Of a DNA stretch of 64,000 bases, positions 1 to 64,000 are shown piece after piece. Source of the DNA: Dehalococcoidia bacterium. GTDB taxonomy: Bacteria > Chloroflexota > Dehalococcoidia > UBA2979. Positions within the stretch are counted from its first letter, which is position 1, and each line of letters opens with the position of its first letter. The notes under the pieces were generated by a model. That model was not told where the DNA came from, ran no database searches, and saw only the letters and a list, made by a program, of their open reading frames with translations. Location: positions 800,001 to 864,000 of the forward strand of contig OZ244720.1 of assembly GCA_965219085.1 (NCBI GenBank), in the 5' to 3' direction. A program made the translations under genes and the position numbers.

Positions 1-2
1 AG

Positions 3-734
3 ACCATTGCGCTCGCGCTCAGCGGTTCAGCGGCGGCGGATGATTTCGCCTTGGTCAGCACCAGCGGGCGAACGCTCTCGGCTCCTTACACGCTCACGAT
101 TCCAGCGGGCAAGCCGGCCGGCGCGGTCCATATCACGACCGTCAACGACGCCGAGCGTGAGCCGGCCGAAACGATCAACATCGCCGCCAGCCGCGACGGC
201 GCCGTCTTCGGCACGGAAACCATGACGATCCGGGCCAGCCCCCTGCGGCTCGAGCTGGCGTCGTTGTCGGTGGCCGGCGTCGGACTGCGCATGTACCCCG
301 CGTTCGACCCGGGCATCCTCCAGTACGCGGTCGGCTGCGCCGACACGGCCGTCGTGAGGATGACGCTGTCGACCAAGCATCAGTCGACGCGGCTGGCAGT
401 CGACGGGATCCGGCAGGTCAGCCAGAACGCGGCGGTCGAGCTCGCGGGGCTCGATGGCGACGACGACATCCAGATCGTGCTCAGCAACGGAGACGGGGCA
501 CACACGACCTACGTCGTGCACTGCATGAGTGCCGGGGACCCCGTGATCGAGATCACGAAGCAGGCGGGCAGCTCGGCCGAGTTGCTCACCGCCAGCGTGA
601 ACCTGTACGGGAGGGGACACGTGCTGGTGATCGACAGCAACGGAGTGCCCGGGTCCACCGCCGGATCATCAGCCCGCGCGTCAACCACTTCCGAACCCAG
701 GCGAACCAACAGCACCCGTACTCCTACGCGGTGA
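3..734 (+). CDS. N-terminal part (open at window edge) of giant surface protein 1: Calx-beta-like and cadherin-like beta-sandwich domains; continues by frameshift into 731..5395
   Basis: Frame is open from base 3 (TIALALSGSAAADDF...). Contains Calx-beta-like TVNDAEREPAETI and beta-sandwich PAFDPGILQYAV. Adding one C at ~650 (gtgccc gggtc) gives NGVPRVHRRIISPRVNHFRTQ...YSYAVILP, in frame with the next ORF. Confidence 0.75.
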   Translation, partial: TIALALSGSAAADDFALVSTSGRTLSAPYTLTIPAGKPAGAVHITTVNDAEREPAETINIAASRDGAVFGTETMTIRASPLRLELASLSVAGVGLRMYPAFDPGILQYAVGCADTAVVRMTLSTKHQSTRLAVDGIRQVSQNAAVELAGLDGDDDIQIVLSNGDGAHTTYVVHCMSAGDPVIEITKQAGSSAELLTASVNLYGRGHVLVIDSNGVPGSTAGSSARASTTSEPRRTNSTRTPTR

Positions 735-3700
735 TTCTGCCTGACCGGTTCCACTCACCGTGGGGGTCGCGGCGCGACTTCGAGATCGCCATTCTCGACG
801 CGAACTTCGACGAGGTGGAGAGGGTCACCACGACGGCTGCGATCCAGCACACCGATCAACACGACTTCCTGATCAAGGAGAACGGCAACTACATCTTCAT
901 GGCGTACGAGCCGGCTCCCCATGATCTCAGCGAATTCCTTGATCCGCATGGCGACCCGTACAGCGTCGACGAGCAAGCGGAGGACTCGCTGATCGAGGAG
1001 GTGAATCCGGATGGAGAACAGGTGTTTCTCTGGAACACGTACGACCACATGTACCTGGGCGACTGCATGCTGGACCAGTTTCCCGCGAACTATGCGCATC
1101 TGAACAACATGCAGTTGGTGGATGGGGGCATCGTCGCCTCGTTCCGCAACTGCGGGCAGGTGCTGGGGATCGACGGGACCACCGGCGCCGTCGAGTGGCG
1201 GCTGGGACGGAGCACCCGCAGCGACGCCGAATGGGAGGCGCTGGGCGTGCCGCCGCCGCTGAAGATCGTCGGCGACCCCTACGTCGAGTTCTGCGGGCAA
1301 CACTCCCCGAAGCTGCTGTCCAATGGCCATTTGTTGCTCTTCGACAACGGTCGACGCTGCCGGGACGATCCGCAGACGGGCGAGCCGCGCCGGCCGGACT
1401 CCCGCTTCAGCCGCGTGGTCGAATACGCGCTCGATCTCGATCGCGGCACCGCGACCTTTGTCCGTCATCACTCCCTGCACGGCGGCTTTGACCGGTTCAC
1501 TCAGTACCAGGGCATCGTCGAGTCGATGGATAACCAGAACTGGTTGATCAGTTGGGGCTGGACCCCGCCCAACGGGAAACCTGCCGACCACCGCCCCGAC
1601 ACGTCGGTCACGGAATACAACCCCACGACCGGGCAAGAACTGCTCTCGCTGACCCTGAGCGACGGCGGCAGCGGCACGCCCCCGCTCAACACCCGCTCCT
1701 ACGCGCTGCCCTTCGAGGCGCTGGCGAAGCAACCCGAAGCGCTGTCGGCGGCGTTCCCCGAGAGCGCGTATTCGTCGACGTTTAGCCTCGGCGCCAGCGA
1801 CGCGCCGACGGTCGTGGTCGAGTTCAGCGAACCGGTCGCGGACTTCCCCGCCGACACGCCCTCCGTGATCGTCCAGGGCGCGACGGTCGCCGGGGTCAGT
1901 CCGCACCTCGTTGCCGGCGAAGCGGCGGACGCCTATCTCTTCACGTTGACCCCAGCCGGCGACGGGCCGGTCACCTTCAATCTCCGCGCCGGTGAGCTGT
2001 GCTCCGCCGGCGGGATTTGCACCCGGGACGGAACCACGCTCTCGTCCGTGCCTGCGCCCTACGTGATCGCGCCGTCGCTCAGGGTGTCCTTCACACAGAC
2101 CGCGTTCAGCGCCGACGAAGGTGAGTCGGCTGCCATCGCCGTCAGCCTGAGCGCCCCCTACCAGGGGCTGCAGAAGCTTGTCGTTCCGATCCTCGTGGCT
2201 GCGACCGGGACCGCTTCCGCCGCCGACTACACCGCCCCGGGGAACGTGGGTTTCGTGGCCGGCGAGTCGCGACGGACCGTGCAGATGCCAATCGGCGACG
2301 ACGCGCTGATCGAAGGCGACGAAACCGTCACGCTCTCGATCGGGGACTTGCCGGAGGGGGTCGTGCTGGGCGACCACCCCTCGACCACGGTGACGATCAC
2401 TGACGCCGACCGCGCCTCGTTGCAACTCTCCATTAGTGACAGTGAGGTGGGCGAGGGCGCCAGCGTGGAGTTGACCGTGAGCCTGAGGGGCGACGCCACC
2501 TTTGCCGCCGCGCAGACGATCGACCTCGTGTTCGAGGGCTCAAGCGCCGAAGAGCGGGTCGACTTCGTCGTCGAGGATGCCGCGGGGCGAACGCTTTCGA
2601 CCCCGCACGCCCTCAACCTCGTGGCGGGTGCCCGCTCAGTCCGGGCCGTTGTCCGCATCCTGGACGATACGCAGGAGGAGGTTGCGGAACGCATCGTGGT
2701 CCGGGCCAAGCTCGGGACAGCCGTCTTCGGCATTGGGGTCATCACCATTGCGGCAAACGACGCCCCGCCCGTACCGACCAACAACCCACCGGCATTCAGG
2801 GAGGGCCTCCGCGCCTCACGCTCGCTCGCCGAGAACGCAGGCTCGAATGAGCATGTCGGCAGACCACTTGAGGCCACGGACGTCGATCCAGGCGACACGC
2901 TGACCTATTCGCTGAGCGGCGGCGACGCCGGCTCGTTCACCCTGGTCCGAGCCAGCGGACAGATCCGGACACGGCCCGCGGTCGCCTACGACTACGAGGC
3001 GAAGTCGAGGTACGAGGTCACGGTGACCGCTTCGGACGGCGAAGCGGAGGCGTCAATCGACGTGACGATCACGGTGGATGACGTGGGCGAGCCGCCCGAT
3101 GCCCCACCGGCGCCGACGGTGACGCCGGCATCACCGTCCAGCCTGGAGGTTATGTGGACGGCGCCCCCCACTCCCGACCGGCCGCCGGTCGGGAGCTACG
3201 ACCTGCGTTACAAGCAGACGGAGGCGGCGACGTTCACCGACGGACCACCGGACGTGAGAGGCACGCGAGCGACGATTGACGGTCTGACGCCGGGCACCGC
3301 CCACGAGGTTCAGGTGCGCGCACGGAACAAGGATGGCGATGGCGCCTGGTCGCCGTCCGGCCACGCACAGACCGCGGTGGTACCGGTGGTGTCGCTGGCC
3401 CTGAAGCCGGCCTCCATTTCGCCGGGCGGGGTCAGCACCGTCACGGCGACGGTGTCGCCCGCCTCGCCAACCGCGTTCAAGCTGAACATCTGGGTGGCGG
3501 CGTTCCCGCCGGTGCTGGGACACTTCACAGTCAGCGCGAACAATGTCCTGGGCTTCGCGGCAAACGAGACGCAGAGCACGGGTCTGGTTGAGATCAAGGG
3601 CATCACTCCGATCGTGGTGAATGTGACCGCGACTGTGTCTCAGGGCGCCACGGTACGGCCTCCGCCTCGCCTGCAACTGACGATTGCGGGTTCCGACGAC

Positions 3701-5395
3701 CCCGACCCCGGCCCCACGCCCGAGCCCGGTCCCGGCCCCACGGGCGGCGGCCCCTCCGGTCCCTCGCCCAGCGAGCTCGACTTCGAGTGGGCGGTGAAGC
3801 ACGACATCGAGGCGCTCGCCGCCGCCAACGCGGCCGCCACCGGCGTCTGGTCCGACGGTGAGACGCTCTGGGTGGCCAACAACCCCGACGGCGCCGGCGA
3901 CGGCGTCTACGCCTACGACCTCGAGACGGGCGAACGCGTCGAGGAGCGCGAGTTCGAGCTCGACGAGGCCAACCGCGCGCCGCGCGGCCTCTGGTCGGAC
4001 GGCACGGTGATCTGGGTCTCCGACAGTGGCCGGGACAAGCTCTTTGCACACGACCTCGCCAGCGGCGAGCGGCTCCTCGACTCCGACCTCGCACTGCACC
4101 CCGATAACGACGACCCACGCGGCATCTGGTCCGACGGCGAGACGATGTGGGTGCTGGATGGCCGCGACGACGCCCTCTTCGCCTACGACCTCGCGAGCGG
4201 CCAGTTGCTCGCCGAGTGCGCCCTCGACAGCGCCAACGGCGACCCCCGCGGCCTCTGGTCGGACGGCGTCACGATCTGGGTCTCCGACGACGGCGCCAAG
4301 CGCCTCTTCGCCTACCGGCTGCCCCTCCTCCCGGAGGAAGCGGCGGTCCCGGACGTGGAGGACGCCGATGCGGACGGGAAGGAGCTCGAGCGCGTCCGCG
4401 ACGAGGAGTTCACAAAGCTCTCCCGCGCCAGCAACAACAGCCCGCGCGGCATCTGGTCCGACGGCGACGTCATCTACGTCGCCGACGCGAGCGACGACAA
4501 GGTCTACAGCTACAACATGCCCGACGCCATCGACGCCCGCCTCGCCTCGCTCACGCTCAGCGGCGTCGAGATCGGCGAGTTCTCCCCTGGGCGGGAGGAG
4601 TACGCGGCAGTCATCGCTGAGGACATCACCGAGACGACGGTCGAGGCCGAGGCGCTGCAGCGCCGCACCACCGTCGTCATCGACCCGCCCGACGCCGACG
4701 ACAACGAGGCGAACGGCCACCAGGTCGCGCTCGAAGGCGTCGAGGCGATCACTGTCACCGTCACCTCCGCCGACGGCAGCCGCACGAAGACCTACCGCGT
4801 GCGCTTCCCCGAGACGGGCTGGGATCCGGCCCGCGATCCCTGGCCCCACTGCCTGCGCGGCGCCGTCTCCGCGGGCTTCAGCCTCGTCGTCTTCGCGGGC
4901 GGCGGCGTCGACGAACTCTCCGCCTGCGCGGAGAGCCGGGAGATCGTGGCCTTCTACACCCTGCACGAGGGCGTCTACGTCTCCTACCTCGTCGCGGCGC
5001 CTGACTTCGTCAACCGCGCGTTCAGGGAGCTCTTCGGCGACGGGCTCCCGCTCATGACGCCGCTGGTCGCCGGCAGCGACGGACCGCCCTCGGCGGACCC
5101 CTTCGGCGGTGACCTCGACGGCGCTGGGCAGCCGTGGCCGCACTGCCTGCGCGGCGAGGTCGCAGAGGGCTTCAGCATCGTCGTTTTCGCGGGCGGCAGC
5201 GTCGCCGACCTCGTCGCCTGCGCCGAGAGCCGGGCTGTCACGGCCCTCTACATCCTGCACAACGGCGAGTGGGTGTCCTACATCCTCGGGGCGCCGGAGT
5301 TCGCGAACCTCGAGTTCAGGGAGCTGTACGCCGACGGGCTGCCCGCCCTCACGCCGCTGGTCGCCAAGAGTGAGGGCGCACCTGCCGCCAACTGA
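731..5395 (+). CDS. Giant surface protein 1: arylsulfotransferase (ASST)-like domain, Ig-like, Calx-beta, cadherin, FN3, then shared C-terminal module
   Basis: ASST-type motifs DQHDF, YAHLNN, ASFRN, GQHSP, LLFDNG, LISWG. Cadherin motifs (NNPPAF, DYEAKSRYEV), an FN3 domain, and GxWSDG propeller repeats follow. Confidence 0.85.
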   Translation: MILPDRFHSPWGSRRDFEIAILDANFDEVERVTTTAAIQHTDQHDFLIKENGNYIFMAYEPAPHDLSEFLDPHGDPYSVDEQAEDSLIEEVNPDGEQVFLWNTYDHMYLGDCMLDQFPANYAHLNNMQLVDGGIVASFRNCGQVLGIDGTTGAVEWRLGRSTRSDAEWEALGVPPPLKIVGDPYVEFCGQHSPKLLSNGHLLLFDNGRRCRDDPQTGEPRRPDSRFSRVVEYALDLDRGTATFVRHHSLHGGFDRFTQYQGIVESMDNQNWLISWGWTPPNGKPADHRPDTSVTEYNPTTGQELLSLTLSDGGSGTPPLNTRSYALPFEALAKQPEALSAAFPESAYSSTFSLGASDAPTVVVEFSEPVADFPADTPSVIVQGATVAGVSPHLVAGEAADAYLFTLTPAGDGPVTFNLRAGELCSAGGICTRDGTTLSSVPAPYVIAPSLRVSFTQTAFSADEGESAAIAVSLSAPYQGLQKLVVPILVAATGTASAADYTAPGNVGFVAGESRRTVQMPIGDDALIEGDETVTLSIGDLPEGVVLGDHPSTTVTITDADRASLQLSISDSEVGEGASVELTVSLRGDATFAAAQTIDLVFEGSSAEERVDFVVEDAAGRTLSTPHALNLVAGARSVRAVVRILDDTQEEVAERIVVRAKLGTAVFGIGVITIAANDAPPVPTNNPPAFREGLRASRSLAENAGSNEHVGRPLEATDVDPGDTLTYSLSGGDAGSFTLVRASGQIRTRPAVAYDYEAKSRYEVTVTASDGEAEASIDVTITVDDVGEPPDAPPAPTVTPASPSSLEVMWTAPPTPDRPPVGSYDLRYKQTEAATFTDGPPDVRGTRATIDGLTPGTAHEVQVRARNKDGDGAWSPSGHAQTAVVPVVSLALKPASISPGGVSTVTATVSPASPTAFKLNIWVAAFPPVLGHFTVSANNVLGFAANETQSTGLVEIKGITPIVVNVTATVSQGATVRPPPRLQLTIAGSDDPDPGPTPEPGPGPTGGGPSGPSPSELDFEWAVKHDIEALAAANAAATGVWSDGETLWVANNPDGAGDGVYAYDLETGERVEEREFELDEANRAPRGLWSDGTVIWVSDSGRDKLFAHDLASGERLLDSDLALHPDNDDPRGIWSDGETMWVLDGRDDALFAYDLASGQLLAECALDSANGDPRGLWSDGVTIWVSDDGAKRLFAYRLPLLPEEAAVPDVEDADADGKELERVRDEEFTKLSRASNNSPRGIWSDGDVIYVADASDDKVYSYNMPDAIDARLASLTLSGVEIGEFSPGREEYAAVIAEDITETTVEAEALQRRTTVVIDPPDADDNEANGHQVALEGVEAITVTVTSADGSRTKTYRVRFPETGWDPARDPWPHCLRGAVSAGFSLVVFAGGGVDELSACAESREIVAFYTLHEGVYVSYLVAAPDFVNRAFRELFGDGLPLMTPLVAGSDGPPSADPFGGDLDGAGQPWPHCLRGEVAEGFSIVVFAGGSVADLVACAESRAVTALYILHNGEWVSYILGAPEFANLEFRELYADGLPALTPLVAKSEGAPAAN
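3735..5395 (+). repeat. Shared C-terminal module, copy 1 of 3 (~1.7 kb)
   Basis: Starts at GPTGGGPSGPSPSELDFEW; nucleotide sequence nearly identical to 12635-14332 and 32942-34633. Confidence 0.95.
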
Positions 5396-5679
5396 CTTCT
5401 CTCCCCTGCCTGCTCCTCTTTGGTTCGAGACCGAGCTGCTCCGTCTACACGTGCCTCAGGCGTCGCACGGGGAGGGGATGCCACTCTGGCCGCCACCAGA
5501 AGCCAAGCCACATGAGAGGGGGAGAGGTCACGGCACGGTAGGCCGTGGCCTCCCCCCACCCACCCCCCAGGGTGTGCAGGCTCTTCAGCGTCCTGGCCGA
5601 GGCAACTGTGGAGCCGCCCCCAACTCTCTCGGCCCCAATCGCCGCCCAAGCCGGGCTCGAACGCCACGCTTCAGCGCTG

Positions 5680-5731
5680 TTGACCAAGACACATTATGTC
5701 ATTGACTCACATCATGCGCGTCCGTTCTAAT
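5680..5731 (+). promoter_or_regulatory. Conserved upstream motif, copy A (TTGACCAA-N6-TTATGTCATTGAC), with candidate -35 TTGACT and -10 TCTAAT
   Basis: ttgaccaagacacattatgtcattgactcacatcatgcgcg; recurs at 21357, 50557(-), 54836 and partially at 52919(-). Confidence 0.7.
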
Positions 5732-8700
5732 TCCGCACCGAGCAAGGCGGCAAGACACGCCAGCCGGCCGACAAGACAGAGGCCGGGGCTCGCGACGGGG
5801 GGTACGCCCCCGGAGGTGTTGCAAGTCTTGCCAACTCAGCCGCCCGCCGTCCTGCACGACCCCCGATGTCAGCCTGGCCGGCGAGCCGCACTCGCCCGGA
5901 CAGGCTTCCTCCGGCTGGCGCTGCTCGTGGCGGCCGCCGTGCTCACCCTGCTGGCGCTGCCCTGGGTCGCCCATGCCGAGGGCGACGGCGCCGCCTCCAG
6001 CGCCAGCCCCGACGTGCGGAGCTCGGCGCGCAACGTGACTGCCATCGCACTGGCGAGCACCTCCCCGACCACCGCGACCGCCACCGTGACGGTCAGTGCG
6101 GCGGGAACGTTCCATCTGCGGTTCTCTCTCAAGGACGAGGACCAGTGGCAGACGGCGGCGCCGGCCATCGCCTCGGCAGCGGAGGACCTGACCTTCAGCC
6201 TCACGGGCCTGGTGGCGAACGCCTACTTCGACGTCCAGGTGTCGGAGGACTCCACCTTCGGGACAGGCGTTGAGAGCATCACCTTCCAGAACCGGCCCGC
6301 GGATCTCGACTTTGCGTTGGCCGAAAGCGACATTCCCACAGGCATCGCGGGAGACGCCAGCACGCTCTGGATCGCGTTCGACGGGTTCACTGCCGAGGGG
6401 AATCATTTCGGCATTCCGACGAAGCTGCTGGCCTACAAGCGCCTGCCCGAGGCCGAACGTGGAAACCGTGACGAGGACAAGGACATCACCCCAACGACGG
6501 GCCACAACCTACCAGGCGGCCTCTGGTCCGACGGGACGCACCTGTACGCCGTGGACCAGTCCCAGTTCAGGGTCTACGTCTACAAGCTGTCGGACGGAAG
6601 CCGGGCGGCGTCCAGGGAATTCGCTTTCCCTGGCGACCACTCCAACGCGAAGGGCATCTGGGCCAACCGCGACACGTTCTGGGTCGTTGCCCCCCGGCAC
6701 AGCGCCTATGCCTACAAGCGCACACCGGCCAGTCAGTACGGCGACCGCGACACGGCGAAGGACATCACCCTGCACGAGGATGGCAGCTACGCTCTTCGCG
6801 GCCTCTGGTCCGACGGTGACACGATATGGGCGGTCGACGGCGTTGATCGGAAGGTCCATGCCTTCGATCTGCGGCACGGTCTCCCCTTGCCGGAGTTGAG
6901 TGTCCCGCTGGCCCGCGCTCACTCCGCCGTCGGGGCCCCATCGTGGGGAGCCAGCGGCATGTGGGGAGACGGGGAGCACCTCTGGATCCTGGATGCCAAT
7001 CGCGGCGATCGCAACGGGTCAACGGTCTTCGTCTACTACCAGCCGCGGCTGGACCCGAGCGTATCCGCGCTGTCCGTCATCTCCGCTACCGACACCGCCC
7101 TCACTATTCGCGCCGACATGATCTACCCCGACCCCAGCAGGACCGTGTACCTGCGTTACCGCGAGCCTTTCGGCGACACCTGGTCCACGACCAGTGGGAC
7201 AGGCGGACGGACCATCGACTTCACGATCTCCGGGCCGCCAGCAGCGCCCACGCTCGTGGTACAGGCCTCACTCGACAGCACCTTCTCCGACGGGACCGAA
7301 GCCACGGCGGAGCTGCTGGTGCGGCCGGCGCAGCACGACTTCGCCCTGACGCGAGGGACCGGGCAGGTGCGCGGTATCTGGACCGACGGAGCAACCCTGT
7401 GGGCCGTGCACGACACGCACGATGGGGGGCGCGTCGACGCCTACAACCTGAGCACCAAGGCCTACGACGCCTCCAGGAGCTTCGCGCTCGCTTCCGGGAA
7501 CACCGCCCCTCGCGGCGTCTATGCGAACAGCAGCAACATGTGGGTGGTCGACGAGCAGGACAAGGTGTGGGCCTACGCGCTCTCCGGCTCCTCCTTCGGC
7601 AGCGTAGACAGCACGAGGACTTTCGAGATAGCGACCGAGAGCGGCCACCCGAGAGGGGCGTGGTCCAACGACACCACGTTGTGGGTAGCGGGCCACGTCC
7701 GGGAGCGGGTCCTTGCCTACAACATCGCCAGCACCGGCACCCTCGGAGCGCGCGACACAGCGAAGGAGGGCGCGCTCGCCACCTCCTACGCACAACCCAG
7801 GGGCATGTGGTCCGACGGGACCACACTCTGGGTCGTCGACGACAGCCTGGACAGGGTCTATGCCTACGCTCTGGCGGACACGGGTGTCGGGGCGCGGAAG
7901 CCCCTCCGGGAGATAAACCTGGTCCGCGAGAACCCGGCGCCGTGGGGGATCGCCTCGAGCGGAAACATCCTCTACGTGGCCGATGAGGTGAAGGCCAGGG
8001 TGTACGCCTACATGCTGCCGGCTGCGCCGAGCGGGGACATCACCAATGTGGCGTTCGATCAGGTCGGACGAACGACGGCGAGCATCACGGTCACCATCAA
8101 CAACCCCGACGCCTCCGAGCAGACGGTCGCTCTCAAGTACCGGGCTCTGCCGGATGGCGCGGCTCAGGAGGTGAGCGAGACGACCAGCGGTACATCCGTC
8201 ACCTTCGATTTGACGGGCCTGACGACCGACACCCTCCACGCCCTCCGCGTCAGCCTTGGTACCGCGGGCGCACTGCATACTCCCGGGTTCAAGACCCAGT
8301 CCGAAAAGGAGCAACGAGGTCACTACCTGAACGAGGAAGTTGTCTCCGTACTCGAAGGGGACTACCCATGGTTGGGCGAGCTGTACGAACACATGCGTCG
8401 CTTAAGCCTTGATATCCGTCCGCTTTCCGACACCAAAGTGTTCCTGGATTGCGAGACCAGCAGAATAGAGCAGTTGGCTGGCTGTGCGGTTGTTGGCATT
8501 AACATGGGCAAGCGGCACGCATCTGACACTGGCGTTTACGTCCATGAGCTGGGTCACGTCTACAATGCGGGATCACGGTACATGGGAGAAGATTCCGAGG
8601 GTCGCGGCATTGCCTGGCTCTACTTCGCGGACCTCGCGGAGGGGGGAACCGACTGTTTCGTCCATGAGCTCTTTGCCGCTGCCGTCGAGTTCTACACGAT

Positions 8701-11700
8701 GAAGCAGTCCAATCAGGCGTACTACCCTGATTGCAGCAATACAGATGACAGCCCTTCTGAAGCCACGCTGGACCTGACCGAGAGCATCGTCACCAAGGGA
8801 ATACCGACCTGGTTCGACACAACCTACGCGGACGACACCGTTCCCTATGACACCTCCACAGATCCCAAGTACGACAAGAAATACGACCTCGAACAGGTCT
8901 GGACCGATGTCAAGAGCGTGGGGAAATGGGATCACGCGGCTGTGTTCGCGTTGCGCAACGCATTCGGTGGCTACTGCGATCGGGATCGAACAAGGGAGGC
9001 CGCGCTCCGTGACGCCCCCACCCGCAATCCCTGGCGCGCCGGCGGCTGCGTCCCCCAGGCTCCTGAAGCGGTCACCCTGGCCCCCAACGGCCACGTGACC
9101 TGGCAGGCGCCGCCTTACGACGGGGGCGAATACATCACCGCCTACCTGGTGGAGTGGAAGGGCCGGAACGAGGAGTATGACCCCTCCCGGTCCGCCGAGA
9201 TCACCCATGTCTTTGGGACGCTCGCCTACCAGACGCCCAGCACAGAACACGGCTCGAGTGTGCGCGTCTCTGCCCGGAACTTTAACGGCAGCGGCGAGGC
9301 CGCCGAGGACGTCCAGCCCATCGTTGCGCCGGGAGCGCCCGCTGTCTCCCTGACCGCCGGGGACGAGGAACTCACCGCGCGATGGAGCGCACCCGCCAGC
9401 GACGGCGGCGCCGCCATCACCAGCTACGACCTGCGCTCCATCCGCAACGACGCGGCGGACAAGGCCGACGACAAGTGGACCGAGGTGATCGGCGCCTGGA
9501 CCTCGGGCGACCTCGAACACACGGTCAGCGGACTGAGCAACGGCACGCAGTACGACGTGGAGGTGCGGGCGGTCAACCGGATCGGCGCCGGCGAGTGGTC
9601 AACCACTCAGACAGGCACCCCCCTCTCCGCGGACGCCACCCTGCAGGCGCTGTCACTGAGCGGAGCAAGACTCAGTCCCGCCTTCGCGAGTGAGGACACC
9701 TCGTACACGGCATCCGTCGGCTACACCGTGACGCAGATCACGGTGACCGCGACCAAAAACGATGCCGGCGCCGACACTACCCTCGTGAGGCCCTCCGACG
9801 CCGACTCCAATGTCGCCGGTTACCAGGTGAACCTGTCGGTTGGCCGGAACGACATCGCTATCAGTGTGAGGGCCGCGAACGGAAGCACCAGGATCTACAC
9901 CGTGACGGTGACCCGTACGAGGCAGGACACCTCGCTGACCCCGGCGGCGCGTGATCCCGTTGCGCCGTTCCCGTCGGAGGCCGTCTACACCGTGACGTTC
10001 CAGGGCGCGTGGACCACGGTTGCCACCCCGGAAGGGGTTCCGAGCAATGCCCACTTCTCGCGCCTGGTGGGCGCCGTCCACAGCGCCGCCGCGACCTTCC
10101 TGAGGAGCGGCTCGGCGGCCACCGACGGGGTCGAGGTCATGGCCGAGGAAGGGCAGACCGCGAACCTCCAGACCGAAGTGCAGACGGCTATCACGGCCAC
10201 GACCGCGCGCAGTATCCTCGACGGCGGCACCGGCTCCATTGGCCCCACCCTCTCGGACACCCTTCGTCCCACGCTCAGCACCGCATACCCACGGGTCACG
10301 CTGGTCACGATGATCGCCCCCAGCCCCGACTGGTTCGTGGGGGTCTCCGGCCTGCCCCTGCTCTCCAGCAGCGGCCGCTGGCTGCGTTCCCACACGCTCA
10401 ACCTCTACCCGTGGGACGCGGGCACGGAGGAGGGCACCGGATTCTCGACCTCCAATTCGGAGACGGACCCGCCTGAATCCATCACCAGCATCCGGGGAAC
10501 GGGTAAGTTCTCGACGGACCCGATCGCGACCCTGTCGTTCGCGCTCCAGTCCGTCAGCACCACGCGCACCGTCGTGGAGAACACGCCGCCAGGCGGGAAC
10601 ATCGGCCTGCCGGTCACGGCAACGGCCACGGACGGCGCGGTCACCTACACCCTGGGCGGGGCCGATGCCGCTTCGTTCGCGATTGTGGCCTCGCGCGGCC
10701 AGCTGCGGACGAAGGAGGCCCTCGACTACGAGAGCAGGGACAACTACGTGGTGGAAGTCACCGCCACGGATGCGAGCGGTTCAGCGGTCACGACGGTCAC
10801 CGTCACGGTCACCGACATGAACGAACCGCCGCAGATCACCCCCGCCGACGACATCGCGGTCGACGAGAATTACGACGGAACGCTTGCCGCCTTCAGCGCA
10901 CGCGACCCCGAGAACGAGCCCGGCCTCACGTACACATGGTCGCTGGCGGGAACCGACACGGGCGAATTCAACCTCAGCGAGGCCGGCGTGCTTGCGTTCA
11001 AGCACATCCCCGACGCCGACAACCCGGCCGACTCCGGGCGGGACAACGTCTACGACATCACCGTGCGCGCCCTCGACAGCGCGGGCATGAGGGGTAGCAT
11101 CGACATCACCGTCACGGTCAGGCCCGTCAACGAGCCGCCCGTCATCAGCCCGCCGGCGATCATCACCACGCCCGGAACTCTCGACTACGCCGAGAATGAC
11201 ACGAGAGCCATCGTCTTCACCGCAAGGGACCCCGAGGGCGGCGCGATCATCTGGCGGCCGCTCGGTGGCGCGGATGGCGATCGCTTCACCCTCGTCACCG
11301 GCACGCTCCGGTTCGCCGCGACACCGGACTACGAGGCCCCGTTGGATGCGGGCCGTGACAACACCTACAACGTGACGATCGGCGCGTCCGACGCCGTGGA
11401 GGACGCCAGCTACACCCTCACGGTGCGTGTCACGAACAGGGAGGAGCCCGGGACGCTCAGCCTCTCCTCGGAGCAGCCGCTGGTGGGAACCGTCCTGACG
11501 GCCACCCTGGCGGACCCGGACCGCGTGCGCAGCGAGTCGTGGACGTGGGAGCGCTCGTTGAACCTACCCACCTGGAGCGAGATCGACGGCGCCACGAGCG
11601 AGCGCTACACACCGGTGGCGGACGACCTGTACCACTACCTGCGGGTGACGGTCGACTACACCGACGGCCACGGCCCGGACAAGCGCATCCAGAAGAGGGC

Positions 11701-14332
11701 GGACGACCGCGTCGAGGAGCCGCCCCCGGTGAACTACCCACCGGAGTTCCCCGGCTCCACGGCGGAGCGCTCCATCGCCGAGAACGCGGCCGAGGGAACG
11801 CCTGTCGGCGACCCGGTCAGCGCCACCGATGCCAACGACGACACGCTGACCTACGCGCTCGCTGCGGACCCCTTCACGATCGACGACGATGGCCAGATCC
11901 GGGTCGCGCGGGGCGCGGCACTCAATCACGAGGCGGGAACCGTGTACTTCGTCACGGTGACCGCCACCGATCCCTCCAACGCATTAGCCATCATCTTCGT
12001 CAGCATCAGCCTCACGGACGTGAACGAGGCCCCGGAGGCTGTGGACGACTCGGGTACGACCGACGAGGACATGGAGCTGACCGTCGACGTCATCACGAAC
12101 GACGACGACCCCGACGAGGACGATCCCAACGACACCCTGACTGTCTCGGTGCGCACGCCGCCGGCCAACGGCGTCGCGGAGGTCAATGCTGCGACGAACG
12201 CCATCACCTACACGCCCAACGCCGACTACCACGGGGCGGACAGCTTCACCTACCGGGTGTTCGATGGCGCCCTCTACTCCGCCGCCGCCACGGTTAATGT
12301 CACCGTCCGGCCGGTGAACGACCGGCCCGAGTTTCCGGCAGCCACCGCCGAGCGTTCCGTCTCCGCTAGCGCCGGGGAAGGAGATACGGTCGGCGCTCCC
12401 GTCACGGCCACCGACGCCGACGACAGTGACACGCTCACGTACAGCCTCTTCGGGAGTGAGGCGCCCTTCTTCGACATCGATCTGTACAGCGGTCAGATCA
12501 CGGTTGGCGATGGCGTCACTTTCGAGATCGCGTCGAAGGACACGTACGAGGTCACTGTCACTGCCGAAGACCAAAACGGAGCCACGGCGAACGTCGCGGT
12601 GACCATCACCGTCACGGCCGGCCCCACCGGCGGCCCCGGCCCCACGGGCGGCGGCGGCGGGCCCTCCGGTCCCTCGCCCAGCGAGCTCGACTTCGAGTGG
12701 ACCGTGAAGCACGACATCGAGGCGCTCGCCGCCGCCAACGCGGCCGCCACCGGCGTCTGGTCCGACGGCGAGACGCTGTGGGTGGCCAACAACCCCGACG
12801 GCGCCGGCGACGGCGTCTACGCCTACGACCTCGAGACGGGCGAACGCGTCGAGGAGCGCGAGTTCGCGCTCGACGAGCGCAACCGCGCGCCGCGCGGCCT
12901 CTGGTCGGACGGCACGGTGATCTGGGTCTCCGACAGCGGCCGCGACAAGCTCTTCGCCCACGACCTCGCCACAGGCGAGCGCCTGGCCGCAGAGGACTTC
13001 GCACTGCACCCCGACAACGACGACCCACGCGGCATCTGGTCCGACGGCGAGACGATGTGGGTGCTGGATGGCCGCGACGACGCCCTCTTCGCCTACGACC
13101 TCGCCAGCGGCGAGCTGCTCGCCGAGTGCGCCCTCGACAGCGCCAACGGCGACCCCCGCGGCCTCTGGTCGGACGGCGTCACGATCTGGGTCTCCGACGA
13201 CGGCGCCAAGCGCCTCTTCGCCTACCGGCTGCCCCTCCTCCCGGAGGAAGCGGAGGACTCGGACGTGGAGGACGCCGATGCGGACGGGAAGGAGCTTGAG
13301 CGCGTCCGCGACGAGGAGTTCACGGAGCTGTCGAAGGCGAGCAACAACAGCCCGCGCGGCATCCGGTCCGACGGTGACGTGATGTACGTGGCGGACGCGA
13401 GCGACGACAAGGTCTACAGCTACAACATGCCCGACGCCATCGACGCGCGGCTGGCGTCGCTCACGGTGAGCGGCGTCGACATCGGCGAGTTCCTGCCCGG
13501 CCGCGAGGAGTACGACGGCGTCGCCGACGAGGGCGTGACGGCGACGACGGTCGAGGCCGAGGCCATGCAGCGCCGCACCACCGTCGTCATCGAGCCGCCC
13601 GACGCCGACGACAACGAGGCGAACGGCCACCAGGTGGCGCTCGAGGGAGTCGAGGCGATCACCGTCACCGTCACCTCGGCCGACGACAGCCGCACGAAGA
13701 CCTACCGCGTGCGCTTCCCCGAGACGGGCTGGGACCCGGCCCGCGATCCCTGGCCACACTGCCTGCGCGGCGCCGTCTCCGAGGGCTTCAGCCTCGTCGT
13801 CTTCGCGGGCGGCAGCGTCGACGACCTCTCCGCCTGCGCGGAGCGCCGGGACGTCGTGGCCTTCTACGCCCTGCACGAGGGCGTCTACGTCTCCTACCTC
13901 CTCGTCGCGCCTGACTTCGTGAACGAGCCGTTCCGCGAGCTGTTCGCCGATGGCCTGCCCTCCATCACGCCGCTGCTCGCCGGAAGCAACGGACCGCCCT
14001 CGGCGGACCCCTTCGGCGGCGACCTTGAAGCCGCCGGGCAGCCGTGGCCGCAGTGCCTGCGCGGCGAGATCGCCCCCGGCTTCAGCCTCGTCGTCTTCGA
14101 GGGCGGCAGCGTTGAGGATCTCGTAGCCTGCGCGGAGAGCCGCCACGTCACGGCCGTCTATGTCCTTGTCGGCGGCGAGTGGGTGTCCTACCTCCTCGGG
14201 GCGCCGGAGTTCGCGAACCTCGAGTTCAGGGAGCTGTTCCCCGACGGCCTGCCCTCCATCACGCCACTGGTTGTCAAGAGCGACGGGGCATCTGCAGGCG
14301 ACGCGGACCGCGATGGCTCGGCAAGCAATTGA
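5696..14332 (+). CDS. Giant surface protein 2: beta-propeller repeats, HExxH domain, FN3, beta-sandwich, Spondin_N, multiple cadherin/Ig repeats, shared C-terminal module
   Basis: 2878-aa ORF. Signal peptide LALLVAAAVLTLLALPWVAHA; the true start is probably downstream of 5696, which overlaps the promoter motif. Motifs VHELGH and spondin HFSRLVGAVH...MIAPSPDWFVG...WDAGTE. Confidence 0.9.
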   Translation: MSLTHIMRVRSNSAPSKAARHASRPTRQRPGLATGGTPPEVLQVLPTQPPAVLHDPRCQPGRRAALARTGFLRLALLVAAAVLTLLALPWVAHAEGDGAASSASPDVRSSARNVTAIALASTSPTTATATVTVSAAGTFHLRFSLKDEDQWQTAAPAIASAAEDLTFSLTGLVANAYFDVQVSEDSTFGTGVESITFQNRPADLDFALAESDIPTGIAGDASTLWIAFDGFTAEGNHFGIPTKLLAYKRLPEAERGNRDEDKDITPTTGHNLPGGLWSDGTHLYAVDQSQFRVYVYKLSDGSRAASREFAFPGDHSNAKGIWANRDTFWVVAPRHSAYAYKRTPASQYGDRDTAKDITLHEDGSYALRGLWSDGDTIWAVDGVDRKVHAFDLRHGLPLPELSVPLARAHSAVGAPSWGASGMWGDGEHLWILDANRGDRNGSTVFVYYQPRLDPSVSALSVISATDTALTIRADMIYPDPSRTVYLRYREPFGDTWSTTSGTGGRTIDFTISGPPAAPTLVVQASLDSTFSDGTEATAELLVRPAQHDFALTRGTGQVRGIWTDGATLWAVHDTHDGGRVDAYNLSTKAYDASRSFALASGNTAPRGVYANSSNMWVVDEQDKVWAYALSGSSFGSVDSTRTFEIATESGHPRGAWSNDTTLWVAGHVRERVLAYNIASTGTLGARDTAKEGALATSYAQPRGMWSDGTTLWVVDDSLDRVYAYALADTGVGARKPLREINLVRENPAPWGIASSGNILYVADEVKARVYAYMLPAAPSGDITNVAFDQVGRTTASITVTINNPDASEQTVALKYRALPDGAAQEVSETTSGTSVTFDLTGLTTDTLHALRVSLGTAGALHTPGFKTQSEKEQRGHYLNEEVVSVLEGDYPWLGELYEHMRRLSLDIRPLSDTKVFLDCETSRIEQLAGCAVVGINMGKRHASDTGVYVHELGHVYNAGSRYMGEDSEGRGIAWLYFADLAEGGTDCFVHELFAAAVEFYTMKQSNQAYYPDCSNTDDSPSEATLDLTESIVTKGIPTWFDTTYADDTVPYDTSTDPKYDKKYDLEQVWTDVKSVGKWDHAAVFALRNAFGGYCDRDRTREAALRDAPTRNPWRAGGCVPQAPEAVTLAPNGHVTWQAPPYDGGEYITAYLVEWKGRNEEYDPSRSAEITHVFGTLAYQTPSTEHGSSVRVSARNFNGSGEAAEDVQPIVAPGAPAVSLTAGDEELTARWSAPASDGGAAITSYDLRSIRNDAADKADDKWTEVIGAWTSGDLEHTVSGLSNGTQYDVEVRAVNRIGAGEWSTTQTGTPLSADATLQALSLSGARLSPAFASEDTSYTASVGYTVTQITVTATKNDAGADTTLVRPSDADSNVAGYQVNLSVGRNDIAISVRAANGSTRIYTVTVTRTRQDTSLTPAARDPVAPFPSEAVYTVTFQGAWTTVATPEGVPSNAHFSRLVGAVHSAAATFLRSGSAATDGVEVMAEEGQTANLQTEVQTAITATTARSILDGGTGSIGPTLSDTLRPTLSTAYPRVTLVTMIAPSPDWFVGVSGLPLLSSSGRWLRSHTLNLYPWDAGTEEGTGFSTSNSETDPPESITSIRGTGKFSTDPIATLSFALQSVSTTRTVVENTPPGGNIGLPVTATATDGAVTYTLGGADAASFAIVASRGQLRTKEALDYESRDNYVVEVTATDASGSAVTTVTVTVTDMNEPPQITPADDIAVDENYDGTLAAFSARDPENEPGLTYTWSLAGTDTGEFNLSEAGVLAFKHIPDADNPADSGRDNVYDITVRALDSAGMRGSIDITVTVRPVNEPPVISPPAIITTPGTLDYAENDTRAIVFTARDPEGGAIIWRPLGGADGDRFTLVTGTLRFAATPDYEAPLDAGRDNTYNVTIGASDAVEDASYTLTVRVTNREEPGTLSLSSEQPLVGTVLTATLADPDRVRSESWTWERSLNLPTWSEIDGATSERYTPVADDLYHYLRVTVDYTDGHGPDKRIQKRADDRVEEPPPVNYPPEFPGSTAERSIAENAAEGTPVGDPVSATDANDDTLTYALAADPFTIDDDGQIRVARGAALNHEAGTVYFVTVTATDPSNALAIIFVSISLTDVNEAPEAVDDSGTTDEDMELTVDVITNDDDPDEDDPNDTLTVSVRTPPANGVAEVNAATNAITYTPNADYHGADSFTYRVFDGALYSAAATVNVTVRPVNDRPEFPAATAERSVSASAGEGDTVGAPVTATDADDSDTLTYSLFGSEAPFFDIDLYSGQITVGDGVTFEIASKDTYEVTVTAEDQNGATANVAVTITVTAGPTGGPGPTGGGGGPSGPSPSELDFEWTVKHDIEALAAANAAATGVWSDGETLWVANNPDGAGDGVYAYDLETGERVEEREFALDERNRAPRGLWSDGTVIWVSDSGRDKLFAHDLATGERLAAEDFALHPDNDDPRGIWSDGETMWVLDGRDDALFAYDLASGELLAECALDSANGDPRGLWSDGVTIWVSDDGAKRLFAYRLPLLPEEAEDSDVEDADADGKELERVRDEEFTELSKASNNSPRGIRSDGDVMYVADASDDKVYSYNMPDAIDARLASLTVSGVDIGEFLPGREEYDGVADEGVTATTVEAEAMQRRTTVVIEPPDADDNEANGHQVALEGVEAITVTVTSADDSRTKTYRVRFPETGWDPARDPWPHCLRGAVSEGFSLVVFAGGSVDDLSACAERRDVVAFYALHEGVYVSYLLVAPDFVNEPFRELFADGLPSITPLLAGSNGPPSADPFGGDLEAAGQPWPQCLRGEIAPGFSLVVFEGGSVEDLVACAESRHVTAVYVLVGGEWVSYLLGAPEFANLEFRELFPDGLPSITPLVVKSDGASAGDADRDGSASN
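12635..14332 (+). repeat. Shared C-terminal module, copy 2 of 3
   Basis: Near-identical to 3735-5395 and 32942-34633. Confidence 0.95.
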
Positions 14333-14446
14333 GCGTCTCAGATCGAGGTCGCCCGGCGGAAGGTTGACGCTACGGCTGGTGGCGCGCCTCGAAGCAACAG
14401 GCGCTGTTCGACCTCGTCGTCGCCGAGTGGCCGCAGGAGGGGGTCC

Positions 14447-15880
14447 GTGACACAAGCAGACTTCAACGAAGCAGCCTGGATCGAGCGCCTGGGAGCCGCC
14501 CTGGAACACGTGGCTGCGGAGGCACGCCCGTCTTACGCTTACGCCCCGCTCCCACCTGAGATGCCCCAGTCCCGTTCGACTGACGAGTATTGGTCAGTTC
14601 TCCATCGCGGATACCGCGACCTCGCGGCACGGGCTAAGCACGATGCGAGCGCCCTCAGGCAGTTCAATGACTCGTTCCTCTGGCTTGATACGGATCCCAC
14701 GGAGGCGAGTGCCGTCCTGCGGGAGCATCCGCTTCTGAAGCCGGGGTTGGCGGGCTCGGGCAAGAACGAACGGGTCCGTCTGACGGTTCTCAACAGGCGG
14801 TTTGGCTCGGACGTGAAGGGGCTCGTGGCGTGTCTTGCAAGACTCTCCGTCAAGGAGGGAGGCGCGGAAGCCGCTCGGCGCCTGCACCGCTACCTGACCG
14901 CCGGGGCGAGTGGGACCCTCCCGGCCTACGAGATAGCGGTCGTTCACGGACTGGTCGTGAAAGAGCGCTTCAACCTGGACGCAGGCGCCTACCTCGCCCC
15001 GTACGAAGACGCCAGAGCGGAGTTCGGCCTGCCTGAAGAATCTGAGCCGCTGTCGAAGAGGGGCTTCCCAGCCGCGGCCGTGCTCGTGCGCAGCCTTGAG
15101 TACGGACCGGGCGTCGCGCCACCCGACGATGATGATGCCGACCTGGCCGCTGTGCGGATCGCCTACCGCTTCCCTGCCGCCTACCGGGTGGACCTTGAGA
15201 GCTGGTTCGAAGGCAGCAAGCGGCTCCTCGATCTACTCTCAATCGCCAGGGGGGTTCCACTGCTGTCCCGCACGCACTACGTCCGCGTGGCCGGATGGAT
15301 CGAGGAGATCCACCCCAGCTTCGCGTTCGGCACTGAGCACTCCAGTGGCTTCGTCTCCGACGTGCGGCCGCGAGGCCGCGACTTCTCCAGGGGCGATGCT
15401 GATGCCTTTCTGGAGCTCGCCCGCGGCTGGCATGCCTTCCCGGGCAGACCGGACGCCATGAACCTCGCGATCCGCCGGCTGGCTGCTTCGTTCTCTCGTC
15501 CCGGCGGCCGATTTGGGCAGGAAGACCGTATGCTCGATGTCGCCATCGCACTGGAGGTGTTCTACGGAGGGGCGACCGGCCACAAGCTTGCACAGCGCGC
15601 TGCCGGACTTCTTGAAGCGGGAGCCTCCGCACAGAAGCGGACATACGATCAGGCGACGAGCTTCTACCGCGTGCGGTCGAGCATCGTACACTTGAGGAAG
15701 CAGCTACCTTCACCTGACGTTCTGGGCACGGAACTCGAGGCAGGGCGTGATCTAGCCTGCCGTACACTCGCGAGCTTGCTGAGCCGCGCCGAGCGCCCGA
15801 AGTGGGCAGCTGTGGTGAGAAGCCTGCTACCCGAGACGAGAGCGCACATCGAGGCGGTGAGGAGCCTGAGCGCCAAGTAG
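14447..15880 (+). CDS. HEPN domain protein (ApeA-like C-terminal HEPN)
   Basis: 477-aa ORF with DRMLDVAIALEVFY, KLAQRAA and the RxxxxH motif YRVRSSIVH; RBS-like GGAGG upstream. Confidence 0.7.
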   Translation: MTQADFNEAAWIERLGAALEHVAAEARPSYAYAPLPPEMPQSRSTDEYWSVLHRGYRDLAARAKHDASALRQFNDSFLWLDTDPTEASAVLREHPLLKPGLAGSGKNERVRLTVLNRRFGSDVKGLVACLARLSVKEGGAEAARRLHRYLTAGASGTLPAYEIAVVHGLVVKERFNLDAGAYLAPYEDARAEFGLPEESEPLSKRGFPAAAVLVRSLEYGPGVAPPDDDDADLAAVRIAYRFPAAYRVDLESWFEGSKRLLDLLSIARGVPLLSRTHYVRVAGWIEEIHPSFAFGTEHSSGFVSDVRPRGRDFSRGDADAFLELARGWHAFPGRPDAMNLAIRRLAASFSRPGGRFGQEDRMLDVAIALEVFYGGATGHKLAQRAAGLLEAGASAQKRTYDQATSFYRVRSSIVHLRKQLPSPDVLGTELEAGRDLACRTLASLLSRAERPKWAAVVRSLLPETRAHIEAVRSLSAK

Positions 15881-16268
15881 CGCGCCGCCAGCGCCGAGTC
15901 CGAGTTGCAACGGCGCAGACATCGTCAGATCGAAACCGCCCCTGAGAAAGTACGTGGAGGCACCAGCACATACCACATCGCGAACCTTCGTTCTGGTGCT
16001 CTAGTCGGCGCCGCAGTGCTGGCACAAGGCGTCGAATCGCGGAGCCTTAGCCAGCATCCTGGCATGGATGCCCCGAGCGCTGTTGACACCCAACGGGGGC
16101 TGAGTTACCGGTATTCCAATCGACACCAAGAGCTGTGCTACTCGTGGGCCGTGAACCTGTCGGCCCCCGCTGAGGGCCGCATCACCTTTCGCCAAGCGAA
16201 GCTTCAGGGGAACAGCTACCTATCGCATGGTCTCCTTGCCCGTTCACGCCATGGCCCATCCCTGGGAG

Positions 16269-16430
16269 AGTCTGCAGCCCGGGACTGCTCGCGGCGCGCG
16301 GGCGGCCCGCGAGCGCGGCCGGGCTGGAGGGCTGGCCCCCGCTCTACGACCTGGGCTGGGACAGCGATTGGGCGTACTGGTCGGCCTGCCAGAACGGGCC
16401 CGCGCCTGACCTCGCCGCCATCGGCCGACC
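16269..16430 (+). pseudogene. Internal fragment of a LysR substrate-binding domain, paralogous to 53013..53942
   Basis: Encodes VCSPGLLAARGRPASAAGLEGWPPLYDLGWDSDWAYWSACQNGPAPDL, closely matching nt 53532-53677; truncated by the IS end. Confidence 0.85.
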
Positions 16431-16432
16431 CG

Positions 16433-18063
16433 TGTTCCGATTGTCGACGAGCAGCGATTTTGTCAGTGCAAGAGAGCAGCGACTTTGTCAGTGCCGCCGC
16501 TTCCGTCGGAGGGTGCCGCAGCGCCGTTCCGGCGTCCAGGCACGCCGTTGGCCCGCACGTAGCTGCTCACGGTGTCGCGGGAGATCCCGAGCAGCCTGGC
16601 GGTCGCCCGCATCGAGAGCCCCTGCAGCTGCGCCTGCTGGATCGCCTTCCAGCGCGCGAGCTGCCTGGGAGTGGGAGCGCGGAGCTGCTTGCTCCCGGTC
16701 TCGGGTCTGCTGGTAGCACCGTTGCTCGCCACCTTCACCGCCGCGGTGGCAGCGGGGAGCCGCCGGGGTGCGCCTCCGGAGCCGAGCCCGGAGGCGATGC
16801 GCTCGTGGTCGGGGTTCCGGGCCAGCTCGGAGCGCGCCGCCCTCAGCACCCCGGCGCGCGGCGGCGCCTCGCGCGAACGGATCGTCTCCCCCTGGTGCAG
16901 GACGGAGAGCTCGCCGCCCGGCCGTTCCACCACCTCGACCTTCGCCCCGGCGTAGCTGGTCCGCTCGGGCCCGGGCAGCAGCTGGAGCGTGCGCCAGCGG
17001 TACTTGACCGTGTTGTCGCGGGCGACGCTGCGGGGGTGCCGGAAGCTGAGGATGGAGGCGAGCGGGAGCGCGGGGTCGAGCGGGCGGTAGGCCACCGCGG
17101 GCTCGGCTGCCGGGACCCGGAAGCGGGCGTTGAAGCGCGGCAGGAAGCGCTCGAGCACGGTCTGGGCCTCGGCGATGGTGGAGGCCGAGGCGTCGCTGAG
17201 TTCGGTCACCAGGCGATCCTGGAACGTCCCTGCGGCACGTTCAACGCGGCCCTTGGCCTGCGGTGAGCGGGCGAAGATCTGGGTGACCCCGAGTTCCCGC
17301 ATCGCCCGTGCGAATTGGGTTGCGACCTTCAGGCCCCGCCGTCCGTCGGAGGAGGCTTTGAAGACGCCGTGGCGGTCGCTGTAGAGGGCGAGCGGGATGC
17401 CGCAGCGCCGGACGATCTCCTCCAGCAACAGGAAGTAGCCGCGCGCGTCCTCGACGGGGCGGAAGAGGGCGTGCACGGCTGCGCCGGTCGCATCGTCAAC
17501 GGCGAGCAGGAGGGCGAAGCGCGGGCCGCGCTGCTCGAGCCAGGCGTGGTGGCTGCCGTCGACCTGGAGCAGCATCCCCTCGCGGGGCATCCGCTCACGC
17601 CGGACACGGTGCTCGGGCGGCCGGCGCCGGCGGGGACTCGCGATGCCGGCCCGCGCCAGGATCCGGCGGACGGTCCAACTGCTCACGTCCAGACCCTCGT
17701 GCTCCCAGAGCAACTCGGCGAGGTGGGTGTGGTTCGCTCCCGGGTAGCGGGTGCTGGCGAAGCGCACCACGGCCGAGGCGACATCGGCCGGGACGGCGTT
17801 GTGCGGACGGCGCCCGCGGTTGCCGTGCCCCAGCGCGGCGGTTCCGCGCGCACGCTAGGCGGCGAGGAGCCGCCACGCGTGTCGCTCGCTGATGCCCAGG
17901 ATCTCGGCGGCCTGCGAGGCCTGCAGATCTCCGGCCATCACCCCTTCGAGTACGTAGCGTCGTGCTTCTTCGGACTGCTTCACTGTCACCCCCCTGCTCG
18001 CTGGCCGGGGACTGACAGAATCGCTGCTCCGTTAACTACTGACCGAATCGCTGCTCAACGACA
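16433..18063 (-). mobile_element. ISNCY/IS1202-like insertion sequence
   Basis: TGT-initiated ends with internal repeats GCAGCGATTTTGTCAGT (16451, 16476) and inverted ACTGACAGAATCGCTGC (18011, 18038); DDE transposase inside. Confidence 0.8.
16463..17983 (-). pseudogene. ISNCY/IS1202-family transposase with in-frame amber stop
   Basis: N-terminal HTH MKQSEEARRYVL...AAEILGISERHAWRLLAA*RARG (TAG at 17855-17857), then rve core LLQVDGSHH...VDDATG...YSDRHG...PQAKGRVER. Confidence 0.85.
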
Positions 18064-18170
18064 GTGCGATCGCTCTAAAACCCGACCGCTGATCGGTCTA
18101 AAACTCGGCCACTCCAGGGCATGGCCCACCCTTGTGTCGGCGGGAGCCGCACGAGGTTGGGAGGAAGGGG

Positions 18171-19631
18171 ATGCTCGGAGTGCAGGACATCTACGCGCTG
18201 CGGCACAAGGTCTTCGTCGAGGGCAAGAGCCAGCGCCGGGTGGCGCGCGAGATGGGGCTCGCGCGCGACACGGTGCGGCGCTACCTCGCGACGCCGCTGC
18301 CGGAGCCGCGGAAGCGCAAGCGGCCGCGGCCGGTGCTGGAGCAGGTGCGGCCGCGGCTGGAGCAGTTGGTCGAGGAGTGGTCGGAGCGCACCACGGCGAA
18401 GCAGCGCATCACGGGCCGGAGGCTGCAGCGGGCGCTGCGCGAGGAGGGCTACGAGATCGGGCTGACGCTCGTGCTCGAGTATCTGCGCGAGTGGCGCCGC
18501 ACGCGCGCCGAGGTCTACGTGCCGCTGGTCCACCGCCCGGGCGAGAGCGCGCAGGCCGACTTCTTCGAGGTCAGCGTCGAGCTCGCCGGCGAGCGGCGCA
18601 AGGCCTGGCTCTTCCTGATGCGGCTGATGCACTCGGGGCGGGACTTCGTCCGGCTCTACGAGCGCCAGGACCAGCTCGCCTTCCTCGACGGCCACGTGCG
18701 GGCCTTCGCCCACTTCGGCGGGGCGCCCCGGCGCACGGTCTACGACAACCTCTCCGCCGCGGTGCGGCGGGTGCAGTTCCCGCGCCGCGCCCTGAGCGAG
18801 CGCTTCGCGGCGCTCGCCAGCCACTATGGCGTCGAGCCCTGCTTCGCGCGCCCCGGCGAGGGGCACGACAAGGGTGGCGTGGAGTCCCGCGGCAGGGGCG
18901 TGCGGCTGCAGGTGCTCACGCCGATCCCCCGCGGCGACTCGCTCCCCGAGCTCTCGGAGCAGATGCAGGGGGAGGTCGACCGCCTCGCGCCCGAGCGGGT
19001 CTGGGAGCGCTTCGCTAGCGAGCAGGGGGCGCTGCGGCCCCTGCCGGATGTGGCGTTCGAGGCACGGCGGCTGCAGCCGGTCTCGGTCAGCCGCAGCGCG
19101 CTGGTGCGCGTCGAGGGCGCCTGATACTCGGTGCCGGAGCGCTGGGCGGGGCTCTCGGTCACGGCCTGGCTGGGCGTGGAGGAGGTGACGCTCAGCCTCG
19201 GGACGGAGCGGGTGAGCCATCCCCGGCAGCGCTTCGGCGGCCGGCGGGTGAGCTACCGCCACTACCTCGGCGAGCTCTCGCGCAAGCCACAGGCGCTCAG
19301 GCAGGTGGCGCCGGAGCTGCTCGCGGAGCTGGGCGAGCCCTACGGACGGCTCTGGGCGCTGCTGGAGGGCGAGCGCGGCGGCCACGAGGCCGCTCGCGCG
19401 CTGGCGCGGCTGCTGCGGGCGCCGGCGGAGCACGGCGAGGAGCGCGTGCGCGCGGCGCTCGAGGCCTGCCTCGCAGGCGACGGGCGCTTCGACGAACTGG
19501 CCTTCCGCCGCTCGCTGGCCGGGGCCCGGGAGCGACGCGAGGTGGTGGTGCCCGAGGCGCTGCGCGGCTACGCGGTCGAGCACGCCTCGGCGCGTGACTA
19601 CGACCGCCTGCTCCCGGGCGGTGCGCTGTGA
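18171..19631 (+). pseudogene. istA: IS21 transposase IstA with in-frame TGA at 19122-19124
   Basis: HTH, PGESAQADF, YDNL, KGGVE motifs; VEGA*YSVP continues in frame to 19631. Confidence 0.88.
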
Positions 19632-20377
19632 GCGAGGCGGCGCGCACCGCCGTGCTCGAGGCGCACTGCCGCGAGCTGAAGCTGCCTACCGTGCGCCGCT
19701 CCTACCCGGAGCTTGTGCGCGAGGCGACGCAGCACGGCTGGGACTACGAGGAGTTCCTCGTGCAGTTGCTCGAGGCCGAGGTGCTGGCGCGACGCGACGG
19801 CGCCGTGGCGCGCCTGCTGCGCCAGGCGCGCTTCCCCGACGTCAAGACCTTCGAGCAGCTCGACTGGGAGGCGCTGCGGGGAGTCGAGCGCCCGCAGCTC
19901 GCCCAGCTCGCGACCTGCGCGTACATCGAGCGCGCCGAGGACGTCGTGATCGCCGGGCCGATCGGCACCGGCAAGACGCACCTCGCGATCGCGCTCGGAG
20001 TGGAGGCCGCGCGCCGTCGCCACCGCGTCGCGTTCGTGCGCGCGGCCGACCTCGTGCGCGAGCTGGTCGAGGCGCGCGACGAGCTCACGCTCTCCAGACT
20101 GCACCAGCGCTACCAGCGGGTCGCGCTGCTGATCGTCGACGAGCTCGGCTTCGTGCCCTTCGAGCGCACCGGCGGTGAGCTGATCTTCAACCTCCTCGCC
20201 GACCGCTACGAGCGGCGCTCGACGATCGTCACCACCAACCTCGCCTTCAGCGAGTGGGTGCAGGTCTTCGGCGACGAGAAGCTCACCACGGCGCTGCTCG
20301 ACCGCCTCGGGCACCACGCCCAGATCCTCACCACGCGCGGCCAGTCCTACCGGACCCGTCACAGAACACAGACCTGA
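19628..20377 (+). CDS. istB: IS21 helper ATPase IstB
   Basis: Walker A GPIGTGKT, Walker [24 protein letters not shown]. Confidence 0.95.
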
Positions 20378-20484
20378 CCTGATCAACGAAGGACTCAGCA
20401 CCAAGAACGTCAGCAGGGATCGTGGCGCCGGAGTGGATCACCATCCGGCCGCTGACCTGGATCACTATCCGAACGCTGTTGACA

Positions 20485-20909
20485 GCCGGCGCCGGCGGGG
20501 ACTCGCGATGCCGGCCCGCGCCAGGATCCGGCGGACGGTCCAACTGCTCACGTCCAGACCCTCGTGCTCCCAGAGCAACTCGGCGAGGTGGGTGTGGTTC
20601 GCTCCCGGGTAGCGGGTGCTGGCGAAGCGCACCACGGCCGAGGCGACATCGGCCGGGACGGCGTTGTGCGGACGGCGCCCGCGGTTGCCGTGCCCCAGCG
20701 CGGCGGTTCCGCGCGCACGCTAGGCGGCGAGGAGCCGCCACGCGTGTCGCTCGCTGATGCCCAGGATCTCGGCGGCCTGCGAGGCCTGCAGATCTCCGGC
20801 CATCACCCCTTCGAGTACGTAGCGTCGTGCTTCTTCGGACTGCTGCACCTGTCACCCCCTGCTCGCTGCTGGGGACTGACAGAATCGCTGCACGTCGACA
20901 ATCGCAACA
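20485..20909 (-). mobile_element. Truncated second copy of the IS1202-like element (5' end)
   Basis: Near-identical duplicate of ~17620-18027 including the same amber codon; its end is an inverted repeat of 16432-16466. Confidence 0.85.
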
Positions 20910-21069
20910 CTTCCCTTGGATTTGCCGCCCGGCGCGTCCTGTAGGGGCCTTTCCCCTTGACCTGCCTGTGTTTTCGGGGACTTCCGTCTCTCGGAACTCA
21001 CGTCTATCCCCTGTACACGCCCATGACACCCGTCGGGCCAGCCCGAGGCCGGATCCGACGAATTGCCAC

Positions 21070-21160
21070 GTACGCCCCCGGCCGCGCCGTAAGCGACCTT
21101 CGTCGCCGCGGCAATGGGGAACAAACAGGACGGCCCCGGCGTCACGAGCGTCCTCGGAGG
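21070..21160 (+). repeat. Relic of the 3' end and trailer of a paralogue of giant protein 4
   Basis: acgcccccggccgcgccgtaagcgaccttcgtcgcc...caggacggccccggcgtcacgagcgtcctcggagg matches the reverse complement of 41430-41517. Confidence 0.8.
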
Positions 21161-21356
21161 GCGACACGGACCTGCCCAGCGGCAGCTCCACCCGAGGCCG
21201 GGTCGTGGTCGGGGGCTCGGCCACGGGCGCCATCGACGCCTTGCAGGGCAAGAGGAAAAGCCCGAGCGGACACGCGGCGCTGGGGCATCCTCCCCCTGTT
21301 AGGCGGCCCTCGCGATCAGGAGCACGTCCGCGACCGCCGCCGCCCGCCTGCGCACC

Positions 21357-21665
21357 TTGACCAAAATGTATTATGTCATTGACACACATCGTGCGCGCCC
21401 GGTTCCCTTGTCCCGCCCGGAGAAGAAGCAGCAACCCGCCGGCTGGCCCGGCGGGACTTTTTGTACGCACGCAGAGGTGTTGGCATGGCGCTCGACCGCT
21501 CCACCGCCGCAGCGTGCCGCCGGGCTCACTCCGTCCGTGGCGCCCGCAGCCGCTGCGGCGTCGACGTGCTTTACCCCTCCGTACATGCGTTCTGTCGCCT
21601 GGCCTCCCGCCTCCGCGCCGCAGACGTGAGCCGGGGCCCGGCCTCCGGCGTGCGGCCTGCGACAT
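21357..21665 (+). promoter_or_regulatory. Conserved motif copy B plus ~300-nt conserved 5' leader containing a terminator-like hairpin
   Basis: ttgaccaaaatgtattatgtcattgacacac; hairpin cccgccgg-ctggc-ccggcggg followed by acttttt (21435-21462); leader homologous to 50265-50557(-). Confidence 0.7.
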
Positions 21666-21715
21666 CATGGCTCCCTCCTGTCTCGGGATCAGATTGTTGA
21701 TCACGCCACAAGTCC

Positions 21716-24700
21716 ATGCGTCGTGCTGCGCTTCGTGGGGGCGGGCACTGTGAGCGCCTCAGCCAGATGACCAGCAGCCGACGACGCAGGGCGGCGGGGA
21801 CTGTTCTGGTCGCGCTGAGCGCGGTCGCGGCCTGGGCGATCCTGTTCCTGCCGGTCTCAGCTCAGGCCAGCACCGACGCCACGCTCAGCGCGCTCACGGT
21901 CAGCCCCGAGAACATCGAGGATTTTGACAAGGACACGACCGAGTACGCCGTCGCCGTCGAGAATTCGGAGACGGCGGCCACGCTGACGCCGACCGCGAGC
22001 GACTCCGGCGCGACGATCAGCGTCGGGGGCACGGCGGTGACGAGCGGCAGCGGGCACCAGGTCACGCTCGCGGAGGGCCACAACGTCGTCGAGATCGTGG
22101 TCACGGCCGCCGATCGGACCAGCACCAAGACCTACACGCTCACGATCGTGCGCTTTGCCGAGTACGTGCACAAACTCGTCGATGATATCGGGATCATCCC
22201 GGAGCTCATGGTTGGATCGCGAACCCTGCGCGGCATCACGTCCGACGGCGAGACCATGTGGGTCGTGTCGCCTGCCGACACTGACTGGGTATACGCATTC
22301 AAGATGGCGACCGGCGCGCCCGACTCATCCGGGCACATCAACGTGCACGCCCTCACCCATGCGGATGAGGGTGGCGCGCCGCCCAACTACGCCCCCCAGG
22401 GGATCTGGGTCGGCGACCGGATCATGCTGCTCAGCAACAACTCAACAACTATTCCCACGCTGTTCGCGTACAGATTCGACCCCGCTTCTTCGAGCTGGAG
22501 CCGCGCGCAAGGCGACGATGTCACCGCCACGAAGGACGCCAGGAACACCAGGCCAAGAGGGATCTGGTCCGACGGCCGCTTCATTTGGGTAGCCAACGAC
22601 GGGCTAGCCCGTACCGGTGAACAGAAGAAGATCTTTGCCTACAACTTGGACAACGAGCGAGTCGAGAGCGAGGACTTCAACACGCTGGCCGCCGGAAACG
22701 AAGAGCCCAAGGGTATCTGGTCGGACGGCGAGATCATGTGGGTGGCGGACGCAGACAAAACGATTTACGCCTACGACATGCTGACCAAGGAGCATTTGCC
22801 TGCGAAGGACTTCCCAGCGCTCAGTGCGGCCGTGTGGGGCATCTGGTCGGACGGCGAGACGATGTGGGCCTTGAAACCCAGCGGCAGCGACGGTGAAATC
22901 AGGTCCTACGTGATGCCGCGTTCGTCGAACGCCGACCTGAGCTCGGTCAGCCTGGATGGGATGGAGAACCCGCATTTCGACCCGCAGGAGACCTCGCTGA
23001 CCCTGGCGACCGACGACCTGACGGCGGTGGTCACGGTCGTGGCGCGGACGCGCCACTTCCGCGCCCAGGCGGCGATCACGCCCGCCGACGCCAACGCGAC
23101 GATGGAGGGACACCAGGTCAACCTGGCAACCGATACCGAGGTCACCGTCACGGTCACGGCGCAGGACGGGACGACGACGAAGACGTACATATTCGAGATC
23201 GGTACCGCGCCGGGGGCGCCCTCGGTCACCTTGACGGCCAATCTTGGATTGATCAGCGTCGACTGGTCGGCGCCCTCCGCCACCGGCAGCGACGACATCA
23301 CCTCCTACGACGTGCGCCATCGCCGCGCCGGCGCCTCCGGCGGCTGGACGCTGCTGGAAGATGTCGGAACCGTGCAGAGCGGCGGCACGTTCTCGTACAC
23401 GATCCAGAATCTGACCGGCGGCCAGGAGTACGACGTGCAGGTGCGGGCGCGCAACCGGATCGGCGCCGGGCCCTGGTCGGCCAGCATGACGGCGACACCG
23501 CAGTCGGCGACGCCGCAAAGCGCGCCGCGGTCGGTCATGGTCGGCGCCGTCGACGGCGAGCCGTCCCTCAACGTCACCTGGTCGGCGCCGGCCGATGCCG
23601 CCAACTACACGATCAGCGGCTACGACCTGCGCTACATCCTGACCTCGGCGGACGAGTCGGCCGACGCCAACTGGACGCTCGTGGACGACGCCTCGACGAG
23701 CGCCGGCTCACGCTCGTACAAGATTGAGAGCCTGCGGCCAGGCGAGTCCTACGACGTGCAGGTGCGGGTGGCCAACAGCGCCGGCGACGGACCCTGGTCG
23801 GCCACGGTGACGGGAACACCGAACGGCCCGGAGGTCAGCATCACAGCGAGCCCGACGACGGTGACCGAGGGCGAAGACTTCTCCCTCACCGTGGAGCGCA
23901 GCTTCAGCACGGACGCGGCGCTCGTTGTGACGGTCAACTTGAGCGAGAGCGGGGACGTGATCGTCGAGGCGGGTGAAGGCGAGATGACGCTCACGATTCC
24001 GGCCAACCAGACGGCATCGCAGCCGAGCTCCCAGACGACGCAGGGGGACTCCGATTGGGAAGCACACTCCACGGTCACGCTCGCGATCGTGGCCGACAGC
24101 GCCTACACGATCTCCGCTTCAGCCGGCTCGGTCGCCGTAGTGGTGCAGGACGACGATTTCCCCGCGGCGACGGCGGAGATCAGCGTCGATCCGGCGAGCC
24201 TCGCGGAGGGCGACTCGGTGACGGCGACGGTCACGGTCACCACCGCGCGGCTGGAGGAGCCGCATGCGGACGGCGGGGAACTGCTCGTCACGCTGGGCGG
24301 CACGGCGACATCGGCGTCCGACTATGCCGCGGTCACGACGGCGGAGGCGACGCTGAACTTCGTCGTCGCCGACTTTGCCGAGACCGACGTCAACGGCACG
24401 AACCTGTACCGCGCCACGAAGACGGTGACGACGACGGTCGTGGATGACGAGGACCAGGAGGACGCGGAGACGATCGTCTTCACGCTCGGCGCCGTGACCA
24501 GCGGGACCTCCCCGACGGCCGCCGCGATCAGCCTGGGGACCAGCAGCGCGACCGCCACGATCAGCGCCAGCGACCAGCCGGCCGCCTCGACCGACGCCAG
24601 CCTGAGCGGGCTGAGCCTGAGCGCGGGCGCGCTTGTGCCGGGGTTCGGCAGCGACATCTTCGAGTACACGGCAGACGTCGACTACGCGGCCCATCAGATC

Positions 24701-27700
24701 ACGGTCACGCCGGCGAAGAACCACGGGAGCGCGACGGTTGAGTTCCTCTACAGCAGCGACGCCGCCATCGATGACGCCAACGACGACGTCGAGGGTCAGC
24801 AGGTGAACCTGAACGTGGGCTCGAAAGTCATCAAGATCAAGGTGACGGCGGAAGACGGAGCCACGATCCTGACCTACAGCGTGACGGTCACGCGGGCGAC
24901 GCCCGAGGTCAGCATCTCCTCCGTCGGCTTCGATACCGAGGGCGACGCCGCCGTGTTCATCGTGAGCCGCAACGTGGCCGTGCCGGAGGAGCTGACGGTC
25001 GCGATTTTCGTGAGCGAGACGGGGAACATGGTGCCGGCGGGAAGCGGGGGCGCGGGCCAAAGGACTGTCAGGATCCGGAACGGAAACGCTTCGAGAAGCC
25101 TGAGCGTCACCACCACCGGGAACGAGACCTGGCAAGCCCACTCGACCGTGACTGCGGACATCTTGCGCAGAAGCCATTACTCGATCGCGACGGGCGCCGG
25201 CACAGCCCGGCGCGTGGTCGCGGACGACGATTTCCCAGCCGCTACGGCAGTCCTGGACCTCCCGCCCAACCCGGTTGGGGAGGGCGATCCGATCACGGCG
25301 ACGGTGACGATCACGACCACGCGCGACGAGATGCCGCACCGGGCGGGCGGCCAGATCCTGGTCAGCACCACCGACGGGACGGCGACGGCCGGCGCGGACT
25401 ACACAGCTCTCACAGAGGAGACGGGCACAGTCGAGTTCGACGACAACTTCAGCCGAGTCGACACCGGCGGAGGAGTGATGCGCTACCGGGCCAGCCGAAC
25501 GCTGAACATCGCCACTCTTGATGACTCGAACCAGGAGCCAGCGGAAACGGTCGTCGTTTCGTTGGCGCCGGTCAACACGGGGTCATCGCAGACCGCCCCC
25601 GGCATCATCGTGCCGACTGGCACCCAAACGGCGACGATCAGCGCCAGCGACCAAATAACCGCCTCCGACGACGCCGACTTGAATGGGCTGACGCTGAGCG
25701 CCGGCACGCTCTCGCCGGGGTTCAGCAGCAGCGTGCTGACATATACGGCGCAGGTGGACTACGAGACCGAGCGGATCACCGTCACGCCGGCGAAGAGCGA
25801 CGGCAACGCGCGCGTTTCGTACCCCAACACCTCGGACGCAGACGCCGTTGCCGCCGGTCACCAGGTCAACCTGGCCGTGGGGTCAAACGAGATTCAGATC
25901 AAGGTGACGGCGGAAGACAGAACCACGACCCAGACCTACAGCGTGACGGTGACGCGCGCAGCCGCATCCAGCGACGCCACGCTCATCAGCCTGAGTCTCA
26001 GCGTGGGCACGCTCGACCCGGCGTTTTCGGGCAGCACGACGTCCTATACGGCGGCAGCGGCCTACGCGGTCACACGGATCACCGTCACGCCGGCGACGAG
26101 CGACACCGACGCGACGGTCGACTATCCCACCACCACGGACGCCGATACCAACGCGGCGGGACACCAGGTCGCCCTGGACGTGGGTTCGAACCAGATCCAG
26201 ATTGAGGTGACGGCGCAAGACGGGAGCACGACCGAGACCTACAGCGTCACGGTCACGCGAGCAAAGCCGGTGGTGAGGATCGGCTTTGGCCCCGCGGTCA
26301 GCATTGGTCTCCGCGCGCTGGAGATTTTCGAGGGCACCGAACTCGTGTTCACCGTGCACCGCAACGCGGCGGTGGCCGAGAGCCTGTACGTGAAGGTCTC
26401 GATCAGCGAGCTGGGGGCGATGGTGCCGTCCCACGCAGAGGGCCGGAAGACAGTCACGATCGACGCGGACAAGACCTCGGCCGGGTTCCGGGTTGCGACC
26501 GTCGGGGACACGGTCTGGGAGGCTCACTCGACGGTCACGGCGACGATCGATGCGGACGACGCCTACACGATCGCTTCGGCGCAGGGCACCGCCTCGATCG
26601 AGGTGCTGGACGACGACTTCCCGTCCGCGACGGCGGAACTGAGCGTCTCAGAAACCAATGTCAACGAGGGCGACGTCATCGATCTGACGGTCACGATCAC
26701 GACCACGCGAGACGAGCAGCCGCATGGGAACAGCGGCGATATCGAGATCAGGACCCAGGACATCGGCACTACGGCTTCGGACTACGTCGTGATCGTGCCC
26801 GGCGGGGGCAACCTCGACTTCACCGCGCGCAACCTCGACTTCGACGCGGGTGACTTCAATCGCCTCGATATCGGCGGCGGCACGATGCGTTACCAAGCAG
26901 ACAAGACGGCCACGCTGCTGATCGTGGACGACACGGAGCAAGAGGTTCGGGAGGAACGGTTCTTCGTCAGCATCGGACAGGTGCGTTCGGGCGATTCGCC
27001 AACGGCCAACGGCATCTCGGTGTCATCGGGCCGGACGATTGTTACGATCAGCCCGAACGACCAATCGAATGATGCGACATTGGCCAGCCTGAGCCTGAGT
27101 CCGGGCACGCTCACGCCGGGTTTCTACAGCGGCACGCTCGTCTACAGCGCGACAGTCGGGTACGAGGACGAGCAGATCACCGTCCAGGCGACGCTCAGCG
27201 ACAGCGACGCTAACCTTGAATATCTCGACAACAACAACGACGCTCTCCTCGACGCCGGCAACGCCAGCGACCACCAGGTGAACCTGGACGTGGGCGTGAA
27301 CGTCTTCAAGATCAAGGTCACGGCGGCGGACGACGCCACGACCCAGACCTACACGATCACGGTCACGCGGGCCAAGCCGGAAGTCAGCATCAGCGCGGAC
27401 GCGGCCACGGTGACCGAGGGCGACGGGTTCGACTTCACGGTCACTCGCAACGCGGCGGTGGATGAAGCGCTGGAGGTCAAGATCAACATTGCCGAGAGCG
27501 GCGACATGGTCGATGACGGTACCTACGAGGGCGACCAGACCGTCACGATCGCGGCCGGTCAGACGTCGACCACGTACACCATCGCGACCGAAGACGACTC
27601 CGCCTGGGAAGCGCATTCGGACGTCTCGGCGACGATCACGACCGACGACACCTACACGATCGCCACTGGCGTGGGCGCGGTCACAAAGCAAGTGCTGGAC

Positions 27701-30700
27701 GATGAGTTCCCCTCTGCAGCGGCGGTCCTCAGCGTCTCGCCGGCGAGCGTCGAGGAGGGCGGCACGGTCACGGCCACGCTCACCGTCACCACGGCGGACA
27801 ACCAGATGCCGCACCGCAACGGGGGCGACATCCAGGTCAATACGGCGGACGGCACGGCGACGGCGGGCAACGACTACACGGCGGTCTCCTCGCAGCGGGT
27901 CAGGGTCGAGGCCGACGAGTTCGTACGGGCTAGCGTCGGCGGAGCCACCCGCTACCGCTTCGAGGAACAGATCCCAATCCAGATCACGGACGACAGCGAT
28001 AGCGAAGGCGCCGAGATGTTCAGCGTCAGGTTGGCGCGGCGGCTGTCCGGTTCGTACGCGACGGTGACGGCGATCAGCGTCGATACGGCCGCTTCGACGG
28101 TCACGATCAACGAGAACGACCGCTCCGGCGTGGCCACGTTGAGCGGCCTGACCCTGAGCACGGGCGCGCTGTCGCCGGGATTCGGATCGGGCACGCTCGA
28201 CTACAGCGCCAGCGTCGGCTACGGCACGAACCAGGTCACCGTCAGACCGAGCAAGAGCGACGCGACCGCGGAACTCGAGTACCTCGACGGCGACGGCAAC
28301 GCGCTTGACGACGCGGACAGCAGCTCCAGGTTCCAGGTCGACCTGGCTGTGGGGATGACCGTCTTCAAGATCAAGCTGACGGCCGAGGACGGCTCCTCGA
28401 CGCAGACCTACACGATCACGGTGACGCGGGCGAAGCCGGAGGTCAGCATTGAAGTGGCGGCTGACGAGATCAAGGAATGGCAGCCGGTCGTGTTCACCGT
28501 GAGCCGCGACGAATCCGCGCCCGAGCCCCTCGACGTCATCGTCGAGGTGAGCGAGTCGGGCACGATGGTGTCGGCCGCCAACGAGGGAAGCACCACGGTC
28601 ACGATCGCGGCCGACGCGACCTCGCAGACGCTTGAGCTGCCGACCGTGAAGGACGACGACTGGGAGGAGCACTCGACGGTCAAGGCGGAGATCACGGACA
28701 ACGACGCGTACACGATCGCGTCCGGCGCTGCCACGGCCTCGAAGCAGGTGATCGACAACGACTTCCCCCGGGCGACGGCCGTGCTGCGCGCCGCGCCGAA
28801 CCCGGTCGCGGAGGGCGGCACGCTGACGGCGACGGTTTGGATCACCACCCTTGAGGAGCAAATGCCGCACACCGATGGCGGCGCGATCGTGGTCGGCACC
28901 GCGGTCGGCACAGCGTCGGCCGCCGACTTCACAGCCCTGACGACCGCGACCGGGACGCTTGAGTTCGACGCCGGCGATTTCAGCCGGGAAGACATCGGCG
29001 GCGGAGATATACGCTGGGTCGCCGGGCAGGATGCGACGGTGGCGATCACGGACGACAGCGACCAGGAAGACGTGGAGCGCTTCACCGTCACGATGGCGAG
29101 AGTCCTTTCAGGCCAGTCGAAAACCCATGACGCGATCACCTTCGGGGTCAATTCCGGCTCCGTCGAGGTCAGGATCAGCTCCAGCGACCAGCCGACCGTC
29201 TCAACCGACGCCTCGCTGGGCGGCCTGACCCTGAGCGCGGGCAGGCTCACGCCGACGTTCGCGAGCGCTACAACTTCATATAGCGCTTCAGTCCCGTACC
29301 CGGTATCGGAGCTGACCGTCACGGCGGCGACCGGCCACGCGAAGGCAAACATTGACTACCTGGACAGCAGCGACGCCAAAATCACGGACGCCGACGACAA
29401 CACCGACGGTCAGCAGTTGAAGCTAGCCGTAGGCACGAACGTGATCAAGATCAAGGTCACGGCCGAGGACGCTACCACGACCACTACGTACACCCTGACG
29501 ATCACGCGCGCGGCCGCCTCGACCGACGCCAACCTGAGCAATCTGACCCTGAGCGCGGGCACACTGTCGCCGGGCTTCGCGGCCCCTACAGCCACGTACG
29601 CCGTGTCCGTCAGATACGACGTGACGCGCATCACCGTCACGCCCGTGAAATCGGACGACAACGCAACGCTTGACTACCTGGACAGCAGCGACAATGTCCT
29701 CGCGGATGCCGACGACAACGCCCCCGGTCAGCAGGTGGACCTGGCCGTGGGCGGGAACGTGATCCAGATCGAGGTGACGGCGGAGGACGAGGCCACAAAC
29801 CGGACCTACACGGTGACCGTGACGCGAGCCAACGCCAACGCGGCGCCGTCGTTCAGCTCATCGGCGACGTTCGACGCGGCGGAGAACCAGACGGCGGCGG
29901 GCACGGTGCTGGCGACGGACTCCGATGCGGATGACGACGTGACGGGCTACGCGATCACCGGCGGCGCGGACCAGGCGTTCTTCTCGATCGGGGCGACCTT
30001 GGGGGCGCTGACCTTCGACGCGGCGCCCAACTACGAGGACGCCCAGGACCAGGGGAGCAACAACACCTACGTGGTGGAGGTGACGGCGACGAGCGGGACG
30101 GGGACGCGGGAGAAGACGGCGACGCAGACGATCACGGTGACGGTGACCGACGTGAACACGGAGGCGCCGGACCAGCCGGGGGCGCCGTCGGTGGCGGCGG
30201 CGTCGGCGACCAGCCTGACGGTGAACTGGGCGGCGCCGGGCAACGCAGGTCCGGCGATCACGGACTACGACGTGCAGTACCGGGCGGGCACGAGCGGGGG
30301 CTGGAGCACGAAGAGCCACAGCGGCACGGCCACAGCTACGACGCTGACGGGCCTGTCGGAGGACACCTCCTACCAGGTGCAGGTGCGGGCGACGAACGAC
30401 GAGGGCACGGGCTCCTGGTCGGACGCGGGCAGCGGCACCACGGACGCCAACGCGGCGCCGTCGTTCAGCTCCCCGGCGACGTTCGACGCGGCGGAGAACG
30501 GCACGGAGGTGGCCATGGTGATGGCGTCGGACAGCGATTCGGAAGACAAGATCGAGCGTTACGACATCACCGGCGGCGCGGATCAGGCGTTCTTCCTGGT
30601 CATCGCGTCGTCGGGGCATCTGGAGTTCAGAGACGCGCCGAACTACGAGGACGCCCAGGACCAGGGGAGCAACAACACCTACGTGGTGGAGGTGACGGCG

Positions 30701-33700
30701 ACGAGCGGCGCGGGGACACGGGAGAAGACCGCGACGCAGACGATCACGGTGACGGTGACGGACGTGAGCGGCGAGGCGCCGGGCAAGCCGGCCGCGCCGA
30801 CGGTGGCGTCGGCGTCGGCGTCGGCGACGAGCCTTTCGGTGAACTGGGCGGCGCCGTCCAACGCGGGTCCGGCCATCACCGACTACGACGTGCAGTACCG
30901 GGCGGGCACGAGCGGGGGCTGGAGCGACGCGGGCCACACCGGCACGGCGGTCACGGCGACGCTCACGGGCCTCTCGGAGAACACCTCCTACCAGGTGCAG
31001 GTGCGGGCCACCAACGCCGAGGGCACGGGCGCCTGGTCGGACGCGGGCTCGGGCCGCACGGACGCGAACGCGGCCCCGTCGTTCAGCTCACCGGCGACGT
31101 TCGACATGCCGGAGAACCGGACCTTGGTGGGCTCGGTGCGGGCGACCGACAGCGATTCGGATGATGACATCACCGGGTTGGCGATCACCGGCGGGGCGGA
31201 CCAGACGCTGTTCCGGATCAACGGGACGAGCGGCGTGCTCTCGATCACCCCGGCGCCGAACTACGAGGACGCGCAGGACCAGGACACGAACAACACCTAC
31301 CTGGTGGAGGTGACGGCGACGAGCGGCACGGGGACGCGGGAGAAGACGGCGACGCAGACGATCACGGTGCGGGTCACCGACGTGAGCACGGAGGCGCCGG
31401 GCAAGCCGGGGGCGCCAGCGGTGTCGGTGGCCTCGGCGACGAGCCTGAGCGTGAACTGGTCGGCGCCGTCCAACGCGGGTCCGGCGATCACTGACTACGA
31501 CGTGCAGTACCGGGCGGGTATGAGCGGAGGCTGGAGCGACGGGGGCCACAACGGCACCGCCACCACGGCGACGCTGACGGGCCTCTCGGAGAACACCTCC
31601 TACGAGGTGCAGGTGCGGGCGACCAACGCCGACGGCACGGGCTCGTGGTCGGACGCGGGCAGCGGGAGTACGGACGCCAACGCGGCGCCGTCGTTCAGCT
31701 CACCGGCGACGTTCGACGCAGCGGAGAACGGCACGGAGGTGGCCATGGTGATGGCGTCGGACAGCGATTCGGAAGACAAGATCGAGCGTTACGACATCAC
31801 CGGCGGCGCAGATCAGGCGTTCTTCCTGGTCATCGCGTCGTCGGGGCATCTGAAGTTCAGAGACGCGCCGAACTACGAGGACGCGAAGGACCAGGACAGC
31901 GGCAACACCTACGTGGTCGAGGTGACGGCGACGAGCGGCACGGGCGAGCGGGAGAAGACCGCCACGCAGACGATCACGGTGCGGGTCACCGACGTCAACG
32001 AGGCGCCTGTGGTGACGGGCGAAGTGCGGCCTACCTTCGAAGAGAACGGCAGCACGGCGGCTGCGACGTACACGGCGGACGACCCGGAGCGTGACACGAT
32101 CACGTGGACGGTGGACGACACCACCAACTTCTGGATTTCCGAGCAGGGCCAGCTCTACTTCCGCACACCGCCGAGCTTCGAAGGCCAGACGGCGTACCAG
32201 GTGACCGTCGCCGCCACCGATGACGACGCAAACACCCCCCTCTCAGACTCACTGTCCGTGACGGTCACGGTGACGGACGCGGAGGAAGAGGGTGTCGTGA
32301 CCATCGAGCCGCCCCGCGGCTGGGACGGCACAGTATTCACGGCCGGGCTGGATGACGACGACGGCGGCGTCACGGGCGAGACGTGGCAGTGGGCGCGGTC
32401 CTCCAACCGATCGTGCCAGACCAACATCACGAGCGCCACGTCTGACGCCTACACCGCGGATGCCAATGACGTTGGGCAATACCTGTGGGCGACCGTCTCG
32501 TACGCAGATGCCGGAGGCGCCGACAAGACGGCCTGTGCAGCGCTGACGGGGCGGATTGAAGACTCGGGCGACAGACCCACAACCAACAACGACCCCGCGT
32601 TTGCGGAGACCGCGCCCGAGCGCTCAGTCGGCCAGGGGACGGGCGCAGGACGGAGCGTCGGCGCACCCGTGCGGGCGACCGACGAGGACACGGGTGAGGT
32701 GCTCACGTACTCACTCGGCGGGACGCATGCCGCACTCTTCGACATCGACCCGGTCACCGGCCAGATCCGGACGAAGGCCGTCCTGGATTACGACCCTGAG
32801 GGGACGAACTCGTACTCGGTGCAGGTACGCGTCCACGATGGCTATGGGCCTGATTATGTGTCCACCGATGTCGGGGTTGACGCCACCATTGAGGTGACCA
32901 TCACGGTGACCAGAGTCAGCACGCGGACGCCCACGATCGGTGGCCCCACGGGCGGTGGCGGGCCCTCCGGTCCCTCGCCCAGCGAGCTCGACTTCGAGTG
33001 GACCGTGAAGCACGACATCGAGGCGCTCGCCGCCGCCAACGCGGCCGCCACCGGCGTCTGGTCGGACGGTGAGACGCTGTGGGTGGCCAACAACCCCGAC
33101 GGCGCCGGCGACGGCGTCTACGCCTACGACCTCGAGAGCGGCGAACGCGTCGAGGAGCGCGAGTTCGAGCTCGACGACGCCAACCGCGCGCCGCGCGGCG
33201 TCTGGTCGGACGGCGAGACCGTGTGGGTCTCCGACAGTGGCCGGGACAAGCTCTTTGCACACGACCTCGCCAGCGGCGAGCGGCTCCCCGACTCCGACCT
33301 CACGCTGCACCCCGACAACGACGACCCGCGCGGCCTCTGGTCCGACGGCGAGACGATGTGGGTGCTCGATGGCCGCGACGACGCCCTCTTCGCCTACGAC
33401 CTGGAGAGCGGCCAGTTGCTCGCCGAGTGCGCCCTCGACCCCGCCAACGGCGACCCCCGCGGCCTCTGGTCGGACGGCGTCACGATCTGGGTCTCCGACG
33501 ACGGCGCCAAGCGCCTCTTCGCCTACCGGCTGCCCCTCCTCCCGGAGGAAGCGGAGGACTCGGACGTGGAGGACGCCGATGCGGACGGGAAGGAGCTCGA
33601 GCGCGTCCGCGACGAGGAGTTCACAAAGCTCTCCCGCGCCAGCAACAACAGCCCGCGCGGCATCTGGTCCGACGGCGACGTGATGTACGTCGCCGACGCG

Positions 33701-34633
33701 AGCGACGACAAGGTCTACAGCTACAACATGCCCGACGCCATCGACGCCCGGCTTGCGTCGCTTGTGCCGAGCGGCGTCGAGATCGGCGAGTTCTCGCCCG
33801 GCCGGGAGGAGTACGACGGCGTCGCCGACGAGGGCGTGACGGAGACGACGGTCGAGGCCGAGGCCATGCAGCGCCGCACCACCGTCGTCATCGAGCCGCC
33901 CGACGCCGACGACAACGAGGCGAACGGCCACCAGGTGGCGCTCGAGGGAGTCGAGGCGATCACCGTCACCGTCACCTCCGCCGACGACAGCCGCAGGAAG
34001 ACCTACCGCGTGCGCTTCCCCGAGACGGGCTGGGATCCGGCCCGCGATCCCTGGCCACACTGCCTGCGGGGCGCCGTCTCCGAGGGCTTCAGCCTCGTCG
34101 TCTTCGCGGGCGGCAGCGTCGACGACCTCGCCGCATGCGCGGAGAGCCGGGAGATCGTGGCCTTCTACGCCCTGCACGAGGGCGTCTACGTCTCCTACCT
34201 CCTCGTCGCGCCTGACTTCGTCAACGAGCCGTTCCGCGAGCTGTTCGCCGATGGCCTGCCCTCCATCACGCCGCTGCTCGCCGCAAGCAACGGACCGCCC
34301 TCGGCGGACCCCTTCGGCGGCGACCTTGAAGCCGCCGGGCAGCCGTGGCCGCAGTGCCTGCGCGGCGAGATCGCCCCCGGCTTCAGCCTCGTCGTCTTCG
34401 AGGGCGGCAGCATCGAGCAGTTGGTCTCCTGCGCGGAGAGCCGCCACGTCACGGCCCTCTACATCCAGCACAACGGCGAGTGGGTGTCCTACATCCTCGG
34501 GGCGCCGGACTTCGCGAACGTGAGCTTCGTTGAGCTGTACGCCGACGGGCTGCCCGCCGTCACGCCACTGGTCGTCAAGAGCGACGGGCCACCCGCAGGT
34601 GACGCGGACCGCGATGGCTCGGCAAGCAATTGA
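21716..34633 (+). CDS. Giant surface protein 3 (4305 aa): beta-sandwich, propeller, FN3, Calx-beta and cadherin repeats, shared C-terminal module
   Basis: Signal peptide RRRRAAGTVLVALSAVAAWAILFLPVSAQA; repeated DATLSGLSLS..F....Y and PEVSI..EG units; tandem cadherin-FN3 units. Confidence 0.92.
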   Translation: MRRAALRGGGHCERLSQMTSSRRRRAAGTVLVALSAVAAWAILFLPVSAQASTDATLSALTVSPENIEDFDKDTTEYAVAVENSETAATLTPTASDSGATISVGGTAVTSGSGHQVTLAEGHNVVEIVVTAADRTSTKTYTLTIVRFAEYVHKLVDDIGIIPELMVGSRTLRGITSDGETMWVVSPADTDWVYAFKMATGAPDSSGHINVHALTHADEGGAPPNYAPQGIWVGDRIMLLSNNSTTIPTLFAYRFDPASSSWSRAQGDDVTATKDARNTRPRGIWSDGRFIWVANDGLARTGEQKKIFAYNLDNERVESEDFNTLAAGNEEPKGIWSDGEIMWVADADKTIYAYDMLTKEHLPAKDFPALSAAVWGIWSDGETMWALKPSGSDGEIRSYVMPRSSNADLSSVSLDGMENPHFDPQETSLTLATDDLTAVVTVVARTRHFRAQAAITPADANATMEGHQVNLATDTEVTVTVTAQDGTTTKTYIFEIGTAPGAPSVTLTANLGLISVDWSAPSATGSDDITSYDVRHRRAGASGGWTLLEDVGTVQSGGTFSYTIQNLTGGQEYDVQVRARNRIGAGPWSASMTATPQSATPQSAPRSVMVGAVDGEPSLNVTWSAPADAANYTISGYDLRYILTSADESADANWTLVDDASTSAGSRSYKIESLRPGESYDVQVRVANSAGDGPWSATVTGTPNGPEVSITASPTTVTEGEDFSLTVERSFSTDAALVVTVNLSESGDVIVEAGEGEMTLTIPANQTASQPSSQTTQGDSDWEAHSTVTLAIVADSAYTISASAGSVAVVVQDDDFPAATAEISVDPASLAEGDSVTATVTVTTARLEEPHADGGELLVTLGGTATSASDYAAVTTAEATLNFVVADFAETDVNGTNLYRATKTVTTTVVDDEDQEDAETIVFTLGAVTSGTSPTAAAISLGTSSATATISASDQPAASTDASLSGLSLSAGALVPGFGSDIFEYTADVDYAAHQITVTPAKNHGSATVEFLYSSDAAIDDANDDVEGQQVNLNVGSKVIKIKVTAEDGATILTYSVTVTRATPEVSISSVGFDTEGDAAVFIVSRNVAVPEELTVAIFVSETGNMVPAGSGGAGQRTVRIRNGNASRSLSVTTTGNETWQAHSTVTADILRRSHYSIATGAGTARRVVADDDFPAATAVLDLPPNPVGEGDPITATVTITTTRDEMPHRAGGQILVSTTDGTATAGADYTALTEETGTVEFDDNFSRVDTGGGVMRYRASRTLNIATLDDSNQEPAETVVVSLAPVNTGSSQTAPGIIVPTGTQTATISASDQITASDDADLNGLTLSAGTLSPGFSSSVLTYTAQVDYETERITVTPAKSDGNARVSYPNTSDADAVAAGHQVNLAVGSNEIQIKVTAEDRTTTQTYSVTVTRAAASSDATLISLSLSVGTLDPAFSGSTTSYTAAAAYAVTRITVTPATSDTDATVDYPTTTDADTNAAGHQVALDVGSNQIQIEVTAQDGSTTETYSVTVTRAKPVVRIGFGPAVSIGLRALEIFEGTELVFTVHRNAAVAESLYVKVSISELGAMVPSHAEGRKTVTIDADKTSAGFRVATVGDTVWEAHSTVTATIDADDAYTIASAQGTASIEVLDDDFPSATAELSVSETNVNEGDVIDLTVTITTTRDEQPHGNSGDIEIRTQDIGTTASDYVVIVPGGGNLDFTARNLDFDAGDFNRLDIGGGTMRYQADKTATLLIVDDTEQEVREERFFVSIGQVRSGDSPTANGISVSSGRTIVTISPNDQSNDATLASLSLSPGTLTPGFYSGTLVYSATVGYEDEQITVQATLSDSDANLEYLDNNNDALLDAGNASDHQVNLDVGVNVFKIKVTAADDATTQTYTITVTRAKPEVSISADAATVTEGDGFDFTVTRNAAVDEALEVKINIAESGDMVDDGTYEGDQTVTIAAGQTSTTYTIATEDDSAWEAHSDVSATITTDDTYTIATGVGAVTKQVLDDEFPSAAAVLSVSPASVEEGGTVTATLTVTTADNQMPHRNGGDIQVNTADGTATAGNDYTAVSSQRVRVEADEFVRASVGGATRYRFEEQIPIQITDDSDSEGAEMFSVRLARRLSGSYATVTAISVDTAASTVTINENDRSGVATLSGLTLSTGALSPGFGSGTLDYSASVGYGTNQVTVRPSKSDATAELEYLDGDGNALDDADSSSRFQVDLAVGMTVFKIKLTAEDGSSTQTYTITVTRAKPEVSIEVAADEIKEWQPVVFTVSRDESAPEPLDVIVEVSESGTMVSAANEGSTTVTIAADATSQTLELPTVKDDDWEEHSTVKAEITDNDAYTIASGAATASKQVIDNDFPRATAVLRAAPNPVAEGGTLTATVWITTLEEQMPHTDGGAIVVGTAVGTASAADFTALTTATGTLEFDAGDFSREDIGGGDIRWVAGQDATVAITDDSDQEDVERFTVTMARVLSGQSKTHDAITFGVNSGSVEVRISSSDQPTVSTDASLGGLTLSAGRLTPTFASATTSYSASVPYPVSELTVTAATGHAKANIDYLDSSDAKITDADDNTDGQQLKLAVGTNVIKIKVTAEDATTTTTYTLTITRAAASTDANLSNLTLSAGTLSPGFAAPTATYAVSVRYDVTRITVTPVKSDDNATLDYLDSSDNVLADADDNAPGQQVDLAVGGNVIQIEVTAEDEATNRTYTVTVTRANANAAPSFSSSATFDAAENQTAAGTVLATDSDADDDVTGYAITGGADQAFFSIGATLGALTFDAAPNYEDAQDQGSNNTYVVEVTATSGTGTREKTATQTITVTVTDVNTEAPDQPGAPSVAAASATSLTVNWAAPGNAGPAITDYDVQYRAGTSGGWSTKSHSGTATATTLTGLSEDTSYQVQVRATNDEGTGSWSDAGSGTTDANAAPSFSSPATFDAAENGTEVAMVMASDSDSEDKIERYDITGGADQAFFLVIASSGHLEFRDAPNYEDAQDQGSNNTYVVEVTATSGAGTREKTATQTITVTVTDVSGEAPGKPAAPTVASASASATSLSVNWAAPSNAGPAITDYDVQYRAGTSGGWSDAGHTGTAVTATLTGLSENTSYQVQVRATNAEGTGAWSDAGSGRTDANAAPSFSSPATFDMPENRTLVGSVRATDSDSDDDITGLAITGGADQTLFRINGTSGVLSITPAPNYEDAQDQDTNNTYLVEVTATSGTGTREKTATQTITVRVTDVSTEAPGKPGAPAVSVASATSLSVNWSAPSNAGPAITDYDVQYRAGMSGGWSDGGHNGTATTATLTGLSENTSYEVQVRATNADGTGSWSDAGSGSTDANAAPSFSSPATFDAAENGTEVAMVMASDSDSEDKIERYDITGGADQAFFLVIASSGHLKFRDAPNYEDAKDQDSGNTYVVEVTATSGTGEREKTATQTITVRVTDVNEAPVVTGEVRPTFEENGSTAAATYTADDPERDTITWTVDDTTNFWISEQGQLYFRTPPSFEGQTAYQVTVAATDDDANTPLSDSLSVTVTVTDAEEEGVVTIEPPRGWDGTVFTAGLDDDDGGVTGETWQWARSSNRSCQTNITSATSDAYTADANDVGQYLWATVSYADAGGADKTACAALTGRIEDSGDRPTTNNDPAFAETAPERSVGQGTGAGRSVGAPVRATDEDTGEVLTYSLGGTHAALFDIDPVTGQIRTKAVLDYDPEGTNSYSVQVRVHDGYGPDYVSTDVGVDATIEVTITVTRVSTRTPTIGGPTGGGGPSGPSPSELDFEWTVKHDIEALAAANAAATGVWSDGETLWVANNPDGAGDGVYAYDLESGERVEEREFELDDANRAPRGVWSDGETVWVSDSGRDKLFAHDLASGERLPDSDLTLHPDNDDPRGLWSDGETMWVLDGRDDALFAYDLESGQLLAECALDPANGDPRGLWSDGVTIWVSDDGAKRLFAYRLPLLPEEAEDSDVEDADADGKELERVRDEEFTKLSRASNNSPRGIWSDGDVMYVADASDDKVYSYNMPDAIDARLASLVPSGVEIGEFSPGREEYDGVADEGVTETTVEAEAMQRRTTVVIEPPDADDNEANGHQVALEGVEAITVTVTSADDSRRKTYRVRFPETGWDPARDPWPHCLRGAVSEGFSLVVFAGGSVDDLAACAESREIVAFYALHEGVYVSYLLVAPDFVNEPFRELFADGLPSITPLLAASNGPPSADPFGGDLEAAGQPWPQCLRGEIAPGFSLVVFEGGSIEQLVSCAESRHVTALYIQHNGEWVSYILGAPDFANVSFVELYADGLPAVTPLVVKSDGPPAGDADRDGSASN
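29830..31995 (+). repeat. About 3.5 tandem ~610-bp cadherin+FN3 units
   Basis: Units start with ANAAPSFSS at ~29832, ~30445, ~31063 and ~31675; units 2 and 4 share nearly identical cadherin DNA. Confidence 0.9.
32942..34633 (+). repeat. Shared C-terminal module, copy 3 of 3
   Basis: Near-identical to copies 1 and 2; ends GDADRDGSASN like copy 2. Confidence 0.95.
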
Positions 34634-34637
34634 GCCT

Positions 34638-34790
34638 GCATCCCCGGCGGCCTGATGCATGTGGCGCGTTCTATCGCCCGTCACCCCTGACTAGGACCGG
34701 TACGGGCGCCCGCTCTTATCGACTCGACCCTCGGCCAGTTCGCGACGCCCGAGCGTCTCGGCGTCTACAGCAACACCGCCCATCGTCCGC
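34638..34790 (+). repeat. Direct repeat copy 1 (putative integrative-element end / att arm)
   Basis: Shares gcatccccggcggcctgatg and the 24-bp gtcacccctgactaggaccggtac with 37066-37130; similarity extends to the recombinase-like terminus RWAVLL* on the minus strand. Confidence 0.75.
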
Positions 34791-34922
34791 AGCGGTCGTT
34801 TTGGGCTGATTTCGCGCCGGTCGCGAAATCGAAAAACCCAATGTTTCCGGGCTCTACGCCAGCCTCCCGAATGGCTAGTGAGACCCTCATGCCCAGGATT
34901 ATGCATTTTTCATCACCCTGCT

Positions 34923-36484
34923 GAGGCTGTCGCACAAACCCCCGAGCGAGGTGGCATCGCGGTAGGATGAGCATGGCGGCGGGGGCGGAGTGATTCCGGG
35001 GTGCCGCCGTGACCCAGCGCTTCCTGCCGTGCGAGCGTGACCAGCAATACCTGATGCCCGCCAGCCTCCGCGACTGGCTGCCCGAGGACCACCTCGCGTG
35101 GTTCGTGCTCGATGCGGTCAGCCAGCTCGACCTCAGCGCGTTCTACGCGCGCTACCGCGAGGACGGCTGGGGGCGGAAAGCGTACGAGCCGTCGATGATG
35201 GTCGCGCTGCTGCTCTACGCCTACTGCGAGGGCGAGCGCTCGAGCCGCCGGATCGAGCGGCGCTGCCGCGAGGACATCGCCTTCCGCGTGCTGACCGCGA
35301 ACCAGCAGCCCGACCACGCCACGATCTGCCGCTTTCGGCAGCAGCACGAGCAAGCGCTGGCGGGACTGTTCGCCGGGGTGCTCAGGCTGTGCGCCGAGGC
35401 GGGTCTGTTGCGGGTCGGCGTGGTCGCGCTCGACGGCACCAAACTCCGCGCGAACGCCAGCCGTGAGCGCAACCGCACGGATGCGGAGCTTGAGGCCGAG
35501 GTGCGGCGCATCCTCGCCGAGGCGGAGCGGGTGGACGCCGCGGAGCACGCGCGCTTCGGCGACGCGCGGGGCGACGAGTTGCCTGCGGGGTTCAGGGACC
35601 GCGGGGAGCGCCTGCAGCGGCTGCGCGAGGCGCGGGAGCGGCTGGCGGTCCGTGAGCGGGAGCGGCAGGAGGACTACGAGGAACGCCTCAGGAGCCGCGC
35701 GCAGAAGGACCGGCGCGGGCGCCGCCCGCAGCCGCCGCAGCGCGACCCGGGCGCGAAGGTGAACGTCACCGACCCGGACAGCCGCGTGGTGCGCGACTAT
35801 CACGGCTACTTCCAGGGCTACAACGTGCAGGCGGTGACGAGTAGCGACCAGATCATCGTCGCGGCCGAGGTGACACGTGCGGCGACGGACATGCACGAAC
35901 TGCAGCCGATGATCGAGGCAACGAACCGCAACCTGCGGGCCGCACACTGCGGGCCGCCGCGCGTGTTGCTGGCCGACGCCGGCTACTACTCCGAGGCGAA
36001 TGTGCGGCAGGCCGAAGGCAGGGGTCCGGAGCTGCTGATCGCCACCCGCAGCGACCGCAACCGGCGTGGTGCCGCCGCGCCGCCGCGCGGGCGCATCCCG
36101 GCCGGGCTCTCCGTGCGCGAGCGGATGGACCGCAAGCTGGCGACGCAGCGGGGCCAGCGTCTCTACAGGCAGCGGCGCTGGATGATCGAACCCGTCTTCG
36201 GCGACGTCAAGGAGAACCGCGGCATCCGCCGCTTCATGCGGCGCGGGATCGCCACGTGCGCCAGCGAATGGAAGCTGATCGCCGCCACCCACAACCTGAA
36301 GAAGCTCTATCGCCGGGCGCGCCCCTCACCCCGGCCGGCGAACCGCAACCCCCAGCGAGGAGACCGGGCTATCGCCGCGGCCGCCGCGTAGCGCGGCTGC
36401 CCCGCCAGACGCGACCGCTCCGCCCCGACTGCCGGCCGGCTGCCCTTTCGGCACTCCACCCACGCCACTCCGTGCAACAACCTC
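34923..36484 (+). mobile_element. IS1182-family element
   Basis: Imperfect terminal IRs gaggctgtcgcac / gtgcaacaacctc around the transposase. Confidence 0.8.
35009..36391 (+). CDS. IS1182-family transposase
   Basis: LPEDHLA, GRKAYEP, SSRRIERRC, PDHATICRFR, DGTKLRANAS, TDPDSR, ADAGY, EPVFG motifs. Confidence 0.93.
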   Translation: MTQRFLPCERDQQYLMPASLRDWLPEDHLAWFVLDAVSQLDLSAFYARYREDGWGRKAYEPSMMVALLLYAYCEGERSSRRIERRCREDIAFRVLTANQQPDHATICRFRQQHEQALAGLFAGVLRLCAEAGLLRVGVVALDGTKLRANASRERNRTDAELEAEVRRILAEAERVDAAEHARFGDARGDELPAGFRDRGERLQRLREARERLAVRERERQEDYEERLRSRAQKDRRGRRPQPPQRDPGAKVNVTDPDSRVVRDYHGYFQGYNVQAVTSSDQIIVAAEVTRAATDMHELQPMIEATNRNLRAAHCGPPRVLLADAGYYSEANVRQAEGRGPELLIATRSDRNRRGAAAPPRGRIPAGLSVRERMDRKLATQRGQRLYRQRRWMIEPVFGDVKENRGIRRFMRRGIATCASEWKLIAATHNLKKLYRRARPSPRPANRNPQRGDRAIAAAAA

Positions 36485-36574
36485 AGCTAGGTGCCGGGGC
36501 TTCTGTTGCCCGAAAGCTGAGGCCCCGGTACGACTGCGGATGAGGGACTGACTCGGAGTAGGCGAGACTGAAGC

Positions 36575-36859
36575 ATGAATCTGCGGTTCCACATCGACCC
36601 CGACACGGGCGACCTCCACATCTACCGGCATGGGGTGCGCGAGCAGGAAGTCGAGGACGTCATGGCGTCCCCAGCTGAGGATGTGCCGGGGCGGGGCAAC
36701 TCGCGCCTCACCATCGGGCAGACGCTCGGCGGACGCTACCTTCTGGTAGTGTATGTGCGAGACCCGGAGCCAGACAGCGCGTTCGTCATCACCGCCTACG
36801 AGTTGTCCGGCAACGCCCTCGGCGCTTTCCGGCGGCGGAGGCGGAGGAGACAACGATGA
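36575..36859 (+). CDS. DUF4258/BrnT-like toxin
   Basis: HGV..QEVEDV, IGQTLGGRYLLVVY, FVITAYEL and a basic tail; stop overlaps the next start (ATGA). Confidence 0.75.
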   Translation: MNLRFHIDPDTGDLHIYRHGVREQEVEDVMASPAEDVPGRGNSRLTIGQTLGGRYLLVVYVRDPEPDSAFVITAYELSGNALGAFRRRRRRRQR

Positions 36860-37083
36860 GCGACACGACAGACAAGTTCCCGCCCGGCTGGGACGAAGAG
36901 TGCGTGCGCGACGTCATTGAGCACTACGAAGGGCAGTCGGACGACGAATTGGCGGCGGAGATCGAGGCCGCCTTCGAGGACAGGTCGCAAACGGTGATGG
37001 TGATCCCAAACGACCTCGTCCCCGCCGTGAGGGCGCTCCTTCCTGAGTCTCCCGATCCCGCGCCGGCATCCCCGGCGGCCTGA
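36856..37083 (+). CDS. Small acidic putative antitoxin
   Basis: FPPGWDEE.VR.VI.HYE.QS..E..AE; translationally coupled to the toxin. Confidence 0.7.
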   Translation: MSDTTDKFPPGWDEECVRDVIEHYEGQSDDELAAEIEAAFEDRSQTVMVIPNDLVPAVRALLPESPDPAPASPAA

Positions 37084-37219
37084 TGTGGGTGGCTGCTCTG
37101 TCGCCTGTCACCCCTGACTAGGACCGGTACCCTAGCCAGTTCGCGGTACCGAGCGGCTAGGCGTCTATAGAGCCACCGCCCACCTGAAAGTTCGCAGTAC
37201 AGTACGTGTAGGCCCACCA
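37066..37219 (+). repeat. Direct repeat copy 2, ending in a tRNA-3'-like core GGCCCACCA
   Basis: Homologous to 34638-34790; overlaps the recombinase 3' end; GGCCCACCA at 37211-37219. Confidence 0.7.
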
Positions 37220-38740
37220 GACTTGACGGTAGACAGTACCGGGCCGTCGAGGGCCACCTCCTCGGCCTTTCCGCCGCGCAGTGGACTGTCGTCCGGCATC
37301 GGGATCGTGTAGCGGATCGTGGCCGCGCCGGGGGCGACGGCGATTTCCTTCACGAACGAGCGGATGAAGGCCTTCGACTCGGTGAGCTCGCTGGTGGCGA
37401 GGAACTCGCTCATCTCCTCCGCGTAGGCGGTGATCGTGTTCACGTCGTCGAGCACCTCACGCCGCTCCGAGAGCGCGTCGCGCGCCTCCGAAGCCGCCTG
37501 CTCCAGCCGCTCGCGCCGCTCCTTGTGCTCGCGCACGCGCGGCAGCACGTCGCTGATGTCCAGCTCGGTCGTCTCCATGAGGTGGTAGAGGCGGTCGAGG
37601 CGGCGGCGCACGTCGGCCAGTTCGGACTCGATCGTCTCGAGTTGTTTGCGCGGCTCGCTGGCGACGCCGTCCATCTCCTCGCCGACGAGGCGCACGAGGT
37701 CGCGGATGTTGGACTCGGTGAGGATATTGGCGCGGATCTGGTCGACCACGAGGCCCTCGAAGCGCCGTGCGTTGGCGGGGGGCGTCGCAGGCCCCCCGGC
37801 CGCGCTTCATCAGCGACTGGCAGACGTAGTAGGAGAACTTGCCGCTCTTGGAGTCCTGCCCCGAGAGTGCGCGGCGACAGCTCTTGCATCGCACGAGCCC
37901 GCTCAGCAGGTAGGAGTTGCCGACGCGGCGGGGGGTGGGCGCGCCTCGGGGCGCGCGAGCGCATGAGCGACTGCACGCGGCTGAACAGCTCCTTCGAGAC
38001 GATCGCCGGGAAGGCGTCCTCGACGCGCACCGGCGGCGCGCCGTCTTTCGCGCCCACGCCCCACAGCAGCGTGCCCGTGTAGACGACGTTCGTGAGCAGG
38101 ATGTGCACGCCGTTCTTCGACCAGGGCCGGCCAGTGGGGTTGGCGATGCCGTCGGCGTTGAGGGTGCGCGCGATCTCGGTGATGCCCTTGCCGGCCTCGG
38201 CGAGGGCGAAGATGCGCTCGACGACGGGGGCGGTGTCGGGGTCCGGCTCCAGCCGGGGCCGCTTCTTGGCGCCATCCTGGACGTGGACCTTCTGGTAGCC
38301 GTAGGGCGTGCGGCTGGCGACCCAGAAGCCGCGCGAGACCGCCTCGCGCATCCCCCGCGCGACCTCTTGCGCAAGATTTTCCGAGTAAAATTCGTCCACG
38401 CTCTCGATGATCGCCTCCATGAGCTTGCCGGTAGGAGAGTCGTCGGCGTGCTCGGTGATGGAGACGACGCGGATGCCGCGGCGTCGCAGCATCGACTTGA
38501 AGGCGACGGCGTGCTCGCGCTTGCGGGTGAAGCGGGAGAACTTCCAGACGAGGATCTCCTCGAAGGGCGCATCGTCGGCGCTCGCCTCGTCCAGCATCTT
38601 GCGGAACTGCGGCCTGTCGGCGACGCGTCCGCTCTCGGCCTCGTCCACGTACTCGCGGGCGACGAGGTAGTTGTTCTTCTCGGCGTAGTCGCGCAGGGCG
38701 CGGAGCTGGGCGGCGATGGAGAGGTCGACATCCTGGCGGT
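37165..38740 (-). pseudogene. Large serine recombinase/integrase, frameshifted and lacking the catalytic N-terminus
   Basis: RQDVDLS..AQL, DEAESG, DRPQFRKML, VWKFSRF, recombinase domain, Zn ribbon LLSGLVRC..C and coiled coil spread over three frames. Shifts at G runs ~37930 and ~37780. No YxRVS motif; a stop lies just before RQD. Confidence 0.88.
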
Positions 38741-38790
38741 GGCGTACTCACACAGTAGCGAGCACTCCCTCCCACCACCCGGATAGAGCG

Positions 38791-38991
38791 ATGCGCACCC
38801 GACCCCGAGGACCCCGACGCCACCTCACCACGGAGCAGGACGAGCAGCGCCTGCGCGGACTGCGCGCCCTCGCGCGGCTGATCGTGCGCGCCCACCTCGC
38901 CGCCGGCGCCGGCGGCGAACCGGGCCGCAACGGCGCGCGCCCCGAGGCGGACCCCGAGCCGCGCGGGGAGGAGGACCGACATGCCGAGTAA
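38791..38991 (+). CDS. Small hypothetical protein (GLRALARLIVRAHL)
   Basis: First ORF of an overlapping cluster next to the recombinase. Confidence 0.55.
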   Translation: MRTRPRGPRRHLTTEQDEQRLRGLRALARLIVRAHLAAGAGGEPGRNGARPEADPEPRGEEDRHAE

Positions 38992-39220
38992 GACCGCCCG
39001 CTCGACGGTCGAGGTCAAACCGCAGGCGATCTGGGAGCGCATGGCGCGCCTCAGCCTGAGCCAGAACGGGCTCGCCCGGCTGCTCGGCATCACCTCCGGC
39101 CACCTCTCGCTGATCCTGAGCGGGCGCAGGCGCCCATCCGCCGCGCTGCGCGCGCGGATGATGCACGTGCTCCGCGCCTCCTTCGACGATCTCTTCTACG
39201 TGGTGCACCCCGATGAGTAG
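38981..39220 (+). CDS. XRE-family HTH protein
   Basis: LSQNGLARLLGITSGHLSLILSGRRRPS; RBS GGAGG. Confidence 0.85.
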   Translation: MPSKTARSTVEVKPQAIWERMARLSLSQNGLARLLGITSGHLSLILSGRRRPSAALRARMMHVLRASFDDLFYVVHPDE

Positions 39221-39503
39221 GGTGCGGGCCCGGGAGGCGGACTTCCCGCCCGGCGTGGCGCTCATGCCCGAGGACTTCGCGCAGCGGCTCGCGGCGGTCA
39301 GGGAGCGCAGCGAGCTGCCCTGGGAGCGGATGGCGGTCTGCATGGGCGTGGACCCGCGCCAGCTCTGGCGCTGGCGCCACGGCGCCTCGCCCGGGGGCGG
39401 GGCGATGCTCTCGCTCGTGCGCTTCGCGACCCGGGTGCCCGGCGGCCTCGGGGCCTTGCTCGGCGAGGAGTTGACCGTGGTGCGCCCGGAGCGGAGGCGC
39501 TGA
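39213..39503 (+). CDS. HTH protein
   Basis: FAQRLAAVRERSELPWERMAVCMGVDPRQLWRWRHG; overlapping start. Confidence 0.7.
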   Translation: MSRVRAREADFPPGVALMPEDFAQRLAAVRERSELPWERMAVCMGVDPRQLWRWRHGASPGGGAMLSLVRFATRVPGGLGALLGEELTVVRPERRR

Positions 39504-39845
39504 ATGGGACGCCCGCAGCGCCACGTCTATCGTGTCGAGCCGGCGCGCTTCCCGCCCGACTTCCCCGAGCGCCTCGAGCGCCTGCGGGGCGCGACGGGGC
39601 TGAGCGGGCGCGCCCTGGCGCGGGCGCTGCGCGTCGACGCGCGTACGCTGCGGCGCTGGCGCACGGGCACGAAGCCCGGCCCCGGCCACCTCTACCGGCT
39701 GTTCTGCTTCGCGCTCGAACGCGGGCTCCTGCACTGCCTGCTGCCGCGCGCGGCGGGAGCGTGCATGCGGGCGGGAGAACGCTGCCGAACGCCGCCTCGC
39801 AGCGACGACCAGGCCGGAACTGCAGGTTCAGGAGGCGGACGGTGA
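39504..39845 (+). CDS. XRE-family HTH protein
   Basis: FPERLERLRGATGLSGRALARALRVDARTLRRWRTG. Confidence 0.75.
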   Translation: MGRPQRHVYRVEPARFPPDFPERLERLRGATGLSGRALARALRVDARTLRRWRTGTKPGPGHLYRLFCFALERGLLHCLLPRAAGACMRAGERCRTPPRSDDQAGTAGSGGGR

Positions 39846-40132
39846 GGAAGTCGAGGCTGCGGAAGAAGCGGATGCGCGAGGTGGTCGGGGCGATTGCCCG
39901 CCACCAGGCCCTGCACGGCTATGCGCCGAGCGTGCGCGAACTGGTGGCGGCGACCGGGTTCTCCTCCACCTCGCACGCGGCGCACTGGCTGCGGGTCTGC
40001 GAGCAGGCGGGGTTGATCGTGCGCGCGCCGTGGCGCGCTCGCGCGATCACGCTGACGGCGGCGGGACGGGCGCTCGCCGGCGCGCTTGCGGAGGCGGAAG
40101 CGCTCCCCGCGGCTGACGGGCGGGTGGCGTAG
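39842..40132 (+). CDS. Stand-alone LexA-type N-terminal DNA-binding domain protein
   Basis: HGYAPSVRELVAATGFSSTS...L..CEQAGLI.R....RAI; no peptidase domain. Confidence 0.75.
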   Translation: MRKSRLRKKRMREVVGAIARHQALHGYAPSVRELVAATGFSSTSHAAHWLRVCEQAGLIVRAPWRARAITLTAAGRALAGALAEAEALPAADGRVA

Positions 40133-40155
40133 GCGGGCCACCGGCGGCGGCCGCT

Positions 40156-40522
40156 TCAGCGCCCGCCGCGTCCCTGCCTGCGGCGCTCGGCCCGGACGAA
40201 GCGGATGTAGTTGTGGATCGACTCGATGTCCTCCAGGAGCAGGCCTTCCAGGGCGTTGCGGAAGGCGGCCTCCGCCTCCTTGATCCGCTCCCCCTCGATG
40301 GCGTCGCGTCCTTCCAGTTCCTCCGGGCTGGTACCGGTGTGGAAGGCGATCTCGACCAGGTTGTGGCGCAGCGGCCGCATCCGCCCCGCTTCCCAGCACC
40401 AGGCCGTGTGCGGGCGCACGCCGACGAGCTCGGCGAGCCGCTTTCTGGGTGAGGCCGGCGCGGGTGCGGGCCTCGCGGATGCGCGCCCCGAACGCCTTCC
40501 AGCGATACCCGTCGTCGCTCAT
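40156..40522 (-). pseudogene. XRE-family repressor, frameshifted near 40435
   Basis: FGARIREARTRAGLTQKAA, then in another frame AELVGVRPHTAWCWEAGRMRP...YIRFVR. Confidence 0.75.
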
Positions 40523-40745
40523 CCCCGTGCTCCCGGCGTCTCCCCGCGCCTACCAGCATAGAACGTGCGTTTCGCGCGATGCATCCCGCCGCTGCCAGCG
40601 GCAGCTTCCGTTGCCGCACCCAGACCCGTGTGCCCCTCGTTGAGGGTTCACCGTTGGTGACGGTCTGGCTTGCCAAAAACTTGCTCGAGCGTGTCGACGC
40701 GCCGGTCTACGCTGGCCCTGAGGACACCCTGACGGAGCGCAGACC

Positions 40746-41010
40746 ATGCCTCTCGGTGACCGCGAGGACGCCACCGAGGTTGACGCCGGGATCGAGCGGG
40801 TCTTCCGCGCACCGTCCGAGGAACGCACGGCCGCGATTTCGGCGGCTGTTCGTCGAAGCGCCGGACTTCAACCCCGCCCAAGGCAGCCTGAGCCTCTCCG
40901 GCACGCCCGTCGGCGTCGAGTTGCCGGACGCCGCAGAGCGCGTGGCGGCGCTTGAGGGGGTGCATGTCCTGGAAGGCGAGGCGGCCATCTTCGTCACACT
41001 CCCGCATCGC
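40746..41010 (+). pseudogene. Frameshifted N-terminal gene fragment, possibly of a type IIG (Eco57I-like) R-M enzyme
   Basis: MPLGDREDATEVDAGIERVF...AAI / RRLFVEAPDFN...AERVAALEGVHVL; recalled resemblance only, no catalytic motifs present. Confidence 0.3.
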
Positions 41011-41034
41011 AGGCGTGCGCGGGGAGAACCAGCC

Positions 41035-41360
41035 ATGACCACAGCCGTGAAGGCCACTACGCGAACGGCGTGCTTACACCCTCGGGAGCCCCTCGACCTC
41101 GAGGAGGGCAAGGAGGTGACGCTGTCGATCGAGGACGCGGCGTCGCCCAGGCGAGGGCTGGCTGGAATCGTTGAGGCGGTCCAGGAACTCCACACGACCC
41201 ATCCCGCCGGACGCGTGGGATGGTCTGCTGGCGGATGGCGCCACGAACTACAAGCACTACCTGTACGGCAGCCCGAAGGAAGAGGACTGATGAGAGTGAT
41301 CTTCGCGGACGCCGGCTACTGGATCGCGCGGTGGAATCCGGGGGACGCAGGGCCGCATGA
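41035..41360 (+). pseudogene. Degenerate DUF104/AF2212-type antitoxin plus truncated PIN (VapC) toxin
   Basis: MTTAVKAT/YANGVLT/PLDLEEGKEV...NYKHYLYGSPK across shifted frames; then MRVIFADAGYWIA at 41290, truncated. Confidence 0.7.
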
Positions 41361-41363
41361 ACG

Positions 41364-41406
41364 GGGGAGGCCGCCGCCCTGCTTGCCGAAGGGTGGCGGC
41401 CTCCCC
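41364..41406. terminator. Strong GC hairpin between convergent genes
   Basis: ggggaggccgccgccct / agggtggcggcctcccc 17-bp stem; no long U tract. Confidence 0.5.
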
Positions 41407-44400
41407 GGGTCGGCGGTCGGCGTGAAGATCCTCCGAGGACGCTCGTGACGCCGGGGCCGTCCTGCTCGTTCCGCGTTGCCGACGGCGACGAAGGTCGCCT
41501 ACGGCGTGGCCGGGGTGTTGATGTGGTACCAGCGCGAGCGCTCGCTCACCCCGTACTCGTTGATGGCCCTGATGCGATAGGTGTACGTGAGGCTGGCCGC
41601 CACCGTGTCGTCGGTGTAGGTGGTCGCGGCGCTGCCCGTGTCCGCGACCAAGACACTGAAGTCGCCCCCGGTATTGTTCTCGCGGACGCGCCTCAGGATG
41701 ACGTAGCCGGTGATGGAGTCGTCGCCGGGGTCGTCCCAGGTGAGCACGACCGGGCCGTTGGTCGCCGTTGCTTCGAGGCCCGTGGGCTTGTCGGGTACGG
41801 GGGCTGCCGGAGTGTCGATGTGGGACCAGCGCGAGCGTTCACTCGTGCCGGCCCCGTTGCTGGCCTTAATGCGGTAGGTATAGCGAGTCTCAGCCGCCAC
41901 CGTGTCGTCGGTGTAGGTCAGCGCCGCCGTGCCGGTGTCCGCCACCAGCTCATCGAAGTGGCCCTCCGGGTCGACCCCGGGAATGCGGCGCAGGATGACG
42001 TAGCCGGTGATCGTGTCGTCGCCGGGGTCGTCCCAGGTGAGGGTCACCGAGTCATGCGACGCCGTGGCGGAGAGGTTCTTGGGCTTGTCGGGCGGCTCCG
42101 CGGGTTGCGCACCGGCCTCCACGTCCGTTGCCGCGCTGGTCAGTGTCTCTTCATTGCCCGCGTCGTCGGTGAAGGAGACGCTGACGCTGATGGCCTTACC
42201 TTCGTCGTCGGCAACCGGGGTGTAGGTGGCGTTGGTCGCTCCTGCGATGTCGGAGTCGTCCGCAAGCCACTGGTACTCGTATTGGAGGTTGCTAAGCCCG
42301 TCGGCGTCGGCAATGCCCGACGTGTGCGCCGCCAGCGTCTCGCCCACCTGTGCGGTGCCGCTGATGGCGGGCGTGCCGGTGGCGGGAGAATTGGACTGGG
42401 GCGCTGCTGCCACAGCATCCGTTGCAGCGCTGGTCAGCGTCTCCTCGTTATCGGCGTCGTCGGTGAAGCTCACCTGCACGGTGATGACCTTGCCCTCGTC
42501 GGCAGCCACCAGGGTGTAGGCGGCGTTGGTCGCTCCCGTGATGCCGGAGTCGTCCGCTAGCCACTGGTAGCTGAGGGTGGCATTTGCAAGACCGTCGGCA
42601 TCGGCGATGCCCGACGTGCCGGCGGTGAGTGTCTCCCCCACCTGCGCCGTTCCGCTGATGGCGGGCGCTCCTGTCGCCGGGCTGTTGGGCGTGGGCGCTG
42701 CCGCCACCGCGTCCGTTGCTCCGCTGGTCAGCGTCTCCTCGTTGTCGGCGTCGTCGGTGAAGCTCACCTGCACGGTGATGACCTTGCCCTCGTCGGCGTC
42801 GACCAGGGTGTAGGTAGCGTTGGTGGCGCCTGTGATTTCGGAGTCGTCGGCCAGCCACTGGTACTCGTACTGGACGCTGTTCAGACCGTCCGCGTCGGCG
42901 ATGCCCGACGTGCCGGCGGTGAGTGTCTCCCCCACCTGCGCCGTTCCGCTGATGGTGGGCGCGCCCGTGGCAAGGCGGTTGGAGTGTTCGCGTGGCGCCT
43001 GCCCGGCGCTGAAGACCCAGGGCCGGGCCTGCTTGATCGACAGAATGTTGTCGCTGGTGATCTTGAATTCAATCTCCATGGCGAACTCCTCGCCCGACGC
43101 GATGCCGTACAGCACTGCGAAGCGGTCGTGGATCGCTTCAAGATGACGGCGCAGCTGGTCGAGTTGGACGTCGCTCATGAGGAGCTGTCCCGCGGGAACC
43201 TGATTGGAGCGCGCCGTTAAGGTGTACGTGCTGTCGGGGTGCAGCAGCATCTCCTCGGGCGTCGAGTGCGCCTCAGGATTGGTGATCAGGTCCTCGCCCA
43301 GCTGCGTGTTGACGTAGTAGCTCCCGTCCCTGCGGCCGAAGGGGTCGAAGCTGACGGCGACGCCGTTGGCCAACTCGTCGGAGTAGTTGGGATGCACGAG
43401 CACCCCCATCGCCGCCGCCAGGTGGTCGATGCGGTGGAACTCGCGCTCAGTGAAGGCCCGGAAGTTCCACATGCTCGCCCACACGCCCTTGATGGACTTG
43501 TCGATGCCGTCCTCTGCGGTCTCGTCGGGGTCCTGGGTCTTGGAGTCGTACAGCCCCGCGCCGCTGAACCCCGGCAGGTCCTCGTTGTTGGTGCTGGACC
43601 GGTAGCGCAGCGACTGCCCTTCAGGGTAGTTGGCGTGCATGTCCTCCAGCGCTTCGATGATCCACTCGGGCGTCTCGCCCTTCTTGATCTTCTTGCGCAG
43701 CTTCTTCAGCGCGGACTCCTGGGTGTCGAAGTCCGAGTGGAAATCCGGGTCGGCCAGCATCTCCCTGACGTCAGCGTAGAAGCCGTTGTGCTTCATGAAC
43801 TCGTCGTAGAAGTAGAACGGCACCGCGAACCCCTCCGGCACGGTCCCGTCCCCGAAGCCCAGCGTCCCCAGCACGGCCACGTTCGCCGCCTTGACGCCGA
43901 ACGCGGTCCAGTCGCCGAATCCAATGTCGCTGAGCGCAGTGATCTGCGTGACCGCGAGGTCCCGCTGAGGAGTCTGGGGCTGCGAGGGGCGCGACGCGGC
44001 ATAGTGGGCATCGACCTCCGCAGGGGTAGCGGCACGCAGGGTCCATCCGTACCCGGCCACCGTGTAGTGAACGTAGCTGTCGATGAGATCATCGATGTCG
44101 TCGTCGTCGAGGGCATCGCGGATGAAGGCGTTGGGGACGCCGTCCTGCACAGCTCGCAGGTTGACGTGCGACAGCGGCGTCTGGGGCACGGTGGTGATGA
44201 TGCCGGCGACACGGGAGAGTTCATTGGGCAGGGTCTCATAGATGACGACGTCGCGCGGGTTGGGGCGTTCCTCCAGCGCCATGACCCGGAGGAAACCGTA
44301 CCCCTCCGCTTTGTTCAGGGAGATGAAGTCCACATCGGGGAAGATGTCCTCCTCCAACAGCACATTGACTCGGGAATCGTCGAAGAGCGCCCGTTCCTCG

Positions 44401-47400
44401 TGATACAGCGGCAGAGCTCGCGCCGGCATCGGGTAGTACGCGAAGTTGTCGTCGAGCAGCGGCATGCTGGCTGCCAGCACCTCGTACCCATAGGCCACAG
44501 CCTCGAACGAGTAGGCATCCTGAGGCTCGAACTCGAAGCGGTAGACGCCCAGGGAACCGTCGGGAGCGACCACATTGGGGTGGTATACGATCTCACCCTT
44601 CATCGCACCCTGCAACCAGAGTGGGTTGTGCCAAAGACCGATGACATTGCCAAACCAGGAGTGTGCCCGGTGTGTCTCGGTATTCATGAAATAAACAACT
44701 GGGCGGTCGGTGTCCATGCGGAACAGGTAGAACTTGACGAACTCCAGGCCTCTGAGATGTGCATCAACCACGACACGCCTGCCCTGGTAGGAAAGCGCCT
44801 CGAACGTCTCACGGTCGGGAATCGCCACCACGCCGTCAACGAACTCGACAGGCGGCGCGGGGTTCAGCGGGTTCATCCCCGCCGGATCACCGAGTTCGGC
44901 GATATCGTCGACGCAGTCGCCGTCGAGGTCGCCCGGTTCGGCGATGAGAAACTCATCGACCCGGTAGCGCTCTGCTGGGAGAGCCGAGAGCTGCTCGGTC
45001 AGCGTCGTCGTGCCGGCCTGACCCAAAGTCACCGACACCGGGATCTCCACCGCGGTCTCGCCGTTCAACTGGTGCATCACATAGAGCACGTAGTACTTCT
45101 CAACCGTGGACTCGACCGCTACCGGAACCGACCCGACCGCAATCGACCTCGGCGCAGAACCCGAACCCGCTCCCGGACACTCGCTCGCCGGCTGCACCGG
45201 CATAGTCGACAGGCTCGCCCGGGTCTCCCGGTACCGGGCGTCGTCGGTGAAGCTCACCCGCACCCCGACGGCCCGGCCGGCCATGTCCGGCGTCAAGGTG
45301 AGGCTGGCGCCAGCAGCCCCGTCGATGTCGCTGCCCCCGGCCGTCCACTGGTAGGCGAAGCTGGCGCCGGCCATCCCGTCTGGATCGGCGATGCCCGATG
45401 TGTGCGCCCGCAGCACCTGGTTCACCCGGGCCATCCCGCTGATCGTGGGCGCTCCCGTGGCACGATTGTTGGGCCGGGCGGCAACCGCGGCCGTAGGCTC
45501 GCTGGTCAGCGACTCTCTGTTCCCCGCATCGTCGGTGAAGGACACCCGCACCCGGATGGTCCGCCCAACCTCGTTGCGAGTGAGGGTGAGGCTGAGGCCG
45601 TCGGCCCCGGCGATGTCTCTCCCTCGGGCCATCCATTGGTAGGTGAAGCTGGCCCCGGCGAGTCCGTCCGGGTCGGCGATGCCCGACGTATCGGCGGTGA
45701 GCGTCTCTCCCACCTTGGCGGCGCCGCTGATGGTCGGCGCTCCCACGGCGCGACCGTCGGGGGCCGTCGGGAGCAGCCGGACCGCCACGGTATCTCCGTC
45801 GTTCCAGCTCAGGTCCGTTCCTCTCCACTGGTAGAGGTTGCCGTAGCTGTAGGACTGGAAGGACGAGTCGGTGGAGGCGAACTGCTCGCCGTCCAACTCC
45901 AGCACGAAGCCGAAGGGAAGCTGCCGGTCGAAGCCGATGTACATCCACCCCCGCGTCTCAATCATGGTCACGGTGTAGGTCGTGCCGGCCACCTCGAACC
46001 ACGCCGGGTACAGCGACCCGACCTGCCGGGAGCTGGTCGAGTAGTACCCGTAGCCCCAGTGCACCCACTCCACCGTCATCGTGGCCGACCACACTGCTGT
46101 CAGCTCGTCGGCCAGCGGCTCCTCGCCGTCAGGGGGTTGCTCGCTGACTGGTTCTGGGCCCGCAACGGTGAACACGGGCCGGTTGTGCAGTTGCCTGCCG
46201 TCCGCGGTGCAAATGTCCCCCGCTACCTCACAGGCTACGCCCGCCGGCAGCGCGATGGTTACGTCGCCGGTCGAGGCTGGGACCACGGTGATCTCCCATA
46301 GCCTGTTCAGTCCGTTCACCCTCGCAACGCCGGAAACCGAACCTCCGGTCACCTCAAGGGAATGGTCCCGCAGAGTTTCCGAGTCGGTCGCAATGTCCTC
46401 GCTGAAGTGGAGCCGGAAGGTGAACGGGTCCACTCCATCGTGGGTCTCCGGCGTAAGTCTGAACCACGCCGTCGGAGGCGCCAGCGGCAGCTCGGGCAAC
46501 GAAGCGTCTGGCCCCGCCGCGAGAGTCAGGCTCACCTCCACCCCGTCGCCCGCGGTCCAGTTCCAGTCACGGGCCTCCCACCAGTACGCGTCTGTGAACT
46601 TGGTGCTCGGGCGCGAGCCCTCCCCCCTCTCGTATCGAGCATCCCCAATGCCGAGCGTGAAGTCCGCTTGCAGTTTCCGGTCTACGACCAAGATCAGACC
46701 GTCAGACTGATGAGTGAGGACTCCGACTCGGTAGGTCCTCCCCCCGCGTGCGAAGGTGTCGGTCGAGAGCGTGCCGTCCATTCCCCAGGCCGAGTAGCCG
46801 GATGTTCTGGGAATTACCGATGTGTCCTCGCCCACCGTCAGCGTCGCCGACCAGGTCACTATCGGGTCGGTAGCCGCTCCCGTCAGTGTTTCCGCATTGC
46901 CCGCATCGTCGGTGAAACTCACCCTCACCCTTATGGATTTGCCCGCGTCGGCGTCGGATGGGGCGTAGGTCTGCGCCGTGGCGTCCGTAATCTCGGTATC
47001 GGACATCCCGTCATTGGCCAGCCACTGGTAGCTGAACGTCGCGTTCTCCAGTCCGTCCGCGTCCGCGATGCCCGACGTGTCCGCCGTCAGCGTCTCCCCC
47101 ACTTTTGCGATGCCTCTGATGACCGGCGCGCCCGTGGCCGGACTGATCGCACTCGCAGATACCGTCACCGTGATCGTCTGCGTCGCCGTCTTCTCCCGTG
47201 TCCCCGTGCCGCTGGTCGCCGTAACCTCCACCACGTAGTCGTTGTCGGTGTCCTGGTCCTGCGCGTCCTCGAAGTTCGGCGCGGTCTTGAAGGTCAACTC
47301 TCCGGACGTCGCCCCGATCGAGAAGAAACTCCGGTCCGCCCCGCCGGTGATCGCGTAGCCCGTGATGCTGTCGTCCGCATCGTCGTCCGTCGCCTCTACC

Positions 47401-48073
47401 GTTACCACCGCCGTTTGGTTCTCCGCCACGCTGATCGTCGCCGATGATCTGAACGTCGGCGCCACATTGAGGACCTTCAGGATCGTGAAGTCGTCCAGAA
47501 TGTTCCCGGTACTGTCCAGAAACATGGCGTCAAGACGCCTCCCGTTCACGTCGAGCACCATTGACCCCAGAGTCGCCATCGAAGCGGCCATGGCCGGGTG
47601 GCCAAACGGTCCTGCCTTCCGCTTGCCCGAGGAGCCGGCTACGACATACACGGCGCCGGCGTTCGACGTGCCCACTGCTGCGGGCTTCTGATAGGCCCCG
47701 TCGCCTGTTGCGCTGCCGTCGCCGGGACTCTTCTTCATGGCGTCGGTTAGGGTCTCGGACAGCCCGTAGTGGCCATCGATGAGATACGAACGCTCGTAGG
47801 AGTGGCTATGCCCGGCAAGCACCAGATCGACGCCGTACCGCTCGAGAAGGGGCACGGCGTTCTGCCGCATCTCAATCGAGCGCTCTTGGACGTCGGAGTC
47901 GCGCGATCCCCTGGAATAGGGAGGGTGGTGCCAGAACGCGATGACCCATTCCTTGTCGTTCGCCTGCAGATCCGCTTCCAGCCAGGTCATCATCGCCCCG
48001 TCCGGCGAGCGATCAGTTTCGTAGGAGTCCAGGACAATGAAGTGCATGTTCCCGTAGTCGAAGGAGTAATAGG

Positions 48074-49439
48074 GGTCACGTCCCTGCAAGTGGTGTAGCA
48101 GTGCACCATCCTGATCATTTGCTAGCTGGCAGCTTGCAGCAGCACCTCCTCGCCTGAGGCGACCTCGGCCACGGCCGCCGGCAGCGACTGCAGCATCGTC
48201 ATGTAGCGCCTCCCCTCCGCCCACTCGTCGTGCTGCTCGGCGAGCACGGCGCCGACCAGCCGCACGACCGCGGCGCGGTTGGGGAAGATGCCGACGACGT
48301 TGGTGCGCCGCCGGATCTCCTTGTTGAGGCGTTCCAGCGGGTTGTTCGACCAGACCTGCCGCCAGTGCTGGGACGGGAAGGCCGTGAACGCCAGGATCTC
48401 GGGTCCGGCGTCGGCGAGCAGCGCCGCGGCCTCGGGGAAGCGCTCGGCGAGCTGCTCCACCACACGGGCGTGCTGGGCCTGCACCTCGGCCGCAGAGGAC
48501 TGCTCGTAGATCGTCCGCACCGTCGTCGCCACCAGCTTCTCGGCGCTCTTCGGCACCCGGGTGAGCAGGTTGCGCATGAAGTGCGTCCTGCAGCGCTGCC
48601 AGGAGGCGCCGGCGAAGACGGTCGCGATCGCGTCTCTGAGCCCCTGGTGGGCGTCCGAGGTCACCAGCTCGACCCCGGACAGACCGCGCGCCACGAGCCC
48701 GCGCAGGAAGCTCAGCCAGAACGCCCCGTCCTCGGAGGTACCGACGTCGATGCCCAGCAGCTCGCGCTTGCCTGTCGCGTTGACGGCGGTGGCGACGACC
48801 ACGCTCACCTGGACGACGCGGCCCTCCTCGCGCACGAGCTGGGTGAGCGCGTCGAGCCAGAGGTAGCGGTAGGGGCCCGAGTCGAGCGGCCGCTCGAGGA
48901 AGCTCTCCACGACCTCGTCGAGCTCGGCGCAGATGCGCGAGACCTGGCTCTTCGAGATGCCATCACAGCCGAGCGAGCGCACGAGGTCGTCGACGCGGCG
49001 CGTCGAGACGCCCTCGACGTAGGCCTGCGTGACCACGGAGAGGAGGGCGCGCTCCGAGCGCCGCCGCGGCTCGAGCAGCGAGGGGAAGTAGCTGCCCTCG
49101 CGCAGCTTCGGGATGCCCAGTTCGATCGTGCCCACGCGCGTGTCCCAGCGCCTGGGCCGGTAGCCGTTACGCCGGGTGAGGCGCGTCTCGCTGCGCTCGC
49201 CGTGGGCGGCGCCGATCTGCGCCGAGACCTCGGCGTCCATCACCGCCTGGGCGAGCACCGCGACCGCCTCGCGCAGGAAGTCAATGTCAGCTCCGTCCGC
49301 CTGCTTGCGCAGCAACTCCAACAAGTCCACGCTCTCCTTGACCACCGTAGTCCTCCTTCACGTGACTGTTTCCTGTGTGAAGGATGGCGCGGTGGTCTCC
49401 TACGTCCACCTCTGTGACACCACTTCCTGGGACGCTACC
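48074..49439 (-). mobile_element. IS256-family element with 8-bp target duplication
   Basis: DR GTAATAGG at 48066-48073 and 49440-49447; IRs ggtcacgtccctgcaagtggtgt / ggtagcgtcccaggaagtggtgt. Confidence 0.95.
48122..49345 (-). CDS. IS256-family transposase
   Basis: RNGYR, IPKLREGSYFPS, GVSTRRV, YLWLDA, SDAHQGL, QRCRTHFMRN, NPLERLNKEIRRR. Confidence 0.96.
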   Translation of the reverse strand: MVKESVDLLELLRKQADGADIDFLREAVAVLAQAVMDAEVSAQIGAAHGERSETRLTRRNGYRPRRWDTRVGTIELGIPKLREGSYFPSLLEPRRRSERALLSVVTQAYVEGVSTRRVDDLVRSLGCDGISKSQVSRICAELDEVVESFLERPLDSGPYRYLWLDALTQLVREEGRVVQVSVVVATAVNATGKRELLGIDVGTSEDGAFWLSFLRGLVARGLSGVELVTSDAHQGLRDAIATVFAGASWQRCRTHFMRNLLTRVPKSAEKLVATTVRTIYEQSSAAEVQAQHARVVEQLAERFPEAAALLADAGPEILAFTAFPSQHWRQVWSNNPLERLNKEIRRRTNVVGIFPNRAAVVRLVGAVLAEQHDEWAEGRRYMTMLQSLPAAVAEVASGEEVLLQAAS

Positions 49440-50264
49440 GTAATAGGCTTCTGTCCTTGAGGGGACACCGCCGGCTTCGCCGTTGCGAGGGAACGAAAAG
49501 ATGTCGTAATAGGGCCCACTCTCGGTGGTCGAGTCGGCTGTGGGGCCGTCATGGTTTCCGAGCGCCGACCAGAGCACGGTCCTACGCAGCACCTGCGGGT
49601 AGGTCTCGAAAACTGCCGCCTGGTACTCTGCATCGGTTCCGCTGCCATAGGCGTTGTCGCCCAGCATGATCCAGAGGTCCGGGTCGCGCGACCCCGTGAA
49701 ATTCAGAAAGGCATCCCTGACGGCCCTGGCATTGGCATTTGCGGTGCCGGAATCTCCGATGACCCAGATTCGCGTCGGCTTCGCCGTGCCCGAGACGGGA
49801 GCGGTTACAACGAAATGATCGCCGTCCCCGCCGGTCAGCGTGTCCGATGAAGTGCCCACGGAATAGAAGTACTTGACGCCGGCGGACAAGCCCGTGACTT
49901 CCACTTCGTGCTCGGTTGTGGAGTCGGAGTTCGTTGCCGATAGCGTCAGGCCGTCCGGGGCGAGGCCGTAACGCACGACGCTATCGGTCGCTTCGTAGGT
50001 TCGCTACTTGACGATGACGCTCGACGACGTGCCACTCTGAAGATAGGGGCCTCGAACGACCACCTGGGCGGTTCCGGTGGTGTCCGTTGGCGTGTTGCTC
50101 TGCCGGGGTGGCGTGTCGGGCTCCTCGGCCTGTACCGGGGAGAAGAGCAGGGCCAGGGCCAGGGCCGCCAGAGCGGCGAACGGGACCGGGAGTCGTCCTC
50201 TACCGGCGCGAGTCATTGTCGGTCCGCCCTGTGCCTGTGCGGGGCGAGGCCGTCGCGCACGGTC

Positions 50265-50557
50265 AGGGCCGCATGCCGGAGACCGGGCCCCGGCTCACGT
50301 CTGCCGCGCGGAGGCGGGAGGTCGGGCGATAGAACGCATGTACGGGGGGCAAGAATGCCCGTGCCGCAGCGGCTGCGGGCGTGGGAGTGGACCGGACGGC
50401 CTGATGCGGCGGTGGAGCGGTCGAGCGCCACGTCACGCCTCCCGGTGCGTGAAGCAGCGTCCCCGCCGGCTGGCCTGGCGGGTTGCTACTCCTCCGAGTG
50501 GGACAAGCGGACAGGATGGGCGCTCAGTGTGTCAATGACATAAGAATCTTTGGTCAA
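50265..50557 (-). promoter_or_regulatory. Conserved motif copy C plus conserved 5' leader
   Basis: Minus strand ttgaccaaagattcttatgtcattgacacac; leader aligns with 21357-21665. Confidence 0.7.
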
Positions 50558-50787
50558 GGTGCCGCACGTGGCCCCCGCAGCGCGGGCGCGTTCTCGATCG
50601 CGAGGCCGCTCCGGCTGGCGCAGGACGCCGTGCCGCATGAACAGGGAAGGACGCGGCAGCGCAGCGCCCTCCCTCTGGTGTCCGTGCCCGGCCGGGCGTC
50701 TCAGGCCAACCGCCCGCTCACGCGTGCGGGCTCGCTCGCTCCTGCTCGCGCGGCGCGGGCTGCGGGTGCTGCTCCGCCGCCGCGCCC

Positions 50788-51276
50788 CTAGTCCCCGCCC
50801 CGCTCCGCCTCTTCCCGCTCCCGCGGTTCGATGTCGTCGCGGATGCCCTCGCGGATGCGGTCCGCCTCCAGCCGCAGTTCCTCGATGCGGCGCAGCGCGT
50901 CCGCGCCGGGCATCGCCAGCACCCCCTCCAGACCCTCGCAGAGCCCGTCGAAGCGCACCCACTCCGCCGCCTCGAACCCCTCCGGCGCGAGCTCGCCCCG
51001 CGACGCCACCCACGAGCACATGGCAAAGGCGCTCTCCTCCGAGTCGAGCAGCTCGCCACAGCCGTCCTCCTCGAGGCACTCCCGCAGGTCCTCGAGGCGC
51101 TCGTCGAAGCGCCGTGCGAGCTTGTCGGAGTCGGCGATCCAGTCCTCGACATCGGGAAACACACTCCCGCAGCCGGCCAGGGCCAGCGCGGCGAGCGCCG
51201 CCGCCACGGCGAGCGCTCCGGTCCGCATCAACCCGCGGCGCCCGCTCATCGTTGCGCGCAGGCGCCCGCGCGCCAC
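50788..51276 (-). CDS. Putative lipoprotein
   Basis: Hydrophobic stretch plus lipobox LAGC; helical acidic Cys-containing body; start may be at 51249. Confidence 0.7.
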   Translation of the reverse strand: MARGRLRATMSGRRGLMRTGALAVAAALAALALAGCGSVFPDVEDWIADSDKLARRFDERLEDLRECLEEDGCGELLDSEESAFAMCSWVASRGELAPEGFEAAEWVRFDGLCEGLEGVLAMPGADALRRIEELRLEADRIREGIRDDIEPREREEAERGGD

Positions 51277-51389
51277 GCGCCGGGTCCCGCAGCCGGGGTG
51301 GGCCTCCGCGGGCGGTCACGGTCGGCTCGCTTGACGAAGGGGGTTGTCACATTGCAGCTCCCCGCGGCAGTCGATGCGAGGTCGGAGGC

Positions 51390-52613
51390 TCAGTCAAACG
51401 CATGCAGCACGACGCCCGTGGGCAGTTTCGGGACGAAGTAGGTGGACTTCTGCGGCATGAAGCCACCGGCGTCGGCGGTGTCGATCACGTCCTGCAACGT
51501 CGGCGCGGGCAGGATGAAGGCCGCCGCCGCCGAGCCGCGCCGCACGGCATCCAGCGCTTCCCGCGGGTCGTGCGTGTAGCTCACGGCGTCACCGCCCGCG
51601 AGCGCCTGCGCGTCGATGCCGAAGATCGGCTCCAGCACGGCTTCCTGCAGGAGGGCGGGCGCAAGCGCCCGCCACGTGGGCGGGGCCGAAGCGGGTATCG
51701 CCGCACGCGCCTCTTCCCGCGGTTCGAGCGTGTACAGGCCGTCCGCCGTGACGAGTGCGAACGTCGCGCTACCGTCCGGGAGGGCCGCCTGCAGCGCACC
51801 GGCCGCTACCTCGCCGACGACGAATGCAGCCGCGAGCCGCTCTGTCAGCCGTGGCGGAGCGGGCGCGTGCACGACACGGTGCGTCGCCCCGACGGCCAGG
51901 GCCGGGTCGCCGGCGCAGACGATGCCCATCAGGACGCTGCCTGAAGCGGCCCGGTCGTCCCTCGAGGCCAGCGCGGACTCGTAGCGATGATGACCATCAC
52001 CCACGTAGACCCGCTGTGATCGAAACAGCGACTCGATCGCGGCCACCGTCGTCGCATCGTCGATCACGCGCAGGGTGTGCCCGTCTCCGCCCGGATCGAC
52101 ACCCTCATTCCTGGGCGGCTGCAGGCGGACGGCTGCGATGAGGTCTGCCAGTGCGCGATCGCGGTCGGGCACGAAGGCCAGCAGCGGCGAGACGTCGGCC
52201 CCGACGAGCGAGCGCAGGGCCGTGCGCGTTGCGCGCGGGCCCGGCATGGTGCGCTCGTGGCCCATCACGCCCGCCTCGCCCCAGTCCGAGAGTTCGACCG
52301 CGCCGAAGATGGCGCGGCGCGTGCGGGCGCGTCCGCCGGCCACGAAGCGGTGCTCGTGGAGATAGAACGAGGGTTGCTCGTCCCGGACGATGATGCCCCG
52401 TTCCCGCCAGTCCGACAGCCGCCGGGCCGCCTTCGCAATCTCGCTCTCGCCGGTGGCCGTCTCGATGTGCGCGATCTGATACGGGCTCGCCGACCTCAGC
52501 GTCGCCGTCTCGGCTGCGTCGACGATGTCGTACGGCGGCCCGAGCAGCGCTCCCCAGTCGCCGGCGCTCTCGGCGTCGTATCGCAGACCCCGGAACGGCG
52601 CGACGCGTGCCAT
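51390..52613 (-). CDS. DUF1015 family protein
   Basis: PFRGLRY, PPYD, HERT, DGHHRY, THR, MPQKSTYF.PKL.TG. Confidence 0.92.
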   Translation of the reverse strand: MARVAPFRGLRYDAESAGDWGALLGPPYDIVDAAETATLRSASPYQIAHIETATGESEIAKAARRLSDWRERGIIVRDEQPSFYLHEHRFVAGGRARTRRAIFGAVELSDWGEAGVMGHERTMPGPRATRTALRSLVGADVSPLLAFVPDRDRALADLIAAVRLQPPRNEGVDPGGDGHTLRVIDDATTVAAIESLFRSQRVYVGDGHHRYESALASRDDRAASGSVLMGIVCAGDPALAVGATHRVVHAPAPPRLTERLAAAFVVGEVAAGALQAALPDGSATFALVTADGLYTLEPREEARAAIPASAPPTWRALAPALLQEAVLEPIFGIDAQALAGGDAVSYTHDPREALDAVRRGSAAAAFILPAPTLQDVIDTADAGGFMPQKSTYFVPKLPTGVVLHAFD

Positions 52614-52709
52614 GGTGAACGCTCTCTTCCTACCGGCGCGCCCGTCCGCGTCGCCGCCCCCAGCGGCGGCGGGCGGCTGTTCCGTTGCGTGCGGGGTTCC
52701 GTCTCCCGT

Positions 52710-52838
52710 CTAACCCGTCGCGCAGTCCGCGAGCAGCAGCACCAGCGCCGTGACCAGGGCGGCCAGCCCCGCCACGACGCCCAGGGCTGCCACCAGGGCT
52801 CAAGAGAACACCTCCTCCGCGAGTGAGGGCCTCGCCAC
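52710..52838 (-). pseudogene. Possible small membrane peptide with internal TGA
   Basis: VARPSLAEEVFS*ALVAALGVVAGLAALVTALVLLLADCATG with coding-like GC3 bias. Confidence 0.3.
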
Positions 52839-52879
52839 CGCGGGCGCGCCGTCCTCTGCCTCTCACGATCGGACAGGAC

Positions 52880-52919
52880 ACCCATGATGAGCGTCAATGG
52901 CATAAACAAAGTTGTGCAT
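52880..52919 (-). promoter_or_regulatory. Variant motif copy E in the LysR divergent intergenic region
   Basis: Minus strand atgcacaa-ctttgt-ttatgccattgacgctcatcatg; same spacing as copies A-D. Confidence 0.55.
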
Positions 52920-53012
52920 ACGCGCAGGGTTTCGCTCCAGCTTGCTATGCCACAATGCGCGCCAGCATCGTGCCGTCCCCGGAGGACGACCCCTGTATGA
53001 AGACTCGAGACC

Positions 53013-53942
53013 GTGTCCCGCCTGCCCCCCCTTGAGAGCCTGCGCTTCTTCGAGGCGGCCGCCCGCCACGAGAGCTTCTCCAAGGCCGCGGCCGAGCTGG
53101 GCGTCACGGCGGCGGCCGTCGCCTACCGCGTGCGCGCCCTCGATGAGCATCTCGACGCCGCGCTCTTCGAACGCCGCCAGCGGGGCGTGCTCCTCAATGC
53201 CCGGGGTCGGGCCTACCTGCAGGAGGTGCAGCGCATCCTCGCCGAGTTCCACGGCGTCTCCGAGCGCCACAGCCGCCAGCCGCGCCGTGTCCGCATCATC
53301 TCGGTGGAGGCGGTCGCTGAGAAGTGGCTGCTGCCGAGGCTGGCGGCGCTCGAGGCGGCCCATCCCGGCATCGCCATCGAGCTGGAGACCAACCACCGCG
53401 GTGTCGACCCCGGCAGCCGCGACTTCGACGCCTGGATCGCCTACACCGGCGCGACCGCGGCGCCGCACCCGGCCACGCGGCGCGTCGACACGCTGATCGA
53501 GGAGACGCTCTACGAGGAGCAGCTGCTTCCGGTCTGCAGCCCGGCCTTGCTCGCGGCGCGCGGGCAGCCCCGCGGCGCGGTCGAGCTGGACGGCTGGCCC
53601 CTGCTCTACGACCTGGGCTGGGACACCGACTGGGCGTACTGGTCCGCCTGCCAGCACGAGCCCGCGCCGGACCTCTCGCGGGCCTCGGGCTTCCGCCTCT
53701 ACAGCATGGTGGTCGACGCCGCCGGCCAGGGGCTCGGGGCCGCGATCGGGCGCCCGGCGCTGATTGCGGACGAGCTCGCGAGTGGGGTGCTTGTCCCCGT
53801 CTTGGAGCAGCAGGCCGACGCCCCCGAGCGCTGCTGCCTCATCACCACCGCAGCCTCCCGGCGCAAGCCCGAGGTCCAGGCCTTCCGCCAGTGGATCCTC
53901 CGTCAGGCCCGATCCCCCGCGCATCCAACGCGAGCACGCTGA
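53013..53942 (+). CDS. LysR-family transcriptional regulator (GcvA-like)
   Basis: LPPLESLRFFEAAARHESFSKAAAELGVT HTH; WLLPRL..L...HP.I; GLGAA. Confidence 0.95.
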   Translation: MSRLPPLESLRFFEAAARHESFSKAAAELGVTAAAVAYRVRALDEHLDAALFERRQRGVLLNARGRAYLQEVQRILAEFHGVSERHSRQPRRVRIISVEAVAEKWLLPRLAALEAAHPGIAIELETNHRGVDPGSRDFDAWIAYTGATAAPHPATRRVDTLIEETLYEEQLLPVCSPALLAARGQPRGAVELDGWPLLYDLGWDTDWAYWSACQHEPAPDLSRASGFRLYSMVVDAAGQGLGAAIGRPALIADELASGVLVPVLEQQADAPERCCLITTAASRRKPEVQAFRQWILRQARSPAHPTRAR

Positions 53943-54099
53943 CCCAGGGCCCAGCACGCCGCTGGGCACCCCCAGGGCATCCGCCATGTGACGACAGCGC
54001 GCACGCCTCGGTGAGCTAACGATCACCGACGTGGAGCGTCTCCGCGGGGCCCGGACCGCTCCTCGCGATCCTGGCGCGCGAACGGGCGAAGCTCTCCTG

Positions 54100-54545
54100 C
54101 CGCTGGCAGCCCGCGGTCGTCCAGCGCCGGGCGACCACCGCGCGCGGGCTCGTGCGCCACGAGGAGACGGGCGCGCCCTTCCGCATGCCGTGCTGCCCGG
54201 ACTGTCATGCGCAGATCGTGGACGTGGACGGCGTGCCGCTCCTCCAGCGCGAGGCATCGCCCCCGGCATGCTCGGCGCCGCCCGCGGCAGGTCGCTCAGC
54301 CTCAGCGGGCACGCTCACGGGCGGCGACTCCTCGGCCCTCTTCCACCTGCTCACCGGTTCAACCCGCAGATCCGGACCGCGTTCGGGCGGGGGGAGGAAA
54401 GCCGCTGGATCGAGCGCTACGGCTTCGTCGAGCACACGATCGGCCGCGACGACGACGCGGCCGGGGAGGACGGGTGCACGAGCCGCCGCCGCAAGTACCG
54501 GAAGGTCGTGCGGGAGCAACCGGGGCTCGCCCCCGCCGCAGTCTC
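54100..54545 (+). pseudogene. Fragmentary relic, probably of a mobile-element SF2 helicase
   Basis: Frame-broken pieces CCPDCHAQIVD.DG.P, GTLTGG.SS.LFHLL, RFNPQIR..FGR..E.RWIERYGF, RKVVREQPG; family assignment from memory. Confidence 0.45.
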
Positions 54546-54835
54546 GAAGGGCTCGCGGCGGCTGCTCGCGACCTACCTGCAGGCGCTCCTCGGCATCTCC
54601 CGCCACACCGTTCCGGAGGTACGTCCTCGCCGATGCCCCGCCTCCGCGACGCCCTCCGCTACATCGTCCCGGGTCGAGACCTCCGCCTCGAGTGAGACAT
54701 TCGCTGAGGAGTTGAGGTGACATGATCGCTGGACGCCGACAGTGCATGCACCGTCGGTGAGCGCGCGCGTCACGACGCCCGGAGCGCGGCGGGAGCCGCC
54801 ACGGACGGTCGCCTCCACGCTCGTGTTCGGCGCTG

Positions 54836-54870
54836 TTGACCAAGCCCCCTTATCCCATTGACACCCTCCC
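54836..54870 (+). promoter_or_regulatory. Conserved motif copy D
   Basis: ttgaccaagcccccttatcccattgacacc upstream of the lipoprotein-protease operon. Confidence 0.65.
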
Positions 54871-54894
54871 CGCGCCCCGCGCTCCCTATGGCCG

Positions 54895-56040
54895 ATGCAC
54901 GGGATGCGAGCACTTCTCGGAGGGGGCGTCCGCCAGGCGGGTGACGCTGTGCCGGCGGTGGGCATACGGCGCGCGGCACGGCGTCGGCCGCCGATCCCAC
55001 GCCGTCTTCCGCCAGCGTGGCGCTGGCCTGCCCCGGGGGCCGGCGGGTCGGCGCTTGTGCTGCTGGCCGTGTGGGCAGCGGTCCTCCTCGCCTGTGGAGA
55101 CGGCGGAGTGCGCGAGCCCCATGCGGGCAGCCCCGCGACCGCGGAGACCGCCAGCCCCGCCGTAATCGCGACGCAGGCCGCGGTCGGGGCGCGCTCACAG
55201 CCGGCGACCACCACCGCTCCCGTCACGGCGACCGCCACCAGTCCGGCCGCGGCAACCGCCACCAGTCCGGCCACGGCGACCGCCACCACGCCAGCTGCGG
55301 CAACCGCCACCACGCCAGCCGCGGCAACCGCCACCAGTCCGGCCACGGCAACCGCCACCACGCCGACCGCCCCTACGCCAGCCGCGGCGACCACCCCTGC
55401 TCCAGCTACGGCGAGCGCCACCACTCCGTCCCCGGAGGCCGACGCCTCGGGCACGCCTGCGTCCTCCGCAGGCACGGAGCGGCCCGCCGCGCCCAGCGGG
55501 GCCCGCGCGCCGAGCGGGGGCGCCCGGCAGGCGCCCGCCGATCCGGCCGGGAACGCGACAACCGTCTCCAAGCCGGCGCCGACGGACGCTGACGCGGGCG
55601 TGCCCTACACCTGGCGGGACGGCGACCGCACGAGGCGCGCCCGGCTGCAGCCCCACCTCGTCCTGCAGCGCAGCAGCGCGAACGCCAAGGACGATGTGGT
55701 CCTGCACGACGACGGGCGCGAGAGCATCGTCGAGCGCCGCGCGCGGCACGCCGAGGGCGGGCCGCCGGTCTTCCGAAATGAAGGCGGATCGCTCGTGACG
55801 CTGCCCGGCGGTGTGCTGCTGGTGCTCGATCCGGGTTGGGACGAGACCCGGATCAACCGCTTCTTTTCGGTCAACGCGATCAAGCCGGACCGCGTCACGG
55901 CGCAGGCCTTCGCCGACAACGCCTTCCTGGTTGCGACCGAGCCCGGCTGGGCCTCGCTGGAGCTGGCCAACGCGCTGGCCGAGCAGGACGGCGTGCTGAT
56001 CGCCAGTCCCAACTGGCGATCGCAGATCACGCTGCGATGA
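54895..56040 (+). CDS. Lipoprotein with Thr/Ala/Pro linker and C-terminal subtilase-propeptide/chaperone-like domain
   Basis: Lipobox LLAC; TATATSPA repeats; C-terminal LPGGVLLVL...SLELANAL....GV..ASPNW; stop overlaps the protease start (ATGA). Start codon uncertain. Confidence 0.75.
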   Translation: MHGMRALLGGGVRQAGDAVPAVGIRRAARRRPPIPRRLPPAWRWPAPGAGGSALVLLAVWAAVLLACGDGGVREPHAGSPATAETASPAVIATQAAVGARSQPATTTAPVTATATSPAAATATSPATATATTPAAATATTPAAATATSPATATATTPTAPTPAAATTPAPATASATTPSPEADASGTPASSAGTERPAAPSGARAPSGGARQAPADPAGNATTVSKPAPTDADAGVPYTWRDGDRTRRARLQPHLVLQRSSANAKDDVVLHDDGRESIVERRARHAEGGPPVFRNEGGSLVTLPGGVLLVLDPGWDETRINRFFSVNAIKPDRVTAQAFADNAFLVATEPGWASLELANALAEQDGVLIASPNWRSQITLR

Positions 56041-59000
56041 GAGCTTGGGTCGCGGTCGCGGTCATCATTGCCTGCGCGCTGGTGGCTTGGGTGGCGGCCA
56101 ATGAGGCGCGCGCCCAGGCCGTGCCGGCGGCGCCGACCGGGATCATGCTGACGGCCACGACGAACTCGCTCAGCGTCGGCTGGACCGTGCCGGCGAGTGA
56201 CGGCGACTCACCGATCACGTTCTACGACCTGCACTACATCGAGAGCGCCGCGACGGACAAGGCCGATGACAAGTGGACACTCGTGACGCGCGTCTGGAGC
56301 GATGGCGAACTCAGCTACACGCTCGCGGAGCTGCTGGACGGGGTCGCCTACGACGTGCGGCTGCGGGCCGTCAACAGCGTCGGTCCCGGCGAGTGGTCGG
56401 CCACGACATCGGCGTCGACCAGCGACCACGGCGGCACCGACGCGACGGCCACGAAGCTGGCGCTGGGTAGGTCACTCCCGGGACGGATCGACACCGGCGG
56501 CGACGAGGATCGCTTCAGGATCGTACTCCAAGAGCAGACCGATCTGTGGCTCTATACGACGGGCGAGGCAGATACCGCGGGCGAACTGACCCGAGGCGGC
56601 ACGGTGTTGCATTCGAATGGCGACGGCCAGCTGCCGCCCAATCCGCGCAACTTCTCTTTGCGCGAGGTAGTTGACGCCGGAACCTACTACGTGATCGTTC
56701 GCGGCCAACAGGGCGCAGCGCCGGTCGACTACCGGCTGCACGCCGCCGCGGTGCAGGCCGTGGGCAGCAGCACCTCGAAGAGGGTCGAGCTGGGCTCGCT
56801 GACGCCTGCTCGCCTGGTCCGGAACGGTTGGGTCGACCGATTCAGGATTGTGCTGACCGAAGCCACCGACCTCTGGGTGATGTCGATCGGCGCGACCGAT
56901 ACGGTGGGCGGGCTATATGACGCCGACGACGAACCGATCGCCGATTCAGACGACGGCTCGCTGCCCGGGAACTACCTCGGGTTCAACCTTCGCGCACAAG
57001 TTGATGCGGGTACCTATTACATCCGGGTCGAGGGCTTCGCTGCCCGAGAGGAGGGGCCCTACATCCTCTACACGGCGGCGGCGGGCGATCCCGGCGACTC
57101 GATCGCTGCCGCCACCCCACTCAGGTTCGACCTGCCGGCAGCCGGCCGGATCGAACCGGCCGGCGACGAAGACTACTTCAGCCTCAGCGTGCCCACGCCT
57201 GGCGAAGTGACGCTATGCGCCCTCAAATTCGACCGCGAGCGGTTCCGGCTCAACATGGCGCTGTCCGACGCGGACGGGAACCCCGTCGGGATCAGCGTCA
57301 CGCGGGGGATAGGCTGCGGCTTATATGCACTGGGCCCATCCAGCGTCGCGAGCATGATCCGCCTGGGCGCGGGCGTCTACCACCTGCGCGTGACGATGAG
57401 CGGCGATCGGACAGAAGCGTACACGCTCGCGGCCCAGCTCGATCCGGAGACGAGAGAAATGGAGCGGGACTGCCTGTCCCGCGGCTCCTCACAGAGCGAC
57501 CCCCTGTACGGCTGCCAGTGGTACCTCAACAACACCGGGCAGTACGGCCGTGGAGCGGGGCAGGACATCAATGTCGAGGAGATCTGGGCGACCAACAAGG
57601 GCGCGGGCGTCAACGTGGCCGTGGTCGACGATGGGCTGGACCTCGATCACGAAGACCTGAGCGCAAACATCAGCCTGGAGGGCAGTCACGACTACACGCC
57701 GGAGGTGCCCTGGGATAGCAGGACCGACTGGCATTCCACGTATGTGGGCGGCGTGATCGGCGCCCGCGACAACGCCCTCGGCGTTCGCGGAATCGCGCCC
57801 AGAGCGACGCTCTACAGCTATCGCGCGCTGCTGGGCACAGGGGCGGATCGGATCGACGCGCTGGTGCACCAGATGGCGGAGGTCGCGGTCTCGAACCACA
57901 GTTACGGTTTCGAGGACAATGGCCAGTACCACTACGCGGGGAGGCCCTGGGAGATGGCGGTCGAGCGCGGGGTGCACGAAGGCTACGGCGGCAAGGGCGT
58001 TTTCTACGTCTGGGCCGCCGGCAACGGCTCCGCTTTTGGCGACACCGCCAACTATGACTCAAAGGCGAATCACTACGGGATCACGGCGGCCTGCGCCGTC
58101 GATTACCTAGACGCGCGGTCGGGCTACTCGGAGCTGGGCGCCAACCTCTGGGTCTGCGCTCCGTCCTCGCCCGGCGGTTTCAGCTTTCTCCCGCGAATCA
58201 CCACGACTGACAACTCCAATCGCTACACACATATCTTCGGCGGGACCTCGGCCACGGCGCCGATTGTCGCCGGGGTGGCGGCGCTGCTGCGCGCCGCCCA
58301 TCGCGAGCTGAGCTGGCGCGATCTGAAGCTGATCCTGGCCGGCTCGGCGCGCCGCAACGACCCTGGACACAGCCACTGGGAAGAGGGCGCGCTGAAGTAC
58401 GGCTCGACCGACGAGCGTTACTGGTTCAGCCACAGTTACGGCTTCGGCGTGGTCGACGCCGGGGCGGCGATGGCGCTGGCCGACGACTGGACCAGCCCGC
58501 CCGCCTGGCGCGAACTCAGCGCGACCTCCAACGAGCAGATCGTGTTTGGCAGCGGCGAGACCGGTAGCAGCAGCATCACGCTCGATCCCCATGTGGACTT
58601 CGTCGAGTTCGTCGCCGTCGAACTCGAAATCAGCCACCTCTACTACCGGCATCTGCGGATCAAGCTGACCTCTCCCAGCGGGGAGACATCCACCCTCGTC
58701 TTTCCGCTCACCATCAGAGGTGAGATCGAGCCCTGGGTGAAGGCGACGCCGCGCTTCGGTTCGGCCAAGCACCTGGGCGAGAACGCGGCCGGCGAATGGA
58801 CCCTGGAAATCGTCAACGAGGGAGTCGTTGGTCCCGCAACACTCCATTCCTGGAAGCTGACCGCCTACGGCCACGGCTACAACCCGGGCTTCGCCGAGCT
58901 GCGCGCGGTCGCGGCCCGCGACCGTGCGATCCTCGTCGTCTGGGAGGCGCCGACCGACACCGGCGCAACGGCCGTCAGCTCCTACGACCTGCGCTACCGG

Positions 59001-61593
59001 CGCAGCGACGCGGCGGGCCAGGCGGAGGGCGGCGGGTGGACGGAGCGGAGCGGCGTCTGGTCCTCGGGATCGTTATCGTTGTCGTATCAGCTCGAGGGGT
59101 TGGTCGCGGGCGGGCGCTACGAACTGCAGCTGCGGGCGGTCAATGAGGCCGGCCCCGGTCCCTGGTCGGAGAGCCTGGAGGCGGCGACCGAGGCGGTCGC
59201 GCCGGAGGCGCCCGCGATTACGCAGGTCGAACCCGGCAACGCCGCGCTCAAGCTGAACTGGACAGCGCCGGCCCACGACGGCGGGGCGGCGATCACCTCC
59301 TACGACGTGCGCTCGATCGCGACCAGCGCCGACGAGACCGTGGACGCCAACTGGACTCCCTCCGCCGGCGCGTGGACGTCAGGCGCGCTCGAACACAGGC
59401 TCACGGGACTGAGCAACGGCGTCTCCTACGACGTGCAGGTGCGGGCGGTCAACCGGGTCGGGGCGGGCGACTGGTCGGCGATATCCGAGGGAACCCCGCG
59501 CACGGTGCCGGGGGCGCCGGCGGTCGAGACGGTGAGCGGGGGCCGGCGCAGTCTCACGGTCGCGTGGAGCGCGCCCGCCGGCGGCGTCGGCGCGGCCATC
59601 AGCTCCTATGCCATGCAGTACATCCGCAGCGACGCCGCGGACAAGAGCGCCGCCCGGTGGTCTCCCGCCCCGGTCGCATGGACCCCCGGCGACACCCTCC
59701 GCGCAACCATCACCGGCCTCGAGGACGGCGCCGGCTACGACGTGCAGGTGCGGGCGCTGAACACGGTCGGCGCGGGCCTCTGGTCGGCCAGCGGCACCGG
59801 CCAGACCCTCCCCTCGGAGGATGCCACGCTCAGCGGCCTGCAGCTGCCCGGGGTGCGGCTGGCGCCCGCGTTCGCGAGCGAGACGACCGAGTACGCGGCG
59901 GCCGTGGGGTACACGGTGCGGCGGGTCACGGTCGAGGCGGCGCGGAGCGACGGCGACGCCACAGTCGCGTACCTCGACGGTAACGGCATGTCACTCAGCG
60001 ACGCCGACGCCGATAGCGCAAACGGCTTCCAGGCCGACCTGTCGGTCGGGGAGAACGTGATCCGGGTACGGGTGACGGCCGAGGACGGCACCACGACGCG
60101 GACCTACCGCGTCACGGTGACGCGCACCAAAGAAGACCTGTCGCTCACGCCGGCGGTAAGCGATCCGTCCGCCCCGTTCGCCTCCACGGCGACCTACAGC
60201 ATCCGCTTCCAGGGTGACTGGAGGACCGCCGTGACGCCCGCGGGCCTGCCCTCGGGCGCGCACTTCTCGCGCCTGATCGGCGGCGTCCACAACGCCGGCG
60301 TGAGCTTCCTCGAGAGCGGCGGGAGGGCCAGTGCGGGTGTCGAGTCGATGGCGGAGGTCGGGGGCTGGACGGGCCTGCGAGACGAGGTCCAGAACGCCGG
60401 CGCGAACGCGCTCGGGGTCCTGGTTGGCGACACCGACAACATCGGGCCGACGACCGCGAAGACGCTGACCGCCGAACTCGCCGGCTCGCACCCGCGGGTC
60501 ACGCTGACGACCATGATCGCGCCCAGCCACGACTGGTTCGTCGGCGTCTCCGGTCTGCCGCTGCTCAACGCCTCCGGTCTCTGGCTGCGCTCGCACGAGC
60601 TGCCGCTCTATCCCTGGGATGCCGGCACCGAGGAGGGCGACGACTTCTCGCTCGAACCCAGCGTCGACACCACGCGCGGTGTCATCACGAGCATCCGCGG
60701 CACGGGCAAGTTCACCACCGAGCGGATCGCCGGCCTCACCTTCACGCTCCAGTCGGTCGAGACCACGCGCAGTCTCGTCGAGAACACGGCCGGGGTCGTG
60801 GACCTGGGGCCGCCGGTCGCGCCCGTGGCGAGCGATGGCGCGGTCGGCTACACGCTCGGCGGCGCCGACGCCGCCTCGTTCGACCTCGACGAGGCGACGG
60901 GCCAGCTGAGCACGAAGGCGGGCGCAACCTTCAACCACGAGGAACAGGGCAGCCACAGCGTGACCGTCACCGCCACGGACACCGACGGCCCGGTCGTCAC
61001 GACCGTGCAGATTCACGTCACCGACCTCGACGAACCGCCGGCCATCGCGGGGCCGGAGGCCAGGGACTATCGGGAGAACGCAACGACCTCCGTGGCCACC
61101 TACCGCGCCAGCGATCCGGAGGAGGCGCCGGTCGAGTGGTCACTCTCGGGAGACGACCGGAGTCACTTCTCCATCTCCGGCGGCGTGCTCAGCTTCGACC
61201 AGCCCCCCGACTACGATGCGCGGGCCGACTCGGACGGAAACAACGACTACGAGGTCACCGTCGAAGCGTCCGACGGTAGCCTCAGCGGGCGCCTCGACGT
61301 GACCGTCACGGTCAGCGACGTCAACGAACCGCCGGAGATCACCCCCGCGGACGACATCGCGGTCGACGAGAACTACGACGGAACGCTTGCCGCCTTCAGC
61401 GCACGCGACCCCGAGAACGAGCCGGGCCTCACCTACACCTGGTCGCTGGCGGGAACCGACGCGGGCGACTTCAACCTCGGCGAGGCCGGCGTGCTTGCGT
61501 TCAAGCACATCCCCGACGCCGACAACCCGGCCGACTCCGGGCGGGACAACGTCTACGACATCACGGTGCGCGCCGAGGACAGCGCGGGCCTTA

Positions 61594-62775
61594 GGGATGG
61601 TCTGAACAGGTGGCGTATCGGGCGCGGTGCGGGTCGATCGGCGTACTGCGCTGCGCTGCGCTGCGGGGGCCGATACCGCGGTCCATGGGTGGTCTCGCCT
61701 CCATGTCGCTCCGGAAGCGCTCCGGCGGGCGATTCGGGACGCACGGCTCCCGCGATCACGCGAGCTGAGGCTCGGCTCGCAACAGGTTCGTGAAACCGAG
61801 CAGCAGCGTGAGACGCTCGCGGTTCTTCTCAAGACCCCGGTAGCGGACCTTCGCGTACCCGAAGTGCCGCTTCACGTAGAGAAACGGATGCTCAACCTTC
61901 GCTCGCACCGAGGCCTTGCGCCGCTCCGCCTGCGCCTCAGCGCCCCCCGGCGCCAGCTGCCGCCTGAGACCCGGACGCAGCGCCACCTGCCAGCTCACCT
62001 CCGACCCCGCGTGCTCCGGGCGCTTCTCCACTCCCTGGTAGCCGGCGTCGCCCCACGCCTCCGTCTCGCCGCCGTGCAAGAGGTGATGCGCCTCGGTCAC
62101 GTCGGAGACGTTCGCCGCCGTCGTGCTCACGCTGTGGACCAGTCCCGTCCGCGCATCCGTGCCGGTGTGCAGCTTCATCCCGAAGTACCACTGCCGGCCC
62201 TTTCTGGTCTGGTGCATCTCGGGGTCGCGCGCACGCTCGCGGTTCTTCGTCGATGACGGCGCGCTGATGATCGTGGAGTCCACGATCGTGCCCTCGCGCA
62301 CCTGCAGCCCCTGCCGTGCGAGGTGCGCGTTGATCGTCGCGAACAGCGCCGTTCCCAGCTGATGACGCTCCAGCAGATGGCGGAAGTTGAGGATCGTCGT
62401 CTCATCGGGAATCGGCTCGGAGAGGCTGAGACCGGCGAACTCGAGCATCGAACGGGAGTCGTAGAGTTCCTGCTCCATGCCAGGGTCGCTGAGGTTGAAC
62501 CAGAGTTGGAGGCAGTGGATGCGCAGCATCACGCGCAGCGGGTAGGGGCGGCGCCCGCGGCCCGGCTTCGGGTAGACGGGCGCGATGCGCTGCTCCAGCT
62601 CAGCCCAGGGGACGAGCCTGTCCATGCGCTCGAGGAACGCCTGCCGCCTCGTCTTGACCTTCTTGTGCTCGTACTCGACGCTGCCGAACGAACGCTGCTG
62701 CATGGGGCGCCCCTCTCCGGGTCGCCCCATGATCGCATCTGCTCACCCGCTCAGGCGAGTTGTTCAGACCATCCC
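61594..62775 (-). mobile_element. IS5-family element
   Basis: Perfect 15-bp IRs gggatggtctgaaca / tgttcagaccatccc; TA(G) target duplication. Confidence 0.95.
61756..62703 (-). CDS. IS5-family transposase
   Basis: MQQRSF, KTRR..FL..M, PDETTILNFRHLLE, IVDSTII, WYFGMKLH, GDAGYQG, RAKVEHPF. Confidence 0.95.
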   Translation of the reverse strand: MQQRSFGSVEYEHKKVKTRRQAFLERMDRLVPWAELEQRIAPVYPKPGRGRRPYPLRVMLRIHCLQLWFNLSDPGMEQELYDSRSMLEFAGLSLSEPIPDETTILNFRHLLERHQLGTALFATINAHLARQGLQVREGTIVDSTIISAPSSTKNRERARDPEMHQTRKGRQWYFGMKLHTGTDARTGLVHSVSTTAANVSDVTEAHHLLHGGETEAWGDAGYQGVEKRPEHAGSEVSWQVALRPGLRRQLAPGGAEAQAERRKASVRAKVEHPFLYVKRHFGYAKVRYRGLEKNRERLTLLLGFTNLLRAEPQLA

Positions 62776-64000
62776 TAGGGGCAGCATCGACATCACCGTA
62801 ACGGTCAGACCCGTCAACGAGCCGCCCACCATCAACGGCGACGCGACTCCCGGCATCAAGGAGGAGGGTTCGCTCCTCGTCGGGACGTACCGGGCCAGCG
62901 ACCCGGAGGGCGACACCATCGCCTGGCAACCGCTCGGCGGGAGCGACGGCGACAGGTTCGAGTTCACCTCCTCGAACGGCAGGCTCGCGTTCAAGGCGGC
63001 GCCGGACTACGAGTCCCCGACGGACGTAGGGCGCAACAACGAGTACTCGGTGAGGCTGCGCGCCTCCGACGGCTCGAACATGGAGACGCACGACGTGATG
63101 GTGACCGTCACGAACGAGGAGGAGCCCGGAACGCTCGGCCTCTCCTCGGAGCAGCCGCTGGTGGGGACCGTCCTCACGGCCACCTTCGCGGACCCCGACG
63201 GCGTGCTCAGTGAGTCGTGGTCCTGGCAGCGCTCGCCGAACCGCAGCACCTGGAGCGAGATCGGCGGCGCCGCGAGCGAGCGCTACACGCCGCTCGCTGC
63301 CGACCTGAACCACTACCTGCGGGTGACGGTCGACTACACCGACGGCCACGGCCCAGACAAGCGCATCCAGAAGAGGGCGGACGACCGCGTCGAGGAGCCG
63401 CCCCCGGTGAACTACCCACCGGAGTTCCCCGGCTCCACGGCGGAGCGCTCCATCGCCGAGAACGCGGCCGAGGGAACGCCTGTCGGCGACCCGGTCAGCG
63501 CCACCGATGCCAACGACGACACGCTGACCTACGCGCTCGCTGCGGACCCCTTCACGATCGACGACGATGGCCAGATCCGGGTCGCGCGGGGCGCGGCGCT
63601 CGACTACGAGGCGGGAACGCTGTACGTCGTCACCGTGACCGCCACCGATCCCTCCAACGCCAACGCCATTGTTTTCGTCAGCATCAGCGTCACGGACGTG
63701 AACGAGCCGCCGGAGGCCGTGGACGACCCGCGTACGACCGATGAGGACGAGGAGTTGACCATCGACGTCATCGCCAACGACCGCGATCCCGAGAACGACG
63801 ACCTCACCGTCAGCCTCCGGAACAGGCCCCGCAACGGGTCCGCAACGGTCGAGACCGACAACACCGTCACCTATACGCCCAACGCCAACTACCACGGCGC
63901 CGACAGCTTCACCTACAGCATCTCCGATGGCAGTCTCAGCTCCGGGCAGGCCACGGTCGCCGTCACCATCGATCCGGTGAACGACGACCCCGCGTTCGCG

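Follow-up and report, generated by a model that had tools for sequence, protein, structure and literature searches.

What do five giant genes, gathered in a single 64,000-nucleotide stretch of the genome of a Dehalococcoidia-type (Chloroflexota), sponge-type bacterium, have in common when they carry quite different enzymes and adhesion domains? An initial annotation of this stretch (hereafter the window) read them as a polymorphic surface-display system, with interchangeable cargo, shared DNA blocks, a common C-terminus and a common promoter motif. The five open reading frames concerned (731-5395, 5696-14332, 21716-34633 and 55836-61793 on the plus strand, and 41499-48224 on the minus strand) add up to 38.9 kb, that is 61% of the window, or approximately 68% once their interrupted parts are counted, in keeping with the two thirds first estimated.

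The five giant genes and their family

Extended to their full coordinates, the giant genes and one partner gene are the following (positions are those of the window unless marked as genomic).

1..5395, plus strand: gene 1, its 5' part outside the window (open frame from genome position 796727)
5696..14332, plus strand: gene 2, intact, 2878 aa as listed
21716..34633, plus strand: gene 3, intact, 4305 aa
41499..50216, minus strand: gene 4, broken and without the tail module
54895..56040, plus strand: P0126, partner gene of gene 5, its stop overlapping the gene 5 ATG (ATGA)
56037..64000 and on to genome position 865917, plus strand: gene 5, broken by an insertion sequence (IS), the tail at its end lying outside the window

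Pfam, run on these five genes and on 32 further reading frames of the same genome, assigned ASST to the head of gene 1, Spond_N to gene 2, adhesion repeats only to gene 3, Metallophos plus PPDK_N to gene 4, and Peptidase_S8, P_proprotein and Spond_N to gene 5. This agrees with the differing cargo domains originally described, except that the HExxH of gene 2 is present as a motif only, no Pfam family having matched its HELGH stretch. Gene 1 combines two ASST domains with Calx-beta, cadherin and fn3 domains and the tail. Gene 2 runs from a signal peptide through N-terminal propeller repeats, the HELGH region, fn3, cadherin-like, Spond_N, cadherin and Big_9 domains to the tail; gene 3 has a signal peptide and adhesion modules only (an N-terminal propeller, fn3, cadherin and Calx-beta domains included, with 10 cadherin-like sandwich domains), followed by the tail. 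Gene 4 encodes a signal peptide, Pur_ac_phosph_N, Metallophos and cadherin domains, a PPDK_N core, Ig-like repeats and two fn3 domains; it is tail-less, yet PPDK_N proteins of other genomes do have a tail. In gene 5 a signal peptide, fn3, PPC, Peptidase_S8, P_proprotein, three fn3, cadherin-like, Spond_N, cadherin and Big_9 domains were recognised, and its subtilase is kexin-like, with the protease domain (PF00082, E = 5.7e-33) followed by a P domain (PF01483, E = 2.4e-16). The partner protein P0126, for which no Pfam family was matched, combines a lipoprotein-like signal and a Thr/Ala/Pro linker with a ~130-aa C-terminal domain whose final residue is Arg.

The tail module is found at four sites.

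3727..5395, plus strand: tail of gene 1, DNA identity 90.5-91.9% to the tails of genes 2 and 3
12631..14332, plus strand: tail of gene 2, aligned at the DNA level with genes 1 and 3
32942..34633, plus strand: tail of gene 3, in which a five-bladed propeller and a cadherin-like sandwich precede a pair of two-cysteine end domains
genome 864337-865917: tail of gene 5, beyond the window

The three copies within the window (aligned at 3727-5385, 12631-14334 and 32942-34635) share 90.5-93.1% DNA identity over about 1.66-1.70 kb. The 3' module of ~1.7 kb claimed for three genes is thus confirmed in genes 1-3, and because a copy belonging to gene 5 lies outside the window, four of the five giant genes possess it, gene 4 alone being without it.

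At the protein level the tail measures about 550 residues. WSDG repeats form a five-bladed propeller; a cadherin-like sandwich follows and then, in two copies, an end domain, a roughly 95-residue alpha/beta unit with two invariant cysteines (pLDDT of the predicted models: 77.8 for the whole tail, 78.4 for the end-domain pair). The five WSDG blades and the model agree on a five-bladed fold, and the modelled propeller matched best the likewise five-bladed propellers of glutaminyl cyclases from plants and bacteria (2iwa, 3nol and 3mbr; TM by target 0.68-0.75; Foldseek E from 9e-11 to 1.2e-9), at an identity of just 14-15%; a common fold does not by itself imply a common function. Since related propeller repeats occur near the N-terminus of genes 2 and 3, the propeller is not exclusive to the tail. 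Against Pfam at E ≤ 1 the tail matched just NCH3 (a 30-residue stretch per blade), Cadherin-like and, weakly, SGL; against NCBIfam it matched nothing. The two small two-cysteine end domains matched no Pfam or NCBIfam family and have no clear solved fold, the best VIA-align Z among 48,161 chains being 4.3 and Foldseek returning none at E ≤ 0.001 (all E above 0.28). From one to six end domains are found per protein; the last lies at most 25 residues from the stop in 32 of 39 frames, 21 of these 32 having Asn as their final residue.

Searching for the tail in the source genome yielded 43 reading frames, about 34 of them with most of the module. It was present in all 18 same-genus genomes, in 23 of 24 genomes of the family and in 1 of 16 from other families of the class, and 315 of the 325 pattern matches in named genomes encode a relative. 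A profile of the end domain found 1189 matches only among 1.84 billion representatives (E ≤ 0.001). In public data, 720 proteins of 2367-7534 aa matched the tail at E ≤ 1e-20, with many head types; among the best 120 of these matches the heads were S8 protease (32), LRR_8 (15), Spond_N (11), PPDK_N (8), GSDH (3) and ASST (2). A single fixed architecture elsewhere, the outcome that would have counted against the initial annotation, was not what these heads showed. Long proteins that match the propeller and sandwich alone (43-67% of the query covered) were more widespread, and one of them carries the label Candidatus Poriferisodalis, an actinomycete genus by NCBI taxonomy.

Overall, the five genes of the window are shown to belong to a lineage-restricted multigene family, which encodes giant secreted proteins and takes up about 8% (about a twelfth) of the genome. 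In its members, a Sec-type signal peptide with an Ala-x-Ala cleavage motif precedes the head, which varies and comprises at least one enzyme or binding domain; Ig-like, cadherin and fn3 domains come next in series and, mostly, the constant tail last. The longest members reach 8473 aa. Head domains across the family include kexin-like S8 protease, arylsulfotransferase, sulfatase, GH16, glucose/sorbosone dehydrogenase, spondin-N, LRR and PPDK_N. The proposal that the constant part is the C-terminus and the cargo interchangeable therefore holds, for a family far larger than the set first noticed (~34 reading frames in the genome). Of the 'enzyme-on-a-stalk' image, the interchangeable heads on a constant C-terminal module stand, while one enzyme per stalk proved an oversimplification: in some members as many as four head-type domains (three enzyme families and Spond_N) are strung together in a single protein.

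Recombination and decay

Self-comparison of the window bore out the DNA blocks said to be shared between giant genes (for example, 10791-11093 with 61295-61596 at 93%, and 29842-30144 with 47161-47463 at 85%). Genes 2 and 5 are 60-70% identical overall and contain mosaic tracts of 93-100%, the longest identical run being 242 bp, whereas 2000 shuffles gave at most 62. Such mosaics, with identical tracts of up to 242 bp, support recombination; uneven selection can add to uneven identity, but 242 identical bases are beyond its reach. The tail tree followed genome neighbourhood (8 changes against a shuffle mean of 14.65, with 0 of 500 shuffles as low) and did not track head type (S8 or non-S8; 8 changes against a shuffle mean of 7.6), and the AU test rejected a single clade of S8-gene tails (p = 5e-55, for a group chosen after viewing the tree). 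Together, the mosaic identity and the head-independent tail tree back the earlier suggestion of diversification by recombination between modules. Change in the family comes about through tandem duplication, gene conversion or recombination between paralogs, and domain shuffling, together with decay caused by insertion sequences and point lesions.

It could be argued that the shared blocks arose as chimeras during assembly of a metagenome bin rich in repeats. The family is indeed highly repetitive, and the Logan contigs of four runs, which over this stretch are just 300-850 bases long, are for that reason unable to bridge the repeats. We nevertheless regard such an artefact as extremely improbable, as the copies lie 7-10% apart, enough for telling them from one another, as the tail sits on varied heads in every one of the 18 same-genus genomes, many of which are in 1-4 contigs, as well as in hundreds of public proteins, and as the two IS insertions described below have clean inverted repeats and target duplications.

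Three of the five giant genes are disrupted: gene 1 by a frameshift, gene 4 by a premature TAG and an IS256 element, and gene 5 by an IS5-family insertion. The window holds six mobile-element genes in all; neither these nor the disruptions had been noticed in the initial annotation. The lesions of genes 4 and 5 are the following.

50004..50006, minus strand: in-frame TAG of gene 4, at a conserved Trp of the Pur_ac_phosph_N domain
48074..49439, minus strand: IS256-family element within the Metallophos domain of gene 4, with the 8-bp duplication CCTATTAC on both flanks
61595..62775, minus strand: IS5-family element in gene 5, with perfect 15-bp terminal inverted repeats and TAG on either side

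In gene 1, paralogous ASST proteins match frame 3 up to about position 650 and frame 2 thereafter, the two matches being contiguous in the query. The TAG of gene 4 is present in one exact Logan contig (run X1, 49967-50275), and other Logan contigs of at least 90% likeness have C at 50005, giving TGG. Assignment of the first element to the IS256 family rests on PF00872 (E = 3.7e-134), on NF033543 (347.5 bits for a cut-off of 150) and on the duplicated CCTATTAC; that of the second to the IS5 family on NF033581 (E = 4.7e-101, 337.9 bits for a cut-off of 140). With the IS removed in silico, the frame of gene 5 is open over about 2899 aa. Some family members elsewhere in the genome are short fragments. 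Given these and the broken genes, a portion of the family may be in decay and no longer in use.

The upstream motif and the LysR-type gene

An 18-19-mer recurs in front of some of the giant genes, and a regulator gene lies next to a further copy.

5665..5713 (5696), plus strand: motif copy of gene 2, TTGACCAA...TTATGTCATTGACtCACAT
21357..21391 (21373), plus strand: motif copy upstream of gene 3
50523..50557 (50541), minus strand: motif copy upstream of gene 4
51390-52613, minus strand: DUF1015 gene, adjoining the intergenic region with the fourth motif copy
52886..52903, minus strand: fourth motif copy, with 3 mismatches, in the intergenic region that separates the divergent DUF1015 and LysR-type regulator genes
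53013..53942, plus strand: LysR-family regulator gene (GC3 0.93)

Four genes had been credited with this motif; it does precede giant genes 2, 3 and 4, and the fourth match precedes the LysR gene, not a giant gene. Gene 5 has a different 5' region, and the start of gene 1 lies outside the window. That the giant genes form one regulon under a common promoter motif has some points in its favour: the 18-mer occurs four times in the window where 0.01 is expected, three of the copies lie 150-340 nt upstream of giant genes, an ATG-N11-CAT dyad is seen in three of the four copies, and the fourth copy lies 110 nt upstream of the LysR-type gene. We nonetheless judge it unlikely, since the genome has just these four copies, all within the window, and the 14 other same-genus genomes gave a single weak match (at 3 mismatches); since genes 1 and 5 and roughly 29 further members are without the motif and share other 5' regions (the P0126 region of gene 5, for instance, is homologous to that of other S8 members); since the motif does not fit the sigma-70 pattern; and since one of the three motif-bearing genes is a pseudogene. 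The claim of a co-regulated family is accordingly not supported, and the motif is most likely not the common promoter of the family. It would be a local, genome-specific feature of genes 2, 3 and 4, possibly a LysR-type operator, with an interrupted dyad in three of four copies, one copy 110 nt before the LysR gene, and no conservation across the genus. As an idea only, the LysR regulator may be considered a candidate binder of the ATG-N11-CAT box. Because the listed ATG of gene 2 belongs to the motif, the true start of this gene probably lies within 5696-5850. The motif copy of gene 3 is followed by a terminator-like hairpin and T run (21435-21465), and the leaders of genes 3 and 4 share 78% identity over 355 bp.

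Possible roles of the constant tail

Taken as a whole, we find it reasonably likely that these genes form a modular, recombining family whose constant tail tethers the proteins to the bacterium's own envelope, the motif being of local significance only. The tail itself most likely acts non-covalently. After export and cleavage of the signal peptide, for which the giant proteins carry AxA sites, it would be the sole constant part left; it would hold the proteins on peptidoglycan, a wall polymer or an S-layer, and long stalks would carry different enzymes and adhesins out into the sponge matrix. The pair of invariant cysteines in each end domain fits an extracytoplasmic protein. A related domain is found beside a Peptidase_S11 DD-carboxypeptidase in the source genome and in one same-family genome (not with the same query in the other families searched), and another terminates a 651-aa acidic, Ig-rich secreted protein; the relevance of both is uncertain, because the cysteine pair is absent from them. 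In one member a LysM domain follows six end-domain copies. Cultured Tepidiforma is described as a monoderm with peptidoglycan and an S-layer (PMC10284905).

Several known systems are built along comparable lines, and the tail matched none of their profiles in Pfam or NCBIfam (SLH, CWB2, LysM, SH3b, type IX C-terminal domain and dockerin), nor those of known wall-binding families. The CWB2 proteins (Cwp family) of Clostridioides difficile, SLH-domain proteins and pneumococcal choline-binding proteins are paralogous proteins that share a non-covalent anchoring module. The present family resembles them in its many paralogs, its signal peptides, its variable enzyme or adhesin part and its constant tandem small domains at one terminus, and differs in a much larger tail, in which a propeller and a sandwich precede the small domains and which shows no clear resemblance to theirs in fold, in protein lengths of up to 8473 aa, and in that envelope binding is here a proposal.

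Alternatively, the tail could be a host-binding (lectin or matrix-binding) module, with released proteins docking on one sponge matrix or cell-surface ligand. Five-bladed propellers, a fold confirmed here by structural match, often bind ligands; similar repeats stand near the N-terminus of genes 2 and 3, and the more widespread propeller and sandwich-only proteins include that labelled Candidatus Poriferisodalis. Cadherin and fn3 genes are, moreover, enriched in sponge-associated genomes and interpreted there as attachment factors (PMC8163846). This reading seems to us somewhat unlikely, as so strictly C-terminal a location (32 of 39 frames) is characteristic of sorting or anchoring modules more than of ligand-binding tips, as nothing else would retain the protein on the cell once its signal peptide is cleaved, and as the DD-carboxypeptidase fusion points to the bacterial wall.

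Cargo of type IX secretion has a conserved C-terminal domain, and cellulosomal enzymes have a C-terminal dockerin. Like them, the giant proteins place diverse catalytic heads on a constant C-terminal module, which in those systems decides the destination of the protein. By analogy with type IX or type I logic, the tail might serve export, folding or processing through recognition by some machine and perhaps be removed later; its strictly C-terminal position, its one to six end-domain copies and the frequent final Asn, which could mark a processing site, would agree with this. Such a role appears very unlikely when it is considered that Sec signal peptides are already present, that a three-part module of 550 residues is large for a signal, and that no known sorting-domain profile matches. 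With its alpha/beta architecture the modelled end domain is neither a beta-sandwich nor an EF-hand pair, and relatives of this bacterium are described as monoderm (PMC10284905). Nor are these proteins sortase substrates of the LPXTG type, their tails ending in ...KSEGAPAAN or ...DADRDGSASN without a hydrophobic stretch.

Returning to tethering, a bolder and tentative version is that the two-cysteine end domain is an unnamed envelope anchor of monoderm Chloroflexota, the family a recombining surface-display platform and the C-terminal Asn the mark of a processing or linkage step. If this were true, one anchor domain would be common to the giant family, a wall-processing DD-carboxypeptidase and a possible S-layer-type protein, and ~8% of the genome would equip a sponge symbiont to show its host changing sets of proteases, sulfur-ester enzymes and adhesins.

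Polymorphic toxin systems (Rhs, CDI, MafB) have a conserved N-terminal delivery part and a variable C-terminal toxin domain. The giant genes are likewise a modular, recombination-diversified family with one constant and one variable end, but they were rejected as members of this class: their polarity is reversed, with the C-terminus conserved, as had been noticed at the outset, and in place of toxins their variable parts contain hydrolases, transferases and adhesion domains. Downstream of genes 1-3 no immunity-type gene was seen, gene 1 being followed by gene 2, and gene 3 by an IS1182-family element; the ORFs after gene 2 match no Pfam family, and their third-position GC signal is weak (0.75). 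Giant repeat adhesins of the RTX/BAP type (LapA, SiiE, MpIBP) also use Ig-like, cadherin-like and fn3-type repeats over thousands of residues as an extender; unlike them, the present proteins have Sec signal peptides and enzymes within the chain, and Pfam revealed neither RTX repeats nor a type I signal in the five genes. As for the habitat and the domain types, both are those of Robbins et al. 2021, who, in the part of their paper used here, counted domains per genome and reported cadherin and fibronectin-III enrichment in sponge symbionts (PMC8163846); the common tail, the head and tail organisation and the inter-gene recombination found here go beyond those counts.

The giant genes and their common tail

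The window covers positions 800001-864000 of a genome that forms a single contig of 3,305,961 bases (about 68% G+C). Five giant genes were said by the initial annotation to fill about two thirds of the window, and this holds: their listed reading frames total 38.9 kb (61%), which rises to about 43.6 kb (68%, summed from coordinates) when the interrupted parts are counted.

Listed reading frames of the five giant genes, with the domains found by Pfam
731-5395, plus strand: giant reading frame of gene 1; arylsulfotransferase (ASST) head
5696-14332, plus strand: giant reading frame of gene 2; Spond_N, cadherin and Big_9
21716-34633, plus strand: giant reading frame of gene 3; adhesion modules only (10 cadherin-like sandwich domains, fn3 and cadherin)
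41499-48224, minus strand: giant reading frame of gene 4; Metallophos and PPDK_N
55836-61793, plus strand: giant reading frame of gene 5; Peptidase_S8, P_proprotein and Spond_N

The Pfam search of genes 1 to 5 bore out the claim that the variable heads differ, except for the HExxH part attributed to gene 2, which is a bare HELGH motif in a stretch where Pfam found no family and only a weak fn3 match. Signal peptides of the Sec type with AxA sites, read by eye from the sequence, are present at the N-termini of genes 2 to 5. Comparison of the window with itself recovered the shared DNA blocks, among them a 3' module of 1.66-1.70 kb that is 90.5-93.1% identical in genes 1, 2 and 3. The module had been assigned to these three genes only; since gene 5, which ends beyond the window at genome position 865917, closes in the same tail, four of the five giant genes are tailed and gene 4 alone is not.

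When 23 tails of this genome and its relatives, 50-93% identical to that of gene 3, are aligned, the module divides into three parts: (i) five repeats of the PRGxWSDGxTxWVxD type, (ii) a cadherin-like sandwich, and (iii) a duplicated domain of about 95 residues, hereafter the end domain, the two copies of which are 54% identical to each other and have two invariant cysteines each. In the AlphaFold model of the whole tail (pLDDT 77.8), the predicted propeller comes closest to 2iwa, 3nol and 3mbr, glutaminyl cyclases with five blades, at 14-15% identity and a TM by target of 0.68-0.75. The end-domain pair, modelled alone (pLDDT 78.4), shows the order beta-alpha-beta-beta-alpha-beta in each domain; no convincing solved relative was found among 48,161 chains (best Z 4.3) or by Foldseek at E<=0.001, no family in Pfam or NCBIfam, and no usable match in the protein atlas. 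Divergent WSDG propeller copies with a cadherin-like sandwich also occur near the N-termini of genes 2 (6300-8050, plus strand) and 3 (22200-23200, plus strand), so the first two parts are not exclusive to the tail.

A lineage-restricted family and the likely role of its tail

The tail matches 43 reading frames of the genome, about 34 of them over most of its length, and the summed lengths of these frames reach about 92,000 codons, or about 8.4% of the genome. Running Pfam on 32 further reading frames (two being halves of one gene) gave the following heads, window genes included: (i) S8 with P domain in 12 genes, some of which add Spond_N or a glucose/sorbosone dehydrogenase and one ASST, (ii) glucose/sorbosone dehydrogenase as the lone head in 2, (iii) ASST in 3, one of them already among the S8 genes, (iv) a sulfatase and a GH16 domain in 1 gene each, and (v) LRR in 2, one of which is also among the ASST genes; the remaining family genes carry adhesion repeats only or are short fragments. 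A profile of the end domain found 39 frames with one to six copies each, the final copy lying 25 residues or fewer from the stop in 32 of the 39. Asparagine is the last residue in 21 of these 32 frames (...EAN, ...AAN, ...SASN; for example at window positions 5390-5395, 14327-14332 and 34628-34633) and in 35 of the 144 public representatives, a set that may include truncated sequences. The member of 8473 amino acids (L089/L090, genome 1867596-1893017, minus strand) comprises at least 16 fn3 domains, six end-domain copies, further pieces of the tail and then LysM.

The tail was present in all 18 genomes of the same genus and in 23 of the 24 from the family, and, of 16 further families in the class, it was found in 1. 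Among pattern matches in named genomes, 315 of 325 encode a relative, the record titles being Tepidiformaceae, Dehalococcoidia, Chloroflexota or Chloroflexi with the exception of one 10.5-kb contig labelled Gammaproteobacteria. At E<=1e-20 the tail matches 720 public proteins of 2367-7534 amino acids, the best 120 of which carry S8 (32), LRR_8 (15), Spond_N (11), PPDK_N (8), glucose/sorbosone dehydrogenase (3) and ASST (2) heads. With so many head types on the tail in other genomes, the single fixed architecture that would have told against a modular family is not what the public proteins display. Searched against 1.84 billion cluster representatives, the end-domain profile retrieved 1189 at E<=0.001, 177 of them at E<=1e-30; the tail family is small and lineage-restricted.

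Long proteins matching the propeller and sandwich only (43-67% of the tail, 34-42% identity) were seen on other contigs among the matches listed, the protein P0115 being one of several. One partial match (56% of the tail, 36% identity) is labelled Candidatus Poriferisodalis (Actinomycetota; an actinomycete genus according to NCBI taxonomy), which hints that the propeller and sandwich part may be common to several bacterial phyla. An actinomycete origin was considered on the strength of this match and set aside, since the match is so partial and the full-tail relatives carry Chloroflexota titles.

Once the signal peptide is cut, the tail would be the sole constant part left, and the constant module nearly always closes the protein. 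The most likely role, judged from sequence, is that of a tether holding the giant proteins to the bacterium's own envelope; the cysteine pairs of the end domain fit extracytoplasmic life. Indirect support for tethering comes from three proteins. The first, L122 (genome 2057340-2059280, minus strand), is secreted and has an end-domain-like unit, without the cysteine pair, directly before a Peptidase_S11 DD-carboxypeptidase; the fusion was found in two genomes of the family, this one included, and not in the other families of the class that were searched, where the query used matched the enzyme part alone. The second, L121 (genome 1141482-1143437, minus strand), is a secreted, acidic, Ig-rich protein of 651 residues, rich in Thr, Val and Asp and with no Pfam family, which ends in one end-domain-like unit and is possibly of the S-layer type. 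The third is the 8473-residue member with its LysM. Cultured Tepidiforma have a monoderm envelope with peptidoglycan and an S-layer (PMC10284905). The same C-terminal position could be occupied by a module that docks the proteins on the host, a reading that we regard as unlikely, or by one serving export or processing, which we hold to be distinctly improbable.

The closest systems in logic are the paralogous wall-protein families of monoderms that share a common anchor (CWB2, SLH, choline-binding repeats); type IX cargo and dockerin-bearing enzymes also resemble the giant family, and polymorphic toxins are its mirror image. Sequence profiles of Pfam and NCBIfam revealed no membership in any of these systems. 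How sponge symbionts hold on, feed and are tolerated by the host has been studied mostly through counts of 'eukaryote-like' domains per genome. Cadherin and fn3 gene enrichment is reported in the form of domain counts in a sponge-symbiont genome study (PMC8163846). Our search of the openly accessible literature returned no description of the tail or of the head and tail organisation. About one twelfth of the DNA of this genome is given to giant secreted proteins of a single plan with a single unnamed tail. Were the tail an envelope anchor, it would represent a new sorting principle for Chloroflexota and offer a handle (antibody, binding assay, structure) on what the bacteria display in the sponge; were it to bind the host instead, a common docking site in the sponge matrix would be identified.

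Recombination, breakage and mobile elements

A tree of 25 full tails, all from this genome, groups them by genome neighbourhood and not by head. One clade (support 100/99) unites genes 1 (ASST), 2, 3 (adhesin) and 5 (S8) with two fragments, located at 361 and at 376 kb, and a second (100/99) comprises eight genes of the 596-719 kb array, with S8, LRR-ASST, GH16 or adhesin-only heads. Head type (S8 or not) requires 8 changes on the tree, no fewer than shuffled labels (mean 7.6), while neighbourhood requires 8 against a shuffle mean of 14.65, with none of 500 shuffles as low. An AU test rejected a single clade of the nine S8-gene tails, a group chosen after inspection of the tree (p 5e-55). From Spond_N onward, genes 2 and 5 stay collinear up to their ends and form a mosaic, with 60-70% identity in most 150-base windows and 93-100% at 10794-11160, 11600-11976 and 13624-14148; the longest stretch without a difference between them measures 242 bases, and shuffling the aligned columns 2000 times never gave one above 62. 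The 5' regions fall into groups of their own, the first in S8 genes including gene 5, the second in adhesin genes, and the third in genes 3, 4 and partly 2. Finally, public proteins that match the PPDK_N core of gene 4 at 57% identity run directly from it into the tail; in gene 4 other repeats follow and the tail is absent. Together, the tail tree, the mosaic, the 5' groups and the PPDK_N case support gene conversion and module shuffling among the family genes, in keeping with the diversification by recombination between modules that had been proposed.

The family genes show clear marks of continuing exchange, and also of breakage by mobile elements. Three of the five giant genes (1, 4 and 5) are broken, which the initial annotation had overlooked. 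The open frame of gene 1 begins outside the window, at genome position 796727, holds a second ASST domain and Calx-beta, and is frameshifted at about 650, as seen from two paralogous ASST proteins whose matches pass without a gap from frame 3 to frame 2 at base 650. Gene 4 truly starts at 50216, with the signal peptide MTRAGRGRLPVPFAALAALALALLFSPVQA, and has an in-frame TAG at 50004-50006, at a conserved Trp position of its Pur_ac_phosph_N domain. One exact Logan contig of the public run X1 carries T at base 50005 (TAG), and most other, commoner contigs at least 90% alike, from four public runs, carry C (TGG, Trp); the TAG may be a minority allele, or the TGG contigs may stem from paralogs or other strains. 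Insertion sequences interrupt genes 4 and 5, and further mobile elements lie between the giant genes.

Mobile elements and neighbouring genes of the window
16463-17770, minus strand: ISNCY-type transposase gene
18132-19631 and 19628-20377: IS21 pair, istA and istB
35009-36391, plus strand: IS1182-family transposase gene, just 3' of the gene 3 stop
37440-38731, minus strand: serine recombinase, frameshifted
39761-40132, plus strand: LexA-like HTH gene
48074-49439: IS256-family element in gene 4, splitting the Metallophos domain; 8-bp flanking duplication CCTATTAC
61595-62775: IS5-family element in gene 5; 15-bp perfect inverted repeats, TAG on both flanks

Removing the IS5-family element in silico leaves gene 5 open over about 2899 codons. 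Logan contigs (300-850 bases) of the runs X1, X2, X5 and X7, mapped to 44001-64000, gave no trustworthy joint across either insertion; the sole joint near the IS256 element, from 47815 to 49648, has just 20 bases on a side. The ISNCY-type and IS21 cluster at 16463-20891 is bracketed by direct repeats of 409 bp (17620-18027 and 20485-20891, 98.8%), and the IS1182-family gene sits between 70-bp direct repeats (34634-34703 and 37062-37130, 87%). The 86 bases directly 3' of the gene 4 stop (41430-41515) recur, inverted and at 92% identity, at 21076-21160, 640 bases before the start of gene 3.

The upstream motif and the neighbouring genes

The motif TTGACCAA-(6-7 nt)-TTATGTCATTGACaCAC, previously described as common to four giant genes, precedes genes 2, 3 and 4, the fourth copy (52886-52903, minus strand) lying instead 110 nt before a LysR-type regulator gene (53013-53942, plus strand), in the gap that separates this gene from a DUF1015 gene. 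As an 18-mer with at most 3 mismatches, it has four matches in the window against 0.01 expected and no further copies in the genome; it is nearly absent from 14 other genomes of the genus (one match at 3 mismatches), and a scan of 21200-21800 found no fit to sigma-70. From this genome-wide rarity and near absence in relatives, the motif is judged a local feature and not the common promoter of the family that had been suggested. It overlaps the listed ATG of gene 2, so the true start of that gene is probably further downstream. All but one of the four copies include an ATG-N11-CAT dyad, which we take to resemble LysR-type operators, and the motif may be a local operator tying the regulator to genes 2 to 4; the best NCBIfam rows for the regulator, both below cut-off, are GcvA-like and choline-sulfate-utilisation regulators.

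At 21435-21465 (plus strand), roughly 45 nt 3' of the motif, the long gene 3 leader contains a terminator-like hairpin of 8 G-C pairs and a T run, and the corresponding stretch before gene 4 keeps hairpin-like sequence without the T run. Rfam at gathering scores gave nothing in the window. Runs of C or G stay shorter than 8 throughout the window, the only C7 lying within the LysR gene at 53025; other parts of the genome have longer ones. Gene 5 is preceded by a partner gene, P0126 (54895-56040, plus strand), the stop of which overlaps the ATG of gene 5 (ATGA); its product, for which Pfam gave no family and only a weak fn3 match, combines a lipoprotein-like signal, tandem repeats within a long Thr/Ala/Pro linker, and, at the C-terminus, a domain of about 130 amino acids whose last residue is Arg.
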